This document shows, in pieces, positions 1 to 64,000 of a stretch of DNA of 64,000 nucleotides. Below the pieces are notes generated by a model. That model ran no database searches. It was not told the DNA's origin and saw only the letters and a list, made by a program, of their open reading frames with translations. Each line of letters begins with the position of its first letter. The stretch's first letter is position 1. The DNA lies in the IMG/VR virus record IMGVR_UViG_3300020061_000004, positions 1 through 64,000 of that record. One strand, given 5' to 3'. This stretch comes from a virus. The position numbers were made by a program, and so were the translations under genes.

Positions 1-1
1 C

Positions 2-685
2 GTAGATATCCTCCTAACTATCGATAACCGAATCGATATAATAGGAAATCATGACGAATGGTTCAAACATTGGTTAGGAGGAGGAACTCATCCTATGCAT
101 TGGATGCAAGGAGGAGAAGGTACAGTGCGATCTTATCTGAGATATACACAAGATGATAGTCTTATTATTAAAAACAAAGGTAATGGAGGATTCATCACAG
201 CTCTAAATCCAGATGATGTTGATTCTACACATTGGAAGTTTTGGAGATATCAAAATCTCTATTATCATGATAAAGAAAGGGACTATTTCTTTGTACACGC
301 AGGCTGGAACAGAGAAAGTACTGTAGCTCGTGTAAGACAGATATGTCCCGAAGAATTTTATTGGGATAGAGAACTTTGGTATAAAGCTTTATGCTGTGGA
401 CCTGATGTTAAGCTAAAAACAGCTGATAACTTTGATACCATATTCATAGGACATACTGCAACCACTAATTGGAAGACAAAGAATATTCTTATAGATCAAG
501 GAATAAAAATCCCTAGAAAGAATGTAGACTTTCCACTCTATGCTGGAGGTATATGGAATTTGGATACTGGTGCTGGTTGGAGCGGTAAGCTTACAATCAT
601 GGATATTGATACAAAACAATATTGGCAATCTGATGAGGTAGAACTACTCTATCCTAATGAGGTTGTTAGAAGAACAATAACATAA
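2..685 (+). CDS. Metallophosphoesterase (PPP/calcineurin-like), 5'-truncated by window edge
   Basis: Frame is open from position 2 (VDILLTIDNRIDIIGNHDEW...). Motifs GNHD, FVHAG, IGHT and LDTGAG are present. Confidence 0.85.
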   Translation, partial: VDILLTIDNRIDIIGNHDEWFKHWLGGGTHPMHWMQGGEGTVRSYLRYTQDDSLIIKNKGNGGFITALNPDDVDSTHWKFWRYQNLYYHDKERDYFFVHAGWNRESTVARVRQICPEEFYWDRELWYKALCCGPDVKLKTADNFDTIFIGHTATTNWKTKNILIDQGIKIPRKNVDFPLYAGGIWNLDTGAGWSGKLTIMDIDTKQYWQSDEVELLYPNEVVRRTIT

Positions 686-686
686 T

Positions 687-2069
687 ATGAAACTAAAAGC
701 TCCAATGAACGAGAACTACGCTGCCACAGTAGTAGTAATCAAAAACATTATCACTCTTACTAATTGTGATAATGTAGTACACACAAGTATTTTTGGTAAT
801 TTAGTAGTTGTTGGTAAAGAAACAAAAATTGGAGATATAGGATTATATTTTCCGGTGGAAACAAGATTGTCTCATGAATTCCTAAATGAGAATAATCTTT
901 ACAGAGACAATACTAAAAACAAACAAATAGATGAGAAAGGCTATTTTGAAGATAATGGTAGAATTCGTTGCGTCAAGTTTCGTGGGAATCGATCCGAGGG
1001 CTTGTTCCTACCAACTCTATCTCTATTGCCTTTTGCTGAGGTTACTGATATTGCATCTTTGCCTGAAGGTAGTATGTTCGACAGTATTAACGGAATATCG
1101 ATATGCGAGAAATATGTTCCGAAGGTGGGTAATACACCCGGAACATCCGGCTCCTCCAAAGGCTCTAGAAAAGTGGCTAAGAAAATATCTAAAATCATAG
1201 CAGGACAGTTCAATTTTCATCCTGATACAAGCATGCTTGGAAAGAATATGCATAAGATATTTCCAAATACTCTTATCTCTATCACTGACAAGCTACACGG
1301 TACATCATTCGTAGTATCTAATATCCTATGTAAGAAGAAGTTGAAACTCAAGCATCGTATTCTTAAATTCCTTGGTGTTCCCTTGATTGATACACATTAT
1401 GAGACCATTTATAGTAGCCGGAAGGTTATTAAAAATGATGATCTTAATCATGATTATAATCACTTCTATAAGGAAGACGTATGGAAGAATGCTGCGGATG
1501 CACTGAAGGATATCCTTCTTCCCGGTATGACAGCTTATGGTGAGATTGTAGGCTTTACCCAATCAGGAACACCAATCCAACAAGGTTATGATTACGGATT
1601 CTCTAATAAAGTAAACACACTTGATAGGGAAACTACAAATGTCCAAAACTTTGGCATATACGTATACCGCCTTACCTTCACAACAGTAACAGGACAAGTC
1701 ATCGAATTCAGTGCTAAGCAAGTACAGAATTGGTGTAAGGAACATGGACTAAATCCTGTTCCTGAATTCTTCTATGGGAAAGCTAGTGATCTAATTAAAG
1801 TAGATAATCAGCTTATTTTCTTTCACGAAGAAGCTAAAGATCGATGGAGAGGACAAGTATTAGAGTATCTCTTGACAGCTTTTAACATGGAAAAGGATGA
1901 TGCAAACTGTGTCAACAAAGTACCAGCTGAAGGTATTGTAGTAAGAATTGAAGATGGTACAAACTATGACGCTTACAAACTGAAGAGTTTTCGCTTTCGT
2001 GAGCGTGAAACAAAAGAGCTTGATAAGGGTGTAGTTGATGTAGAAACGAGTGAATCTCACACAGAATAA
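687..2069 (+). CDS. ATP-dependent RNA ligase (Rnl2/DRB0094-like) with N-terminal OB-like domain
   Basis: Nucleotidyltransferase motifs I TDKLHGTS, III YGEIVG, IV EGIVVR and V YKLKS. N-terminal segment GDIGLYFP...RGNRSEGL. Confidence 0.85.
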   Translation: MKLKAPMNENYAATVVVIKNIITLTNCDNVVHTSIFGNLVVVGKETKIGDIGLYFPVETRLSHEFLNENNLYRDNTKNKQIDEKGYFEDNGRIRCVKFRGNRSEGLFLPTLSLLPFAEVTDIASLPEGSMFDSINGISICEKYVPKVGNTPGTSGSSKGSRKVAKKISKIIAGQFNFHPDTSMLGKNMHKIFPNTLISITDKLHGTSFVVSNILCKKKLKLKHRILKFLGVPLIDTHYETIYSSRKVIKNDDLNHDYNHFYKEDVWKNAADALKDILLPGMTAYGEIVGFTQSGTPIQQGYDYGFSNKVNTLDRETTNVQNFGIYVYRLTFTTVTGQVIEFSAKQVQNWCKEHGLNPVPEFFYGKASDLIKVDNQLIFFHEEAKDRWRGQVLEYLLTAFNMEKDDANCVNKVPAEGIVVRIEDGTNYDAYKLKSFRFRERETKELDKGVVDVETSESHTE

Positions 2070-2080
2070 GAACAGAAAGA

Positions 2081-2353
2081 ATGAAGACCTTAATTTTAAC
2101 GGTGAAAGAAGCAACGCAGGCGAAACTCATTTACAGACCGGGATTTGCAGTAATAAAAATTCCCGGAAGCCTTGAGATGCCTGATCAGATTATATTAAGA
2201 AATAAATTACTAAAAATTGTAGATGGAATCAGGGATAGTAACTTTTTCCTGAAGATGTATTACAAGATTGGAACGCCATATTTATTTCTTAATAAACGAA
2301 TTTCTTCTACAAAAAAGGAGACTTTTGTGGTGTATAAGTGGGATGATCTATAA
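2081..2353 (+). CDS. Hypothetical protein
   Basis: 90-aa ORF filling the gap, co-oriented with neighbours. Confidence 0.55.
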   Translation: MKTLILTVKEATQAKLIYRPGFAVIKIPGSLEMPDQIILRNKLLKIVDGIRDSNFFLKMYYKIGTPYLFLNKRISSTKKETFVVYKWDDL

Positions 2354-2360
2354 CGAAAAG

Positions 2361-2388
2361 GAAGGGGAGAGAGATACTCCCCTTCTTT
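2361..2388 (+). terminator. Probable intrinsic terminator
   Basis: GAAGGGGAG-(7 nt)-CTCCCCTTC stem followed by a short TTT tail. Confidence 0.6.
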
Positions 2389-2400
2389 AAATTTCCAATT

Positions 2401-2904
2401 ATGGTAGATAAATTAGAAAAGATATTTGTAATTTGTATGGTAGGGATGCCATGTTCTGGAAAGAGTACATGGATACAAGATAATAAACCCAGAATTGCTA
2501 GTCAGTACAATACAAATGTTATTGTTATTAGTCGTGACACTATAAGAGAAACATTCTTTGGTAAAGATTACAAACAAAATAAAGAGGATGAAAAAGCTGT
2601 AACAATACGATATTGGAAAGAGCTTTCTCATGCTATTATGTTAGACAATGCTGTAATCATACTTGATAATTGTCACACAAAATCGTCTTATATAGATGAG
2701 TATATAAAGCTATTTCAGCCTTTGATTAATTCAGGCAAATTAGAGTTTTTTATAAAAATTCTTAAGGTGCCCTACTTACAAGCTTTAATGCGAAACTATA
2801 AACGACGAGTTGCCACTGGAAAGTGGATTCCACAAGATGTATTAAAAAGCTTTCATGAAGCATTTTTACGTCTCGATACTTCAAATTATAGAGAATTTGT
2901 ATGA
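2401..2904 (+). CDS. Polynucleotide kinase-like P-loop protein (AAA_33/PNK kinase domain)
   Basis: Walker A GMPCSGKST, ISRDTIR, VIILDN, and lid RNYKR. Confidence 0.8.
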   Translation: MVDKLEKIFVICMVGMPCSGKSTWIQDNKPRIASQYNTNVIVISRDTIRETFFGKDYKQNKEDEKAVTIRYWKELSHAIMLDNAVIILDNCHTKSSYIDEYIKLFQPLINSGKLEFFIKILKVPYLQALMRNYKRRVATGKWIPQDVLKSFHEAFLRLDTSNYREFV

Positions 2905-3515
2905 GTAATTTAACTAATTCCCTAAAGGGGAATATATTTCTTTGTAGTGACTTACATTTAGGACATTCTAATATCGCAGGTCCTTCAACAAGTAATTGGA
3001 AAGGTGGACATCGAAACTTCAAAAGTGTTGAAGATATGGATCGTACTATTATTGATAATATCAATGATATTGTTCCACAGGATGGTATTATTCTCTTTCA
3101 TGGTGATTTCTCATTTGGTGGACACACAAAGATTCCTGATTATCGCAGGAGGATCATCTGCCGGAATATTCACTTTATTAAAGGAAACCATGATCAGCAC
3201 ATCCATAAGTATAAAGATTTCTTCACTACAGTGCAGGATTATTGGGAAGGTACTTTAAATCACCATCCTTGGGTGGCATTACATTATGCAATGAGGATAT
3301 GGATGGGAAGTCATAAAGGCTTCTTTCATACCTATGGACATTCTCATTCATCATTAGAGCATAGTCCTCATGGAAAGAGTATGGATGTTGGTATTGATAA
3401 TGCTTTTAAAGTATTAGGTGAATATCGTCCATTCAGGCTGGATGAAGTAGTAGAAATTCTTAACAAAAGGAATATTTCATTTGTGGATAACCACGGAAAG
3501 CATACTAATGTATGA
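2901..3515 (+). CDS. Calcineurin-like metallophosphoesterase
   Basis: SDLHLGH, HGDF, GNHD, HY, GHSH and DVGID motifs. ATGA overlap with the kinase gene. Confidence 0.88.
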   Translation: MSNLTNSLKGNIFLCSDLHLGHSNIAGPSTSNWKGGHRNFKSVEDMDRTIIDNINDIVPQDGIILFHGDFSFGGHTKIPDYRRRIICRNIHFIKGNHDQHIHKYKDFFTTVQDYWEGTLNHHPWVALHYAMRIWMGSHKGFFHTYGHSHSSLEHSPHGKSMDVGIDNAFKVLGEYRPFRLDEVVEILNKRNISFVDNHGKHTNV

Positions 3516-3904
3516 AAATATTTATAGTAGGACTTGAGGATACAAAACTAGTAAACAGAACTGATATTCTGGACTGGTTTTGTTCTCCTCAAGTAGGAAA
3601 AGGCATTATGAATGATACACATTGGATTATACAAACGAATGTACAATTATATAATTCGTTTGGTGATCCTGATGTAGGATATTTCATGAAAATGCTGGAA
3701 AGAGTATTGGCTAAAGGATATGAATCATTAATGATAATGAAATATGGAACAGAGTATAGAGGAAAAGATAGCCAAAATAGTGGCGAACAAAGGCAAGATC
3801 GAAAGGATGAAATACAACATCCTGATAATCCGCCGGTTGGAGAAGTATCTACAGGAGAACCCAGACTTGAGGTTCCAGCAGGTACTACAGAATCTGGAGA
3901 TTAA
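3512..3904 (+). CDS. Hypothetical protein
   Basis: ATGA-coupled to the upstream gene. The 3' part overlaps the next ORF. Confidence 0.5.
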   Translation: MKIFIVGLEDTKLVNRTDILDWFCSPQVGKGIMNDTHWIIQTNVQLYNSFGDPDVGYFMKMLERVLAKGYESLMIMKYGTEYRGKDSQNSGEQRQDRKDEIQHPDNPPVGEVSTGEPRLEVPAGTTESGD

Positions 3905-4061
3905 TGAAGTAGAGAAGAGAGAATTTACTCATGAAGGTTATGATATGATTGTTCTTACGGATAAATTTTATGAAGAATCTTCTATCACCTACAAAAAACT
4001 ATCAGAATGTTTACTTTCTATGAAGTGGGAGGGAAAGTCCGAGACGAGTTCCTTGGATTAA
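3744..4061 (+). CDS. Hypothetical phage protein
   Basis: Phage-like motif NPDLRFQQVL...DKFYEES and plausible composition. Confidence 0.6.
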   Translation: MEQSIEEKIAKIVANKGKIERMKYNILIIRRLEKYLQENPDLRFQQVLQNLEINEVEKREFTHEGYDMIVLTDKFYEESSITYKKLSECLLSMKWEGKSETSSLD

Positions 4062-4729
4062 AATCTAAGGACCTCGATTATGTAGCAGTTCCTCATCCGG
4101 ACTATTACTCTCCAAGTATAAAAATGGAGACATTATTTCAGCTTCTTGAAAACCAATTGGTTAATCAAGGATTTCAAATATTTCTTCGTACTCCAAAAAT
4201 GTTCACAATTAGAGCAAAGAATCCTAGTACAAAGGAAACTTCCGACTTTGTGATAGCTAGGAAAGAAGTTGGTTATATACCAAATACTCGTGAGCCTATA
4301 TGTGTACCGGGTACTCTTCTTGATGACCTCACTCGTAGAGATTTTACTATGAATGCTATTGCAAAAGCACAGGATGGAACTATAATTGATCCATTTGATG
4401 GGCAGAAAGCAATAAGGGATAGATTTCTTCAAACTCCTCTACCAACAATACAAACGTTTAGTGATGACCCTCTAAGAATACTTAGAGCTATTCGCTTTTC
4501 AGTTACTAAAGGATTTGTAATGAGTGAAGAAATTATATCTGCAATACATTCTTTTGATTACGATCATCGCTTCGGTGTAGTATCAGAAGAACGTATTCGT
4601 GAAGAACTTTATAAGTGTCTACATTCTAGTACACTACGAACATTAGAATATCTACAAGATTTCTACAATCTTCGTTGGTATATCTTTATTCATACAAAAC
4701 TTTGGCTTAAACCAACAAACGAATCATAA
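4007..4729 (+). CDS. cca: CCA-adding tRNA nucleotidyltransferase (class II), short form
   Basis: VGGKVRD, DLD, DDLTRRDFTMNAIA, DDPLRILRAIRF and ERIREEL motifs. Confidence 0.9.
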   Translation: MFTFYEVGGKVRDEFLGLKSKDLDYVAVPHPDYYSPSIKMETLFQLLENQLVNQGFQIFLRTPKMFTIRAKNPSTKETSDFVIARKEVGYIPNTREPICVPGTLLDDLTRRDFTMNAIAKAQDGTIIDPFDGQKAIRDRFLQTPLPTIQTFSDDPLRILRAIRFSVTKGFVMSEEIISAIHSFDYDHRFGVVSEERIREELYKCLHSSTLRTLEYLQDFYNLRWYIFIHTKLWLKPTNES

Positions 4730-5733
4730 TGGCAAGATATTCAGAAGGTGATATTGTAAGAATAACAGACTTTGAAGTAAGAGATGCAGGGCCTATCTTT
4801 GAAGCAGTAATCACCGAAGTATTAACAGACTCTACTGAAAATGAAAGTACCTATGAAATAGTTGAAGTAGGAGATGATACTTCATTTTGGATAGTAAGAG
4901 ATAATAATATTCATGCACTACTTGGAAATACTTTTATACTTTATGGAAATCCTGAACAAGGTAGAAGAGTTGCCGATATGGCAGATGTTAGAGATAAAAT
5001 AAGTGCTGTAGATGCTCAGTTAGCAGCACAAACAGCACACCTGTGGCGTCAAACAACAAGACGGGGACGTGATTTTGTTAATCCGGTAGAAGCAGTAGTA
5101 GAAGCAATACTACCCGGATTTAATACACTTCCTTTGGCACCTCCTGCACCTACTACTCCTGAACTACCTATTCCTCGACAAGGTGAAACAATAGAACAAA
5201 ATGCTGATGGAGAAATAATTGTTACTACTCAACGTGGAGAACGTTTTGTATTTAGTGGTATTCCTCATTATAATGCATGGAATCAGATTCGTAGACCAGC
5301 AGTACCAGTTCAGAATAGAGAAGAAGGAAGAGAGTTACAGAGAGCTGAAAGAACCAATATTACTACAACTGATTACAGACCAAAAACAGGAAATACAAGA
5401 CCTTTAAGAACATTTGTAATTTCTATGATAGGAGAAGACCTTATTCTTACTCCTACATTACCATTTGGAAGTTCTGTCTATCAGTTTTTTGATCAAAATG
5501 GTACACAATGGGATAATGAGCATAATAGCCTAATAGTATCAAGAGCTGAAACAACTCTAGTAGATCATTGTGGACAACGTTGGGCTCGTATGGAAGATGT
5601 TGAATTTGCTAGAAGAGGAAGTTTTCAGGACGTAAAAAGAACTCCCAAAAAGAAAAAACATCTTAGGCGTAGAACACCAATGCCTGAAATAAAAGACGCT
5701 AAATATTATGGTAGTAGAGAATTCATCGGTTAA
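4729..5733 (+). CDS. Hypothetical protein (possible SH3/KOW-like N-terminus, Pro-rich linker)
   Basis: 334-aa ORF with TAATG coupling. N-terminus RYSEGDIVRI. Confidence 0.65.
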   Translation: MARYSEGDIVRITDFEVRDAGPIFEAVITEVLTDSTENESTYEIVEVGDDTSFWIVRDNNIHALLGNTFILYGNPEQGRRVADMADVRDKISAVDAQLAAQTAHLWRQTTRRGRDFVNPVEAVVEAILPGFNTLPLAPPAPTTPELPIPRQGETIEQNADGEIIVTTQRGERFVFSGIPHYNAWNQIRRPAVPVQNREEGRELQRAERTNITTTDYRPKTGNTRPLRTFVISMIGEDLILTPTLPFGSSVYQFFDQNGTQWDNEHNSLIVSRAETTLVDHCGQRWARMEDVEFARRGSFQDVKRTPKKKKHLRRRTPMPEIKDAKYYGSREFIG

Positions 5734-6865
5734 TCCAACAATTGGAAAGGATTCAAAAATACCAGATTTAGGAAATGGAAATACTATCATCTATGGTTGT
5801 ATCGTAGGCTCTCATGCCTATGGTACAAACGTAGAGGGTAGTGACATTGACAAAAAATGGATATATATACAAAGTTCTATAGATTTCTTCATTAATGGTT
5901 ATAGACCACAGATTGAAATTTCTAAGGATGAAGTATGTTATGAACTTTCACGATTCCTTGAACTGGCATTAAAAGCCAATCCTACAATATTAGAACTATT
6001 CTTTAGTCCTGATGATTGTATTTTATATAAGCATCCTGTGTTTAATAAGTTATTACACATGAGGAAGCAGTTTCTTACTAAGCAATGCCGTTATTCCTTT
6101 GGTGGATATGCTTTAGCTCAGATTGAAAAGGCGCGTGGACTTGATAAAAAAATGAACTGGGAGAAGGATAAGATAGACCGCAAATCTATTCTCGACTTTT
6201 GCTATTGGATTGAAGAAGCCATAGACCCCACACTCAATGACTATTATCAGTCTGTACCTATTAAAGAGATATTCACTGAGAGGCAACTATCCAAAATGGG
6301 GCTTTCTAATATCCCAAATACTAGAGGGCTATATAATCTATTTTGTGACATTCGCTTCGAATTGGGTGGCATTGCTGATGAGAAATCTAATGATGTTCGT
6401 ACAACTTCAATACCAAAAGGTACAAGTAGTTGCGGAATGGTATTCTTTAATAAAGATGCCTATTCTATACACTGTAAAGAGTATAACGAATATCAAACCT
6501 GGCTAAGTAAGCGTAATACTCAGAGATATGTTGATGTTGAGAATCATGGGCAGATGATAGATGGTAAGAACCTTCTACACTGTGTGAGACTCATCGAAAC
6601 AGCCTTAGATATTGCTAAATTAGGAAATCTTATTGTAAGAAGACCTAATACAGAATATTTAAAGTCTATACGTCTCGGAAAACTTGATCTTGAGGTTATT
6701 CTTGAACATAGCAAGAAGTATATCAATGAGATGGACTCTGCTTTTAGTTCATCAAAATTAGCAGATAAGTTTGATGCTCCAAACATGCTTAAATATCTTA
6801 ACTATGATATTCGTAAGCAAGTTGAAAATGAAAGAAAAGAACCAATAAAACCAAATTTCAGATAA
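5708..6865 (+). CDS. Pol-beta family nucleotidyltransferase (RlaP/Nuc-transf-like)
   Basis: GSHAYGTNVEGSDID, KANPTILE, GGYALAQ, DGKNLLHCVRL and IRLGK motifs. Confidence 0.85.
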   Translation: MVVENSSVNPTIGKDSKIPDLGNGNTIIYGCIVGSHAYGTNVEGSDIDKKWIYIQSSIDFFINGYRPQIEISKDEVCYELSRFLELALKANPTILELFFSPDDCILYKHPVFNKLLHMRKQFLTKQCRYSFGGYALAQIEKARGLDKKMNWEKDKIDRKSILDFCYWIEEAIDPTLNDYYQSVPIKEIFTERQLSKMGLSNIPNTRGLYNLFCDIRFELGGIADEKSNDVRTTSIPKGTSSCGMVFFNKDAYSIHCKEYNEYQTWLSKRNTQRYVDVENHGQMIDGKNLLHCVRLIETALDIAKLGNLIVRRPNTEYLKSIRLGKLDLEVILEHSKKYINEMDSAFSSSKLADKFDAPNMLKYLNYDIRKQVENERKEPIKPNFR

Positions 6866-7395
6866 TGCAAAAATACTATTTGCTTACATTTAATGAAGAC
6901 TGGGCTGATGAACATTATGTTCCTGCTCTTACATGCTTCACCGAGAATGAGTATCAAAGATGGCTTAGGCAAGCTACAGGAAAACCTAATAAGAATTATG
7001 CTGATGAAAAAGCAAAATTTACATTACGTTTAGCTGCTAGTAAAAAATATGATGATCTAGCAAGAAAGAGTTATCTCAAGCCCGGAAGTGTGTCTAAGGA
7101 AGAATTACTAGCGACTCATGTTCCATATGTAAATTCAGTACATGATGTTCCAAAGAAGTTCTTTAGTGGAATACATGCTTCTCTTGGAAACAATGGAGAA
7201 GGTTTTGGAGAAAGCTTTGTAGATTATACAACAGGGCAAGCTCTTGTAGATGCTGCTATTGTATCTGTATATGAAGTACCAAAGGAATTCTTTAATGTAT
7301 TCAAGGAAGTAAATCTTTCTAGTCTCTCCTTATGTAATGTCTTTGATGAAGACCTTGCAGAGAACGTTTACGAAAATGAGGAGTATTACGAATGA
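6865..7395 (+). CDS. Hypothetical protein
   Basis: 176-aa ORF with TAATG coupling. Confidence 0.65.
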   Translation: MQKYYLLTFNEDWADEHYVPALTCFTENEYQRWLRQATGKPNKNYADEKAKFTLRLAASKKYDDLARKSYLKPGSVSKEELLATHVPYVNSVHDVPKKFFSGIHASLGNNGEGFGESFVDYTTGQALVDAAIVSVYEVPKEFFNVFKEVNLSSLSLCNVFDEDLAENVYENEEYYE

Positions 7396-7562
7396 GGCAT
7401 TCATCATGGGAAGGAGAGAGTGATACAGAATCTATGTCACTTAATGATTGTCGTGTTAGGAACTATGAGGAGTTTTCTCACTTAGAAGATAAGGAAGAAA
7501 AGCCTAAAAAGATAGAGGAAAAAGGAGAAGATAAAAAGGAAGGAATAAAAAAGACCAGCTAA
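7392..7562 (+). CDS. Small charged hypothetical protein (56 aa, not in ORF track)
   Basis: ATGA overlap with the previous gene. Reads MRHSSWEGES...GIKKTS and ends at the terminator. Confidence 0.5.
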   Translation: MRHSSWEGESDTESMSLNDCRVRNYEEFSHLEDKEEKPKKIEEKGEDKKEGIKKTS

Positions 7563-7581
7563 ATAGCTGGTCTTACTTTTT
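7546..7581. terminator. Bidirectional intrinsic terminator
   Basis: AAGACCAGCT-AAAT-AGCTGGTCTT flanked by A and T runs, between convergent genes. Confidence 0.85.
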
Positions 7582-7583
7582 AA

Positions 7584-8024
7584 TTAGTCTTGAGAAACAG
7601 GTTCTCCGGTTAAGCTCACAATTTTAGATTTTGGAGCTTCATTTGCTGCTTTCTTCTTTTCTTCCTCAGCCTGACGCTCAGCGAAGTATTTCTGAAGTTT
7701 AATAGTATAGTTAGCTACTTCATCCTGAGACAGAGGAGTTCCATCTTCATATTCGTAGCTAATCTTGATCTTATTTTCCTGAACACCACGTGCAAACAAC
7801 TGTTGAACAGTAGTAATAGCAGGGGAAAACAGATTGAAGAAGTTATAAAGTGATTCTAGTTCAAATCCTTTGATTTCAAAAGTTTCATTTGAGTCCCAAG
7901 TCGGTACTTGATTGAAGGGTTTCTGTACTGGAAGTTCAGCCATAGTGTTTGTTTCTTGTTTTTTTGTTTGTTGTCTTTTTTCTAGCCTTTCTTTATGATC
8001 GGCATTTACTCTACTCTTTGCCAT
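7584..8024 (-). CDS. Hypothetical protein, lone reverse-strand gene
   Basis: 146-aa ORF with its own promoter and terminator. Confidence 0.75.
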   Translation of the reverse strand: MAKSRVNADHKERLEKRQQTKKQETNTMAELPVQKPFNQVPTWDSNETFEIKGFELESLYNFFNLFSPAITTVQQLFARGVQENKIKISYEYEDGTPLSQDEVANYTIKLQKYFAERQAEEEKKKAANEAPKSKIVSLTGEPVSQD

Positions 8025-8040
8025 AATTTCGATTATGATA

Positions 8041-8072
8041 CAAAGGTAATACGAATAATCAGAATAAACAAA
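8041..8072 (-). promoter_or_regulatory. Bacteroidota sigma70-type promoter (-33/-7)
   Basis: TTTG-N20-TACCTTTG on the - strand upstream of 8024. Confidence 0.7.
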
Positions 8073-8118
8073 TATTTCTTAATCTTTTTTAAAAATAATT
8101 TTAACTAATAAATATTGC

Positions 8119-8128
8119 TATCTTTGCA
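8119..8128 (+). promoter_or_regulatory. Bacteroidota -7 promoter element for nrdJ
   Basis: TATCTTTGCA (TAnnTTTG) just upstream of the ATG. No clear -33 element. Confidence 0.6.
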
Positions 8129-8145
8129 GGCTAAATTTAAAATGA

Positions 8146-10713
8146 ATGATTAAAACAGCCAATGAGTATTTTAATGGTAATGCACTTGCCGCAAATGTAT
8201 GGATATCTAAATATGCTTTAAAGCATAATAATAAACAACTGGAACAGAATCCAGACCAAATGCATCATCGATTAGCAACAGAATTTGCTAGAATTGAATC
8301 CAAGTATAAGTCGAACATCTCCAAAGAGATAATCTATGATTTATTCAAAGATTTTCGAGGTTCTATTCCTCAAGGAAGTGTAATGGCTCTACTTGGTAAT
8401 TCTAATCAAATTGGTAGCTTATCAAATTGTATTGTACTTCCTGAGATACATGATAGTTATGGAGGGATTATGTATACAGATCAACAGCTTGCTCAGGTGA
8501 TGAAGCGTAGGTGTGGTGCAGGTATTGATATTAGTACTCTACGCCCAGTAGGAACCACTGTATCAAATGCAGCACAGTCATCTACAGGAGCTGTATCATT
8601 TATGCATAGATTCTCCAATACCACTAGAGAAGTGGCTCAGGATGGAAGGAGAGGGGCTTTAATGATCACTCAGGACATTAGACACCCTGAAGCAGGTGAC
8701 TTTGCTAAGATCAAGCAAGACCTCTCAAAAGTAACAGGAGCAAATATCTCTCTAAAGCTCACGGATGATTTTATGGAGCGTGTACAGAGAGATGATGACT
8801 TCTTACAGTGCTATCCAGTAGATAAATATTCTGAGGATAGCTACGGCGAGGCTATTAATACTCCTTATAATACTCTCCAAACATGGGCAAATGCACAGGT
8901 TAAGAAAGTAAAAGCTAAGGAACTTTGGAATCTTGTTATTAAATGTGCGCATGGAACAGGAGAACCCGGCTTACTATTCTGGGATAGACAACACTACTAT
9001 TCACCTTCTTCCTTATATAAGGAGTTTCGTAATATCTCTACAAATCCATGTTCAGAGATAGCTATGGGTGTAGATAGTTGTAGGTTGATAGCCAAGAATA
9101 TGTTTAGCTGTGTTGAATTCCCCTTCACATCTAAAGCAACTTTTGATTTTGATAGCTGGTATAGTTTGAGTTATTATCAAATGATACTGATGGATGATCT
9201 AGTTGATCTTGAATTAGAAAGAGTAGATCAAATATTGGCTAAAATCGAAAAAGATGAAGAACCGGATTTCATTAAAGCAGTGGAAAAGAAAACATGGGAA
9301 GATTTACGTAATTCTGCTGTTCGTGGTCGTAGAACTGGAAGTGGTTTTACTGCTCTTGGAGATACTCTTGCTGCTCTGGGGTTAAAGTATGACTCTGATG
9401 AAGCTCTTGTAGTATTTGAAAAGATTATGCACACTAAACTTCGTGCAGAACTTGATGCTACTATAGATTTAGCTATGGATCGTGGGGCCTTCCCTGCATT
9501 TGATGCTAAACTTGAGGCAGATTGGGCAGAAGTAGAGAGTACATTCTTTTATTTTATCAAAAATGAATACCCAGAACAATGGCAGAGGATGCAGAAACAT
9601 GGGCGAAGAAATATCTCTTGGAGTACTATTGCACCCACAGGGTCTCTTTCTCTCTTAGCATGTTTATCTCCAAAACACTTCGGGACGACAAGTGGGATAG
9701 AGCCACTATTCAAAGTGTATTATATCCGACGGAAGAAGATCAACTCTACAGACAAAGATGTACGAGTTGATTTTGTAGATGCTCAAGGAGATAAATGGCA
9801 GGAATTTCCTATATTCCATGAAGGATTTAAAATGTGGTATGATATTAATAAAGATGAACTTGAGTTTGATGGAAATGCATTCTTTAAAAATAGAGAAATA
9901 GAATCTCTAAAAAGCAATGAAATTGAACTTCTAATAAGATTATCTCCCTATTATAAAGCCACAGCAGAAGAAATCAGTTGGAATAATCGTATAAAACTTC
10001 AGGGTATAGCCCAAAAGTATATCACTCACTCGATTAGTTCAACTATTAATTTACCTTCAACAGCAACAGAAGATGAAGTATCTAATATCTATCTGGAGAG
10101 TTGGCGTCAGGGTCTTAAAGGTATTACAATTTATCGTGAGGGCTCTAGGAGTGGTGTTCTGGTTAGTACTCCAGCCTCGAAACAAGAGGAGGGCATACAT
10201 TATACAGATGCTCCAAAGCGACCTAATGAACTCAAAGGAGAACTCCACGTCGTCAGAGTGAAGGGCAATCAGTATGCTGTAGTAGTGGGATTCCTTGATA
10301 GTAAACCTTATGAAGTATTTGCATTCAGTACTGAAGAAGAGGACACCAAGCCTATAGCAGGACACGGTATAATCACAAAAGCAAAGAAAGTATATAACTT
10401 TACACATGAGAATGGTAGCATTCTTCAGCATGTACAGAATAGGGATATTAATCCTGATGAACAAATGCTCACGCGTTTAGTATCAGGAATGTTACGTCAT
10501 GGAGTAAATCCAAAGTTCATTATCGAGCAAATCGATAAATGTCCTTTAGAAATCGTTAGCTTTGGTAAAGCCTTAGCTCGCGTGGTTAAGAAATATATTC
10601 CTGAAAAGGAACTTTTAGAACGTCATAAATGTAAAGATTGTGGAAGCAGCAATGTTAGATTTGAAGAAGGATGCGCAAAATGTCTCGACTGTGGAAGCTC
10701 AAAATGCGGCTAA
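8146..10713 (+). CDS. nrdJ: Class II (B12-dependent) ribonucleotide reductase
   Basis: SLSNC, GRRGALM, TNPCSE, IAPTGS, TSGIEP, SISSTINLP and KGITIYR motifs. C-terminal CxxC...CxxCxxC. No nrdB nearby. Confidence 0.92.
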   Translation: MIKTANEYFNGNALAANVWISKYALKHNNKQLEQNPDQMHHRLATEFARIESKYKSNISKEIIYDLFKDFRGSIPQGSVMALLGNSNQIGSLSNCIVLPEIHDSYGGIMYTDQQLAQVMKRRCGAGIDISTLRPVGTTVSNAAQSSTGAVSFMHRFSNTTREVAQDGRRGALMITQDIRHPEAGDFAKIKQDLSKVTGANISLKLTDDFMERVQRDDDFLQCYPVDKYSEDSYGEAINTPYNTLQTWANAQVKKVKAKELWNLVIKCAHGTGEPGLLFWDRQHYYSPSSLYKEFRNISTNPCSEIAMGVDSCRLIAKNMFSCVEFPFTSKATFDFDSWYSLSYYQMILMDDLVDLELERVDQILAKIEKDEEPDFIKAVEKKTWEDLRNSAVRGRRTGSGFTALGDTLAALGLKYDSDEALVVFEKIMHTKLRAELDATIDLAMDRGAFPAFDAKLEADWAEVESTFFYFIKNEYPEQWQRMQKHGRRNISWSTIAPTGSLSLLACLSPKHFGTTSGIEPLFKVYYIRRKKINSTDKDVRVDFVDAQGDKWQEFPIFHEGFKMWYDINKDELEFDGNAFFKNREIESLKSNEIELLIRLSPYYKATAEEISWNNRIKLQGIAQKYITHSISSTINLPSTATEDEVSNIYLESWRQGLKGITIYREGSRSGVLVSTPASKQEEGIHYTDAPKRPNELKGELHVVRVKGNQYAVVVGFLDSKPYEVFAFSTEEEDTKPIAGHGIITKAKKVYNFTHENGSILQHVQNRDINPDEQMLTRLVSGMLRHGVNPKFIIEQIDKCPLEIVSFGKALARVVKKYIPEKELLERHKCKDCGSSNVRFEEGCAKCLDCGSSKCG

Positions 10714-11044
10714 GGAGATTCTTGAAGATGCTGAGTATAATTGGGAAGAAATATTTCCAATTCTTACTAAGTATAATACAAGAGATTATAATGTTATGAA
10801 GCTTTTGGAAGAACTCTCTGAACTATCAGAGGTTCTTCTGAAAACTGAAACAAAGATTGCCTCTAAACGTCCTCCTGTACAGGATATTATAGATGAAGTA
10901 GGAGATGTAGTTCTCCGACTTGGTGTATATGTACATATGAGGGGAGAAGAGGTTATGGGAAAAGCAATCGATACCCGTATAGAGAATAAGGCAAAGAAAT
11001 TGCTGGAATATGTAGCAGCAGGTAAATATCCCGGAGGTGTATAA
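10652..11044 (+). CDS. MazG-like nucleotide pyrophosphohydrolase
   Basis: KLLEELSEL...IDEVGDV (ExxE...ExxD) pattern. Confidence 0.7.
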   Translation: MLDLKKDAQNVSTVEAQNAAKEILEDAEYNWEEIFPILTKYNTRDYNVMKLLEELSELSEVLLKTETKIASKRPPVQDIIDEVGDVVLRLGVYVHMRGEEVMGKAIDTRIENKAKKLLEYVAAGKYPGGV

Positions 11045-11325
11045 TGGATTCAGACTATAATGGTGCAACATGCTCCACTAATGAAGTTAAGAGTAATAGA
11101 GGAACCAGAGGTCCACGTGCTAAGAAGTATAAAGTATCTTCTAGTACTGGTTTCAAGGGAGTATACTACAGTGATAAGGGTAAGAAACATTATCACTGTC
11201 ATGTCTCATTCTGGCATCAGAAAGGTTTAAAGCCTGTCAAACAATATACATTTCATATTGGCTCTTTCCATACAGCAGAAGAGGCCAATATGGCTCGTAT
11301 TAAATTTATAACCGATCTTTTATGA
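11044..11325 (+). CDS. Stand-alone AP2-like DNA-binding protein
   Basis: SSTGFKGV...IGSFHTAEEANMAR, typical of the AP2 domains of HNH-AP2 proteins. Confidence 0.65.
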   Translation: MDSDYNGATCSTNEVKSNRGTRGPRAKKYKVSSSTGFKGVYYSDKGKKHYHCHVSFWHQKGLKPVKQYTFHIGSFHTAEEANMARIKFITDLL

Positions 11326-11552
11326 CAGCAAAAGAAGCAAAAGTAATAGCTACAGGAAATATACATACACAAACTATTCTCAAGGATATTTATGAAAATA
11401 TTTCCAAAGCGGCTAAAAGTGGTGATCTTTCAATTACTTTATATGATAAACATATAAATGAAGCTGTAAGAAAAACTCTTGAGGATGATGGATATATTAT
11501 AAAAAATACTCATTATGCACTTGGAACAAAAATTAGTTGGGAAAAAGTATAG
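11322..11552 (+). CDS. Hypothetical protein
   Basis: ATGA coupling. MTAKEAK...LEDDGY...ISW is a common small phage protein pattern. Confidence 0.65.
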   Translation: MTAKEAKVIATGNIHTQTILKDIYENISKAAKSGDLSITLYDKHINEAVRKTLEDDGYIIKNTHYALGTKISWEKV

Positions 11553-11742
11553 ATTCTTTTACCACTATTATAAGGGAAAAAAGATGATGAGTGTTCATTT
11601 TAGGAAAGTATGTTATCCTATACAAGATGTTATATGTAATGTTCCGTGTGAAACAAAATGGAATACTACTCAGCCTCAATTAGTTATGAGAGGATATTGT
11701 AGTGACGTAAGTATTATTAAAGGAAAAGCAGTTATTTCTTAA
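11515..11742 (+). CDS. Hypothetical phage protein (start uncertain)
   Basis: RFFYHY...SVHF...C...QPQLVMRG. Fills the gap before the next promoter. Confidence 0.55.
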   Translation: MHLEQKLVGKKYRFFYHYYKGKKMMSVHFRKVCYPIQDVICNVPCETKWNTTQPQLVMRGYCSDVSIIKGKAVIS

Positions 11743-11757
11743 AAAAGACGTAAAATA

Positions 11758-11789
11758 TTTGTACAATACAAGTATTTGACTTAACTTTG
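11758..11789 (+). promoter_or_regulatory. Bacteroidota sigma70-type promoter
   Basis: TTTG-N20-TAACTTTG, intergenic, upstream of 11807. Confidence 0.75.
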
Positions 11790-11806
11790 TATAACAAAAC
11801 CAAATA

Positions 11807-12058
11807 ATGGTAAACACAATAAGGGATAAATTTAGAAAGGCTGCAAGTGTAGATACACTACATGAGAAGTCCAAGGGTATCTTGGATGTATTCACTGTTA
11901 CTCTCCGTGATCTAGGAGATGTAAATAGTGAGATTGATGGACATATTGAAAGCCGTGAGCAGGAAATTGCTCATATTCAGGCTGAACATGCTAAATTACA
12001 CACACTAAAGAGTGGTAATCAAGCAGTTATTGATAAGATTAATAAGATTTTCGAGTAA
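11807..12058 (+). CDS. Small coiled-coil protein
   Basis: 83 aa with a heptad-like pattern. Confidence 0.65.
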   Translation: MVNTIRDKFRKAASVDTLHEKSKGILDVFTVTLRDLGDVNSEIDGHIESREQEIAHIQAEHAKLHTLKSGNQAVIDKINKIFE

Positions 12059-12077
12059 AAACAAAACCAAAAATAAA

Positions 12078-12257
12078 ATGAAGACGAAGACAAAAGGCAA
12101 GAGCAACAAACGCTCAGATAGTACTACCAAGATTTCTATGAACATCGGTGTTCTTCCCTCTGGTATGTATCGTGCTCGTAAGATGGTGAATGGTGTAAAC
12201 TATTCTCAGTATTTCACTAATAAGCGTACAGCACAGGCTTGGATTAATAACCTGTAA
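12078..12257 (+). CDS. Small basic protein, possible AP2/integrase arm-type DNA-binding fold
   Basis: SGMYRARKMVNGVNYSQYFTNKRTAQAW. ATG at 12078 follows an A-rich leader. Confidence 0.55.
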   Translation: MKTKTKGKSNKRSDSTTKISMNIGVLPSGMYRARKMVNGVNYSQYFTNKRTAQAWINNL

Positions 12258-12275
12258 TTTTAGTTTTCCATGTTT

Positions 12276-12302
12276 AGACCCGGAGCCGTGCCGGGTCTTT
12301 TT
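12276..12302 (+). terminator. Intrinsic terminator
   Basis: AGACCCGG-(7 nt)-CCGGGTCT followed by TTTT. Confidence 0.8.
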
Positions 12303-12311
12303 AATCTTTTT

Positions 12312-12650
12312 ATGGATAAAGAATCAGTTAAGGTATGTTTGTGTCTTGATGATGATGGTAAGTTATCATTAGAAGAAAGATTTGAAGTTGATCAAACTAT
12401 TAAGAATATGGAAGAAGGTGATGGATCACTCCCCTATACAGTTATAGGATCGGTGACAATACCTGCCGAAATTCCTTATTTCTTCATCATCTTCAAGAAT
12501 GGATCGAGTATTGTTTATGACTTAGTTCAGGCTGCTGATGAAGCTTCAGCCAAGACAAAAGTATTAACTAAGAAACGAAATGCAGGAAAAAGGATCGATT
12601 TTAAAAGAGTCTCAAATATTGCGGGACTTATCAGTCAATATTCGAGCTAG
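12312..12650 (+). CDS. Hypothetical protein
   Basis: Start moved to ATG 12312 because the track start at 12270 runs through the terminator. Confidence 0.55.
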   Translation: MDKESVKVCLCLDDDGKLSLEERFEVDQTIKNMEEGDGSLPYTVIGSVTIPAEIPYFFIIFKNGSSIVYDLVQAADEASAKTKVLTKKRNAGKRIDFKRVSNIAGLISQYSS

Positions 12651-12867
12651 TGATATCTACTGGTATAAAGATAGGCCGTATAAAATCTTATACGAAACAG
12701 TTATTAAGGAAGGAGATATATGGATCCCGGTAGTTATATATGTCTGTCTTTATGATAATTCTGATGGTAATATATGGGTAAGAAAAACAGATGAATTTGA
12801 TAAGAAATTCTCTAGTATTATGCCTGAGAATCCTTATTATGGACCAAAACCAAGTAGTTTAAAGTGA
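12580..12867 (+). CDS. DUF1653-like protein
   Basis: Y.YK...Y.IL...VVIY..LY....IWVR...EF pattern. Confidence 0.6.
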   Translation: MQEKGSILKESQILRDLSVNIRASDIYWYKDRPYKILYETVIKEGDIWIPVVIYVCLYDNSDGNIWVRKTDEFDKKFSSIMPENPYYGPKPSSLK

Positions 12868-13580
12868 AAGTATCTTTAAAAAGTATCACTCCAAACGCTG
12901 AACTTAATATAGTTGAAATAGCTAGAGTATCTTCTCCTCGACAGGATAAGACAGAAGCTCCTGAAGGCTTATTAAACTATCTTATTAAGAATAAGCATTG
13001 GAGTCCATTTCAGCATTCCTATCTCACCTTTGAGATAACCACCAGCAAGGCTATTGCTATCCAATATCTTAGACATCTAAGTTTCACCTTTCAGGAGTTC
13101 TCTCAACGCTATACTAAGGTAGAGGAAATAGAAGCTATTGAGTTTCGCTTACAAGCTGAAAAGAATAGACAGAGTAGTACAGATATAGTAGGAAGAGTAT
13201 CCCATATGATAGATGGATCAACAGATAGTTTATTTGAGAAGAATTCAAAGCAATTCTTTACTACATTCGATACTCCTGCACAGATTAATCCTGATATGGG
13301 ACTATGGCTTCTAAAGGTAGCTAAACATTTAGAAGAATCAATAGAGATATATAATGAAGCTCTTGAGCTTGGAATAGCTAAAGAGTGTGCAAGGATGATA
13401 CTTCCTATGGCTACTCGTACTACACTCTACATGACAGGCTCAGTGAGAAGCTGGATACACTTGTTAGATATTCGTGATGATGGACATGCACAGAAAGAAG
13501 CACAACTCATTGCTAAGGAGATTAAGAAAATCTTTGTAGAAGAATTACCAATTATTTCAAAAGCTTTAAAATATATATGA
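12864..13580 (+). CDS. thyX: Flavin-dependent thymidylate synthase
   Basis: [28 protein letters not shown] and HAQKE motifs. Confidence 0.93.
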
Positions 13581-14551
13581 GCGAAAAACTAGAAGACACA
13601 TTAGCCAAGATTGATAAGGATTTAGGCAAAGGAACCGTAATGAAACTCGGTGAAAAACAATCGGAGCCTGTAGAGGCAATTAGCACTGGATCAATAGGCT
13701 TAGATGAAGCTATTGGTATAGGAGGCGTTCCGAGAGGTAGAATCATTGAAATCTATGGTCCAGAATCTTCTGGAAAGACAACAATCGCAACTCATATTAT
13801 TGCAGAAGCTCAAAAACTAGGAGGTTTGTGTGCTATTATTGATGCAGAACATGCTTTCGATGCGCCTTATGCTGCTAGCATTGGTGTTGATGTGGACAAT
13901 CTTTATATATGCCAACCTGAAAGTGGAGAACAAGGATTGGAGGTGGCGGATCGACTCATCAGCAGTGGGAATTTTGCTGTTGTCCTTGTCGATAGCGTTG
14001 CTGCTCTGGTTCCTAAAGCAGAGTTAGATGGAGAGATGGGAGAGAATAAAATGGGACTTCACGCAAGATTAATGTCACAGGCTTGTAGGAAGCTCGCAGG
14101 AACTACCCATGAATCTAATACCTGCCTAATATTTATTAATCAGTTACGACTAAAGATTGGTGTAATGTTTGGTAATCCTGAGACAACAACTGGAGGAGAA
14201 GCTTTAAAGTTCTATGCTTCAGTACGGCTTGATGTTCGTAGAAGCACCACTGTTGCAAACTCGGTTATGGACGGTGATATAAAATTAGGAAATCAGACTA
14301 CTGTAAAAGTAATCAAAAACAAGGTAGGAAGTCCATTTAGGAACGCAGAATTTGATATTATATATGGAGAAGGAATCGATAAACTTGGAGAGCTTATTGA
14401 CATTGCTGTGGAAAAGAAAGTGGTTCAGAAGTCTGGTAGTTGGTTTAGTTATCAAGACTCAAAGATTGGGCAAGGTCGTGACGGAGTTAAACAGTTCTTT
14501 AGGGATAACCCCGAAGTCAAAGAACAAATAGAGACTTTAGTACGTAAATAA
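13577..14551 (+). CDS. recA: RecA recombinase
   Basis: [49 protein letters not shown] and KNKV motifs. Confidence 0.97.
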
Positions 14552-14554
14552 TAC

Positions 14555-14608
14555 AAAAATTCCCTGAAGAAGAGCTACAAGAGCAAACCTTCGGGGAATT
14601 TTTTTTTA
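14555..14608. terminator. Bidirectional terminator at the strand switch
   Basis: AAAAATTCCCTGAAG...CTTCGGGGAATTTTTTTTT between convergent gene blocks. Confidence 0.75.
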
Positions 14609-14627
14609 GTCGTTAATGAGCGTAAAA

Positions 14628-15809
14628 TTAGAAATAAGTAACCACTATTACAATACCGTCTCCACCATTTCCTCCTTTACCAGAAGTAAATCCGTTTCTA
14701 GCACCTCCACCACCTCCTGCTCCACCTCCCGGAAATCCTCCATCACCACCATTTCCAGCATTAGCTATAATACTACATGCTCCCCCGCCTCCTCCAGAAC
14801 CACCAAATGAAGCTTGATTAAGTCCTCCTGTAACACCATTTCCACCACTCACTCCACTTCCAGCAGTTCCAGTACTACCACCTACTCTAGCAGGTTGCCC
14901 TGATACAGCAGCAGCAGGATTTCCACAGTTTGCACCAGCAGCAGATAAGAATGTTGTATTTGCAGTATTAATACTTCCACCAGCGCCTCCTCCAGCAGCT
15001 CCTGCTATTTGAGCAGCAGCAGGTGCAGTGGCATTACCCGCTGTAACAACAGTTCCATTAATACCACTTGTCCATACACTAGGATTAGGAAATGGTATAC
15101 CAGCAGCACCTTGTATACTTGTTGTTGCAGTTGTAGGTGCTTGGCCACCTTTTATAAAGAGATGAGTTCCAAATGAACTATCACCACCAGATGTTCCTAC
15201 TATACCTACTGTACTATTAGTAGTGATAGCTGCTCCTCCTATTCCACCTGCTCCACATATTACAGTTTCTGTATTCCCTACTAACCCAGCATGTACTCCT
15301 ATAAATCCACGAGCACCCCCGCTTCCCCCATTTCCACCGGGAGCACCTACACCGGGAGCTTGTACACCTCCACTACTACCCGCACCACCTCCAGAATATA
15401 ATTCTATTTCAATATATTTAGCTCCTACTGGTTTGGTGTATGTATGAGTGCCGGGAGTAAATATTTGTACATCTGTTGCAGGAGGTATAGATGATATATC
15501 AGCCTTTGTAGCAAATTCTGCTTGCAAATCAGCTTGAGTATTAATATCTCCTATAATACTTCCCCATGTAGGAGGAATAGGAGCACCACCTGATATTACC
15601 CATATACTACCATTCCACATATATAATATTTGTTGTGTAATATCATATACAGGAAGTCCTGTATTTAGAATACTCAGTGTAGCTCCTAATGCTATTCTAT
15701 CTGGTGTTGAGAGAGGGTTAGTTCTCCAATCTTTTAGAATATTTAATTTCTGGCCATCTAAGTCCAGATATATTTTCTTTGAAGTCATTAATATAAGTAT
15801 AACGTACAA
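14628..15809 (-). CDS. Glycine-rich tail fibre/spike-like protein
   Basis: TWGSIIGDINTQADLQ linker, then a Gly-rich domain from QIFTPGTHTYTKP to GGNGGDGIVIVVTY. Start uncertain. Confidence 0.7.
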   Translation of the reverse strand: MYVILILMTSKKIYLDLDGQKLNILKDWRTNPLSTPDRIALGATLSILNTGLPVYDITQQILYMWNGSIWVISGGAPIPPTWGSIIGDINTQADLQAEFATKADISSIPPATDVQIFTPGTHTYTKPVGAKYIEIELYSGGGAGSSGGVQAPGVGAPGGNGGSGGARGFIGVHAGLVGNTETVICGAGGIGGAAITTNSTVGIVGTSGGDSSFGTHLFIKGGQAPTTATTSIQGAAGIPFPNPSVWTSGINGTVVTAGNATAPAAAQIAGAAGGGAGGSINTANTTFLSAAGANCGNPAAAVSGQPARVGGSTGTAGSGVSGGNGVTGGLNQASFGGSGGGGGACSIIANAGNGGDGGFPGGGAGGGGGARNGFTSGKGGNGGDGIVIVVTYF

Positions 15810-16045
15810 CCATCTAATGGAACATTAGCTGATATTTGTACAGTGTTATCTGAAAATAATTTAAAACCGACAACTACTTCTTCTCCTGTCATATCTACCA
15901 CTAGATAGCCTATAACATAGACAAGTTTATGAATAGAAGGGGGTATAAAATAAGACAAGCCCATAAGGCTTGTTTTATATATTTGTAATCTTCTATCAAT
16001 GGAGTTGAGTCTTCCTAATATAGCACAATCATCACAGCAAGACAT
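15788..16045 (-). CDS. Small Cys-containing putative tail-fibre accessory protein
   Basis: MSCCDDC N-terminus, located in the fibre cluster. Confidence 0.55.
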   Translation of the reverse strand: MSCCDDCAILGRLNSIDRRLQIYKTSLMGLSYFIPPSIHKLVYVIGYLVVDMTGEEVVVGFKLFSDNTVQISANVPLDGCTLYLY

Positions 16046-16054
16046 ATATAAAGA

Positions 16055-17233
16055 TTAAGCTGATGTTATAGTTTCCCAAACCGATCCAGTAAATACACAC
16101 AATTTATTTAAATTCACATCATATACCAATAAACCAGGACCAGGAGTAATAATTGCATTTTTCTGTACTGTAGACATTCTAGGAGGTAAGAAACCAAGAG
16201 TTGTACTATTAACTTCTAATTGAGCAGATACATCAGGGGCTATAGAACCATCTGATACTAAGACTTGATTATTACTAACTACAAGTCCCACTCCTGTACT
16301 ATACGTTATCGTAGGACTACTTACCAACCTTCCATTAGTACCTGTAAAAGGAACCCTTCCTAAAGGAAGAGCCACATCATTCATGGTAAACTCTTTTCTA
16401 ATACCTGCTGTAGTTATTGTTCCAAAGTATTTATCTGTTAGAAATTCTACAGCTCCTACTTCAGGAGTTGTTAATAATGGGCCAGAAGTAAGTTTAATTG
16501 GTGCAGTACCAGCAGCGGCTGTTCCTGCCTTTATATTAAGTATAGCTGATGGATTATTAATACCTAATCCGAAGTGTCCATTTTGGTTAAAACGAGCATA
16601 TTCATTACCAGCAAGAGGTTGACTAAATGCACTATTAAATGTTATAGGACCTGTATCTGCTGCTAAGTTTAATCCACCTATTCCACCTACATTCCCAACT
16701 ACTACACCTCTTGTGACAAAGGAGTTAGCTGAGGAACTTAGATAAAAAAATCCAGTATCGCCCAGATCATTAGTCATCTGAACTCCAGCAGCCGCTCCTG
16801 TTCCAGAGACAGCATTACTTATTCCTATACCGGTTAGAGAGGAGCTAGCATCATTAGATACTGTTATAGGCAGTAGATCATTTGGATTTAATACAATACT
16901 TGTTCCTACAGAATCACCATTAACTCCTGAAATAGTTATTGAGAAACCACCTGTACTAGCATCAATAGTAGTATCTTGAATTAAATCTCCTCCCAGTCCA
17001 ATATCACTACCAATAGTACTCAAACCATTAATTGGAGTAATACTTCCTGCTGATGCTGTAGCTATAAGAGGATCACTTTCAGTACCACTACCAGTAAAAG
17101 TTACTGTAGCACTATCCTCAGTGACTATTTCTGTCAAGAAATCTAAGCAGCATTCTGTATTCTTCTGTTTCTCTTGTATAAGAGCTAGAATATTAGATGT
17201 ATACCCTTTTTTATTTTTGTTAGTGTTTGCCAT
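16055..17233 (-). CDS. Tail fibre protein
   Basis: G/T/S-rich. FGLGINNPSAILNI and SAQLEVNSTTLGFLPPRM...GLLVYD motifs are typical of Bacteroidota fibre-like proteins. Confidence 0.75.
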   Translation of the reverse strand: MANTNKNKKGYTSNILALIQEKQKNTECCLDFLTEIVTEDSATVTFTGSGTESDPLIATASAGSITPINGLSTIGSDIGLGGDLIQDTTIDASTGGFSITISGVNGDSVGTSIVLNPNDLLPITVSNDASSSLTGIGISNAVSGTGAAAGVQMTNDLGDTGFFYLSSSANSFVTRGVVVGNVGGIGGLNLAADTGPITFNSAFSQPLAGNEYARFNQNGHFGLGINNPSAILNIKAGTAAAGTAPIKLTSGPLLTTPEVGAVEFLTDKYFGTITTAGIRKEFTMNDVALPLGRVPFTGTNGRLVSSPTITYSTGVGLVVSNNQVLVSDGSIAPDVSAQLEVNSTTLGFLPPRMSTVQKNAIITPGPGLLVYDVNLNKLCVFTGSVWETITSA

Positions 17234-17237
17234 TATA

Positions 17238-18455
17238 TTATACTAAAGTTACCTGTTTTCTTACGGCACCTACTGTAAAAAATAAATTTATACCGTCATA
17301 TTCTAATGTTCCATCTTCAGGAGTAGTTAGAAGTGTTCCTGAATCAATCTTAACTGAACCTGTTCCAGGATTACCGGTAGAGCTTCCACCAACATGAAGA
17401 CGAGCAGTAGGAACATCATTGAATACTTTTGCTATAGATACATTTCCACTTGTAGTGGCAAATAATGCATCACCAGTAGTATTTTGCCATGCAATATTTC
17501 TACCTAACATAGCAGTAATACTAGGACTATAAAATATACCCCTTACATTACCTGTAGCTGTTCCTGTCTGATTAATATTACTTTGAATAAATAATGCAAC
17601 AGCATCACTAGAACCTCCTGTAGGAGAAATTGAATCCTGAATACCAATTGCATTCTGTTGAACCGATCCTATTGCTTGTTGATAGCTACTAAGAATAGCT
17701 AAGCAAGTAGATTGTCCAGATGGTCCTGAATCTCCACCAGATGCTACGGATATAGGAATTGTCTGAAAATAAGTAACTGAAGTTCCTAGAAATAAAGAAC
17801 CACCCGCACTTATTCTAAAACGTCCAATATTATTGGCACGAAGGTCCATTAATAATGCACCAGCACCAGACGCAGTATTAGTTATAGTAGCATTTATCAG
17901 AGTAGGATTGCCTGTAGTATTCCAAGTACCATTTATAAGTAAATGGGGAGTGGCATCAGTACCAGAGTTATTCTTACTAATTGAGGTAGTATTACCAAAA
18001 GTACCACCACCACTTATATTAAAGTTTGCTGCTGCTTGCTGAGTAGTCTGATTATTTATATACAAACCGGATAAACTTGGAATATCTGTAGCTACAAGGG
18101 CTCTGAAAGTTGGTATAGCTGTTCCTGTTGCAGGACCAGATAATACTAAATGAGCAGCTTGTGTATTTAAATCCAGATTTATATCTCCAGCAGTTGTTAT
18201 AGGAGAATTGGTAATATTAAAAAGTGGATTACTGGTGAGCCCTACACTTGTTACAGTTCCAGTAGCACCAGTAGATGTTGCAATTATAGGATTAGATTGT
18301 GTTCCATCTCCTGTAAAAGTAACAGTATCACTATCTTCTGTAAATACTTGTGTAAGAAAATCTAAACAACAACCTGTTGCCTGCTGTTTCTCCTGAATTA
18401 AGGATAAAATATTAGCTGTATAGCCTTTCTTATTTGTATTTGTTGTCCTAGCCAT
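17238..18455 (-). CDS. Tail fibre protein
   Basis: N-terminal ~60 aa paralogous to 16055..17233. GTVTSVGL...PTFRALVATDIP fibre motifs. Confidence 0.75.
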   Translation of the reverse strand: MARTTNTNKKGYTANILSLIQEKQQATGCCLDFLTQVFTEDSDTVTFTGDGTQSNPIIATSTGATGTVTSVGLTSNPLFNITNSPITTAGDINLDLNTQAAHLVLSGPATGTAIPTFRALVATDIPSLSGLYINNQTTQQAAANFNISGGGTFGNTTSISKNNSGTDATPHLLINGTWNTTGNPTLINATITNTASGAGALLMDLRANNIGRFRISAGGSLFLGTSVTYFQTIPISVASGGDSGPSGQSTCLAILSSYQQAIGSVQQNAIGIQDSISPTGGSSDAVALFIQSNINQTGTATGNVRGIFYSPSITAMLGRNIAWQNTTGDALFATTSGNVSIAKVFNDVPTARLHVGGSSTGNPGTGSVKIDSGTLLTTPEDGTLEYDGINLFFTVGAVRKQVTLV

Positions 18456-18456
18456 T

Positions 18457-18936
18457 TTATAATTTATTAGATTTTATTCTATTATCTTTAGCCCATAAAG
18501 GTTGGAGATTTGTATAGTGAAAGCAAATTTCTTGATTTTTTGTATCTGTTAAATCAAAACTATCACAAGGAATAATATGATCTAAATGCCACTTACCATA
18601 GTTTTCAAAGGACATCCCATCTTGAAATTTAGATGATAAGTGTTCCTTGAGTTCTTCTAAATTACAACCTAATAAGGTCATAGTTTGTCTTGTTTTCGAT
18701 GTGATAGATTTACTAAGAAGAAAAGATAGCCTTTTTCTAAGATTACAAGCTATTCTAAAACCAATATTCTCTTGTCTCTTTCTCCTCCTATATTCATTCA
18801 CTCTTTCCTTATTATTCCTATGCCACTCTTTAGTATTCTCCCTCCATTTCTCTAAGGATTTACTTCTTTCTTCTTCTGATTTTATATTGAAAGGTTTATA
18901 ACCCTTAACAAATTGTCCCTTACTATTTCTTTCCAT
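18457..18936 (-). CDS. Free-standing HNH (endonuclease VII-like) homing endonuclease
   Basis: WHLDHIIP...CFHYTNLQPLW..DN..KSNK, with N-terminal RNSKGQFVKG. Confidence 0.8.
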   Translation of the reverse strand: MERNSKGQFVKGYKPFNIKSEEERSKSLEKWRENTKEWHRNNKERVNEYRRRKRQENIGFRIACNLRKRLSFLLSKSITSKTRQTMTLLGCNLEELKEHLSSKFQDGMSFENYGKWHLDHIIPCDSFDLTDTKNQEICFHYTNLQPLWAKDNRIKSNKL

Positions 18937-19397
18937 TAAAACCTAAGATAACCTATAATAGGATGAGCAGCCTTCCTAATTCTTCTAGCTACTTGATAAC
19001 CATTTCTACTACCAGCAGAATCAGTATTTCCTTCTATTGTGTGAAGAGTTCCATCAGTGGCTATCGATTCTATGATTCCTGTATGTCCAAGACCATTACC
19101 TAAATCCATTATAAAAATATCTCCTACTTGAGGAGTATGTACCTGATTTAACTGTTCATGAGTATATTCATTCAATACCCCACCAGTTTTTGTCATTGGA
19201 TTAACTACTCCAAGTTGTTTAGATGCTTGTACATAACACCAATAAACAAAAGCCATACACCAAGATGCAGCAAAGGTAATACCTACAGAATTGAGGTATC
19301 CCTGAACTGTTGGCCCCCAATTGGAACCTCGTGGTACTTCTTCCTTTCCTACTTGTGTAATAGCAATTTGGAGAGCACTATTGCTTAATTTGCTCAT
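18936..19397 (-). CDS. CHAP-domain endolysin
   Basis: WCMAFV (catalytic Cys), GHTG (His) and IEGNT motifs. Confidence 0.85.
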   Translation of the reverse strand: MSKLSNSALQIAITQVGKEEVPRGSNWGPTVQGYLNSVGITFAASWCMAFVYWCYVQASKQLGVVNPMTKTGGVLNEYTHEQLNQVHTPQVGDIFIMDLGNGLGHTGIIESIATDGTLHTIEGNTDSAGSRNGYQVARRIRKAAHPIIGYLRF

Positions 19398-19401
19398 ACA
19401 G

Positions 19402-19569
19402 TTATTTTACTTCTGTGTCAACTACCACTGGCTGAGCGGGCTGAGGAGCCTGTTCCTGTGATTTCTGATTCAGAAAATTAGCTAAAGGGGCACCATATTT
19501 AAAAGGCAGCTCATTAATAAAGTTATTCAACTGCTGTAAATCGGCTTCGTTCAATACTAATTGTTTCAT
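19402..19569 (-). CDS. Small hypothetical protein (55 aa, not in ORF track)
   Basis: MKQLVLNEADLQQLNNFINELPFKYG...DTEVK fills the intergenic gap. Confidence 0.65.
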   Translation of the reverse strand: MKQLVLNEADLQQLNNFINELPFKYGAPLANFLNQKSQEQAPQPAQPVVVDTEVK

Positions 19570-19596
19570 CTGTTTTGTTTTATATTTGGTTTAAAA

Positions 19597-20202
19597 TTAC
19601 GGGTTAACTAAACTAATAGTAGTTGTAATGCTTTGAACGTGTGTACCAGAATCTGTATAAGCTATAAAATAATAGTTAACAGACTGAGTTCCTACAGGAT
19701 TTGGAACACTAAATGTTCCAGTTCCACTACTACCAAGTAATACTTGCTCTATTGTTCCATTTACATAGAAGTCTACATGCGTAATACTTGATACAAATGG
19801 TCCACCAGTTACTACTGGTACTGATAAAAGAAATGGATTAACTGCACTATGTACTGTTCCTGTAGGTCCTGTAATAGTAAATGTTGTACTATTCTCAAAG
19901 CAGCAAGGAGGAGTTACATAGTTGATGATGGCATCATAAGTACGCTGTAAACTCTGAATATTACCTATTCTACTCATACCAAAGAGCATCGTATATACCG
20001 TCTTGGTAAATACCGATTCCTTTCCTGTATGAAGATCAATAATAGGACTTAGAGGATCACAACAATCTGAAGCAATCTTTATTTTAATATATTCAGCAGC
20101 CCTGAGTAATAAATTAGTATTAGCTAATTTTCTTGTGGCTGTAGACTTTAAATAGTCTTTAACATAGTTCTCAATTGGAGTACGTCTAATTACTCTTGAC
20201 AT
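19597..20202 (-). CDS. Putative virion protein with C-terminal Ig-like domain
   Basis: CC motifs. C-terminal ITHVDFYVNG...YYFIAYT resembles an Ig-like sandwich. Confidence 0.55.
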   Translation of the reverse strand: MSRVIRRTPIENYVKDYLKSTATRKLANTNLLLRAAEYIKIKIASDCCDPLSPIIDLHTGKESVFTKTVYTMLFGMSRIGNIQSLQRTYDAIINYVTPPCCFENSTTFTITGPTGTVHSAVNPFLLSVPVVTGGPFVSSITHVDFYVNGTIEQVLLGSSGTGTFSVPNPVGTQSVNYYFIAYTDSGTHVQSITTTISLVNP

Positions 20203-20723
20203 TATAGTGCTATTTTCTTTTTTAACTTAATTACTAGGAATATCAGGCCACCAATTACTAAGGCAATTCCTGCTACCCACCACTTCCATGATATTGATCC
20301 TGTTCTTTCAACAGTCTTAGTTTTCTTTGTATCATCTACTTTAAGAGCAGTATTATCTACTTTCTTAAGATGTACAGTATCACTGGTGATATTCTTATAG
20401 GATGAATCTTTGAGATTCTTGACTCTTATCCTAATGTATTTAGGATGAACACCTGTCTCTTTAATTATCTTCCCTATTGGTGTAGTGGTATCAATAGCTG
20501 ATGAATCATCAGGATATATTTCTATATCTAAACTATCAAGATTTAATACATGGCCAGATACTTCTGATCTACTCTTACTAATACTATCTATAGAAAGAGT
20601 ATGTGTACTATCACTCTTACGATGTTCATAGCTCTTATTCTTGTGTATAGTACCACAAGAACAGTATAATACTATCATTGTAATACCTATTACCCATCTT
20701 ACTATCTTAGAACCAAGTGACAT
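20202..20723 (-). CDS. Lipoprotein with C-terminal TM helix, putative unimolecular spanin
   Basis: Signal peptide ending in LYCSC and C-terminal WWVAGIALVIGGLIFLVI-KLKKK. Located near the endolysin. Confidence 0.65.
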   Translation of the reverse strand: MSLGSKIVRWVIGITMIVLYCSCGTIHKNKSYEHRKSDSTHTLSIDSISKSRSEVSGHVLNLDSLDIEIYPDDSSAIDTTTPIGKIIKETGVHPKYIRIRVKNLKDSSYKNITSDTVHLKKVDNTALKVDDTKKTKTVERTGSISWKWWVAGIALVIGGLIFLVIKLKKKIAL

Positions 20724-21117
20724 ATGCTGTTAATATTAAAGCTAGAACTAGAAATACAATTGATTTCTCTACTGCTCCATTTATTCCAAATATCTTTATA
20801 AATTGCTTATCTACCCATGCTGTTGATCCTAAATAAGTGGCACTAAGTCCACTATAAATATTGAAAGCAACATCAAATACTGCAAGTCTTACTAGAAGAG
20901 CTTGTCCTAATACCCAATACCATATATTAGGAAAATCAAAAGCTAATGTACCCGCAAACATTGCAAATATAATTGCTCCATCTCTATGCCAACGTTGTAT
21001 TCTCGTTGTAACAATATCACCTATAGCAGATTTATCTTTAAGAAGATAAGAACTTGCGTCCTTACCTGCCGCAAATAATGTGAATATTACTAATATTGCT
21101 AGAGCAATAAAGGCCAT
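20707..21117 (-). CDS. Multi-pass membrane protein
   Basis: Several hydrophobic segments. Confidence 0.7.
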   Translation of the reverse strand: MAFIALAILVIFTLFAAGKDASSYLLKDKSAIGDIVTTRIQRWHRDGAIIFAMFAGTLAFDFPNIWYWVLGQALLVRLAVFDVAFNIYSGLSATYLGSTAWVDKQFIKIFGINGAVEKSIVFLVLALILTAYVTWF

Positions 21118-21647
21118 TATTTAGATTTCGCTTTGTCAATTTTTGCTTGAATAAGATCAATACTTTCAGGAACAAGTCCTGTTTCTACGATCTTAATGCT
21201 ATCTTCAGGAGATACTTTATACTCACTAAAGAAATAGTTTGCTTTTGTACTATCAGTGACATTAATAGGTTTTCCCTTGGTGATCCATACATTTACATCA
21301 GGAATTCCTTGATTTCTATCAGATCGCTTAACTGCTGCGGGTCCTATAAGTCCACCGATCAGCAGAAAAGCCGATACTGCTTGAGTAATTACACCCTGAA
21401 CACTTCCAGAATCATCTGAAAATTTCTTATAATAAAGATAAAATCCTCCAAGTCCTAGCAATGGAAGAATAATCTGCCAAATACCAGCATTCCAGAAATT
21501 ATGTGTAAAGTTATATGCTATTTCTTTTGAGTATAACGCTACTAAGATAGATGCAACTACAAATATAATTGCTACTACTGTTTCCCATGCATTTTTAAAC
21601 ATACTTATATTTTTTACAAAAGTACTATAAATACTTGATATATCCAA
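21117..21647 (-). CDS. Membrane protein (3 predicted TM)
   Basis: Three hydrophobic stretches followed by a soluble C-terminus. Confidence 0.7.
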   Translation of the reverse strand: MDISSIYSTFVKNISMFKNAWETVVAIIFVVASILVALYSKEIAYNFTHNFWNAGIWQIILPLLGLGGFYLYYKKFSDDSGSVQGVITQAVSAFLLIGGLIGPAAVKRSDRNQGIPDVNVWITKGKPINVTDSTKANYFFSEYKVSPEDSIKIVETGLVPESIDLIQAKIDKAKSK

Positions 21648-21648
21648 A

Positions 21649-22029
21649 TTAAGATTTAGATTTGGTTTTTAGTAATCTCTTCTCTTCATCTACTAAGCTA
21701 CGAAGGCGTTTGAATAATACAAACTTATCTTTTAACCATTTATAGACACTATCAATTAATATCATACCCATCATTCCAACTATAAACGATAGTGCAGCCA
21801 TATATTCAGGAGCTATTTTTTCACCATATGCTATCAAAGGAGTAACGTAACCAGCTACTAATGAGCCGATTATTATCTGACGTAATGCTTCCCAAAACTT
21901 GAGTTTCTTATACATAGACCAGACAAATGCTCCAATAAATCCATTTATTAGATATTTGTATCCTATACCAAGGCTATCTAAGAATTTTAGAAGTTGATCG
22001 AGTTTCATTTTCAGAGTGACATTTTTCAT
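21649..22029 (-). CDS. Putative holin
   Basis: Three short TM segments and a highly basic C-terminal tail, in a lysis context. Confidence 0.6.
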   Translation of the reverse strand: MKNVTLKMKLDQLLKFLDSLGIGYKYLINGFIGAFVWSMYKKLKFWEALRQIIIGSLVAGYVTPLIAYGEKIAPEYMAALSFIVGMMGMILIDSVYKWLKDKFVLFKRLRSLVDEEKRLLKTKSKS

Positions 22030-22053
22030 CCTGCATACTGGGGGGGTTTATTT

Positions 22054-22395
22054 TTAAGCTCCTTCTTCAGTTGGTTGCACAGGACCGGGTGGCGGAATTG
22101 ATCCAATTACAGTGTTTTGATACGTTTTCAGACCGAGTAAAGCCGCAATTAAGGCAGCTTCCACTCCCAGAATAATTGCCACTTGTGCCAATGCAGCAGA
22201 TATTGCTGTTATTATTGGAGCATCAACTGGCTTGTTCTGTAGGATAAGGTTTAATACAGTTGTCGCTACGAACGACGAATTATGAACATTTCTTATGAAA
22301 TCGATTACTAAAATAAATGCCGCACCACTTCTAAGGGAAATTTGATTATCATTCCCCTCCCACAATGGACGAAAATATCTGAATAGTCTCTTCAC
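22054..22395 (-). CDS. Small membrane protein (holin-like)
   Basis: GTG start, hydrophobic segments, located in the lysis cassette. Confidence 0.55.
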   Translation of the reverse strand: MKRLFRYFRPLWEGNDNQISLRSGAAFILVIDFIRNVHNSSFVATTVLNLILQNKPVDAPIITAISAALAQVAIILGVEAALIAALLGLKTYQNTVIGSIPPPGPVQPTEEGA

Positions 22396-22404
22396 TATTA
22401 TTTA

Positions 22405-24894
22405 TTATTGGAATAGTGCCCAATCAAAGGTTACAGTTCCGGTTAATCCAGCAAGATATGTAACAGTAAAAGTAGTAGTTGTCTTATTTGTTACAAAAAA
22501 TAAAGCAGCAGATAATGCACTTGTAGGAGTAACATTTACTTTATAAGTGTTATTTGGCTGAGTACTACCTATTGTTACAGTAAATACTGTAGTTGCAGCT
22601 CCTACTTGAGAAAAACTTGCAGAAATAACTGGAAGTACTTGAGCAGATAGTACACCAGTAGATGATGCTACTACCATTCTAGTACCTGTACCAGCAAGTG
22701 ATGAAGCAGAGAATCCTCCAGTATGAGCCCAGTTACCAGTTCCACTATCAGTAGTAATACTAGTAATGCCAGAACCTAATGCCGACCCTCCTGTTACTCT
22801 AAAAGGAGTTGCTGATCCTGCTCCAGTACCTGCATCAGGCCAGAATACAAGCTGCATAGCACCAGTTATAAACTGCCATCCGACTACACGGTTATTAGTA
22901 GTACGTGTAGAGTCTACAAATAATTCAGTAGGCCAGTTATTAGCAATTGCTCCTAAAAATAGACCTGTAGTAGTTACAGCTGGAAAAGCAGCAGATACTC
23001 CTGTTCCTAAAGCTGATATTGTCCCTTGTGCGCTTATATTAGTAGTTGAACTAAAAGCACCAGTATGTGCCCATGATCCACTACCACTTGTAGATGTAAT
23101 ACCTGTAATACCACTCGCTTGTCCTCCAGCAATTGCTAAGGCAGGTATAGCTGTATTACCTGCATCATTCTTAAAGCGAAGTTGTAATGCACCTTGGAAG
23201 AATATTAATTCACCAGTACGATTTCCTGCTGTTTTTGTAGAATCATAAAATACTACATCACCTATTCCCGGATTTCCTACTAATGCAACTCCTGAATTTG
23301 TTGGAGAAGCAGGACTAGTATTAGCAGTAGAGTTTACAGTTCCTTGAACATTTGTATTACCTGTTACAAGAATGTCTCCTCCAATTACACCAGTTCCTGA
23401 AATATTGAAATTAGATGTAGCTTGTTGTGTAGTCTGATTTAGTACAAATCCGCTACCAGCAGTGGTGAATTGTTGTAAAGTTATAAATTCGTTAGGATTA
23501 ACAGCATCTGTACCAGATACTCTACCATCAGCAAAAATAATATTTGTCCCAGTTAATCCTCCATTAGGATCAGAATGAGATATATGTAAGTCTACCGCAG
23601 TATCAGTTGTATCACGTACATTTATATATGCTACTTGGCCTAAAGTAGCCATTAAATCAAGAACAGGTCTATCTGCATCACACATTACTGCTGCCTGTGG
23701 ATTATTACCACTAATGCTACCTATAGCACGTATCCTAGCTGACCCAATAGTATTTTGTACATCAAGATCGGTAAATGCTCCAGCAGTAGATAATAATGAA
23801 ACATTATCTGAAAAAAAGCCAGTACCATTTACCTGTAATCTATGTCCACTATCTGTTACTACTGTACTTAGACCCAGAATAGTATTTTGATCTGCTCTAC
23901 CAATCACTACTACATTACTAAGATCAGTATTTATTCCTTCACCTAATATGACAGTATTACTACCTGTTATTGCTGTAGCATTATTAATATTTGCTCCAAC
24001 AAAGACATTATTATCTCCAACTGGACCATTATTAATACCAAATTGATTAAAACCTACAAATACATTTGCTATTCCAACTGTATTTGTTATCTGACTACCT
24101 ATTCTTGCTCCAACACTTGTATTTCCATCTCCAATTACAGGTTCACCAGGACCAGGAACTGGAAGTGAATTTCCATGTGTAAATGAGTTACTACCAATAA
24201 CAGTAGTATTATTCATAGCAATAGTTCCAGCACTTTGAATTGTTAAAGCTCCTATAACAACATTACTAGTTCCATTGTTAAATTTGAGAGTATTTGATCC
24301 TAGAGTTATATTTTCACTACCTGTAGTACTATGCGATTGTGAATCTGTTCCCATAGCAATATTATCACTACCAGTGGTATTTGCTCCAAGAGCAGCACCT
24401 GCCCATCCTAATGCTATATTAAAACTACCAGTGGTATTTTGTCCTAGAGTATCATCTCCTATACCAATGTTGAACGATCCTGTAGTATTTGATACGAGTA
24501 TACGATTTCCAAATCCATAATTAAGATCAGAATTCATAGTAGCATTCCCAGAGCCTACTCCTAGGAACATATTAGAACGAGCATCTGATGTTATTCCAAA
24601 TACAGGTGCTCCATTAATTTGAAAATCAATGAAGGGAGTTGTAATAGTCTTAGCAGTTGGAGCAAGAAGTGCTAATAACTTAGTATTTGCAGTATTTGAT
24701 ATATTAAGATTAAATCCTCCTAATGGGATTTCTCGATTTGTTAATAAAATAGCCGGATTACCCACTGCACCAACAGGTTGTCCTAATTGGACAATTGTAC
24801 CAGCTAAAGATGTACCATTATCAGCATTAGTAAGGGTTCCACCACCCCCACCACCACTAGTACCAATAGAATATCGAGATAACGAAAGACTCAT
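22405..24894 (-). CDS. Long tail fibre / receptor-binding protein
   Basis: NTTGSxNIxxG beta-roll repeats (YadA-head-like), an internal ~70-aa duplication, and a C-terminal YKVNVTP...TFTV domain. Confidence 0.8.
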   Translation of the reverse strand: MSLSLSRYSIGTSGGGGGGTLTNADNGTSLAGTIVQLGQPVGAVGNPAILLTNREIPLGGFNLNISNTANTKLLALLAPTAKTITTPFIDFQINGAPVFGITSDARSNMFLGVGSGNATMNSDLNYGFGNRILVSNTTGSFNIGIGDDTLGQNTTGSFNIALGWAGAALGANTTGSDNIAMGTDSQSHSTTGSENITLGSNTLKFNNGTSNVVIGALTIQSAGTIAMNNTTVIGSNSFTHGNSLPVPGPGEPVIGDGNTSVGARIGSQITNTVGIANVFVGFNQFGINNGPVGDNNVFVGANINNATAITGSNTVILGEGINTDLSNVVVIGRADQNTILGLSTVVTDSGHRLQVNGTGFFSDNVSLLSTAGAFTDLDVQNTIGSARIRAIGSISGNNPQAAVMCDADRPVLDLMATLGQVAYINVRDTTDTAVDLHISHSDPNGGLTGTNIIFADGRVSGTDAVNPNEFITLQQFTTAGSGFVLNQTTQQATSNFNISGTGVIGGDILVTGNTNVQGTVNSTANTSPASPTNSGVALVGNPGIGDVVFYDSTKTAGNRTGELIFFQGALQLRFKNDAGNTAIPALAIAGGQASGITGITSTSGSGSWAHTGAFSSTTNISAQGTISALGTGVSAAFPAVTTTGLFLGAIANNWPTELFVDSTRTTNNRVVGWQFITGAMQLVFWPDAGTGAGSATPFRVTGGSALGSGITSITTDSGTGNWAHTGGFSASSLAGTGTRMVVASSTGVLSAQVLPVISASFSQVGAATTVFTVTIGSTQPNNTYKVNVTPTSALSAALFFVTNKTTTTFTVTYLAGLTGTVTFDWALFQ

Positions 24895-24900
24895 AATAAA

Positions 24901-25311
24901 TTATTTTATACCATGCCATTTAAAAGTACCTGTTCCACTTATACCATATGTAGGAAGAAGTTGTTCCGCAGTAGCAGCATCTACAAATATTTCTCCCGGT
25001 TCAGTCATTTCAAATGTACTGGCATCAGATAAAGTTATAATTACAGTATCTGTATTAGCTGACGTTTTTAGGATAGAAATACTTTTAAAACCAGCAGGAA
25101 TTGGTCCAGAAACACCAGCAGATGTAATCTGAGTAGTGGGAGGAACTGAGGGAACAATAGTTACATTAACTGGATTAGTAACAGGATTCGTAATGATAAC
25201 ATTAGGAGTTGTACCAGAAGCCGCAGCTAATTTACATAATGACTGACTGATTGTTCTTAAACGAAGGGCGAATTCGCCAAAATAAGGTTTTAAATCACCT
25301 ATTAATGCCAT
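24901..25311 (-). CDS. Hypothetical structural protein
   Basis: 136-aa ORF, first gene after the terminator. Confidence 0.6.
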   Translation of the reverse strand: MALIGDLKPYFGEFALRLRTISQSLCKLAAASGTTPNVIITNPVTNPVNVTIVPSVPPTTQITSAGVSGPIPAGFKSISILKTSANTDTVIITLSDASTFEMTEPGEIFVDAATAEQLLPTYGISGTGTFKWHGIK

Positions 25312-25384
25312 AATTTTAAATTTATCAACTTGAAATAAAGTCCAACTCTGAGAGAGTCCAGTGCATATCTTGCACTCGCCTCAC

Positions 25385-25415
25385 AAAAATAGCGTATTCT
25401 TGGGAGAATACGCTA
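25385..25415 (-). terminator. Intrinsic terminator
   Basis: Perfect 11-bp stem TAGCGTATTCT-N4-AGAATACGCTA followed by TTTTT on the - strand. Confidence 0.75.
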
Positions 25416-25445
25416 AGTATTGGGTAATTCATATCTCTAATAGCA

Positions 25446-28400
25446 TTATTTTGTACCCGGTAGATTATAGTATTTAATCTGTTCATCTGGTGTCATTGTA
25501 TTTATGACCTGACGTATACCGGGAAGTGCTTTTAACATCTTGATGTATAACTTATTATCTCCTTGTTTAGCAAATCCTGAAGCTCTTGAATACTCTTCTG
25601 TAGGACTTGTAAGCTGCTGAGCCACTGCTGTATATTTTTCAATTAAATTGATAGATGCGGCAGGGTTTCTCACTACTCGGATAAAGTCAGCAGGAGAGAT
25701 ATACTGTGTAATATCCGCAGACATTCTGGTTAGCTGAAGTTTAGCTTCTGAAGTTATCCAACTCTTGTCATCATCTTCATTTGAGAATCCAGCAAGTAGC
25801 ATAGCAGCAAGAATTACACCAAACTCAAATACTGTTCTATTGATGGCATTCTTCTGATCTTCATTATATCCTTCTTTAGTCCATAATCTCTGAAGCATTC
25901 CGAATTTATAATCTTTAGCATCTGCTACAACTTTCTTCATAAATGTATTCCAATATCCCTCATTTGTAGTACCAAGTTCGTAATCTACATATTTTCTACC
26001 ATATCTACTCTTGAATGCTGTAAACATATACTTACGGAACATTAGTCCAAGCTTTCCATACCAGCGACGTTGTGCCACTGCTTTATCAAACTTATTGTAT
26101 ACACCATGAAGACTCTTATTGATGGCATGAAGACGATTTCTAAATAGGCTATCATCTTGAGCAGTCCAGTTGATATTAGGATTGTTTGTAATAGGGATTC
26201 TGTCTCCATTTGTATCTTTTTGATTCCAAGCATCAAATAGATGTATTTCTTTACCATCCTTCGTAGTTACCTTAGTGGCATGCATAAGAGATAACATACC
26301 TGAAAGCTGAATCTGATGTTCACCACCTTTCTGCATGAACATTAAGCTATTACTTCTAAAGAGTTTATTTAACTTTCCAGTAGTAACATCTTGGCCATAT
26401 TCATTCTTAAACTCACCTTGTGGAATATCATAATGTTCAGCCATTTCATGCATAATACTATCAGTCTGTCCAGCTATCTCACCAATTACTTCAGGCATTA
26501 ATTTCCAATACTGTCCATTACCCCAAAGCCAGTCTTTCTTACCCCAGAATCTTCCACCCATAGCTTCAAGGGCATTATTATAATTACCTACAATAACGTT
26601 ATTTACACCACCAGTGAAGTTAAGAGCCATATTGGTGACTGTTGTAAGAAATCCTGCATTATCAGCAATCTTATTAACAGAGAAGTCTCTTCCTAATATA
26701 TTTACAGTAGCTTTAAACTCAGCATCTCCAAATACAATATCATCAATAAACTCGTTAAGACGAGCATTAAGCATATCTTCACGAGCCATCTTTGGTACTA
26801 CTTTCTGAGTGATGGCATTCAATTTAGCAATACCCTTAGCATTAGTTTTAGCAATCTGTCTTCCTTTAATACCTAAGTTATAGTCACCATTAAGAACAGT
26901 CTTTAGAACAAGAATATTAGGTTCTACTTCAGACATTCCTTCAAAATGGTTAGCCATTTGAGAAAACTTCATTGTAGAGCTTAGTAAGTCTACTTTTAGA
27001 TCACTTTGATCCAGAAGTTTGGTATATTTAATAGGAATATGTTTTACTTCCGTTCCATCCTGACGCTGTACGGTACGATCACTGTCATAGTTTGCATATA
27101 AGCTACGTATAGGGGCTTTAGCAGCATCTAAAAGGTTCTTTTTAACAGTGTCTTTACTCCAGTTGATGTCAGAAAAGGCATTTTTACCCTTAGACTCTTG
27201 TGGAATAATACCATATTTTAAACCATATGTACCAAGCTTTTCATTAGCATCTTGATAGGAATTGAAAAGTGTTTTATAATAGTCACTAGTCATCATTCTA
27301 CCAAAATCAGGATTTTTATACTTCTCAGCAGGTAATACTAAATCTCCAGAGAATATGCGAAAAGTATCATTCTTATTATTATAGGTATAGATACGATCTT
27401 TATAATTACTTGCTTTTGATTGCCCATTACTATAAAATTCATTATCTATTACCTTAGTATTATTCAACAGCCATTTTTCAAACTGTCTCCTAGATAATTC
27501 TTTTCTCTTTTGATCTATAATATTAGCAGTATTAGGATTTATCCTAGTATTCTGAGAATAAAACTTTGATACAGCTCTTTGATATTCTTTATATGCTTTT
27601 CTATCAGACTGTTTAGGTTTCTCTCCAAGATTCTTATAGAAAGTTTTACGATCTTTATCAAACTGATCTTCTAAATATTCTGTATGAAATGCTAAACGAT
27701 TAACATATCCATAGACAGCCTGTCCATTTTCATCAACTCCCACTTGTTCATAATTCTCAGCCTGACGTAAAAACTGCATATTAAAATCTTCTTCTCCTTT
27801 CTTAGTAGAATAAAGAGGAGTACTCCTTACTTTATCATAAGCTTCTTGAAGTTCTTTTCCTATATGTAGGTCTTTTAGGTGATTATCATATACTACATCT
27901 TTAAGAGCCAAAGCTACAGCGGCTGATATAGCATCCTGAGAGTTGATGACAGCTCCAAGGAAATATCCTGAACTATCAATATCTCTTGTAGCCATTATCA
28001 TTTGGTCTCTAAATTGTTCTTTGGTAAGAACATCTTTAGTATTACCCTTAGCAATAAGAGCAGCATTGGTGGGTTCTATATAAGGATATAACCATTCTGT
28101 AACAAACGAAAGAGCAAAGTTCTTATAGTCAGCTACCATTATATCTTTCTTAGCAATAGCTTCTGCAAGCTTTGCCATTGTATCATCTTTATAGGTGGCT
28201 CCTTCTTTGATGTATAAGAGCTGAGCATCACTCATAGCATCAAATACATTAAGAAGCTGTTGTATTTCACCTAATATACCTAGATTATAGGCAATATCTT
28301 CTTTACTAAGCTTAGATGGGTCTTTAACAGCATCTCTAAGTGTATTAAAGCGATTATAAGCAGAGTCTACATAGTTAAGACTATTTGCAACGAAGTTATT

Positions 28401-29882
28401 AATAGATGTTATTTCATTTTCATTATTAATAATATCATTAAGAGCAGCAATATCTTCACGAAACTGATCTCCAGATTTTCTCTTTTTAATAGTGGCATTC
28501 AAAATAGCCACACGATCTTTAATCTTATCAAATACTTTTCCAAAAGTAATATCAGAATCAAGATTAGTCTTCTGATAGTTAGTGATAGATTCAGAATTAC
28601 GCATTAGAGCTTTAAGGTCCGCAGTCTGTAAATCATCCACCATCATATCAGCTATCTGATCAAGAGTAGTATTTAATGATAAATTCTGGAAATTTATCAT
28701 ATTCATTTTCTTGAATAGACTTTTAAGCCAGTTAATAAATCTATTAAATACAGATTGTTTCTGATCATATTTCTCTTCAGAGAGATGTCCAAGATATTGT
28801 ACCATAGCTTCCTCCATACGTTCAGAAGGAGAAAGGTCTTTATAAGCAGAATTATTATTAGTTTCTTGCCAAATTGCTAATGCACGTTGGTTAGTCTTCA
28901 TTTCTGCTACTAAAGCACTATAAAGTGCATAGTTTTCATTATTAAGAACACGAATGAAAGGATGTAAAAACTCATGGAATGGAGTACTTCCCACTATATT
29001 AGCTCTATTAATCATTACTTGCATCTGTCCATCAGACTTACGAAAAGTAAATTGTCCACGAAGATTACTACCCGGAATATCTGCTATATATGTAGCAATA
29101 TTAAATCTATTAGATAGTTTATTTAATAGAGTAGTTAAAGGATCATTGTCCCACTTTTCTGTTCTATACTGTTGTACAACCTTTCGTTTATCAAAGGCTT
29201 GATAGGAGATTTGGTGATCGGCTGTGGGGAAAAGCTGTTGAGCAATTTCTGTAACTCTTTCTCCGACAGCTTTAATTGTTGCATTCCTTTCTGATTCAGA
29301 ACGGTTAGCTTGTTGTGCGATTTCATATAAGGCTTGTGTAGGGTCTTTATCAAATGTTTCCTTATACTCTCCTTTAATAGAAGTACTAAGGTCTCTAACT
29401 TCATTAATAAGTTGTACAGATTTCTCTACAGCAGGATTCATTTCAAACTGATATTTCTGGTTGATTGAGAATGTAGAGTCTCCTCCACGTTCTACTAGTC
29501 CAGGATATAGTCTATCAATCTCTTCTATAAACTTATTATTTATAAATCTATTACCATCATTAGCAATTTTATAACTTGTTCCTTCAGTATTAATAATTCC
29601 AGGAGTATAAGAGGTTGAGAATAAGCGTGTTACATCTGAAAGTCCTTGGAACTTATAACGCTCCATAAGGTTCATTTGCTTACCATCCTGATTTATCACC
29701 TGCATAATAGGATTAACAAAAGGAACTACTGTACCATTTTCTAGTGTAGTAGTTTTACCATTTCCAAACCAATTTTTAAACTTAGGGCTATCTATTCCAA
29801 GAGAATACTCTTGAGCATTTCTTTCTCCTAATTGTCCTGTTAGTCTATCTGAATATTTAGTATTTTTTATATCGCACCACAT
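25446..29882 (-). CDS. Large ejection/polyvalent protein with zincin metallopeptidase domain
   Basis: FKNWFG motif, TPFHEFLH...EEAMV (HExxH at 28962-28976), helical C-terminal region. Adjacent to the RNAP genes. Confidence 0.75.
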   Translation of the reverse strand: MWCDIKNTKYSDRLTGQLGERNAQEYSLGIDSPKFKNWFGNGKTTTLENGTVVPFVNPIMQVINQDGKQMNLMERYKFQGLSDVTRLFSTSYTPGIINTEGTSYKIANDGNRFINNKFIEEIDRLYPGLVERGGDSTFSINQKYQFEMNPAVEKSVQLINEVRDLSTSIKGEYKETFDKDPTQALYEIAQQANRSESERNATIKAVGERVTEIAQQLFPTADHQISYQAFDKRKVVQQYRTEKWDNDPLTTLLNKLSNRFNIATYIADIPGSNLRGQFTFRKSDGQMQVMINRANIVGSTPFHEFLHPFIRVLNNENYALYSALVAEMKTNQRALAIWQETNNNSAYKDLSPSERMEEAMVQYLGHLSEEKYDQKQSVFNRFINWLKSLFKKMNMINFQNLSLNTTLDQIADMMVDDLQTADLKALMRNSESITNYQKTNLDSDITFGKVFDKIKDRVAILNATIKKRKSGDQFREDIAALNDIINNENEITSINNFVANSLNYVDSAYNRFNTLRDAVKDPSKLSKEDIAYNLGILGEIQQLLNVFDAMSDAQLLYIKEGATYKDDTMAKLAEAIAKKDIMVADYKNFALSFVTEWLYPYIEPTNAALIAKGNTKDVLTKEQFRDQMIMATRDIDSSGYFLGAVINSQDAISAAVALALKDVVYDNHLKDLHIGKELQEAYDKVRSTPLYSTKKGEEDFNMQFLRQAENYEQVGVDENGQAVYGYVNRLAFHTEYLEDQFDKDRKTFYKNLGEKPKQSDRKAYKEYQRAVSKFYSQNTRINPNTANIIDQKRKELSRRQFEKWLLNNTKVIDNEFYSNGQSKASNYKDRIYTYNNKNDTFRIFSGDLVLPAEKYKNPDFGRMMTSDYYKTLFNSYQDANEKLGTYGLKYGIIPQESKGKNAFSDINWSKDTVKKNLLDAAKAPIRSLYANYDSDRTVQRQDGTEVKHIPIKYTKLLDQSDLKVDLLSSTMKFSQMANHFEGMSEVEPNILVLKTVLNGDYNLGIKGRQIAKTNAKGIAKLNAITQKVVPKMAREDMLNARLNEFIDDIVFGDAEFKATVNILGRDFSVNKIADNAGFLTTVTNMALNFTGGVNNVIVGNYNNALEAMGGRFWGKKDWLWGNGQYWKLMPEVIGEIAGQTDSIMHEMAEHYDIPQGEFKNEYGQDVTTGKLNKLFRSNSLMFMQKGGEHQIQLSGMLSLMHATKVTTKDGKEIHLFDAWNQKDTNGDRIPITNNPNINWTAQDDSLFRNRLHAINKSLHGVYNKFDKAVAQRRWYGKLGLMFRKYMFTAFKSRYGRKYVDYELGTTNEGYWNTFMKKVVADAKDYKFGMLQRLWTKEGYNEDQKNAINRTVFEFGVILAAMLLAGFSNEDDDKSWITSEAKLQLTRMSADITQYISPADFIRVVRNPAASINLIEKYTAVAQQLTSPTEEYSRASGFAKQGDNKLYIKMLKALPGIRQVINTMTPDEQIKYYNLPGTK

Positions 29883-29883
29883 A

Positions 29884-31995
29884 TTAACACTGGTTAGTTT
29901 CGTCTTCTATTTGATCGTTTGTAAAGAAATCTAATGGCATATCAGATGCTTCATTATAAGCAAGCTGTTGTAGACCTCCAAATGTACCAGCAGATAACGG
30001 CATCACTGTAGTATCTGGCTGAGGAGTGATAGGAGTTTTTTCAGTAGCATTTGTATGTGTAGTGATTGGTGTAGGATTTGGTTTACCTTCCAATAATTCT
30101 CCACGAGCAGATTTCTGTAAATCTAGTAGATGTGCAGCAGCGGCTGTAAGTTTTCCTAATGCCTGTTCTCTCAATTGAGCTGTTGGTCTAGTTCCTAAGT
30201 CAGCTACACCTGTAGTTGTAGAAGCTCCTACAGCATCCACCATTACATATCGTGCAGATTGTCCTGTTGGTATAGAGTCTCCTTCTTTAGTCATTTCAGC
30301 ACCAGATATAATTTTTCCATCTCTGGAAATTGCATCTAGTCTGAATAATTTCTTAGTTTTATCACTTCTTTGTACTTGTATATACTTCTTAAACTGTACA
30401 TTTAGTTTATTAACTGTAACACCTTTTTTATTAGTTCCTGTTTCAGAAGATGTTACAAAACCAGCCTCTTCAAGACCATTCATTCTTTCTTTAAGATAGG
30501 TCTTTCCTGCTTCTGTTCCTGTAAGTTCTTTATACTTTTCATCAAACAGATTGATGTTCATAGTATTACCAGAATCTTCAAAATTAATAGCTTTAGCACT
30601 TTTACCCTTTGCATATGTAGGACGAACAAATGCTAAATTAAATTGATGTTGAACATCTGTGGAATAAATACTTTCAAATCTATTATAAAAGTTATTATAG
30701 TCATGTCCAAATACTTTCTCAAATAGAGTATTTCTAATACCTTCTATATCCTTAGCTTTAAATAAAGCATTAAAGTTATCTTTTTCAGCTTTAGAGAAAT
30801 AAGGAGTTAGTTCATTAGTACCATCATCTACTACAAAGTTATTTGCTATTTCTTTGACAAATCTGTTAAATTCACTTAATGAATTAGCAGCCATCAATTT
30901 ACTACCATAATCTGTTGCTTTAGACATCTCACTAAACATTACTGTAGGAAGCATCTTGATGAAACTCTTATTCTTAAACTGTAAGCCGTCTTTAACAATT
31001 AGATAATCAAATAAGGCTTTAGCATGAAACTTTGTTTTTGGATTATTATAAAGTTCACTGAATGAGTCCATAAGACTGGCTATCATGTCTGGCTCAATCT
31101 TTCCTCTAGTTCTACCTTCAATAGTATTTATAAGGTCTCTATTCAGAATATTCTTCTGTTGTTTCTTACCTATCTTTACACTAGTAGATATTGGAAGGAT
31201 GAAGGACAAGAATGTATTGGCTGGTGCAAGCTCTTTGGCTTGGCGCACAATATCCACAATATTTTCGAGTCCACCTTCTGTATCATAAATTAATGAGTTC
31301 CTAAGTGTAGATGTTTTATCTTGTTTAAAAGATATCCACTGTTTATAAGCTGCAATCTGTGAGAATGCAGATAGTTCATTCTTGATGTCATTAACCTCAT
31401 CAGGCCCAAGACTTTCCTTCAGATTAGCTACTACCTTTGCAACAGTATTTTTAAATGTAGGTGTACGCTCCATAAACATAGTCTTAGAAAGAGCTGATAC
31501 ATCCTGCATAATCTTTATATTATTAGCAGTGAGTTTATGATAGTATTGATCACTATTAGAAGCTTTATACTGATCATCTCCTGTAAGTAAATAACGTACA
31601 TCAAATGGAATATCATCAGTAAGTTGTGCTTTTCCTATACCAAGATCAGATAGGTTTCTAGCCACAGTATCCATATCCTCAAATCCCTTTCCAAGTCCTT
31701 TTGTTAAGGCTACAGCAGGGCCAATCTTATAGAAGAACTGAGCTTGCTCCTCAAGTTTAATAAACTGAGTTAATAGGTCTTTTTGGAATTTTCTTAGCTC
31801 AGAAGGGCTATAGTTATTCTCTCCAAAAGCTACTTGACGTAGTACATTTGCCAAAGATTCAGTAGTCATCTCTGGTGTACCTTTCTTATTAGTTCCTTCT
31901 AATAACTGCCTTTCTCTAACAAATTTAAGGAGCGCATCCTTGTTATCAAAGATGTGCTCCTTTCCTAATGAAGTTATGACGTATTTACAAGCCAT
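29884..31995 (-). CDS. Virion RNAP-associated protein, probably the split C-terminal part of the vRNAP
   Basis: Directly downstream of the DFDLD-containing ORF. ATG 31995 (MACK...) is preferred over the track start, which lies in the promoter motif. Confidence 0.65.
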   Translation of the reverse strand: MACKYVITSLGKEHIFDNKDALLKFVRERQLLEGTNKKGTPEMTTESLANVLRQVAFGENNYSPSELRKFQKDLLTQFIKLEEQAQFFYKIGPAVALTKGLGKGFEDMDTVARNLSDLGIGKAQLTDDIPFDVRYLLTGDDQYKASNSDQYYHKLTANNIKIMQDVSALSKTMFMERTPTFKNTVAKVVANLKESLGPDEVNDIKNELSAFSQIAAYKQWISFKQDKTSTLRNSLIYDTEGGLENIVDIVRQAKELAPANTFLSFILPISTSVKIGKKQQKNILNRDLINTIEGRTRGKIEPDMIASLMDSFSELYNNPKTKFHAKALFDYLIVKDGLQFKNKSFIKMLPTVMFSEMSKATDYGSKLMAANSLSEFNRFVKEIANNFVVDDGTNELTPYFSKAEKDNFNALFKAKDIEGIRNTLFEKVFGHDYNNFYNRFESIYSTDVQHQFNLAFVRPTYAKGKSAKAINFEDSGNTMNINLFDEKYKELTGTEAGKTYLKERMNGLEEAGFVTSSETGTNKKGVTVNKLNVQFKKYIQVQRSDKTKKLFRLDAISRDGKIISGAEMTKEGDSIPTGQSARYVMVDAVGASTTTGVADLGTRPTAQLREQALGKLTAAAAHLLDLQKSARGELLEGKPNPTPITTHTNATEKTPITPQPDTTVMPLSAGTFGGLQQLAYNEASDMPLDFFTNDQIEDETNQC

Positions 31996-31996
31996 A

Positions 31997-32037
31997 TACA
32001 AATATACAATTATAATTACAATTAATTAAACGTGTAA
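31997..32037 (-). promoter_or_regulatory. Putative late promoter
   Basis: TTACACGTTT-N21-TATATTTGTA. Confidence 0.65.
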
Positions 32038-32047
32038 CCATAATTGG

Positions 32048-35000
32048 TTAATCACATTGTAATTCAAATATACCACTCTGTTGAAGATTAGCATATAAAT
32101 CATCATCTGACATTTCATGATAATCTAAGATAGATTTCTCTAATCTAGCTACTGCTTCTTCTTCGAAATGCTTCTTGAAAAGCCTTTCTTCCTGTGGAGT
32201 CTGGAGTGTATTTTGTTTTACACTCTTAATATTTAGATAGGTACTAATACCAGGCTGATTTACCATATATACTGCTGTAGTAAGAGGAACTTTCAGACCC
32301 ACCATATAGTTGACAATCTTTAGAGCATCTACAGATAGATTATAAAGAGCATTTAACTGTTCTTTAGCTTCATCCGTTGCAGCAGAGGTAAGAGCTGAAT
32401 AAACACCATTAGTACGTCTACCATCAAATTGCTTTGATTCAGAGTCTAAGTTTAATTCATTATTTCCTCCAAAACTATCAAAAGTCATTCCATCAAATCT
32501 GAATGGCTGAATCTTCTCTGTTTCTCTAACTTTTATACCTGCTTTATTAAGAATAGAGTATATTAAGCTTGCATTAACGTCAATACCAATGTTATCTTTA
32601 CCAGCACTGTTATTTTTGAAAGCCTGATATTGTCCACCCATACTATCTCCAGGAAAACTAGATTTTTTACCAAATACCTTTCCAACCACTTTATCATTCT
32701 TATCACGGAGTGTAAGTTCACCTCTACCCTGTATTTCTGAAAGGGCTTCCATTGATGAAGATTCATCTGCAATTTCTCTAATACCTTTATTTGTAAGAAG
32801 AGAAATATAGCTATCTAATATCTTGTTATTTAATATACCATTGTTCAGTTCTTTAGTCTTAGAAGCTTCTTCGAATTCTTCCTGAGTTGATGGTAAACCA
32901 ACTTGTTTTAGAGCAGCTTCTACAATACTATTCTTAACATTCTCTTTCTCAACTGGTGATAGATTTATATCTTGTAACAACCCTGCATTCATCGGCTGTC
33001 CCATTATTTCTGAGATAGCTCCTTTAAGAGTTTTGTTATTCTTCTTCATATAATCCTTATACTCACCCCATTGAGCTTCACTACTACGAGCATCTCCATA
33101 TTTTCTAAACTGAGGCTTTCCATCTCTATATTCGGTATAGAAATCATATCTAGTGATATATTCCTTGTCCAAATCAAAGTCGGCACCAGACAGACGAACA
33201 AGGTCTTTTGAGAACATTGCCGTTGATCCAAGGTTAGCAGGAAGAAAGTCTATTATTCTTAGAGCCATGAAGGAGTTCTTATCCTGTGAGGGAATACGTA
33301 CCCCTAATCCCATAGCAATAGATTCTGGAATTTGATCTGTATCAGCGATATCAAGGAATTCTTTAAAGTGAGGAGGAAGCATCATTTCTGAGTATCTTCT
33401 TCCTGTATCATTACCATCACTATCATATTCAGTGACATTATGACGCAATTCATCAAGATATAACTGTCCTTCTTCTGTTACCTGATCAATACTATGAAGA
33501 ATAGTTTCAGCTTGTACATTTTGTCTATTATTTACGTAATGATCTCTGCGAATATGATCCCATTCTACCACTACACCATTTTCTATTCTCTTTGCTCTAC
33601 GAATAGTCTTAGTATCAATGCCAGAGAAAAGGGCTACAGTATAACCAGGATTCTTCTGTGATAATACTCCCTTAGAGAAGTATGCTAGATATAACTGCTG
33701 GAATTTAAACTTCGTAGCAGACATATTTAGGTTATACTTAGGAATACCATTTTCATCAAGAGAGAAAAAGTCCAGAAGCTGTGCGTCACCGCCACTTGCT
33801 TCAAGAGTAGATATTGCACGTTTTTGGAAATTAGCTAGTTGAGGAGTTACTTTACCTTCAGCAATTGATTTCTCAACATCATTATTAAAATCCTGAATGT
33901 TATAGATTTCATTTCTTGCTGCTTCAAAGTTATTAGATACCTTATTTGCTATAGCAGTCTGATAAATATCTCTTACCTGTCCTATAGTATATGTAGTACC
34001 AGATATAGATACTTCTGATTCATCATCCTGTTCACCATCAATAAGTTGTAATAACTGAGTTGGTGTAGTTATTTCAAGCTTATTGGAAGGATTTGCTGTT
34101 TGTAGACCGAAGTATGTATTATCATAAGGGTGCCCTACTAGATCAGAGAAGTCTTTAGCTCTACCTACATCCATAGTCATCATCTTGGAAGCAGATTCAG
34201 GAGCAGCAAAATGCATACTCTGATCTTCCATACGAGTTCTTAGATTATGTAAAGTTTCCCATCCTGGAATAGCTTTCCAATTACCATTCTCATCCTTCAT
34301 TGATGTAAGATTAGGCTGAAGAACAACCACAGACATTTTGAAATAACTCTTACCATCCTTAAAGATGAGTTTCATAGAGTTAGTCATTTCATCCCATCTT
34401 AGAAGTCCATTATCCTTATCAAAGATAGCATCAAATTCTTTACCATTTGCAGCTTTAATACTATGAATATTCTCTCCAGCTTCAAGAGCATCAAGTACAC
34501 GTGCTACTCTAGGAGTAAGCTGAGCAAGTCCCCATAGAGTATATCTAAGACCGGTAACTGTTGTATACATCTGAGCATCAGCTATCTTTGTTCCATCAGC
34601 AGATATAGGTTCTTTGAATATACCAATATTTGAGTGAGTGAATGGTTGAGTAATCCCTAGTTCTGGAGCAATAAGGTCTGTTCTCATAGATTTGATAGCA
34701 GCATTATCACCCTTAGCTCTTTTTACAGCATCAACAGCATCCTTCAGAGAAAGAGCAGGATCACCATGTAATATCTGATTGTAGGCTAGTGTATTAATGA
34801 AGTTATTCATTATTACATGCCCGACATTATCTGTGAACTTATCTTTACTCAGATTAATTGATTCATTACCATTAAAGTAGTCACTATGTAAGAATACATT
34901 AGAATACTTTCCTTTATTATCTTTATTAATAATACCTTCTGTTACTAATAGATTAAGAGTATCATCTACCATTTTATTTAATGATACTGCAAGCTGATCC

Positions 35001-38000
35001 TTAATATATTTCTCATCCTGCTCAGATATAACAGCAGTAGATGAACGAGCTATTCCTGCCATTCTGTCTAGGACAGTTTTTGGAAGAAGAGCTGTAAAAC
35101 TTTCAGTAAACTGTAATCCACGATATCCCTTTAGGATAACTGATCTATCTTCATTTCCTTGACTATCTGTTCCAAAATTACCAGTATGATAGTTTTCTAC
35201 AACATTAGATTTAATAGTACCTATTTCAGTATTTACTCTGTTTATACGATTAAATTCTCTCTTAAACTCATTAAATATTATATCTTTAACCTTCTGTGTA
35301 ACTCCTGATGCTTTATACATATCAGAAAGTATAGGCAGATTAACAGTGTCACCAGTACTAGAAGCTTCAAGTACACGAATCAGATGTGGTGTTGTAACAA
35401 CAGATGTTTTACCATTTCTCTGAGTTTTTGCATATGAAGAATAGATATTCATAAAGTTGATCAAGAACTCACGTGGAGAATAGTGACCATATGTAATACC
35501 ATCTTTCTGATCTCTAAACTCAGCAGTGACTACTTTACCAGCTTTATTTGTTTCTACTGCTTTAAGACCATCTATACGATTTACTAATAGATTATCTGCA
35601 ATAGCTTCAAAATCTGGAGATTTCATTAAGAAGTTATCAGTGAGCCATTCAGAATCATAGGCATCCCTATAAGCTGTTGTAGCTTCACGATATCCCTGTT
35701 CTCTTAATTGCTTACGGAAAGCAGCATCTCTAAGTTGATAGGAGAAGTTAATATTAAATGTACCATCTTGGTGGCCATACACTATTTTATCTTCAGCATT
35801 AGTAAATGATGATTCACCTACTGTTTCATCAAATAAAGAATTACCCTTAGCGATGTTTAGAAGACGACCAATCATAGCTGTGTCTATCTCTTCATTTACT
35901 TTAGTAACTTGCTGAGTATTATCATCTATTTGTTCTACTTCCTTTAAGTCTTTGAAATAAGGGTTTGAACCACCAGTTAATAGTCTAGTGAGTTGTTCTA
36001 AATCTTCTCCATTAAGAGTAGTTTCATCAGCAGTTTTCATGATCTGAACATACTCATAATCTTGTTTATTTATGAATTTGTTCTTAGGATCATCAAACTG
36101 AAGTTCTACACCCTCTTTCTTATATTTTTCATTAAGAGCATCAAATAATCTTGCATTTTTAGAAAGTATAGAATATTTTATATACTCTGAAGATAAGCGA
36201 ATACCTACCTGTGAAAGAGTATTCTGAACTCTTGTAACATCATCGGAAAGTTTAGTTGCATCATATTTAGTAACTATTCTTTCATCAAATATACTTCTTA
36301 TATCATTTACATTGTCACGAATAGCTTTTTGAGCATCATCTGAATATTTTGCATAATTATCTCCATATTCATTAGACCACTTATCAAACTGTGTATTTTC
36401 TACATTTTTACGATTCGCAGGGTATGATTTTGTAATACTTTTCTTAACATCCACTTCATTGAAAAGATAGTCTACACGAAACTTATTAAATCCTTTTCTA
36501 ACCATTTCTACAAGGGCAGGATTAATAGTGGCTTCAAGTCTATTCTCTTCAAAAAGAGCTTGAACATTAAGTCCAGTTTCTTTAATAAACTTCTCTACAA
36601 AATGTCTACTCTGTTCATTACCATTAGAAAACATAATCATCTTCTGGAAGAACTTAATAGGATCAGTAATATTAGCTACAGAACGTAGTAGACCATAATA
36701 TACTGCCCTAGAATCAACAGTATTTACTGTAGGAACACCTTCAATAAGCTGTGAGTTTCCAAATTCATCTACTTTATCATAAGAAGTAAATCCTATATAC
36801 TGGCGTAGTAATCCTGGAAGGCTAGAAAGACCTCCTATGTTTTCAGAAGTATTATTATAACCAGTACTAGGTTGTCCTTTATCCTGTTCACTATCTTCCT
36901 TATCTTCTTCTCTAAACTGCTCAATATATTTAATAGTATTAACATATTCTATAGCTCCCTTTTTGATTATATCACGACTTTCTGGGTTGCTGTATACATA
37001 AGCCTGATCAGATGATAAAATACGATTCATTTCAGCCTCAGACTTTCCCGCATATAGAGGATTGTTAATACTATATAAACCTTGTAAGTCATCAAGTATA
37101 GTATTTAATAGAGTATCATCAGATATATTTCTATACTTGTCTAACATCCTATATGTATTATAATAAGATGCTACACTCTGAACAGTCTGAGTAGATGTTT
37201 TAGGGTCCATATTACGTTTAATAGTAATCTGGCCTTTACCCACTTGCATAACTCCCGGACGAGCAGGTATTAATGATAGAGCTATTTCTGGATTACCATA
37301 ATCTTCTTCTGGCATCTCAGTTGTAAACCTATTAGCAGCAATATCATGATATTTGTAAACACCTGTGTCAATATCTCTAAAGAGCATATCAAGGTCTTTA
37401 CCACTTTTAGAGAACCATTTGAAGAAACGACGAATAGCATCAAATAGTTTATCAAATATACCAGCAGATTCTTTCTTAGCTTTCCAACCTTGAAACTTAT
37501 CAGCCATATATTCTTCATACAGTCTATCAAGAGCTTGACTATTAGATAGTGTATTATAAAGTCCTAAGTCTCTTCTTTCCTTTAAATATTGATTAATAGA
37601 TTTACCTTCTGATTTCAGTTGGTTATAAAGTCCCTTCTGTGCCTCAGATAGATATCTATCTATTTCAGCATCACTTAATAGCATACGAAATACACCATGA
37701 AATGCTTCATGATATTCTGTACCTGCTGGAGCATCACTATTAAGATATATAACTCCATTAGAGAATGCTCCCCATACTTGTCCCTTTATAGCTATTCTAT
37801 CAAGAACTTCTGATATATCTGCCATTTTAATAAAAGAAGGAAGATTATCAGAGATATACTGACGAGCCTTTTCTACATCTAATATAGTATTCAGTTCTTT
37901 AACACCGTTCTCACCAAGTTTGAAATCAAAATCAATATCTTGATTAGCACCTTTTGGAATATCAAGATTAAGACCCATACTCTTAGCTAATTCTCTTGCA

Positions 38001-41000
38001 GACATTCCTGAAAGATTATCTAATATTTCTCCAGTTTCAGCATCTCTAAATACTGTTCCTTGTGGTGTATTACTAAACTGTACTCCTACACTTCCTAGAG
38101 CTTCATCAGCACTGGTGAATACTTTATCTTCATTAGATTCCTGATTGAAATTAGAAGTAGCCTTAGCATCTCTTATTTCTTGAGGAGACACCATTCCTAA
38201 TGGATTTCCTTGGTCATCTGTATCTACTTGTGTAAGACCACCAAAGATTCCCTTACTAGGAAGAGTAATAGGAGAAGGAGCTATCATTTCCTGCACTGGT
38301 ATACTAGGAGCAGGCATTTGAAATACTCCACTAGTAAGAGGTACTACAGAAGATATCTCAGGGTTATATACAATATTAATACCCTTTTGCTTTTCTACTG
38401 AGGTGATGTTTCCTTTGCCGTCATAAGCAATCTGAAATGGAAGAATTCCAAGTCTCTTTGGTTTTACACCAAATTCATTCTGGAAAAGGTTAGAATATGC
38501 ACTAAGTTGATTAGTATGATTCTGTCTCTTAGTCATCTTACCATTGTAAGAATCATCATACTTACCAAAATCCTTAGCTGTCTTTATATCATAAATACTA
38601 TAATTACCATCCTTATCTACCGATAGAATATCTACTTCACCAGCTATTTTACTTACTGGATCAAATAATACTATATTATTACTAATAAACTTCTCACCTC
38701 TATCTTCAATAGTTTTCTTAATTTCAGTGAGTGCTTTTATGATAGAAGTATGAGCTTCATCAGAAATACCAGCAGGTTTAGTAGCAGTTTTACCAGAAAA
38801 GAAATCTCTTACAATTCCATCTACTGTACTACCAGCAACTCTTGCATTTTCGTATAGAGAAGAGTCACCATCAAAATCATTAGGAATAACATTTGTTACT
38901 CTTCTATAGTTCTCTCCTCTAATTATATAAAACTGCTGATCTGCTGTTCTTCCTTGTACTTCTGTCTGACTAGCTATAACAGCAGCCATAATATCTTGAG
39001 AAGTCTGAAGATTTGCACCACTACTTACAGCATTCTGATTAGCAGGATTATTTCTTTCAGTACCTCCAGCTGCCTTATAGGCACTAGATATCTCTTTATA
39101 GTTAGGAGTGATACGAAGAGTACCATTCTTAAATACATTAGTAGTTGTTGCACTACTTAAAGCATTACCCGCAGCATCAGCATTAGTTTCAGAATCTTTT
39201 GCAATATTTTCACGGAACTGACTAGCAGAGAAATTAACTTTAAGTGCAGCAAATGCTGTAGCTTTATCAATTTGTTCCTGAGTCATTCCTTTCTTAACAG
39301 TACCTACTTTAACTGCTTCCTTATTGAAGAGATCAATCATCTCTCCTAAGTTCTTAATAGTAGCTACTCTTGTAGGAGCAATATATAAGGTATATCCTGC
39401 TTTAGTGTCCTTATCGTATATTTCCATACGAATTGCACCAATAGGGCTTACAGAAAGATTAAAGTTCTTTTTACCATCTGGATCAGATATAAACAGTTGA
39501 TTATCAATACCTTCATTAAAAGTATCATTATATGCTTTTGCTTCAGCATTAGGATATTTATAATAAACAACTTGATCACCAATTAATAACTGTCCATCTG
39601 CTAATTCCTTAGTAGATTCTGCAAAGTTAGTTTCTCCTGAAAGTTGTGCTCTATCTTTAAGAGAGTTAAACAATGCACTTTCAGCTTGTTCTCCTAACTG
39701 TCCAGGAGTAAGAGCTACATAATGTAAAGCTCCATCTGGTGTTTGAGTAACCCCAACATATCTTGTTCCAAGAGCATGTATTCTAGTAACGTCTCCAGCA
39801 ATTTTAGCTTTTAATTCTTTAGAATCAGCATTGTTATCATAAAAAGCAGGACTATAGATAAACTCCATAATATCAGACTTCACATATCCACCAATATCAT
39901 TATTATATACACGAGGTATAGAGATAATTACTTGTGACTGAACATCCTGTCCATTAGAACCTTTAAATACATGAGTAGTATTCTCTAATTCACTATATAA
40001 AGGTCTTTCTCCACCCGGTGGGATCAGATCAAGTTCCCCATATGTAAGTTTTACATCTACAAGTTTTTCAAGCTGTTCTTCTGATAGAGTAATAGCTTGA
40101 TTATTATTGTTCTTAAACTGTATAGCAAAATAGTTCTTCAGAGCAACCATAGCATTATACTGTTCCAAATCAGCAGCATATTGTGCAGCAGGTCTGGAAG
40201 TAAAATTAGCGTATTGTTGAGCAGTAAGTTTATCTAATGTAACTAATTGATTATTAACATTAAATAATAGTCTATCAGGAGTAGCAAGTTTTGCCACTTC
40301 ATCTCCAGTATGTAAGATAGACATATCTATAGGAGAAAGAGAAGAATATACTCCAGGATAACCTTTTAATTGTGTATATGTATTATTAGCTTTTTGATCA
40401 TTATAGGCTTGTTGACGTTCAGGAGAAAGAGGCTGTATTCTGATAGTCATATCAGCTTTAAACTCAGCTGATGTTTCATACTGTATAGCTTCTTGGAAAG
40501 GAACTTTTAAATCAGCAGGAACAAGAGCTTTATTAAAATAATCTTCTGTACGTAAAGCTTCTCTACCAGCTCCAGCACCAGCAGGTTGAGGCTGAGGAGG
40601 ACTTGGTGGTACAATAGGTTTAGAAGCCTTCTGGGAAGCAGCATTTGCAGCAGTGTTAAGAGTTACAGCCTGTGCTCTAATAGCAGCTACATTACTATTA
40701 TGTATATAGTAGTTCTTACCATCTGAGCTTTTAACTTGTGTATACTCTGAAAGGTTGACATTAGGATTTGTCATCTTAAGATCATCAACTGTAGATAGTT
40801 CATCTACATTATCAAGATCATCAGAAGCAGCTTTATCCTTTCCATCAATAACATTTAATAGAGCATTATAATATGTTCTTTTCTTCTCATCATCTAATAC
40901 TTGTGTAGACTCAGTTAATTCTCCTTGCCCTTGTTGTTGTGATGCAGCAAGACCAGTTCCTGTAGATAAACCATTAGCTTGAGCAGCCTGCTGAGCAACT

Positions 41001-43654
41001 ACATTTACCTGTGGATTCTGAGGTTGTACAGTATTAGGAGTGAGTGTAATAGGCTGTACCTGTACTTTACTTCTAATATCCGCTATATTATCAAATAATT
41101 TCTTAAATCCACCTTTAGTTGTAAGACGAGCATAACTATCAGCAGCTATTTTATTTCTGGAGTTTAGATATGCAATATCCTTACTCCTACCCATAACATC
41201 TTTTATGATAGTAGGATCAAACTTCTTTGCTCCAAATGGGGCATAAGCTTGATTATAATCTTGAGCATATTTATTAAATACGTTAAAGAGTAAATCTTGA
41301 TATGATTTTTGAGAAGCTTTTTCATCCTTCTGATCTAAAGAATCATCAATAAGAGAAACACGTTCTAATAGGTTATCTTTCTCTTTCTGAGACTCTTTAT
41401 CACCAAGCTTAATACCTTCATTTAAAATAGAAATACGACTTAAATAGTCTTGTTTAAGACTATGCATACCCACATCACTACCAAGTTTCTCAACTTCATC
41501 AGCATTTACAGCTGTATGAGCAGCTATTTCAGAACGCATCTGAGAGATACGATTATTAGAATCTCTTGCCACACTCATAGAGTAGGTGAGTTGATTCTTA
41601 GTATCTTGATATATCAGATATTTTTCATTCTCTTTATCCTGTTCGGCTTTCTGCTCTGCATTCTTGTAATTACCAGTACCTTTATAGTTAAAGGGATTTA
41701 CAAATGTTCTATCTACTCTATCGTGTATATCTTTAATAGAAGCTGCTGTACTCTTTAATGTACTAACATAATCTGCTACTAATTTTTTATTAGCATCAGT
41801 TTGAGGAATATTAAATTCTTTTTGAAATTCATCCTGACTAAGCTTATTTAGTTCATCTAATTGATCAAGACGAGTTTCATACTTATTCTGCTCAATACCA
41901 GACACAACGAAGTTAACCATCTGCTCATGCTGATAGTTCTTGAATAAGAATGGATTATTAGCCTTAGCAGCAGCCAGCATATCATCTTGGATAGCATCAG
42001 CAGCTACTTGTTCTCCATATTTATTCTCAAATACTCCTGTAAGAGTTTTGGCATTAAGTCCTTTAAGAACATCTTGTATTTGTTGCTTACGATCAGGAGC
42101 TTCTATACCTCTTATTTTATGGTATATATGTTCTCCAGCACTATATAAAGCACCACCAAGAACACCATCAATAATATTCTCCCATCCTTCCTGAGTACCT
42201 AAAGTCTTAGACATACCAAGACCAAAACTCTTCATGAAGTTATTAGTCTGATCTATAGATGGTTGATGATACTTACGTTTGTAATAATCGTCTACACCAT
42301 TCTGTATAGCAAACTGCGATCCTTCTTCAAAACCTTCTGATAAACTTTCTGTAAGTAGTTCAACAGGTTTACTACTAGTAATAGCTTTTCCTATTCTAGC
42401 AAATGTATTAGTTGGCTGTACAGCTTCAAATATATCTCTACTACCTTCTTTAAGAGCAACTCTTATACCTGTCTTAGCTTCTGCTTCTACGGCATCTTTA
42501 ATGACATTAAAAGGCTTTAGTAAGCTACCCCACTGAATAGAGTTAGTGGCAGCTAATAGAGCTGTATTTAAGAGAAAACGTGTATTACCAGCAGTTTTTG
42601 CTGTATCATATATTTTCTGTTGAGCTTCATAATCTGGCATTTTGCCATTATTATTGAAGTATTCTTGAGTAAGGTCTTTATTTAATTGATTAAATCCATC
42701 AAGTCCTTCAAATGCAGCTTCACCAACACCTGATGTAATCATGTTGGCACCCCATAGTCCTTTTCTCACTGCATAGTTAAACTTATCAATACCTTTTAAT
42801 CCTTTGATGATATCATCAGCAGATTTTATAGAACCTTTTAATCCAGCAAGTCCTTCTTCACCAAAATTAATAAGTTTACCAAGTCTATATACTGCTTTGT
42901 TGATCTGTAAGGCAGCAAGAGGCACTTCTCCCACTCCACCTGTAACAGCACCAACAACAGCATCTTCTACTAAGCTTCCACCAATAGCACCAATAGTGAA
43001 ACCTGTCTGTTGTAATATATTACCCCATCCATTACCAGCATTACCATAGAATGGAACAAGATTTAAGAATGGATGTTGTCTTTCCCAGTTTGTTTCATAG
43101 TTAGGCATAGCATTCTCTGCCCAGTTCTGCATATCAGTAGCCCAAGTATTAGTGGGGTTATTCCACACCTTATCAATATTTCCCTCTTTTGCAGCAGATA
43201 TCATATTAGGAATATCCATCAATGAATTGGCAAAACTTCCTACTGTTGTTACAGCAAGTTTACCAAAACGGTTTCCCATCTGCTTAACCCAACTTTGATT
43301 CTCTCCATACCAGTTTGATATATTTGGGTCATCAGGAGTAAATCCTCCATATGCATCTGTCAAATAGGGATCAGCAACAGACTTATTAGTATATTTAAAA
43401 TCAGTTAAGAAGTTAGTTGGTGTATTTTTTATAGCACCTAACATTGCAGCATATGCAGGATTAACCTTTGAATTTCCTGCTAAAGTATTTGGAGCACCAT
43501 CATTGAATAGAAGGTTTGGTGCTGTTGGTGCATCAACAACATTGGTACGATCTATTACACGTCCTAAGTCCTTGTTTATATCATAATTAGAAGCCGGAAT
43601 AGCAGTCTGCTGTCCCGGCTGAATATCTGTAGATATGGGAGTAGTTCCAGCCAT
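32048..43654 (-). CDS. Giant virion-packaged DNA-dependent RNA polymerase polyprotein (crAss-type two-barrel RNAP)
   Basis: RIPSQ...GADFDLDK catalytic loop (33167-33181), HEAFH zincin domain, PD-(D/E)xK domain, and hydrophobic Gly/Ala N-terminal segments. Confidence 0.88.
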   Translation of the reverse strand: MAGTTPISTDIQPGQQTAIPASNYDINKDLGRVIDRTNVVDAPTAPNLLFNDGAPNTLAGNSKVNPAYAAMLGAIKNTPTNFLTDFKYTNKSVADPYLTDAYGGFTPDDPNISNWYGENQSWVKQMGNRFGKLAVTTVGSFANSLMDIPNMISAAKEGNIDKVWNNPTNTWATDMQNWAENAMPNYETNWERQHPFLNLVPFYGNAGNGWGNILQQTGFTIGAIGGSLVEDAVVGAVTGGVGEVPLAALQINKAVYRLGKLINFGEEGLAGLKGSIKSADDIIKGLKGIDKFNYAVRKGLWGANMITSGVGEAAFEGLDGFNQLNKDLTQEYFNNNGKMPDYEAQQKIYDTAKTAGNTRFLLNTALLAATNSIQWGSLLKPFNVIKDAVEAEAKTGIRVALKEGSRDIFEAVQPTNTFARIGKAITSSKPVELLTESLSEGFEEGSQFAIQNGVDDYYKRKYHQPSIDQTNNFMKSFGLGMSKTLGTQEGWENIIDGVLGGALYSAGEHIYHKIRGIEAPDRKQQIQDVLKGLNAKTLTGVFENKYGEQVAADAIQDDMLAAAKANNPFLFKNYQHEQMVNFVVSGIEQNKYETRLDQLDELNKLSQDEFQKEFNIPQTDANKKLVADYVSTLKSTAASIKDIHDRVDRTFVNPFNYKGTGNYKNAEQKAEQDKENEKYLIYQDTKNQLTYSMSVARDSNNRISQMRSEIAAHTAVNADEVEKLGSDVGMHSLKQDYLSRISILNEGIKLGDKESQKEKDNLLERVSLIDDSLDQKDEKASQKSYQDLLFNVFNKYAQDYNQAYAPFGAKKFDPTIIKDVMGRSKDIAYLNSRNKIAADSYARLTTKGGFKKLFDNIADIRSKVQVQPITLTPNTVQPQNPQVNVVAQQAAQANGLSTGTGLAASQQQGQGELTESTQVLDDEKKRTYYNALLNVIDGKDKAASDDLDNVDELSTVDDLKMTNPNVNLSEYTQVKSSDGKNYYIHNSNVAAIRAQAVTLNTAANAASQKASKPIVPPSPPQPQPAGAGAGREALRTEDYFNKALVPADLKVPFQEAIQYETSAEFKADMTIRIQPLSPERQQAYNDQKANNTYTQLKGYPGVYSSLSPIDMSILHTGDEVAKLATPDRLLFNVNNQLVTLDKLTAQQYANFTSRPAAQYAADLEQYNAMVALKNYFAIQFKNNNNQAITLSEEQLEKLVDVKLTYGELDLIPPGGERPLYSELENTTHVFKGSNGQDVQSQVIISIPRVYNNDIGGYVKSDIMEFIYSPAFYDNNADSKELKAKIAGDVTRIHALGTRYVGVTQTPDGALHYVALTPGQLGEQAESALFNSLKDRAQLSGETNFAESTKELADGQLLIGDQVVYYKYPNAEAKAYNDTFNEGIDNQLFISDPDGKKNFNLSVSPIGAIRMEIYDKDTKAGYTLYIAPTRVATIKNLGEMIDLFNKEAVKVGTVKKGMTQEQIDKATAFAALKVNFSASQFRENIAKDSETNADAAGNALSSATTTNVFKNGTLRITPNYKEISSAYKAAGGTERNNPANQNAVSSGANLQTSQDIMAAVIASQTEVQGRTADQQFYIIRGENYRRVTNVIPNDFDGDSSLYENARVAGSTVDGIVRDFFSGKTATKPAGISDEAHTSIIKALTEIKKTIEDRGEKFISNNIVLFDPVSKIAGEVDILSVDKDGNYSIYDIKTAKDFGKYDDSYNGKMTKRQNHTNQLSAYSNLFQNEFGVKPKRLGILPFQIAYDGKGNITSVEKQKGINIVYNPEISSVVPLTSGVFQMPAPSIPVQEMIAPSPITLPSKGIFGGLTQVDTDDQGNPLGMVSPQEIRDAKATSNFNQESNEDKVFTSADEALGSVGVQFSNTPQGTVFRDAETGEILDNLSGMSARELAKSMGLNLDIPKGANQDIDFDFKLGENGVKELNTILDVEKARQYISDNLPSFIKMADISEVLDRIAIKGQVWGAFSNGVIYLNSDAPAGTEYHEAFHGVFRMLLSDAEIDRYLSEAQKGLYNQLKSEGKSINQYLKERRDLGLYNTLSNSQALDRLYEEYMADKFQGWKAKKESAGIFDKLFDAIRRFFKWFSKSGKDLDMLFRDIDTGVYKYHDIAANRFTTEMPEEDYGNPEIALSLIPARPGVMQVGKGQITIKRNMDPKTSTQTVQSVASYYNTYRMLDKYRNISDDTLLNTILDDLQGLYSINNPLYAGKSEAEMNRILSSDQAYVYSNPESRDIIKKGAIEYVNTIKYIEQFREEDKEDSEQDKGQPSTGYNNTSENIGGLSSLPGLLRQYIGFTSYDKVDEFGNSQLIEGVPTVNTVDSRAVYYGLLRSVANITDPIKFFQKMIMFSNGNEQSRHFVEKFIKETGLNVQALFEENRLEATINPALVEMVRKGFNKFRVDYLFNEVDVKKSITKSYPANRKNVENTQFDKWSNEYGDNYAKYSDDAQKAIRDNVNDIRSIFDERIVTKYDATKLSDDVTRVQNTLSQVGIRLSSEYIKYSILSKNARLFDALNEKYKKEGVELQFDDPKNKFINKQDYEYVQIMKTADETTLNGEDLEQLTRLLTGGSNPYFKDLKEVEQIDDNTQQVTKVNEEIDTAMIGRLLNIAKGNSLFDETVGESSFTNAEDKIVYGHQDGTFNINFSYQLRDAAFRKQLREQGYREATTAYRDAYDSEWLTDNFLMKSPDFEAIADNLLVNRIDGLKAVETNKAGKVVTAEFRDQKDGITYGHYSPREFLINFMNIYSSYAKTQRNGKTSVVTTPHLIRVLEASSTGDTVNLPILSDMYKASGVTQKVKDIIFNEFKREFNRINRVNTEIGTIKSNVVENYHTGNFGTDSQGNEDRSVILKGYRGLQFTESFTALLPKTVLDRMAGIARSSTAVISEQDEKYIKDQLAVSLNKMVDDTLNLLVTEGIINKDNKGKYSNVFLHSDYFNGNESINLSKDKFTDNVGHVIMNNFINTLAYNQILHGDPALSLKDAVDAVKRAKGDNAAIKSMRTDLIAPELGITQPFTHSNIGIFKEPISADGTKIADAQMYTTVTGLRYTLWGLAQLTPRVARVLDALEAGENIHSIKAANGKEFDAIFDKDNGLLRWDEMTNSMKLIFKDGKSYFKMSVVVLQPNLTSMKDENGNWKAIPGWETLHNLRTRMEDQSMHFAAPESASKMMTMDVGRAKDFSDLVGHPYDNTYFGLQTANPSNKLEITTPTQLLQLIDGEQDDESEVSISGTTYTIGQVRDIYQTAIANKVSNNFEAARNEIYNIQDFNNDVEKSIAEGKVTPQLANFQKRAISTLEASGGDAQLLDFFSLDENGIPKYNLNMSATKFKFQQLYLAYFSKGVLSQKNPGYTVALFSGIDTKTIRRAKRIENGVVVEWDHIRRDHYVNNRQNVQAETILHSIDQVTEEGQLYLDELRHNVTEYDSDGNDTGRRYSEMMLPPHFKEFLDIADTDQIPESIAMGLGVRIPSQDKNSFMALRIIDFLPANLGSTAMFSKDLVRLSGADFDLDKEYITRYDFYTEYRDGKPQFRKYGDARSSEAQWGEYKDYMKKNNKTLKGAISEIMGQPMNAGLLQDINLSPVEKENVKNSIVEAALKQVGLPSTQEEFEEASKTKELNNGILNNKILDSYISLLTNKGIREIADESSSMEALSEIQGRGELTLRDKNDKVVGKVFGKKSSFPGDSMGGQYQAFKNNSAGKDNIGIDVNASLIYSILNKAGIKVRETEKIQPFRFDGMTFDSFGGNNELNLDSESKQFDGRRTNGVYSALTSAATDEAKEQLNALYNLSVDALKIVNYMVGLKVPLTTAVYMVNQPGISTYLNIKSVKQNTLQTPQEERLFKKHFEEEAVARLEKSILDYHEMSDDDLYANLQQSGIFELQCD

Positions 43655-43656
43655 TA

Positions 43657-46173
43657 TTATTTGTTTGAAGGTGCCATTTTACTTATATTATCAATTGCTT
43701 CGTCTATAGTTTTAAATCTTGTTAATGCTTCTACGGCATTTTGAGCATGAACATATGTAGGCATGTACATATTGTTTAGTATAATTTTATTTCCCGCCTT
43801 ATTATGAATTCTTAAAAAGACACTTTTATCATTTGGATCATCAGGATTAACTTTTACCATATCATACTTTAATTCATAGTTTCTTCCTGATGTAGTTACT
43901 AGATCATTTACTTTTCCATTTAATCTCAAAGCAAAATCATATCCTGAAAAAGGTTTAACTTCATTACCAAATCCTAATATTTGTTGCTGAGATGGATCAA
44001 CTGGAATTCTTAATACTTTATAATCTTCAGGTTTATTACCTGTCTTATAATTAACAGTAACTGTCGGTGTCAGGTTTCCTTCGAGAGTACTATATCCTTT
44101 ATCTATTACTTGAATATTATTCATATTAAGTCCTACAGATGAAAATCCTTGATTCTCAGTACCATCTTCATTATAAGCATGCAAGTTACCACTTTTTACG
44201 TTACCTTCCAACATTTTTGCTATATTTTTATCTTTATCATCAGTAATAGTTACACGAGGTGCTCTAAATACTTCAGATGCTGATCCTATTAAAGCATTAC
44301 GTTCACTATCTCTATTCTGTAGATAAGCAGACATTGCTTTTGAGTCAATTCCTGGAAGTTCTCCATCAGGACTAGCCCCTATAGCTGCAAGCTTTTGTGC
44401 TTTTTGAGCATTAGCATTATCTATAACTTGCTGTCCATATAATATTTTACCATTAACTCTTCTATTTGGTATTCTTCCACTACTAAATAAATCATGTTCT
44501 TTCTGAATAGCTTGTACTGCATTATACTTAGCTAACTTATCTGGTGTAGCACCATATTTCTGCTGAATCTGTTTATCGATTCCTGTATAATAATTATCTA
44601 TAGCTTCTATTTCTTTTTGATTTTCCTGATACTTTTTAGCATATGATTTAAATTCAGGATCAAGTTGCTCAAAATTTATTTGTTTACCCTGTGTAAGAGA
44701 ATCTAATGCTGCAAATTTTTGTTGCATTGCTGCTCGCATTTCAGGTGTAAGATTTACAACTATATGACCATTAGGTAATAAATCAGATGTTGTAACATTA
44801 TCATCATCTTTCAGATGTGCTAAAGTCTTAGCATACTGTAGCTTTAATTGTTCATTAGCTGCTACTAAATCAGTCTTTCTACTATCAAGATTATCTTTAG
44901 TTACCTCATTAGCCTGAGTAGTTTTTGCTGCATTATATCCAGGAAGTCCACTATAATCAGGTTGTCCATTTTTTCCAACACGACCTCTTGATGTATTATT
45001 CTGTCTAGCATTAGGGTCTTGAATGATAGTAGTATGTCCAAAATCATCTTGGAAGTACATTAAACCATCCTTAGCCATTTCTATCTCCTGCTGTTTAGCA
45101 TCATGTCCTTGCTGATATGCAAACTTCTGTTTATCCATTTCATACTTCAACTTGAACATCTTATCTGTTGCAGGCTGGAGTTTGGTAGTAGCTTCACTAA
45201 AAGCATATCTATCTTGTAAACCTTTTAGTTTATCATTTAGATAGAGATTTTCCTTGATTTGTTCTGCATTCTTTCTTACAGGTGAAAGAAGTGTATTTAT
45301 TTGATTAGTAGTACTATCAATTAATTGTTGATATTTGTCTTGATCCTGAATATTTACAGAAGCTTTCAGTTTAGTTTTATAGTCATCTAATTGACTCGTA
45401 GCTACACCAACTTTCTTATAAGTCTCAGCATCATAAGCTTTAGTAAGATCAGACACAGGAAGATTCTGATATTGATAACGTCCTTCTATAGCAAGTTGCT
45501 GACGCTGTTCAGGAGTAAGCATTTTCTGTGCTGTATCCCATATCTGATCAGGTGATACTATCTTCTGGGTATCAATACGATACATTAGTCCCTTATCTGT
45601 AATAGTAGTACTAACATTTGGATGTGCAGCTATTTTTTCAAATAACTTACTCCAATCATCTTCATATTTAACATATGGAGTGATTTCACCTGCACCTGCA
45701 CCAACTGAAGCACCTGCTTTATCATCATTAAACCAGTCTGAGAACTTATTCATATCATACCATTCATTGGCAGGATTCCAGTTCTTAGGGTTCTTTTCTT
45801 TTAATGTTTTATATTGATCTTGAACATAGCGAAATGCCCTAGTTCCAGCTATGGCATTAATTACTGTAGGATCATTATATATCTGAGGAGCAAGACCAGC
45901 TATCTGGTTGGTGATATTAGGATCACTATAATCTACACCACCTATATTATTAGTAGTTTCTACTAGGTTATTTATCTTAGAGTTGAGATAATCCTTATCC
46001 ACACCTCTCACTACATCAAGAGAGGAGGCTTGATCAATTGCACCTTGTACCTTATTTACACCTTGATCAAATTGAGACTGTTTAGTCTCAAGAACACGAC
46101 CCAGTAGATTTAGGTCTACTGGAGTCGTGTAATCATTAGGCTTATGAATTATAGAGGCGTGAGAAATGGGCAT
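43657..46173 (-). CDS. Putative ejection/cargo protein
   Basis: 838 aa, helical, no Cys seen. Lies between cargo and RNAP genes as in crAss-like phages. Confidence 0.65.
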   Translation of the reverse strand: MPISHASIIHKPNDYTTPVDLNLLGRVLETKQSQFDQGVNKVQGAIDQASSLDVVRGVDKDYLNSKINNLVETTNNIGGVDYSDPNITNQIAGLAPQIYNDPTVINAIAGTRAFRYVQDQYKTLKEKNPKNWNPANEWYDMNKFSDWFNDDKAGASVGAGAGEITPYVKYEDDWSKLFEKIAAHPNVSTTITDKGLMYRIDTQKIVSPDQIWDTAQKMLTPEQRQQLAIEGRYQYQNLPVSDLTKAYDAETYKKVGVATSQLDDYKTKLKASVNIQDQDKYQQLIDSTTNQINTLLSPVRKNAEQIKENLYLNDKLKGLQDRYAFSEATTKLQPATDKMFKLKYEMDKQKFAYQQGHDAKQQEIEMAKDGLMYFQDDFGHTTIIQDPNARQNNTSRGRVGKNGQPDYSGLPGYNAAKTTQANEVTKDNLDSRKTDLVAANEQLKLQYAKTLAHLKDDDNVTTSDLLPNGHIVVNLTPEMRAAMQQKFAALDSLTQGKQINFEQLDPEFKSYAKKYQENQKEIEAIDNYYTGIDKQIQQKYGATPDKLAKYNAVQAIQKEHDLFSSGRIPNRRVNGKILYGQQVIDNANAQKAQKLAAIGASPDGELPGIDSKAMSAYLQNRDSERNALIGSASEVFRAPRVTITDDKDKNIAKMLEGNVKSGNLHAYNEDGTENQGFSSVGLNMNNIQVIDKGYSTLEGNLTPTVTVNYKTGNKPEDYKVLRIPVDPSQQQILGFGNEVKPFSGYDFALRLNGKVNDLVTTSGRNYELKYDMVKVNPDDPNDKSVFLRIHNKAGNKIILNNMYMPTYVHAQNAVEALTRFKTIDEAIDNISKMAPSNK

Positions 46174-46186
46174 AATCTAATTGTTA

Positions 46187-46227
46187 TACAAATATAAGCA
46201 TTTTCAAGTACTTATACGAACTTGTAA
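46187..46227 (-). promoter_or_regulatory. Putative late promoter
   Basis: TTACAAGTTC-N21-TATATTTGTA. Confidence 0.6.
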
Positions 46228-46237
46228 TTGAAATTGT

Positions 46238-49200
46238 TTATTTTACTTCTACTAGGTTATTTCCATCATACCTAAATACCTTACCTGCAAGTTTATAAGA
46301 CTTTCCGGGTGTAAAGGTTGTTACTCCTTTTGCAGACATGTTTTGGGGAGCAGTATATTGATTAGGCTGGATAGGAGTATTAGCAGTGAATGTAGGATTA
46401 TATCCGTTATAGTTACCATATTGATCAAATGCTTTAGACATCTTCTGAATAAGGTCTCCATTACGGTTTAAAGCTGCATTTTCAGCTACTGTCTTGTAAA
46501 GACTATCCAAAGCTGTAAGCTTCTGCTCCTGCTGTTTAGCCTTACCAGTAAGTACTTTTTCTTCGAAAGCTTCACGACTTTGCTGATCAGACTGAGCTTG
46601 CCTATCTCTAGCCTGAGTATTGTATTGAATCTCTTGATTCTTAATCTGGGCATTTTGATTCTCATAATTACCAATTACCTGATTGTTTAATGCATATTTA
46701 CGTGAAGCTAAGTTTGATATATTAGCTAACTGTGCTCCTATATTATTTGGAGCAGTTTCTTGTACAGCTTTAACAGCAGTATTGAAATCAGTTTCATTAG
46801 CATTTAATGCCGCTGTAGGATCAACCTGATGAAGCTGTAATTGATTTATCTTAGTAGGATTATATTTCTCTGCAAGACGTTCACTACCAGCAACATATGC
46901 ACCTATTGGAGAAGCAAGATCATACCAGTTAAGAGGTTGATTAAAATTACTCTTAGGTTGAGGTACTCTTTGTAAGTTATTAACTATAGGAGATGGTTGT
47001 ACTTTATCATTATACTGTCTTGGAGCTTGCTTTTGTGGTGGTATGTCATTATCAGTCCACATACGAGGTCCCACAGCCAGATTAACAAGGCGTTTACCAA
47101 GATTATTATCAGGATATAATTCTGCTAATTTCTGAAGATTTTCAGGGTCTTGTAATACTCCGGGTTTAAACTGTCCTCTTTTAACACCACTAGTAGCATC
47201 ATCCTTATCATATACAAGTCCTGCTTTAACAGCCTTATCATATCCTTGATTCTGGATACCTTCCTGCCACATTTGACGTATAGCATCAGGATTATTCTTT
47301 AATGCAAAGGTATAAGCAGCTCTCTGAAGATCAGCATTACTTTTAACATTAGCTACATTTACACCTGCTTTCTTAAGTTGATCAACATATTCATCAACTG
47401 TAGTATTATCAGGGAATGCATCTGAATTACCAGCAGGAGTGGTCTGTCCCGACTTATTTCCAGGATATGCTGTAACACCATTCTGAGCCTTCATTGTATA
47501 TTTCTTACCACCGTATTTCATCTCTTGATCACTAGAACCATCATTATTAATACCAAGAGCAGCTTTAGTCATTTCTTGATGATCAAATAGACGATTAAAT
47601 AGTTCTTCTTTAGTAGGAATTGCTTGGAAACTATCAATATTTAGTTTTGTTGAGTTCTGAGCATATTTATCGAGATAATTCTTTCCCTTACCTGCAAGTT
47701 CTATATTCTTAACAAGTTTACCTCTTTCCTTTTCAAGATTAGCATTTCCTTCTATGAGAGCTTGAGCATGAGACATGCTACTATTAGTATCAAGTCCTGT
47801 AAGTACTTTAATCTGTTCAGGATTAAGTCTTAAATACTTAGATATTTTATCTCCACGAAGTCTTGAAGTATTTTCTAATACACGGTGAACATCAGGAAGC
47901 ATTTCACCACCTTGTTCATGTGTATTACCATTAGGATCAACTTGCTGCATATTTCCTTGCTGATCAGTATATACTTCACCTTTCTCTGCTTCAACATTAG
48001 CTCTATCAGCCATACTATCAGGAAGTCCACCAACTTGCTGAATTCCTCCAGCTTGCATAATCATATTTTTATCAATTTCATATTCTGAAAGATCATTATA
48101 TAGATCACCACTTGTTCCTACTCCTCCATATTGTTTCTTAAGACTTGGATATTTTGCATATACTTTAGCCTTTACATCAGGTCTATGATGAAGTCCAGCT
48201 AGACGAAGAGCATCTCTACCATCTGCTTTAGTAGGAATAGGATATGAGCGATTTCCACCTGCAAAATCAACTTTCTTAACCATTGGATATGGATGACTCT
48301 TACTACCATAATCACTACTACGAGATAGACCACCTGCTTTCATAGTACTAGTAGGAGCAGCAGGTTGAGTTACTGTTGAATTCTGAGCAGGAGTAGGATT
48401 GGCATTATAATCCTTGAAATATCCTTCATCATTTAACTCTTTTGCACTCTGTAAACGAGCTTGTACATTATTATAAATACTACTATAAGATGCAGGTTTA
48501 AAACTTGCATTATCAATAAAGCTATCATCTTTCAAATAACCTTTATCTTGATAGGATTTTATCATCTTCTGCATATTTCCTTCTCCACCATTATAATTGG
48601 CTAGAAGAAAGAAATCCTGCTGCTTTGGTGTTAGTTTTACACCACTTTGCTTAGTATAAGCTGCTAATTGATCTTGAGACTGTCTCATCATAGCACTCTT
48701 AGCCATTAAAGCATCAGCATCAGTTTTAAATGCAGGAGCTTTCAAATCCATTCCACTACTACTTTCATTTTTTGTAGAAGCATCAAATGTTGTAAAATTA
48801 TTACTAAAACCTTTCGGTAAATAACCTTCTTTTTCTAAATCTTTAGCATTACCTGCAAAAGTATCAAGCCCATAATTATAGAAACCATCTACAGGATAAT
48901 CAGCAGCTTTATCTTTATTCTTACTAACCCAATCTACATATGCCTCAGAAGCATTTCCAGAGGCTTTTTTATCTACTGAACCACTCATACCCTCTTCCAT
49001 TGCGGAAGAGTATAGAAGAGCTGGATTAAGCTTATTTTGCCTTGCAGCAGAATATACCGCATCTCGTACATTACCTTGACTACTTTGGAATTCAGTATCT
49101 AGTTTATTTCCCCAATTATATCTACCTTGATCACTTAAATATGGATTATTAGCATATTTCTTTCTTAATGCATCTTTTGTAGGAAATTGTCCAGCAGACT

Positions 49201-50638
49201 GTTGTGCTTGTACTTGAGTCTGAGGAGTTGATCCAGATACTGGAGCTTGAGGGTTGCCTGTAGCAGCCTGAGATGCAGCTTGTGTAGCTTTATTCTGTGC
49301 AGATGTTGCAGGATTAGCAATTACACCATTCTTATTGAACTTCAGCTGTCCAGAGGCATCTTTAGACACACTATATCCCATTTGAGTATAACGATCAGCT
49401 ATCTGCTGTTCAGCAGGACTAAATCCACCACCAGCTTGTGCAGCAGGTTTCTGCTGTACGTTTGTGTTTGGTGTACTATAATAGTTAGCTACAGGATCAA
49501 GATTAAAACGTCCTGTCTTCTGACGAAGTATATCTGTTGGATCATTCTGATTAACTGGACTACCATAGAACCCTTGAATTAATTGCTCAGGAGTTCTTCC
49601 TTGAGGCTGTGTAGCCTTATAGATATAAGCCTTCTGTATAAGTGCTTGCTGATCAGGTGTATATACACCTTGAGTATTAGTACGTTTATTATTAGCTAAT
49701 ACACTATTAATATCATCTGCAAAGTATGCTTCATTAATTCCACTAGCATGAGAAGCACCAATATTCTGCTGAGTAAATCCTCCACCAGTTTGTGCAAGTA
49801 AATTACCTATTTCATCTTCATCATCATATGTACTATCCCATCCCATATCATCCCACTGCCCTACATTTCCACCAAGCTGTCCTTTATGAAGATCACCACT
49901 CTTGAAACGACGAGCAAGAGCTTTACGACGAGGAGTACAAGTACTTTTCGACATTGGTGTACAATATCCTTTATGTGCTGGATTGATAGCACCTTTAATC
50001 CATCCACCAGCTTTGAATTCTGTTAGAACATCTCCACTATAATCATTTGTATCTTCTGGATTAGTATATGTTAAACCAGCATCAGGTTGTTGTCCACCTA
50101 CTTGATATTTCTTCTTAGTCTTTCCTCCCATTTTAAAATAGGCAGGATTATTATTATTTCCTTGACTTTCCATATTCTCATACCCATTACCTTGGCGCTG
50201 CTGAAGATATTGATTAAATTCATTCCTAGATGCTTTATTGCTAGCAATTGTATTTGCAATAGCTGTAGTAGCAGAAGCAGCCGCATTGAATCCTTCTACT
50301 AGAGGATTAAGTTTCCTTGTAGCAAGATTCCAAGGTTGAGGTCCTTGATTAGATTGTCCTTGTTGGGTAGCAGGACCATGGGTTCCCGGATTACCGGGCT
50401 GTTCAGGTTGTTTAGAATAATTACTAGGGTCTAGTACATTAGCTCTTTGAGGGAGAGTTGCCCTTTTAGATACAATATCTGGCATATTAGGAACATCTAC
50501 ATTTTCAGTAGGTGCTATTCCTAATTTATCATTCATATAGTTACCATATGTAGGATCAACCAAATTGTTTAATTGATTAGAAGTATTAGTTCCAACCTGA
50601 GCTTTCTTTATTGAATATTTTTTCTTAGTCTTTTGCAT
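46238..50638 (-). CDS. Cargo polyprotein with lysozyme/SLT-like domain and repeated xxGG motifs
   Basis: AARQNKLNPALLYSSAMEEG...ANYNGGEG, plus NVEAEKGE...THEQGG and many K/Q-x-GG motifs. Confidence 0.7.
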   Translation of the reverse strand: MQKTKKKYSIKKAQVGTNTSNQLNNLVDPTYGNYMNDKLGIAPTENVDVPNMPDIVSKRATLPQRANVLDPSNYSKQPEQPGNPGTHGPATQQGQSNQGPQPWNLATRKLNPLVEGFNAAASATTAIANTIASNKASRNEFNQYLQQRQGNGYENMESQGNNNNPAYFKMGGKTKKKYQVGGQQPDAGLTYTNPEDTNDYSGDVLTEFKAGGWIKGAINPAHKGYCTPMSKSTCTPRRKALARRFKSGDLHKGQLGGNVGQWDDMGWDSTYDDEDEIGNLLAQTGGGFTQQNIGASHASGINEAYFADDINSVLANNKRTNTQGVYTPDQQALIQKAYIYKATQPQGRTPEQLIQGFYGSPVNQNDPTDILRQKTGRFNLDPVANYYSTPNTNVQQKPAAQAGGGFSPAEQQIADRYTQMGYSVSKDASGQLKFNKNGVIANPATSAQNKATQAASQAATGNPQAPVSGSTPQTQVQAQQSAGQFPTKDALRKKYANNPYLSDQGRYNWGNKLDTEFQSSQGNVRDAVYSAARQNKLNPALLYSSAMEEGMSGSVDKKASGNASEAYVDWVSKNKDKAADYPVDGFYNYGLDTFAGNAKDLEKEGYLPKGFSNNFTTFDASTKNESSSGMDLKAPAFKTDADALMAKSAMMRQSQDQLAAYTKQSGVKLTPKQQDFFLLANYNGGEGNMQKMIKSYQDKGYLKDDSFIDNASFKPASYSSIYNNVQARLQSAKELNDEGYFKDYNANPTPAQNSTVTQPAAPTSTMKAGGLSRSSDYGSKSHPYPMVKKVDFAGGNRSYPIPTKADGRDALRLAGLHHRPDVKAKVYAKYPSLKKQYGGVGTSGDLYNDLSEYEIDKNMIMQAGGIQQVGGLPDSMADRANVEAEKGEVYTDQQGNMQQVDPNGNTHEQGGEMLPDVHRVLENTSRLRGDKISKYLRLNPEQIKVLTGLDTNSSMSHAQALIEGNANLEKERGKLVKNIELAGKGKNYLDKYAQNSTKLNIDSFQAIPTKEELFNRLFDHQEMTKAALGINNDGSSDQEMKYGGKKYTMKAQNGVTAYPGNKSGQTTPAGNSDAFPDNTTVDEYVDQLKKAGVNVANVKSNADLQRAAYTFALKNNPDAIRQMWQEGIQNQGYDKAVKAGLVYDKDDATSGVKRGQFKPGVLQDPENLQKLAELYPDNNLGKRLVNLAVGPRMWTDNDIPPQKQAPRQYNDKVQPSPIVNNLQRVPQPKSNFNQPLNWYDLASPIGAYVAGSERLAEKYNPTKINQLQLHQVDPTAALNANETDFNTAVKAVQETAPNNIGAQLANISNLASRKYALNNQVIGNYENQNAQIKNQEIQYNTQARDRQAQSDQQSREAFEEKVLTGKAKQQEQKLTALDSLYKTVAENAALNRNGDLIQKMSKAFDQYGNYNGYNPTFTANTPIQPNQYTAPQNMSAKGVTTFTPGKSYKLAGKVFRYDGNNLVEVK

Positions 50639-51507
50639 TATATTCTTTTTTCGTATACTTTACCAGTAAATTGTGCAGTGTCTTGTGGACCCCTTAATAT
50701 TTTATATTTACTACCATCTGATACAGCTACAGGATTTCCACTATCTAATCCTCTTATTGTATTAGTACCTTTTAGATTTAATACTGCTCTCTGATAGTTG
50801 TCATTATTCAAACCTTGCCTTTGTGTTGCTTCATCATCAGCATATAAAGTTTTACCTCCTGTTTGATAATCTGTATTATAAGCACCACCAGCTTTATATC
50901 CTACATTATAGACTCCTCCTGCTTTTGCAGTGGGAGTTACATTTATACCCATCTTTTGAGCTATTGGATCATTACTAATAGTGTTAATTGCAGTATTTTG
51001 AATATCCTGATAAGTAGTATCTGATCTACCTCCGGGTCCATAAGGAAGTTGAGGAGTATACTTCTGAGAAGGTCTTGTAGAAGCATACTTAATATTATTT
51101 ATCTGATTCTTTAACCAAGGCGCACTTTGTTGAGAATATACTGTACTAGCATTCCCTAATGTTCCTCCGCCATACTGCATCTGTGGTTTAGAGGATTGAG
51201 GTTGCTGTTGAGTATCTCCCATGATATACCCCATCAATTGGTAATCTGTGTCTGTTAACTCTTCATTCTCAAAATCATGAGTATCTGTAGCCATTTTCTC
51301 AGAATCAGAATCAGATAATTCCTCATGTTCAGTATCATCCATTTCTGTTAGATCATTAAGATCATCATCATCTAGTTGTTGTAGATCATTAATGTCATTA
51401 GGATCACCATTCTGTGTAGCTGCTTGGCTACTCATCATATTGATCATCCCTTGCTGCTGAGCAATCTGAGGATCAAGAGTTGTAGTATCTAAGAAATCAA
51501 AAGCCAT
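50638..51507 (-). CDS. Putative internal virion protein
   Basis: Acidic N-terminus. QYGG, KAGG, KAGG and QTGG motifs. Confidence 0.6.
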   Translation of the reverse strand: MAFDFLDTTTLDPQIAQQQGMINMMSSQAATQNGDPNDINDLQQLDDDDLNDLTEMDDTEHEELSDSDSEKMATDTHDFENEELTDTDYQLMGYIMGDTQQQPQSSKPQMQYGGGTLGNASTVYSQQSAPWLKNQINNIKYASTRPSQKYTPQLPYGPGGRSDTTYQDIQNTAINTISNDPIAQKMGINVTPTAKAGGVYNVGYKAGGAYNTDYQTGGKTLYADDEATQRQGLNNDNYQRAVLNLKGTNTIRGLDSGNPVAVSDGSKYKILRGPQDTAQFTGKVYEKRI

Positions 51508-54500
51508 TATCTATATGTTTTTACTTCGTGGTTTACAAGCCATTTAAAAATGAATTTATAGTTAGAAGTAGCATCATTACTCAACTTCACTCTACAATAT
51601 TCTCCTCTTATTCTTCTTTTATTTAAATCAGGCATTTGGTAGTCCAAAGCCTTATTATTAAGCTTTTTCTCTGTATTTGCACAGTTATTAAGCCATAATG
51701 GCATGTTATTTAGCCTATTATTTACAATATCATAGAAGGTATTTATTCTCCATATTCCGTCTGCATTAGTGACTCTAATTGTAGTAGAGTCTATATTCTG
51801 TATTGGGAACTGACGAAGAGTGTTTAAGTTCCTCTTGTCATGATATTCTAAGTTTAATTGGCCAGAGTTCTGGTTTTGTGTGAATACCACTGCTTTGTTG
51901 AATGTCTTATCGATGGTATAATAAGGATCAAACTGATTATGATATCTAATAACGTCGAGGCCATATTCTATTGAGTTTTGGTTGTTTTTATTAATATCTG
52001 GTTTGGTGATTGTTTGTATTGTAAATGGATATAGTTTACCACCAAATACCTGATATGATTTATTTGTTTGATTATGTATTGAAGCTGTACTTGTTGCACT
52101 ATTACTACCACTTATGAAGTAATCTACTCCTTCTATATAATAGTTAGGAAGATATGAATGATAACTAACCCAACTCTTTAAGAAGAAGTTATAAGAAATA
52201 GTCCAACTCTTATTGCAAAAGTACTTAATATCTGTGAGATTAACAACTGTTCTTGTAGGAACAGTAGGAATAAAGAATACTTTAGCAATTGGGTCCCATT
52301 CAACAGTTGGATCAATTACTTTATAGTCTAATTTAGTGATTAAAAAGCGGTTAAAACGCTTATCAAAACACAATGTAGTTCCTACACCCTTAAAACTATT
52401 ATCAAGATCACTATCAGTCATAGATGGAAAATCCTTAAGAAGTTGGAAGGGAAGGTTCTCTTTAAACCAGTTCTTCATACCATTCTTAGAGATTTCATCA
52501 AGTCCTTCTGGTGATAAGTTAAATATCTGGCCACGTTTAGAATCTACCCAAATATGTCCATATTCAGTATTTAATATAAACTGACTCTGAGCACCACCAT
52601 ATCCTAATGTAGTATGAGAATACTCTTGAGGCTTTGATGCAAACATACCTCCAGTACCAACCTGAATACTATCAGGGGTATTGGTTGGGATGGTGATGTA
52701 TGCATTAAAGATTTGAAAAGTATTCTCTGATCTTACTAATACTTTATCATTCTCAATACCATCCACTGCTATAAGTTTACCATTAGAAAGAGGGAAGTTA
52801 TAGAAGTCATTTGGTCTGTAATTCAACCAATTAGGACCATTAGAGAAAATAATTCCATTAGGGAAGTTTACTCTACATTGTCTATTTGGCTGGAAATCAG
52901 GAGGATATTGTCCATAAAAATGCTCCTCATTCTGTTTAGAATAAGTATTATTATAAAAGAAGGTATTATCTTCAGAAGGTGGAACATTTTTCTCTTGTAA
53001 CCAGAAGTTTAAATCTGTTGTATGAGGATAGAAATCTCCTTGTAGACTATTCTGAGCAGTTCTAAAGTCTACATCTCTATCACTCTCTACTAAGAAATAG
53101 GGAATACCATAGTTATATAGATACATTACACCATTCTGATAGAAGAACTTTTCTGTCTTACAATCTAAGTTAGAATTAGGACGACCTAATATTTGCCAAG
53201 GATTAGTGAATAAATCAGTAATATTTCCTGATGTTAATGCTTGTGCAATACCTGTTGTTGTTTGATACCAATAACGAGGATATCCTACATTTCCAAGAAT
53301 TGTATAGTCTATATCAGCACCATCGATATTTCTAAAGTTTGTAGATATCCAGAAGGAATGCTTACGTTTTATAGCAAATCTGTTGATGAATACATCACCT
53401 CCAAATATATTAAGCTGACAATCCACATAAGTATTATTCTTAAAGTAAATACATGATCCAGTATCTATATACTGTATATCATTAATATTACCATATTGAT
53501 CAGGTACATAGTTCTTTATAGAGCCATAATAAGAGGATATTTGGCTTGTATATATTTGATTAATGTGATTACTAAAGTCATCATTAGCATTCATTATAAA
53601 CCTTGATCCATCTACATTTGTAGGAGCTGGAAAGGCTGTATTAGTTTCTAATGTCTTTAAGTATAATGAACTTTCTCTGTTAAAGTTATTAAAATGAATA
53701 GTACTTTGTCCACTAATAAGACCTGTTATATTCTCATTAATAAGACTTAATTCAGGTTTTAAATAGGAATAATTCTCTATTTCTCTTCTTTTAAATCCCG
53801 AATTAGTTACATTTGAGTAGTTATTATATATACCTACAGCTTGTGCCTGTACTGCATAGTTCTTATAAGGAACCAAACTCTTTATCAGATCAATAATTAC
53901 ATTTGTTTCAGTTAATACTAATGCAAACTGATTAAATGCATTCTGCGCCAATATAAGCGCATTAAAGGCAGGATCCATTCCCGGGTAAAGTCCACTCTTA
54001 ATCTGTTGTGGTGTACCTTGTATTGTCGTTATATTACGTTCAGCTATTCTTGTACCAACACCAGCTAATGATCCAATATCTACACCTGTAGATGGATTCC
54101 AAAATGGTCCTGATAATGTAGCAGGAGGAGATGAAGGATCAGCAGGGTCTCCAAGTTGAGATGAAGATTGAATATCTCTTTCATCTATATTTGGTACATC
54201 TGTTGTTCCTGAACCATCCCATGATTCTGGTGTTGAAATAGTAGTTATTTCTCCTGTTCCTTCAGCCAGTGTTCCTGAAACAATACCAACAGGGATATTA
54301 CCACTTGCATCTGTATCTGTAGTATATGCATTTACTCTCTTTACAACATCCGCTCTAACTGTGTAGTTTTCTGTCTGTTGTGGCTGATATGATGTAAGCA
54401 TAGCAACAAGACCACCTGCAAGAGCTAAAGCATATGCAAATGCAGAAAGCATCTTTTCTTTTGCTTGTAGGTCTGCATAGTTGAAATAAGTGTTTGCTGT

Positions 54501-56642
54501 ACCATATTCCTCAGTTTCAATCTTTATTTCATCTCCTATTGTAGGATTTGCAAAACTTGTATCTGGGCTATGAAATGTATATCTTTTACTTGCAGAGAAT
54601 GTAATAGGAGGACCAGAAGGTTCATCATTATTAGAGCTACCTACATATCCTGCATTAGAATTTGAGATAAATGGATCATCTCTAAGATCATTAAATGGAT
54701 AGTTAGGGTAATACCAATCCTGATTTGTTGTCTGAGTGGTATTATACTTCCATACATCGTATAATAAGCCTTTAGCTACTACTGATTTATGTCCAAATCT
54801 ATTTCCTCTTACTATTCTATATCCAACAATTCTATCAGCTTGTGCTTGTGTAATTACTCCTGCTGTAACAGAAGCAGTAATAGAATCTACAACACTCTGA
54901 TGATCAATTCTTACACCTAAAGGAAAGACAATGTTCTTATCATTATATCCTTTAGTTCCACTAAGTCCATCATGGATATGGGAAACGAGAGAATCAGGCA
55001 TTTTATGATGTCTGATAGGTTGTCCACAAAGATCACCAAATAAGTCAGGACGATTCGGATATAAATCTGTCGATTCCCAGTATGAGAAGTCACCATATTG
55101 AAAACATCTATCATCATCACAAGTTGAAAGAATATTTGGATTAGGATTCGTGAATATCAGTTGTGCTGTATTATATACCTGCCAAGTCTTGTTTCTAGGG
55201 TCTCCTGTACATGAAGGATCACTAATAACATCAGCATTAGTTACAATAGCATTGACATTTATACCATACTGAGACTGAAAATAAGCAGCAGAAGGACCAG
55301 GAATATGTCCTACAACACTTTCTTCGCCTGTATCATAGATAAGAACAAGACCAAATGCATATACTTCATCCCTCATATAGGAACGAAACTTATTTACAAA
55401 TCTTGCGGCTCTATAAGCAGGTTCTGGAATAGCAGCACTCTGCCAGAATAGTTTTACATTATTAGAGATAAGTTGTATGTTTAACTTATCTGATTGTTCT
55501 AAGTCTCCCCAGAATAAGAAGTTATTTGATGAAGCTACAATACCAGCTTTTTGATAGTATACTTTAGCTTCGAATAAGTCAGCTTCTGTTATAGCACGTG
55601 TAGCCTTCTCATTACCAGAATATGTTATAATTTTCTGTGTTATAGGAAATGTACCAACAAAATCAATACTAGTGACACTATTAATAGTCTTTATTACTAC
55701 TAAATTATAGAATAAAAGAGGAGATTGAAAGTCCAGATTATCTATCTGAATCTTTATAGCCTGATCTGTTATATAATCTGTTTCAAAAGTTTCTTCTCTG
55801 GTGAAGATAGGAATTGGATTAGTAGCAGGGAAATAAGGACTTCTTTTTAGTCCAGATTCTTCTGCAAAAGATATAGCAAATTGATATACTCCAGCTTTAA
55901 GTGATCCACCAGATACAACATCAATAAGTTCAATACAAGGATATTCAATAACAGGATCAAGTAGTGTTTTATTACAATCTAACTCATTAGCATAGATTGG
56001 TACATCACAATTATCTGGATCAGTGCCAGTTACTACTTTAAATAATATATCTAAGGTTAAAGGTTGTGTAGGATCATCATTTACATAATCAAACATTATA
56101 TAACGATATGGATTTAATCCATCTGCAAAGTATATAGAAAGATTACATGGTTCTAATCTATAGACTATCCTTACAGGATGATCTATAGAGAAATTCATAC
56201 AATTTGTTGTTATAATTGTCTGATAACTACAGCAGTTAGGAATCTTCATATTCTGAAGTTCGGATTGTACTGGAACATATTCTGCTCCACAATCATCACA
56301 TTTTGCTGTATTACTATCACTATCTCCTAGTCTTTCATCACAATCCCCTTTACCTATAATCTCTCCTATTTCTGATTCTCCTGTTATAGGATTAACAAGT
56401 ATAAGAAGTATTCTCTGTTGTTCTATAACATTTGCATACCCTATCACTTGTTTTCCAGCAGGAAAGCCAGCACAAGGAAGATTACTACCTTCATTCTGTA
56501 AAAGAGGAAAACCATTACCACTAAATTCTTCAACTACTGCATTTAAAGCAAAGTCATACCCTTGTTCACCCAGATTTTGTGGATGAAGATCAGTATTCAT
56601 ACCCTTTACAGGTGTTGAAATGTTGCTGGTATTATTAGGCAT
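51507..56642 (-). CDS. Tail stabilisation/muzzle protein (P22 gp10-like)
   Basis: KGMNTD...ALNA N-terminus, RDEVYAFG, FGGDVFI and WVSYHSYLP motifs. Size and synteny match crAss-like tails. Confidence 0.8.
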   Translation of the reverse strand: MPNNTSNISTPVKGMNTDLHPQNLGEQGYDFALNAVVEEFSGNGFPLLQNEGSNLPCAGFPAGKQVIGYANVIEQQRILLILVNPITGESEIGEIIGKGDCDERLGDSDSNTAKCDDCGAEYVPVQSELQNMKIPNCCSYQTIITTNCMNFSIDHPVRIVYRLEPCNLSIYFADGLNPYRYIMFDYVNDDPTQPLTLDILFKVVTGTDPDNCDVPIYANELDCNKTLLDPVIEYPCIELIDVVSGGSLKAGVYQFAISFAEESGLKRSPYFPATNPIPIFTREETFETDYITDQAIKIQIDNLDFQSPLLFYNLVVIKTINSVTSIDFVGTFPITQKIITYSGNEKATRAITEADLFEAKVYYQKAGIVASSNNFLFWGDLEQSDKLNIQLISNNVKLFWQSAAIPEPAYRAARFVNKFRSYMRDEVYAFGLVLIYDTGEESVVGHIPGPSAAYFQSQYGINVNAIVTNADVISDPSCTGDPRNKTWQVYNTAQLIFTNPNPNILSTCDDDRCFQYGDFSYWESTDLYPNRPDLFGDLCGQPIRHHKMPDSLVSHIHDGLSGTKGYNDKNIVFPLGVRIDHQSVVDSITASVTAGVITQAQADRIVGYRIVRGNRFGHKSVVAKGLLYDVWKYNTTQTTNQDWYYPNYPFNDLRDDPFISNSNAGYVGSSNNDEPSGPPITFSASKRYTFHSPDTSFANPTIGDEIKIETEEYGTANTYFNYADLQAKEKMLSAFAYALALAGGLVAMLTSYQPQQTENYTVRADVVKRVNAYTTDTDASGNIPVGIVSGTLAEGTGEITTISTPESWDGSGTTDVPNIDERDIQSSSQLGDPADPSSPPATLSGPFWNPSTGVDIGSLAGVGTRIAERNITTIQGTPQQIKSGLYPGMDPAFNALILAQNAFNQFALVLTETNVIIDLIKSLVPYKNYAVQAQAVGIYNNYSNVTNSGFKRREIENYSYLKPELSLINENITGLISGQSTIHFNNFNRESSLYLKTLETNTAFPAPTNVDGSRFIMNANDDFSNHINQIYTSQISSYYGSIKNYVPDQYGNINDIQYIDTGSCIYFKNNTYVDCQLNIFGGDVFINRFAIKRKHSFWISTNFRNIDGADIDYTILGNVGYPRYWYQTTTGIAQALTSGNITDLFTNPWQILGRPNSNLDCKTEKFFYQNGVMYLYNYGIPYFLVESDRDVDFRTAQNSLQGDFYPHTTDLNFWLQEKNVPPSEDNTFFYNNTYSKQNEEHFYGQYPPDFQPNRQCRVNFPNGIIFSNGPNWLNYRPNDFYNFPLSNGKLIAVDGIENDKVLVRSENTFQIFNAYITIPTNTPDSIQVGTGGMFASKPQEYSHTTLGYGGAQSQFILNTEYGHIWVDSKRGQIFNLSPEGLDEISKNGMKNWFKENLPFQLLKDFPSMTDSDLDNSFKGVGTTLCFDKRFNRFLITKLDYKVIDPTVEWDPIAKVFFIPTVPTRTVVNLTDIKYFCNKSWTISYNFFLKSWVSYHSYLPNYYIEGVDYFISGSNSATSTASIHNQTNKSYQVFGGKLYPFTIQTITKPDINKNNQNSIEYGLDVIRYHNQFDPYYTIDKTFNKAVVFTQNQNSGQLNLEYHDKRNLNTLRQFPIQNIDSTTIRVTNADGIWRINTFYDIVNNRLNNMPLWLNNCANTEKKLNNKALDYQMPDLNKRRIRGEYCRVKLSNDATSNYKFIFKWLVNHEVKTYR

Positions 56643-57559
56643 TAACTATTGAAATTAGTCTGATTGTATATTCTAAGATTCTTTCTCTGTACTCTAATAT
56701 AATTGATAGTTTGCTGGAAAGAAGGCATTTTACACCAATAAGCAGCTTGCTTTATTGAATCATCTGAGTTTGCTCTAGCTATCTTATATCTATCATCAAG
56801 ATTAGCTATTACACCATTAAACCAAAGGTCTTCAATTACACGATAGATAATATAGTCTTCCATTGCTTTCTCAATGAATGTATTATGAGGAACCATTGGA
56901 AGTCCTGTCTCTTCATCCATTGCAAAACCATAATATTTCATGAAGATATGTCCATGCTCAAAGTGAGTATGGATAAATCCATTATCAATAGTTATTTCTG
57001 GAGTATCATGATGACGGAAGTTTCTTTCATCAATATCAATATCATGTCGTCCAAACTTCTCAATAGGACGAGCACCTGTTCCTAGTCTAAGTAATGTAGG
57101 ACGTCTATAGTTGAAAGTATTAGGCTTACCATGAATATATGTTCTAGCTCTTAATACTTCACCTTCTACGAAATCAAACTTAGCTGATAAGCAGTTATTA
57201 CCTTTACATTGTACAAATGGCTGCCATGTTTCCTCTAAATACATAGAGAAACCCTCTTGTGGAAAACAGTCTTCTTTAGACTGGCTTGTCATTGTAAGAG
57301 GGTCAGTGGAATAAGCAGCATATAAATACTGGAAGTTGTCAGGAAGAGCTGTCTTATGGTGTTTAACTTCAAGTAATACTTGCCCTTCTTCAGAGATAGA
57401 AACACCTAGTTTTTCAAATACTTCCTTTACATAATAGTAAAAGTCACCTTCATCAATTACACCAGATGCATCAAATGAGCTGAGCCTTTTCTTAATTCTA
57501 GCGAAAAGTCTTTCAGTTGTCTCATATTTGAGCATCTTATTTGGATCAATAACTCCCAT
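56642..57559 (-). CDS. Tail tubular/ring protein (P22 gp4-like)
   Basis: IDNGFIHT...DEETGLPMVP...AMEDYI, directly upstream of the muzzle gene. Confidence 0.7.
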   Translation of the reverse strand: MGVIDPNKMLKYETTERLFARIKKRLSSFDASGVIDEGDFYYYVKEVFEKLGVSISEEGQVLLEVKHHKTALPDNFQYLYAAYSTDPLTMTSQSKEDCFPQEGFSMYLEETWQPFVQCKGNNCLSAKFDFVEGEVLRARTYIHGKPNTFNYRRPTLLRLGTGARPIEKFGRHDIDIDERNFRHHDTPEITIDNGFIHTHFEHGHIFMKYYGFAMDEETGLPMVPHNTFIEKAMEDYIIYRVIEDLWFNGVIANLDDRYKIARANSDDSIKQAAYWCKMPSFQQTINYIRVQRKNLRIYNQTNFNS

Positions 57560-58073
57560 TTTCTTCTAATTTTAGTTTCTTATGAACTAGTTTTTCGAGT
57601 TTATTAAAATCCCAGAAATCTTTAAGAGTCCACTCATTATAATCTTTTTCAGCTCTTATATTTTTAGATACCTCATTTCTAAGATTTCTAAGAGGAGCAA
57701 ACTTATAGACTTCATTAAAGGCAAACCGGGAAATTCCAGTTTTAAACCATTTTATATGATAACGATAGCCAAAACTATGTAGATTTAAGTAGTAAATAGT
57801 CTTACTATACTTCTTAGTATCAGCCCAGTTTATAGCTTTTTTCTTAGTTTTATACTTTATAACACACAGATAACCAAGGTTTTCTGGGAGTTTAAACCCA
57901 TCACTATCTTCTACGATAGCATCAAATATCTTCTTATTAGATACTTTAATTATCTCTGAAAATTGAGAATAACTAATATCACTCTTGGTCTTTTCTTTAT
58001 AAAGTTTCCAGAGAGCTGGAGATAATACTTGATCTCTATCTGGTAGTTGATAATGTGTACCTTTATGCGGCAT
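57546..58073 (-). CDS. IHF/HU-like protein of the crAss tail module
   Basis: Basic protein with FKLPENLGYL...INWADTKK...YKFAP, in the conserved position between ring genes. Confidence 0.65.
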   Translation of the reverse strand: MPHKGTHYQLPDRDQVLSPALWKLYKEKTKSDISYSQFSEIIKVSNKKIFDAIVEDSDGFKLPENLGYLCVIKYKTKKKAINWADTKKYSKTIYYLNLHSFGYRYHIKWFKTGISRFAFNEVYKFAPLRNLRNEVSKNIRAEKDYNEWTLKDFWDFNKLEKLVHKKLKLEENGSY

Positions 58074-58777
58074 TATTGCTTCTCCTTAACTTTTTCGTTA
58101 GTATTCAAGTTTGGAGCTTCATCTACTACATTACGTTTATAGAAGTTAAATAGGTCTTTTAGAGTTTCCTGCTTTACTACAGATACTAGATAGTCAGGAC
58201 ATACAAAGGGTTGATCTAGTATACTTACACATTCCTGTTCACTTTCTGGAATACATGAATTAAGTTTATTAGCCTCAGCAGGTTCTAGGAATACACCTCT
58301 CAGGGTGACAGTAGTTACAAGTGCATCAGGTACAATGAGAAAACCATTCTGAATCCAATAATACTTGATTCTCTTATCATAAAACTCACGATTTAGGATA
58401 TTCTTATACTGTTCTGGGGTGGTGAAAGTGAATTCTCGGGAAAACTTAGGGTTTAATACCTGTAAAAGCTCTCTAAACTTATTCTGAATAAGATCAGGAA
58501 TCTTCTTCCTACTCTTCATTACCATAGTACAATTAGGTATATCAATATCACAGCAGTCTACTAAAGGAACCTCACAAAGTTCTACACAAGACACATTAGT
58601 CCATATCTCTGACATGGTATAAAGCCTACGTGATTCAGAATCTCTATTGATAAATAAGGAAGCAAATGAACGAAGCTTTGATAGAATATACCTTTTACTC
58701 ACTCTATCATCTAAGTTTAAGGCTCTTAGATCGTTCACAATATCGGAGATAATTTCTCTATTAGTTAATGATGCCAT
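58073..58777 (-). CDS. Tail ring/adaptor protein
   Basis: Size, synteny, and YYWIQNGFL...RGVF.EP. Confidence 0.6.
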   Translation of the reverse strand: MASLTNREIISDIVNDLRALNLDDRVSKRYILSKLRSFASLFINRDSESRRLYTMSEIWTNVSCVELCEVPLVDCCDIDIPNCTMVMKSRKKIPDLIQNKFRELLQVLNPKFSREFTFTTPEQYKNILNREFYDKRIKYYWIQNGFLIVPDALVTTVTLRGVFLEPAEANKLNSCIPESEQECVSILDQPFVCPDYLVSVVKQETLKDLFNFYKRNVVDEAPNLNTNEKVKEKQ

Positions 58778-58790
58778 AATGAAAAATAGT

Positions 58791-58831
58791 TACAAATATA
58801 CATTATTTGTATGGTATTATGAAACGTGTAA
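58791..58831 (-). promoter_or_regulatory. Putative late promoter
   Basis: TTACACGTTT-N21-TATATTTGTA, with boxes identical to 31997-32037. Confidence 0.7.
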
Positions 58832-58848
58832 ACAAAAATGGTTATAAT

Positions 58849-58873
58849 AAAAAACCCCTGTAGAAACAGGGGT
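58849..58873 (-). terminator. Intrinsic terminator
   Basis: ACCCCTG-TTTCTA-CAGGGGT followed by a T run on the - strand. Confidence 0.8.
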
Positions 58874-58898
58874 AATTATGATCACTAAACAAGACATT

Positions 58899-60257
58899 TT
58901 AACTATGCATATAGTAATAGTTTGCTACTAATCCTTTATCAAAGTGGTAAAGGAATGCTTCAGCAGCTTTAAGGCTTAAATATCCTTTTTCAGCATGCCA
59001 AGCGTCATTTGCCGACAAGGAATTAAGGATTTTAACTGTAAAACCTGGGTATTCTTGGACATCTGTGAACTTAACCTGTTTCGAGTGATGGAAGTGACCC
59101 ACATGCACTCGTCTAAACTTAGTGGCCGCCCAGAGAGTTGGTTGTTCAGTCGCGCAGATGATCCCCAAATCATTGAGCTTTTCTCTGTGTCCATGTGTGT
59201 ACATGATAAGGTTCTGTCCATACTGATAGTATTTACGTGGAGTATGTGTGTTAATGACTTTTACATACTTATTTGTGTGAAACCATGCATCTAATACCTC
59301 TCCAAGAGTAAATGTAGAAATACTATCATGATTTCCCGGTATAATTATCACATCTACAGGTGCAATAGTAGATAGTTTTTCTATAGTTTCAATTAATAGA
59401 GTCTTTGCAGTCTGGAACATCTTCCCAAAGCGTGAATCACATGATACGGGTGTACCGGCAGTAGTAGTATTACTAGCATTATCCACATTAATGAGGTCAT
59501 TACCAACAGGAAGAATGATTTTTGCTACATTTTCCAGATTAACACGAGACAGTAATTCTTCTACTGCCTTTGTATAACGATCTACAGCAATTTTACTATC
59601 ATAAGCTTCTCCTGTTTCCTTTCCCCATGCCAGTTTACCAATATGCAAATCAGGAATGTTGATTTCTAATGCATGTACCTTTTCAACCTTAGATGGAACT
59701 GCATATTCAATACCAATATTACTATAAGGACTATATCCCTTGATTTCATCAAGAAACTTCTTCTTGTCGAATTCAACTGAGCTTTCCTTTTTATTTTTAA
59801 CTTTAGCCTTCACCGAATATAGTGGCTTAGACTCGATCTCTCCTTGGTTGTTCTTAATCCAAGCATTGTATGATTTAATCTCATAATCTGATATATTTCC
59901 CTTATCAAGATTGATCTTTGCAACACTTATAAGATCATCAAGATTCTCTACTTTATCTTCTGTAGTATGTGTATATACAGATTCTGCATCTTCTACTTTA
60001 TATGACCAACCAGTATTAGGAAGAGTTAGTGATCGAGTAGGGTCTTTTACTAAAGACTGATCATAATCTACACTATAATATCCAATTGTTGCAGTAGTAA
60101 GGGGTTTGTTTGTTTTATTTAATTGTCTCCAACGTTTACGAGCTTTTTCAGGATGAATATTAAACTTTGCAGCAATTTTATTGTAATATCCTACTTCATT
60201 TGTCTTTTTAGGATTTGCCATTATATATTCATCAACTAACTTATTCAGTTCACTCAT
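58899..60257 (-). CDS. Metallophosphoesterase/nuclease with N-terminal HTH-like region
   Basis: DLHIG, GND, GNHD, HGH and GHFHH motifs. ATG 60257 preferred as start. Confidence 0.85.
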   Translation of the reverse strand: MSELNKLVDEYIMANPKKTNEVGYYNKIAAKFNIHPEKARKRWRQLNKTNKPLTTATIGYYSVDYDQSLVKDPTRSLTLPNTGWSYKVEDAESVYTHTTEDKVENLDDLISVAKINLDKGNISDYEIKSYNAWIKNNQGEIESKPLYSVKAKVKNKKESSVEFDKKKFLDEIKGYSPYSNIGIEYAVPSKVEKVHALEINIPDLHIGKLAWGKETGEAYDSKIAVDRYTKAVEELLSRVNLENVAKIILPVGNDLINVDNASNTTTAGTPVSCDSRFGKMFQTAKTLLIETIEKLSTIAPVDVIIIPGNHDSISTFTLGEVLDAWFHTNKYVKVINTHTPRKYYQYGQNLIMYTHGHREKLNDLGIICATEQPTLWAATKFRRVHVGHFHHSKQVKFTDVQEYPGFTVKILNSLSANDAWHAEKGYLSLKAAEAFLYHFDKGLVANYYYMHS

Positions 60258-60273
60258 TTTGTTATATTTTACA

Positions 60274-60305
60274 CAAAAATACACAAAATCTCTGATATAT
60301 CCAAA
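60274..60305 (-). promoter_or_regulatory. Bacteroidota sigma70-type promoter
   Basis: TTTG-N20-TATTTTTG upstream of 60257. Confidence 0.65.
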
Positions 60306-60306
60306 T

Positions 60307-60334
60307 AAAAAATCCCCTCCTAGAAAAGAGGGGA
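60307..60334 (-). terminator. Intrinsic terminator
   Basis: TCCCCTC-(TTTTCTAG)-GAGGGGA followed by TTTTTT on the - strand. Confidence 0.8.
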
Positions 60335-60376
60335 CAGAACCTATCCAAAAACCAACAAAAGCATAGGGTCTTAAAG

Positions 60377-62140
60377 TTATTTTAATTCGAGTACTTTTAC
60401 CTTATCACTCAACTCTTTAACTGCATTTATTAGTGTAAAGATTAGAGTATCTGTATCAAGTTTTTTGAAATCCTCAATATTATAATAATGACTTTTTTCA
60501 GTAACTACAGCTTCAGGTATAATCTTTTCTATTTCTTGTGCAATTACACCTACACGTTTATCACCAGTAGTATTGTCTTTAAAATGAAACTTTAATGTAT
60601 TAATTTTTTCAATTTCATCAAGTCCTCTTGTATAAGATTCAAAACCAGTTTTTACTCTTTCATCTGATGTTACAACAACTCCTGTAGAGAAACTATTTGT
60701 CATAGTGCTACCTTCTTGGAAGATAGCATGTTTATTAGTTATACGTGCTCCATAATCACTTGTAGTAATATCATCAATATATAAACCATAGTAGTCAGCA
60801 ACAGTTCCTGTATAAACTGCACCAGTTGGTGCTGTATTAATACCTCTTGCTCTTATTGCTGCCCATCTTGATACATTTCCTGCATCAGATGCAAAAGCAA
60901 CAAATGTACCATTACTTACTATATTATCTACTGATACACTACCAGCATTTTCTTTAAACATAACACCCACTACACCTGCATATCCATCACATCCAGGAGC
61001 TAATGTAACTGCACCAGTTGCATTTATTCTCATTTCTCCATGAATCGCAGATTTTATTGAGTTAATAGCATCTGTCTGTGCTCCACCATCAATTTCTAAT
61101 AAACCAAATATTCCATTTAATCCTGTAGAAGCAAATGTTCCTGTAGTTGATATAGTTGCAGCACTAGTCTTTCCACCAGATACTACATAAGTATTTTCTA
61201 TCTGAAAGTTAGCTCCAGTACCGGGAGTACCTTCACCCATGTATAATACAGGATTGTCATGATACTTCAAATTAAAAGTAGCAAAATCAATATCTGTATT
61301 CTTAATTAATGGACCACCCATCTGAACTGTATTACCAGTAATGCTAAGACCATTATTAGCAGCATTAACTGTACCGGAATTGCCTACGAATAAACCATCA
61401 CTATTTACAGTAATATTATTACCAGCAGTAACTGATACTTTAACATTAGCAGTTAAGACATTAGGAGTAGTAGTTGAAAGATTAAGATCAACTGTAGCTG
61501 TATCATTAGCTTGTAAACCTGCTGTTAATAAGCAATTTGCAAGCTGTTCCCTGACACCTAAGTTAGAACTACATAATGCACTAGCAAAGCAAGCAGCGTT
61601 GAATGTAGGGCGTATTACAAGGGTTCCAGAATTATCTAGGACATCAATAGATATACAACCATCTACAGTAGTGTCTCCTACTACCTGATTAAATAAATAA
61701 TCAGGAGAATCATTAGCATCTACCTTTACAAAGAAATTAGGATTGGGATTAGTGGCAAGGAGTCCATTAGCTGTAGCAGATAATAGATTACCAACAGTTG
61801 GGTCTATTATTACATTACCACTTAATGTTCTTCCATCAAGGCCAACAGTTAAATCTAATGTGTTTGTATCAAGAGGAATGATAGGAGTATTAGCTGTACT
61901 ACCAAACTTTGCATCTATTGCATCAAATATTGTCTGAGCAGAACTACCATTAGGAAGTCCTAGATTTATTAGATTAGTTGCAGGAGGGATGAAGCCTGGA
62001 TATGTAGGATGATAGATAACACAAGCAGAATCCATTTCTGAATTACAGTTTGCATTTTCATTACATTGATCACAATAAGGAACTACTACACAATTACATC
62101 TAAGATGGTCTGGGCCACCACAAGTTGAGCAAATAGGCAT
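60377..62140 (-). CDS. Tail fibre/spike with C-terminal intramolecular chaperone (peptidase S74)
   Basis: TSDERVK...GVIAQE...LINAVKEL, with a Cys-rich N-terminus. Confidence 0.85.
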   Translation of the reverse strand: MPICSTCGGPDHLRCNCVVVPYCDQCNENANCNSEMDSACVIYHPTYPGFIPPATNLINLGLPNGSSAQTIFDAIDAKFGSTANTPIIPLDTNTLDLTVGLDGRTLSGNVIIDPTVGNLLSATANGLLATNPNPNFFVKVDANDSPDYLFNQVVGDTTVDGCISIDVLDNSGTLVIRPTFNAACFASALCSSNLGVREQLANCLLTAGLQANDTATVDLNLSTTTPNVLTANVKVSVTAGNNITVNSDGLFVGNSGTVNAANNGLSITGNTVQMGGPLIKNTDIDFATFNLKYHDNPVLYMGEGTPGTGANFQIENTYVVSGGKTSAATISTTGTFASTGLNGIFGLLEIDGGAQTDAINSIKSAIHGEMRINATGAVTLAPGCDGYAGVVGVMFKENAGSVSVDNIVSNGTFVAFASDAGNVSRWAAIRARGINTAPTGAVYTGTVADYYGLYIDDITTSDYGARITNKHAIFQEGSTMTNSFSTGVVVTSDERVKTGFESYTRGLDEIEKINTLKFHFKDNTTGDKRVGVIAQEIEKIIPEAVVTEKSHYYNIEDFKKLDTDTLIFTLINAVKELSDKVKVLELK

Positions 62141-62141
62141 A

Positions 62142-62927
62142 TTATACAGTTGTTATTGTCTTAACGATTCCGTTTGCCTGAATCTTAAGAAGGTTTGAAG
62201 TGGTATTAAACCAATACTGTCCATCAAGAATTCCTGTAGGATCAGTAGCTAAATTACCAAGATATCCAATTACACCACAAGCAAGAGCAGCAAGACTTAC
62301 CGAGTTACCACCTACAATAGATAATGTCTTAGTAGTATTATCAAGTGAAAGTGTCTGAGGAGCAGAAAATATACCATCAGATAAAATAGAAGCTCTATTA
62401 TTAGCTGTAGCTGATATCTTCACCACCCCAGTGATAGTATGGTTCTGAGTACCTGAAACAGTAAAATCAATAGATGTACTATCTATAGGAGTAATAGGAA
62501 TTGTTGCAGCGGCAGTTGCAGCAGCTATAGCAGCACTCTGTGTAGCAAATTCAGTATCAACTGATTGTGCAAACTGTTGTAGAGTATTTATAGTAAATGG
62601 AACAGCTCTAAGAAAGGGAAGAGTGTAGTTTGGTACATTCATTACCTGTCCAATAGGTACTGCAACAGTATCCATAAATAACTGAAGAGTAGCTCCATTA
62701 TTTAAGCCAATAGGTGTAAGATTATTAATTATATCATTATTCTTATGATAGATGACACAATTAGAATCTAACTGAATTGGGCAACCAGTATTATTACACG
62801 TACATACAGGCTGACCACATCCACATCCGCCATATTGCCAACCAGAAGGAGCTATACGAGGATATTGAGGACCAAATGGAACAGCATCACTACCACATCC
62901 ACAACCAGAATAAAGAGGGTTAGGCAT
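62142..62927 (-). CDS. Short tail-fibre-like protein with Cys-rich N-terminus
   Basis: GCGCG repeats, SNCVIYH, and C-terminal GQYWFNTT..LLKI. Confidence 0.65.
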   Translation of the reverse strand: MPNPLYSGCGCGSDAVPFGPQYPRIAPSGWQYGGCGCGQPVCTCNNTGCPIQLDSNCVIYHKNNDIINNLTPIGLNNGATLQLFMDTVAVPIGQVMNVPNYTLPFLRAVPFTINTLQQFAQSVDTEFATQSAAIAAATAAATIPITPIDSTSIDFTVSGTQNHTITGVVKISATANNRASILSDGIFSAPQTLSLDNTTKTLSIVGGNSVSLAALACGVIGYLGNLATDPTGILDGQYWFNTTSNLLKIQANGIVKTITTV

Positions 62928-62938
62928 TTTATTTTAAT

Positions 62939-63397
62939 TTATATTCCTAAGAATGTTTTAATTGTACAAATTTCACTTCTAAATAAGTTTAGAATAGAAA
63001 TGAGTGAGTATGTATTAGTTCCAACTTGACAAGGTGCAGCTGAGGCTGAAAGACATTGTAAGTCTATTGTTAGAAGCTGTGTAGCAATATTCCAAGCATT
63101 TACAGTTGATGTTAATGCAGTGAGAGCAGCATCCAGTCCACATATCTTATCTGTGTGAATCTGAAATAATCCCTTTACATCTACATCAATAGGAACAGTT
63201 GTTAGACACTGGTTATTAAGATTAGTAACATTAATAGCCGTCTGAATATTTAGAATAGCCTGTGATATTAGATCAACAATGTCATTGACATTAGCATCAC
63301 AGTCGGGTTGTTGTTCTGTTGTAAGAAATACTAAATCCTTTCCTGTGTAAGGAACACATTCAGAAGGAATTATATTACCACATGAATATCTTCTCAT
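62939..63397 (-). CDS. Cys-rich structural protein
   Basis: SECVPYTG motif shared with neighbours. Confidence 0.6.
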   Translation of the reverse strand: MRRYSCGNIIPSECVPYTGKDLVFLTTEQQPDCDANVNDIVDLISQAILNIQTAINVTNLNNQCLTTVPIDVDVKGLFQIHTDKICGLDAALTALTSTVNAWNIATQLLTIDLQCLSASAAPCQVGTNTYSLISILNLFRSEICTIKTFLGI

Positions 63398-63555
63398 TGT
63401 ACTTTTTTATAAAGGAGGCTACAAATATATTCTGTTTGTTGTTTATCTTTGAAGAACTTGGCCTTTAGAAAGTCTTCATTAGGAAGTTCGCAGGTAATAT
63501 CATAGCGATAGCTATTATATACAGCATTAGCATATTTAAGAAGTATCTTTAACAT
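63394..63555 (-). CDS. Small hypothetical protein (53 aa, not in ORF track)
   Basis: MLKILLKYANAVYN...ICSLLYKKVQ. Overlaps both neighbours, with ATGA coupling at 63394-63397. Confidence 0.6.
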   Translation of the reverse strand: MLKILLKYANAVYNSYRYDITCELPNEDFLKAKFFKDKQQTEYICSLLYKKVQ

Positions 63556-63869
63556 TGTCCTGTGCTTAATATTACTGTTACAAAACTTTTAATCTCGTCA
63601 AGCTGCTTTTTAAAATAGCAGACATTTGTTGGGTAGTTGAGTGTTGAAAGTAATATACCTCTATAGTTTACAAGCTGAGCTTGTGTGATATTAGGCATAG
63701 TTGTATATAACCCTTTATCCTTAAAGCATGTTACTTTTTCCAACCATGAATTTACCTGATCTAAGGTATATACACAATCTGATTGTTGTGTTTCATCAAT
63801 GGGAGGAACAGAACGAGTAGCAAATGAGCGTGTAGCTATTGTAGCATTACCCGATGAACATCCACACAT
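63549..63869 (-). CDS. Cys-containing structural protein
   Basis: MCGC...GQC, with TAATG coupling. Confidence 0.6.
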   Translation of the reverse strand: MCGCSSGNATIATRSFATRSVPPIDETQQSDCVYTLDQVNSWLEKVTCFKDKGLYTTMPNITQAQLVNYRGILLSTLNYPTNVCYFKKQLDEIKSFVTVILSTGQC

Positions 63870-64000
63870 TAGTTACAACATTTTTCGAGTTTCTTAATTA
63901 ATCGATCTGTCAACTTAGATGCCAATGCATAAAACTCAGTAGCTTTCTTTTCATTCTGATCTGCAATAAGATGACATCCTTCTACAAGCATGTGTATCTC
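63869..64000 (-). CDS. 3' end of a structural gene running off the window
   Basis: Open frame ...EIHMLVEG...KKLEKCCN*. Confidence 0.6.
   Translation of the reverse strand, partial: EIHMLVEGCHLIADQNEKKATEFYALASKLTDRLIKKLEKCCN

What the first reader, a model, noticed from the sequence alone, without database searches (positions are those of the whole stretch)
25446..43654. Head-to-tail cysteines suggest three ejected RNAP/ejection proteins form one linked chain
Seen: reading the three consecutive proteins (3868, 703 and 1478 aa, about 6050 aa) by eye, I find only four Cys. They are the penultimate residue of A (...ELQCD*), residue 3 of B (MACK...), the last residue of B (...TNQC*) and residue 3 of C (MWCD...). 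The free ends (N-terminus of A, C-terminus of C) have none. This is the pattern expected of a linear A-B-C chain joined at each gene junction, and it contrasts with the Cys-rich external tail proteins. Known: crAss-like vRNAP and cargo proteins are packaged and ejected through the tail, and are fused or split differently between genomes. Inference: terminal disulfides or shared metal sites couple separately translated pieces so they are packaged and threaded in order, and reduction in the host cytoplasm could release them. I do not know of a description of this mechanism.
Basis: partly seen in the sequence, partly recalled or inferred. Interest (0 to 1): 0.88.

Follow-up and report, generated by a model that had tools for sequence, protein, structure and literature searches.

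The report
Terminal cysteines chain phage RNA-polymerase cargo
Three giant proteins of this crAss-related soil phage, which together carry the RNA polymerase it packs into its particle, have no cysteine except one at each end that faces the next protein; relatives keep such a pair at every gene break and lack it where the genes are fused, which points to untested end-to-end disulfide links.

Summary
A (3868 aa), B (703 aa) and C (1478 aa) hold 4 Cys in 6049 residues, against about 89 expected. They are A3867, B3, B703 and C3.

The pattern is conserved and follows the protein breaks, not the genes.
- 39 of 40 B homologues keep a Cys within the last 5 residues, and 37 of 40 keep Cys3.
- 19 of 19 split A homologues end in their only Cys.
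- 0 of 86 A+B fusions have a Cys pair at the former junction.
- 40 of 41 dereplicated C-type junctions carry the pair.
- crAss001, phi14:2, phi4:1 and Lbo-JY46 obey the rule at their own, different break points.

A holds the DFDxD polymerase motif. B folds like the C-terminal part of phi14:2 gp66. The end of A and the start of B are predicted to dock.

The most likely reading is head-to-tail disulfides in the virion. One such bond was seen by cryo-EM in the unrelated cyanophage A4 (PMC12002296). For crAss-like phages I found no description, and nothing here shows the bond directly. Ordered threading and release by reduction remain inference.

This scan has noted the same pattern before on at least 94 other genomes.

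The parts
32048..43654 (-). Protein A, 3868 aa. It is the first piece of the virion RNA-polymerase cargo module, and its only Cys is residue 3867.
   Evidence: The N-terminal part and residues 1586-2119 match crAss001 gp47, and 3402-3623 match phi14:2 g066 and crAss001 gp50.
32054..32056 (-). Codon of Cys3867 of A, the penultimate residue.
   Evidence: All 19 split-type A homologues have their only Cys in the last 2 residues.
33167..33181 (-). DFDLD, residues 3492-3496 of A: the DFDxD catalytic motif of the two-barrel virion RNA polymerase.
   Evidence: It aligns with DFDID 1361-1365 of phi14:2 g066. D3492, F3493, D3494 and D3496 are invariant in 18 homologues. The motif is named in the abstract of preprint 10.1101/2020.03.07.982082.
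37697..37711 (-). HEAFH (HExxH motif), residues 1982-1986 of A.
   Evidence: H1982, E1983 and H1986 are invariant in alignment A3. Function not tested.
38234..38245 (-). FGGL in a Pro-rich internal linker of A (residues 1804-1807). The same motif sits in the C-terminal tail of B. Relatives such as L094 are split some 70 residues further on.
29884..31995 (-). Protein B, 703 aa. It is the middle piece and the C-terminal part of the polymerase fold, with Cys only at residues 3 and 703.
   Evidence: AlphaFold2 model: pLDDT 78.5, pTM 0.70. Best PDB match is 6VR4 chain A: Foldseek E 7e-6; VIA-align Z 14.4, rmsd 7.7 A, 378 aligned, model 42-608 on chain 1701-2112.
31987..31989 (-). Codon of Cys3 of B. 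It lies just before a predicted beta-hairpin (strands 5-9 and 12-16).
   Evidence: M1, C3 and Y5 are invariant in 28 aligned homologues.
29887..29889 (-). Codon of Cys703 of B, the last residue, at the end of a roughly 70-residue low-confidence tail (634-703).
   Evidence: C703 is invariant in alignment A1.
25446..29882 (-). Protein C, 1478 aa. It is the last piece and a homologue of phi14:2 g065 and crAss001 gp49 (RNA-polymerase-associated protein). Its only Cys is residue 3.
   Evidence: gp49, E 6e-43; g065, E 4e-32.
29874..29876 (-). Codon of Cys3 of C.
   Evidence: Of 43 dereplicated C homologues with a complete start, 42 have a Cys at residues 3-6.
28962..28976 (-). HEFLH (HExxH motif), residues 303-307 of C.
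   Evidence: The preprint says that gp65 orthologues hold a zincin-like protease domain (passage).
43657..46173 (-). Upstream 838-aa cargo-block protein with no Cys. Its junction with A (2 bases apart) carries no Cys on either side, so it serves as an internal negative control.
   Evidence: Its homologues in Lbo-JY46 (845 aa) and L094 (848 aa) also have none.

Best explanation
A, B and C are the pieces of the virion-packaged RNA-polymerase module of a crAss-related podophage. In other lineages this module is one giant polyprotein, or is cut at other places. At each break, the upstream piece ends in a Cys (last 1-9 residues) and the downstream piece starts with one (residues 3-7). In the assembled particle the two most likely form an intermolecular disulfide. 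The bond stands in for the missing peptide bond and restores a chain A-S-S-B-S-S-C of about 6050 residues. Every other Cys has been purged, probably so that no wrong cross-link forms in proteins that must partly unfold to leave through the tail.

Shown here: the Cys pattern, its conservation, and its strict link to protein breaks. Supported by a model: docking of the A terminus with the B terminus. Shown only in phage A4: that such a pair is a disulfide. Inferred: that the tether serves 1:1:1 packaging and ejection as one thread, and that host thiols may open it afterwards.
For: (1) 4 Cys in 6049 aa, all at inner termini. About 89 are expected, P about 5e-33.
(2) B family: 37 of 40 have Cys3, 39 of 40 have a Cys in the last 5 residues, and 38 of 40 have exactly two Cys.
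(3) A family, 118 proteins of 2499-5631 aa: 110 have a Cys in the last 12 residues, 79 have that Cys alone, and 11 have exactly one at each end.
(4) Fusion test: 19 of 19 split A proteins end in their only Cys. Of 86 A+B fusions, 0 have a Cys pair at the former junction and 79 have no Cys within 100 residues of it. This includes P0059 and P0060 of the window's own clade.
(5) C-type junctions in 80 IMG/VR loci, 46 clusters at 95% identity: 42 of 43 complete starts have a Cys at residues 3-6, 41 of 41 upstream ORFs end in a Cys, and the pair is present in 40 of 41. The exception is explained by a GTG start that gives (M)ASC.
(6) Other break points each carry their own pair and no other. These are L004-type, L094, Lbo-JY46, crAss001 gp47/gp50/gp49 with gp47 on the opposite strand, phi14:2 g067/g066/g065 and phi4:1 gp038/gp037/gp035.
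(7) Controls: the 838|A junction has no Cys. A gene break in L052 without Cys is a group I intron (RF00028, 54.4 bits).
(8) Complex prediction of A 3519-3868 with B 1-450: ipSAE 0.77 (runs 0.80, 0.77, 0.77), best of 3 controls 0.00. The mark was reached by 58 of 80 solved complexes and 2 of 110 mismatched pairs. Runs share at least 73% of contacts, and partner pLDDT is at least 68. The interface includes A 3859-3868 and B 1-9.
(9) Precedent: in cyanopodophage A4, cryo-EM shows a disulfide between Cys1715 of gp27 and Cys5 of gp26 (PMC12002296, passages). In KF356198 these are the only Cys of a 1717-aa and a 1114-aa protein.
(10) crAss001 virions do hold disulfides in portal-vertex and tail proteins (PMC10172136, passages).
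(11) No His or second Cys is conserved next to either terminal Cys in 105 N-terminal and 190 C-terminal peptides.
Against: No disulfide has been observed between these proteins in any crAss-like phage. Assembly takes place in a reducing cytoplasm. No thioredoxin or glutaredoxin gene was found in the 123,280-base record, and the Erv1 search was uninformative because its control did not ring. The virion disulfides in the papers were seen in particles purified in air.

The rule has exceptions. In 7 of 118 A-family proteins the last Cys lies 12-58 residues from the end, and one protein has no Cys. Seven of 86 fusions keep a single Cys roughly 10-70 residues before the end of the A-tail alignment, that is, near the former junction. 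gp50-type proteins of crAss001 relatives keep 1-3 internal Cys.

The docking pass concerns two halves of a fold that is one chain in relatives, and a fused homologue is solved (6VR4). It may therefore reflect likeness rather than binding. It also gives no S-S distance.

The main text of Bayfield 2023 describes reduced and non-reduced virion samples but reports no gp47-gp50-gp49 link. Its extended tables and supplements were not seen.
Confidence: 0.68

Rival explanations
1. The two terminal Cys of a junction share a metal ion (for example Zn or Cu) rather than a disulfide. The tether would then be a metal bridge that opens on chelation or a redox change.
For: The paired presence and absence across breaks fits any two-Cys bridge. 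Acidic residues are common before the C-terminal Cys and could add ligands.
Against: There is one Cys per terminus. No conserved His or second Cys lies within 10 residues in 105 N-terminal and 190 C-terminal peptides. The only solved case of this layout, A4, is modelled as a disulfide.
Confidence: 0.07
2. The pieces are held together by non-covalent docking of split-specific terminal peptides. The Cys are only close neighbours that oxidise by accident in air, or they act as a redox sensor without a tethering role.
For: The predicted A-B interface is large, with 269-289 contacts. The last 8-17 residues of A and the first 36-42 of B exist only in split forms, so there is a docking module besides the Cys.
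Against: An accidental neighbour would not be the one residue kept against a purge that removed about 85 other Cys. It would also not be invariant down to about 25% identity, nor re-invented at each new break point.
Confidence: 0.12
3. Each terminal Cys acts on its own. It might anchor its protein to another virion part (portal, capsid, DNA end), or be a site of modification or processing. The apparent pairing would be a by-product.
For: T7 gp14 has a lone Cys at residue 2 and no partner among gp15 and gp16. A lone terminal Cys can therefore exist.
Against: The free ends of the chain never carry a Cys (79 of 118 A proteins have none at the N-terminus; the C-terminus of C has none). Both Cys vanish together in fusions. 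Middle pieces have both, first pieces only the C-terminal one, and last pieces only the N-terminal one.
Confidence: 0.05
4. The pieces are ligated into one true polypeptide (trans-splicing or thioester chemistry), with the Cys as nucleophiles.
For: Cys at both sides of a break recalls intein and native-ligation chemistry. This is recalled knowledge, not tested here.
Against: There are no intein-sized flanking segments. Pfam gives no hit at all for A, B or C. The N-terminal Cys sits at residues 3-7 and not at residue 1. crAss001 gp47, gp49 and gp50 were detected as separate proteins of 262.5, 154.5 and 276.9 kDa (PMC10172136, passage).
Confidence: 0.02
5. Chance, or a general low-Cys composition of this phage.
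For: The whole cargo block is Cys-poor: 8 Cys in 9607 aa.
Against: P is about 5e-33 for the lack and about 1.5e-12 for the placement. The pattern is conserved in hundreds of relatives.
Confidence: 0.01

Closest known systems
Cyanopodophage A4 (Anabaena phage A-4L) ejection proteins gp27 and gp26: disulfide Cys1715-Cys5 in the pre-ejectosome (PNAS 2025, PMC12002296)
   Same: These are two consecutive giant internal proteins. The upstream one has its only Cys 3 residues from the C-terminus, and the downstream one has its only Cys at residue 5. Cryo-EM shows the two bonded, with the C-terminal helix of gp27 seated in a cleft of gp26.
   Different: No sequence relationship was detected: hhalign of the C family against gp26 gives probability 0.5%, and only this pair was tested. 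A4 has one junction and no RNA polymerase. The paper, in the passages I read, does not note the purge of other Cys or a link to gene splits. Here there are two junctions, and a rule that follows break points across lineages.
RNA-polymerase cargo block of cultured crassviruses: phi14:2 g067-g066-g065 (g066 = PDB 6VR4) and crAss001 gp47-gp50-gp49
   Same: The proteins are homologous. The Cys rule is the same. g067 has its only Cys as the last residue, g066 has Cys 3 and 2179 only, and g065 has Cys 3 only. gp47 has Cys 2339 of 2341, gp50 has Cys 5 and 2404 of 2412, and gp49 has Cys 5. All are virion proteins by MS (record notes; PMC10172136).
   Different: The break points differ. The window fuses the g067-like part with the first roughly 1700 residues' worth of the polymerase in A. 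It splits the polymerase itself, and B corresponds to gp66 1701-2112. crAss001 gp50 has one extra internal Cys. The papers I read do not mention these Cys.
Ejection proteins of N4 (gp50 vRNAP, gp51, gp52) and T7 (gp14, gp15, gp16)
   Same: These are proteins packed in the head and expelled through a short tail. They are likewise nearly free of Cys: N4 has 0 in 4294 aa, and T7 has 1 in 2261 aa.
   Different: There are no terminal Cys pairs. The N4 polymerase is one chain of 3500 aa of a different polymerase family (per PMC13434306, passage).

Membership tests
crAss-like virion RNA-polymerase cargo module (phi14:2 g067/g066/g065 type) | A giant virion protein carries the DFDxD catalytic motif of two-barrel RNA polymerases. 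| tested here: met
   A 3492-3496 (DFDLD) aligns with g066 1361-1365 (DFDID). It is invariant in 18 homologues. The motif is defined in the abstract of 10.1101/2020.03.07.982082.
crAss-like virion RNA-polymerase cargo module (phi14:2 g067/g066/g065 type) | The fold is that of gp66 (PDB 6VR4). | tested here: met
   B model against 6vr4_A: Foldseek E 7e-6, probability 1.00, TMq 0.30. VIA-align Z 14.4, rmsd 7.7 A, 378 aligned, next best Z 4.7. Only B was folded; A was not.
crAss-like virion RNA-polymerase cargo module (phi14:2 g067/g066/g065 type) | The downstream partner is homologous to gp65/gp49 and has a zincin-like HExxH. | tested here: met
   C against g065, E 4e-32. C against gp49, E 6e-43. 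HEFLH lies at C 303-307. Protease activity was not tested.
crAss-like virion RNA-polymerase cargo module (phi14:2 g067/g066/g065 type) | The proteins are present in virions and are delivered into the host. | not testable with these tools
   Known by MS for phi14:2 and crAss001. For this uncultured phage it is inferred from homology and from the position behind the muzzle-like gene.
Order Crassvirales | Close kinship of the structural genes with classified crassviruses. | tested here: inconclusive
   The best cultured relatives of the 1711-aa muzzle-like protein are Lbo-JY46 (41%), csAssE-Sib (32%) and Cellulophaga phi4:1 (31%). None of these is filed under Crassvirales in its record. The polymerase module does match crassviruses. 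No capsid, portal or terminase phylogeny was made.
Disulfide-tethered ejection proteins (phage A4 gp27-gp26 type) | A single Cys at the C-terminal end of the upstream protein faces a single Cys at the N-terminal end of the next. | tested here: met
Disulfide-tethered ejection proteins (phage A4 gp27-gp26 type) | The disulfide is observed in the particle. | not testable with these tools
   This needs non-reducing gels, MS or cryo-EM of virions. Only a docking model is available.
Disulfide-tethered ejection proteins (phage A4 gp27-gp26 type) | Sequence homology to gp27/gp26. | tested here: not met
   hhalign of the C-family profile against gp26: probability 0.5%, E 0.11. gp27 against A or B was not tested.
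Split inteins / protein trans-splicing | Intein halves flank the break, with Cys as the first intein residue and as the first C-extein residue. | tested here: not met
   No Pfam family matches A, B or C. The Cys lie 1-2 residues from the C-terminus and at residue 3, leaving no room for intein halves.
Metal-bridged hooks (Rad50 zinc-hook type; recalled) | A CxxC, or Cys plus His, is contributed by each partner. | tested here: not met
   There is one Cys per terminus, and no conserved His or second Cys nearby.

The most novel reading that the evidence does not exclude
In crAss-like phages and their relatives, a disulfide replaces the peptide bond at every break of an ancestral giant polyprotein. 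The whole RNA-polymerase module, about 6000 residues, would then be packed and injected as one covalent thread. Ejected proteins of unrelated podophages are also almost free of Cys (N4: 0 in 4294 aa; T7: 1 in 2261 aa). Together these would point to a general redox design rule for proteins that must travel through a phage tail: no cysteine, except where two chains have to be tied end to end.
Probability: 0.35. Interest if true: 0.85.

Novelty: new variant of a known kind. Interest (0 to 1): 0.76.

Why it matters
How crassviruses, the most abundant phages of the human gut, store and deliver about 700 kDa of polymerase cargo is unresolved. [quoted passage not shown]

A covalent end-to-end tether would explain three things. 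It would explain how separately translated pieces are packed in fixed proportion and leave in a fixed order. It would explain why the module can be fused or split so freely in evolution. It would explain why it has lost all other cysteines.

It gives a cheap, decisive test on phages that are already in culture: reducing against non-reducing gels, and disulfide-mapping MS. It also gives a sequence rule for telling true protein breaks from introns, frameshifts and wrong start calls in metagenomic crAss-like genomes.

Tried and rejected
Single-sequence searches gave little. There was no DNA or protein match of the A-B junction stretch (window 29000-33000) or of B in the 'phages' collection. B alone found no viral contig. 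A, B and C had no Pfam family. A had only a weak PHROG 'exonuclease' hit at 1602-1738. PDB sequence searches found nothing with A, C or the profiles A1, A2 and A3, so the link to 6VR4 needed BLAST on phi14:2 and a fold search.

Rejected explanations:
- Translational coupling or a junction DNA motif. crAss001 gp47 lies on the strand opposite to gp50. Unrelated ORFs sit between pieces in phi4:1, csAssE-Sib, L050 and L094. The tight 838|A junction has no Cys.
- Inteins (and the positions of the Cys).
- Homology with A4 gp26.
- A phage-encoded thiol oxidoreductase as the source of the bonds. No thioredoxin or glutaredoxin was found. The Erv1 search rang nowhere, not even in the controls, so it says nothing.

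A search for short proteins matching A 1000-1835 was meant to find first pieces that end near A 1810-1880. It gave only two gp47-like proteins, which end later; both have a single Cys 4 residues from the end. The L094 locus answered that question instead.

Literature. Seven searches found no paper that describes terminal Cys or disulfide links between the crAss polymerase-module proteins. I read passages and one methods section of PMC10172136, and passages of PMC12002296, of 10.1101/2020.03.07.982082 and of PMC13434306. Extended tables and supplements were closed, and those of PMC10172136 (reduced against non-reduced MS) could bear on the claim. The final Nature version of Drobysheva et al. 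was not read.
Full report
**What is there.** The window is the first 64 kb of a 123,280-base virus record. On the minus strand lie three consecutive ORFs:
- A, 32048..43654, 3868 aa
- B, 29884..31995 from its ATG, 703 aa
- C, 25446..29882, 1478 aa

There are four Cys in 6049 residues: A3867 (penultimate), B3, B703 (last) and C3. The N-terminus of A and the C-terminus of C have none.

Thirty-five other ORFs of the window hold 1.48% Cys. About 89 would therefore be expected in A+B+C (Poisson P about 5e-33). The placement alone has a chance of about 1e-12. TGT/TGC triplets abound in the other two frames. The block of eight ORFs at 22405-51507 holds only 8 Cys in 9607 residues. The muzzle-like protein has 23 and a fibre protein 13.

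**What the proteins are.** Pfam gives nothing, but tblastn links A to the 'putative RNA-polymerase subunit' genes of crAss001 and its relatives. Local BLAST maps the pieces as follows:
- A 111-584 and 1586-2119 onto crAss001 gp47
- A 3402-3623 onto crAss001 gp50 and phi14:2 g066
- B 137-388 onto gp50
- C onto gp49 and phi14:2 g065

DFDLD at A 3492-3496 aligns with DFDID at g066 1361-1365. This is the DFDxD catalytic motif named in the abstract of the phi14:2 preprint.

An AlphaFold2 model of B (pLDDT 78.5, pTM 0.70) finds one clear PDB match, 6VR4, the phi14:2 virion polymerase. Foldseek gives E 7e-6. VIA-align gives Z 14.4, rmsd 7.7 A, 378 residues aligned, B 42-608 on chain residues 1701-2112, with the next best match at Z 4.7.

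So A carries a g067/gp47-like part plus the catalytic part of the polymerase. B is the C-terminal part of the polymerase fold. C is the polymerase-associated protein with an HExxH motif. The A|B break lies inside the enzyme.

The homologues in phi14:2 and crAss001 are virion proteins by mass spectrometry (record notes; PMC10172136). Packaging and ejection of A, B and C are inferred from that. The phage itself is nearest to Leptolyngbya phage Lbo-JY46, csAssE-Sib and Cellulophaga phi4:1 by its muzzle-like protein. It is therefore crAss-related rather than a proven member of Crassvirales.

**Conservation.**
- B family, 40 homologues at 41-100% identity: 38 have exactly two Cys, 37 have Cys3, 34 end in Cys, and 39 have a Cys in the last 5 residues. 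The misfits are wrong or cut starts and one altered tail. M1, C3, Y5 and C703 are invariant in the alignment.
- A family, 118 proteins found with the last 600 residues of A (2499-5631 aa): 110 have a Cys in the last 12 residues. Of these, 79 have that Cys and no other, and 11 have exactly one at each end.
- C family, 80 IMG/VR loci in 46 clusters at 95% identity: 42 of 43 complete proteins have a Cys at residues 3-6, and in 39 it is the only one. All 41 upstream ORFs end in a Cys within 10 residues. The pair is present in 40 of 41. The one exception, L048, has a GTG that overlaps the upstream stop and gives (M)ASC.

**The pairs follow the breaks.**
- Of the 118 A-family proteins, 86 also contain the B-like region in the same chain. 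None has a Cys pair at the former junction, and 79 have no Cys within 100 residues of it. Seven have a single Cys roughly 10-70 residues before the end of the A-tail alignment, that is, near the former junction.
- All 19 split-type A proteins end in their only Cys.
- P0059 and P0060, at 52-53% identity and so in the window's own clade, are fused. They lack both Cys, and also the last 8-17 residues of A and the first 36-42 of B. Those same first 41 residues of B have no counterpart in 6VR4. In the model they form a beta-hairpin and a helix. Split forms therefore carry short terminal docking peptides that fused forms do not.

Other lineages are cut elsewhere, and each has its pair only at its own break:

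| Lineage | Break pattern |
|---|---|
| L004-type | A+B+start of C, then rest of C |
| L094 | A 1 to about 1880, then rest of A+B, then C |
| Lbo-JY46 | 1552 aa ending in Cys, then 2748 aa with Cys4 |
| crAss001 | gp47 (Cys 2339 of 2341), gp50 (Cys 5 and 2404 of 2412, plus one internal), gp49 (Cys 5) |
| phi14:2 | g067 (last residue), g066 (3 and 2179), g065 (3) |
| phi4:1 | gp038 (last residue), gp037 (4 and 516 of 517), gp035 (3) |
| Five loci | mini-piece of about 295 aa with Cys3 and a terminal Cys |

**Controls.**
- gp47 lies on the strand opposite to gp50 and gp49. Unrelated ORFs sit between pieces in several genomes. The rule therefore belongs to the proteins, not to gene junctions.
- The tight junction between the 838-aa protein and A has no Cys on either side.
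- A gene break without Cys in L052 is a group I intron (RF00028, 54.4 bits against a threshold of 50). No protein ends arise there.

**How it most likely works.** A residue that survives a purge of about 85 others must act as a pair with its partner, given three facts. It sits at the facing ends of consecutive pieces. It is absent from the two free ends. It appears and disappears together with its partner.

A disulfide is the simplest such link, and one is documented. In cyanopodophage A4, cryo-EM shows Cys1715 of gp27 bonded to Cys5 of gp26 (PMC12002296). In the A-4L record these are the only Cys of a 1717-aa and a 1114-aa protein. No homology with the C family was detectable, so this is the same solution in a different protein set. 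crAss001 particles also contain structural disulfides (PMC10172136).

The complex test supports docking of the end of A with the start of B.
- ipSAE was 0.77 (three runs: 0.80, 0.77, 0.77), and the best of 3 controls scored 0.00.
- The mark was reached by 58 of 80 solved complexes and 2 of 110 mismatched pairs.
- At least 73% of contacts were shared between runs, and partner pLDDT was at least 68.
- A 3859-3868 and B 1-9 lie in the interface.

These are halves of a fold that is one chain in relatives, and a fused homologue is solved. The pass may therefore reflect that likeness. It gives no S-S distance.

The second Cys of B sits at the end of a roughly 70-residue low-confidence tail, so it looks like a leash to C. 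No His or second Cys is conserved beside either terminal Cys, which speaks against a metal site.

**What remains inference.** Three points are untested: that the bond forms in nature, that the chain threads through the tail in order, and that host thiols release the pieces.
- Assembly is cytoplasmic, and I found no thiol oxidoreductase gene. The Erv1 search was uninformative.
- For A-B, release is doubtful, because the break lies inside the polymerase and the predicted interface is large.
- The near-terminal placement (N-terminal Cys at residue 3 in 61 of 105 distinct peptides; the C-terminal Cys is the last residue in 69 of 190) fits a link that mimics chain continuity better than a mere interface staple.
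- Seven of 118 A-family proteins place the last Cys 12-58 residues from the end, and one has none.

**Known or new.** Seven literature searches found no account of these Cys in crAss-like phages. I also read passages of the crAss001 atlas, the phi14:2 preprint and a 2026 N4 paper. The preprint holds 'disulfide' and 'cystein' zero times. It suggests that fused polyproteins are cleaved.

The A4 bond is the only precedent I found. I file the finding as a new variant of a known kind: a conserved, break-tracking, multi-junction form of disulfide-tethered ejection proteins, in the polymerase module of crAss-related phages.

This scan has reported the same pattern before on at least 94 other genomes. 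The leads to the A4 paper and to phi14:2 came from those notes, and I checked both myself. This window adds a lineage in which the polymerase itself is split. It also adds the observation that split forms carry extra terminal docking peptides.

Noticed in passing
window 22405-51507 (minus strand): The whole block of eight ORFs from the 289-aa protein to the 829-aa tailspike-like protein is Cys-poor, with 8 Cys in 9607 residues. The 838-aa and 289-aa proteins have none. The 1466-aa homologue of crAss001 cargo protein gp45 has two, at 226 and 234.
   Followed up: partly
L097 (N4, NC_008720.1) and L096 (T7, NC_001604.1): Ejected proteins of unrelated podophages are almost free of cysteine. N4 gp50, gp51 and gp52 have 0 in 4294 residues. 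T7 gp14, gp15 and gp16 have 1 in 2261, at residue 2 of gp14. This may be a general property of proteins that leave through the tail. I made no literature check.
   Followed up: partly
P0013, P0022, P0038 (homologues of B); window B residues about 620-703: Homologues of B carry extra domains between the conserved fold and the terminal Cys: NADAR (PF08719), circularly permuted YpsA SLOG (PF12694) or DUF7831 (PF25176). The flexible tail of B thus seems to be a slot for accessory, possibly host-directed, domains.
   Followed up: partly
window 38234-38245 (A 1804-1807) and B 672-675: The same Pro-rich linker with an FGGL motif followed by an acidic stretch occurs inside A and in the tail of B before its terminal Cys. 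By the alignment offsets, relatives with an N-terminal Cys start about at this point of A. L094 is split some 70 residues later. It looks like a module boundary that is fused here and split elsewhere.
   Followed up: partly
L052 5950-6193: A group I intron (RF00028, 54.4 bits) interrupts the gp50-like gene in several human-gut crAss contigs (L052, L060, L067; L074 is interrupted in a similar way).
   Followed up: yes
L020, L021, L027, L028, L032: A mini-piece of 289-298 aa with Cys3 and a Cys as its last residue lies between the large upstream protein and the C-like protein, which gives a chain with one more link.
   Followed up: no
L050 about 3900-4390; L094 18417-19259; L092 gp036; L093 WOZ57302: Small Cys-containing ORFs of unknown role are inserted between two pieces of the chain in some genomes.
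   Followed up: no
window 63549-63869 and 15788-16045 (minus strand): Two small ORFs near the tail genes also have Cys at their extreme ends. The 106-aa ORF has Cys 2, 4 and 106 (last). The 85-aa ORF has Cys 3, 4, 7 and 80. Their meaning is unknown.
   Followed up: no
window 31995-32001: the ORF listing starts B at a TTG two codons upstream (705 aa). The ATG at 31995 is the likely start, because 37 of 40 homologues begin M-x-C.
   Followed up: yes
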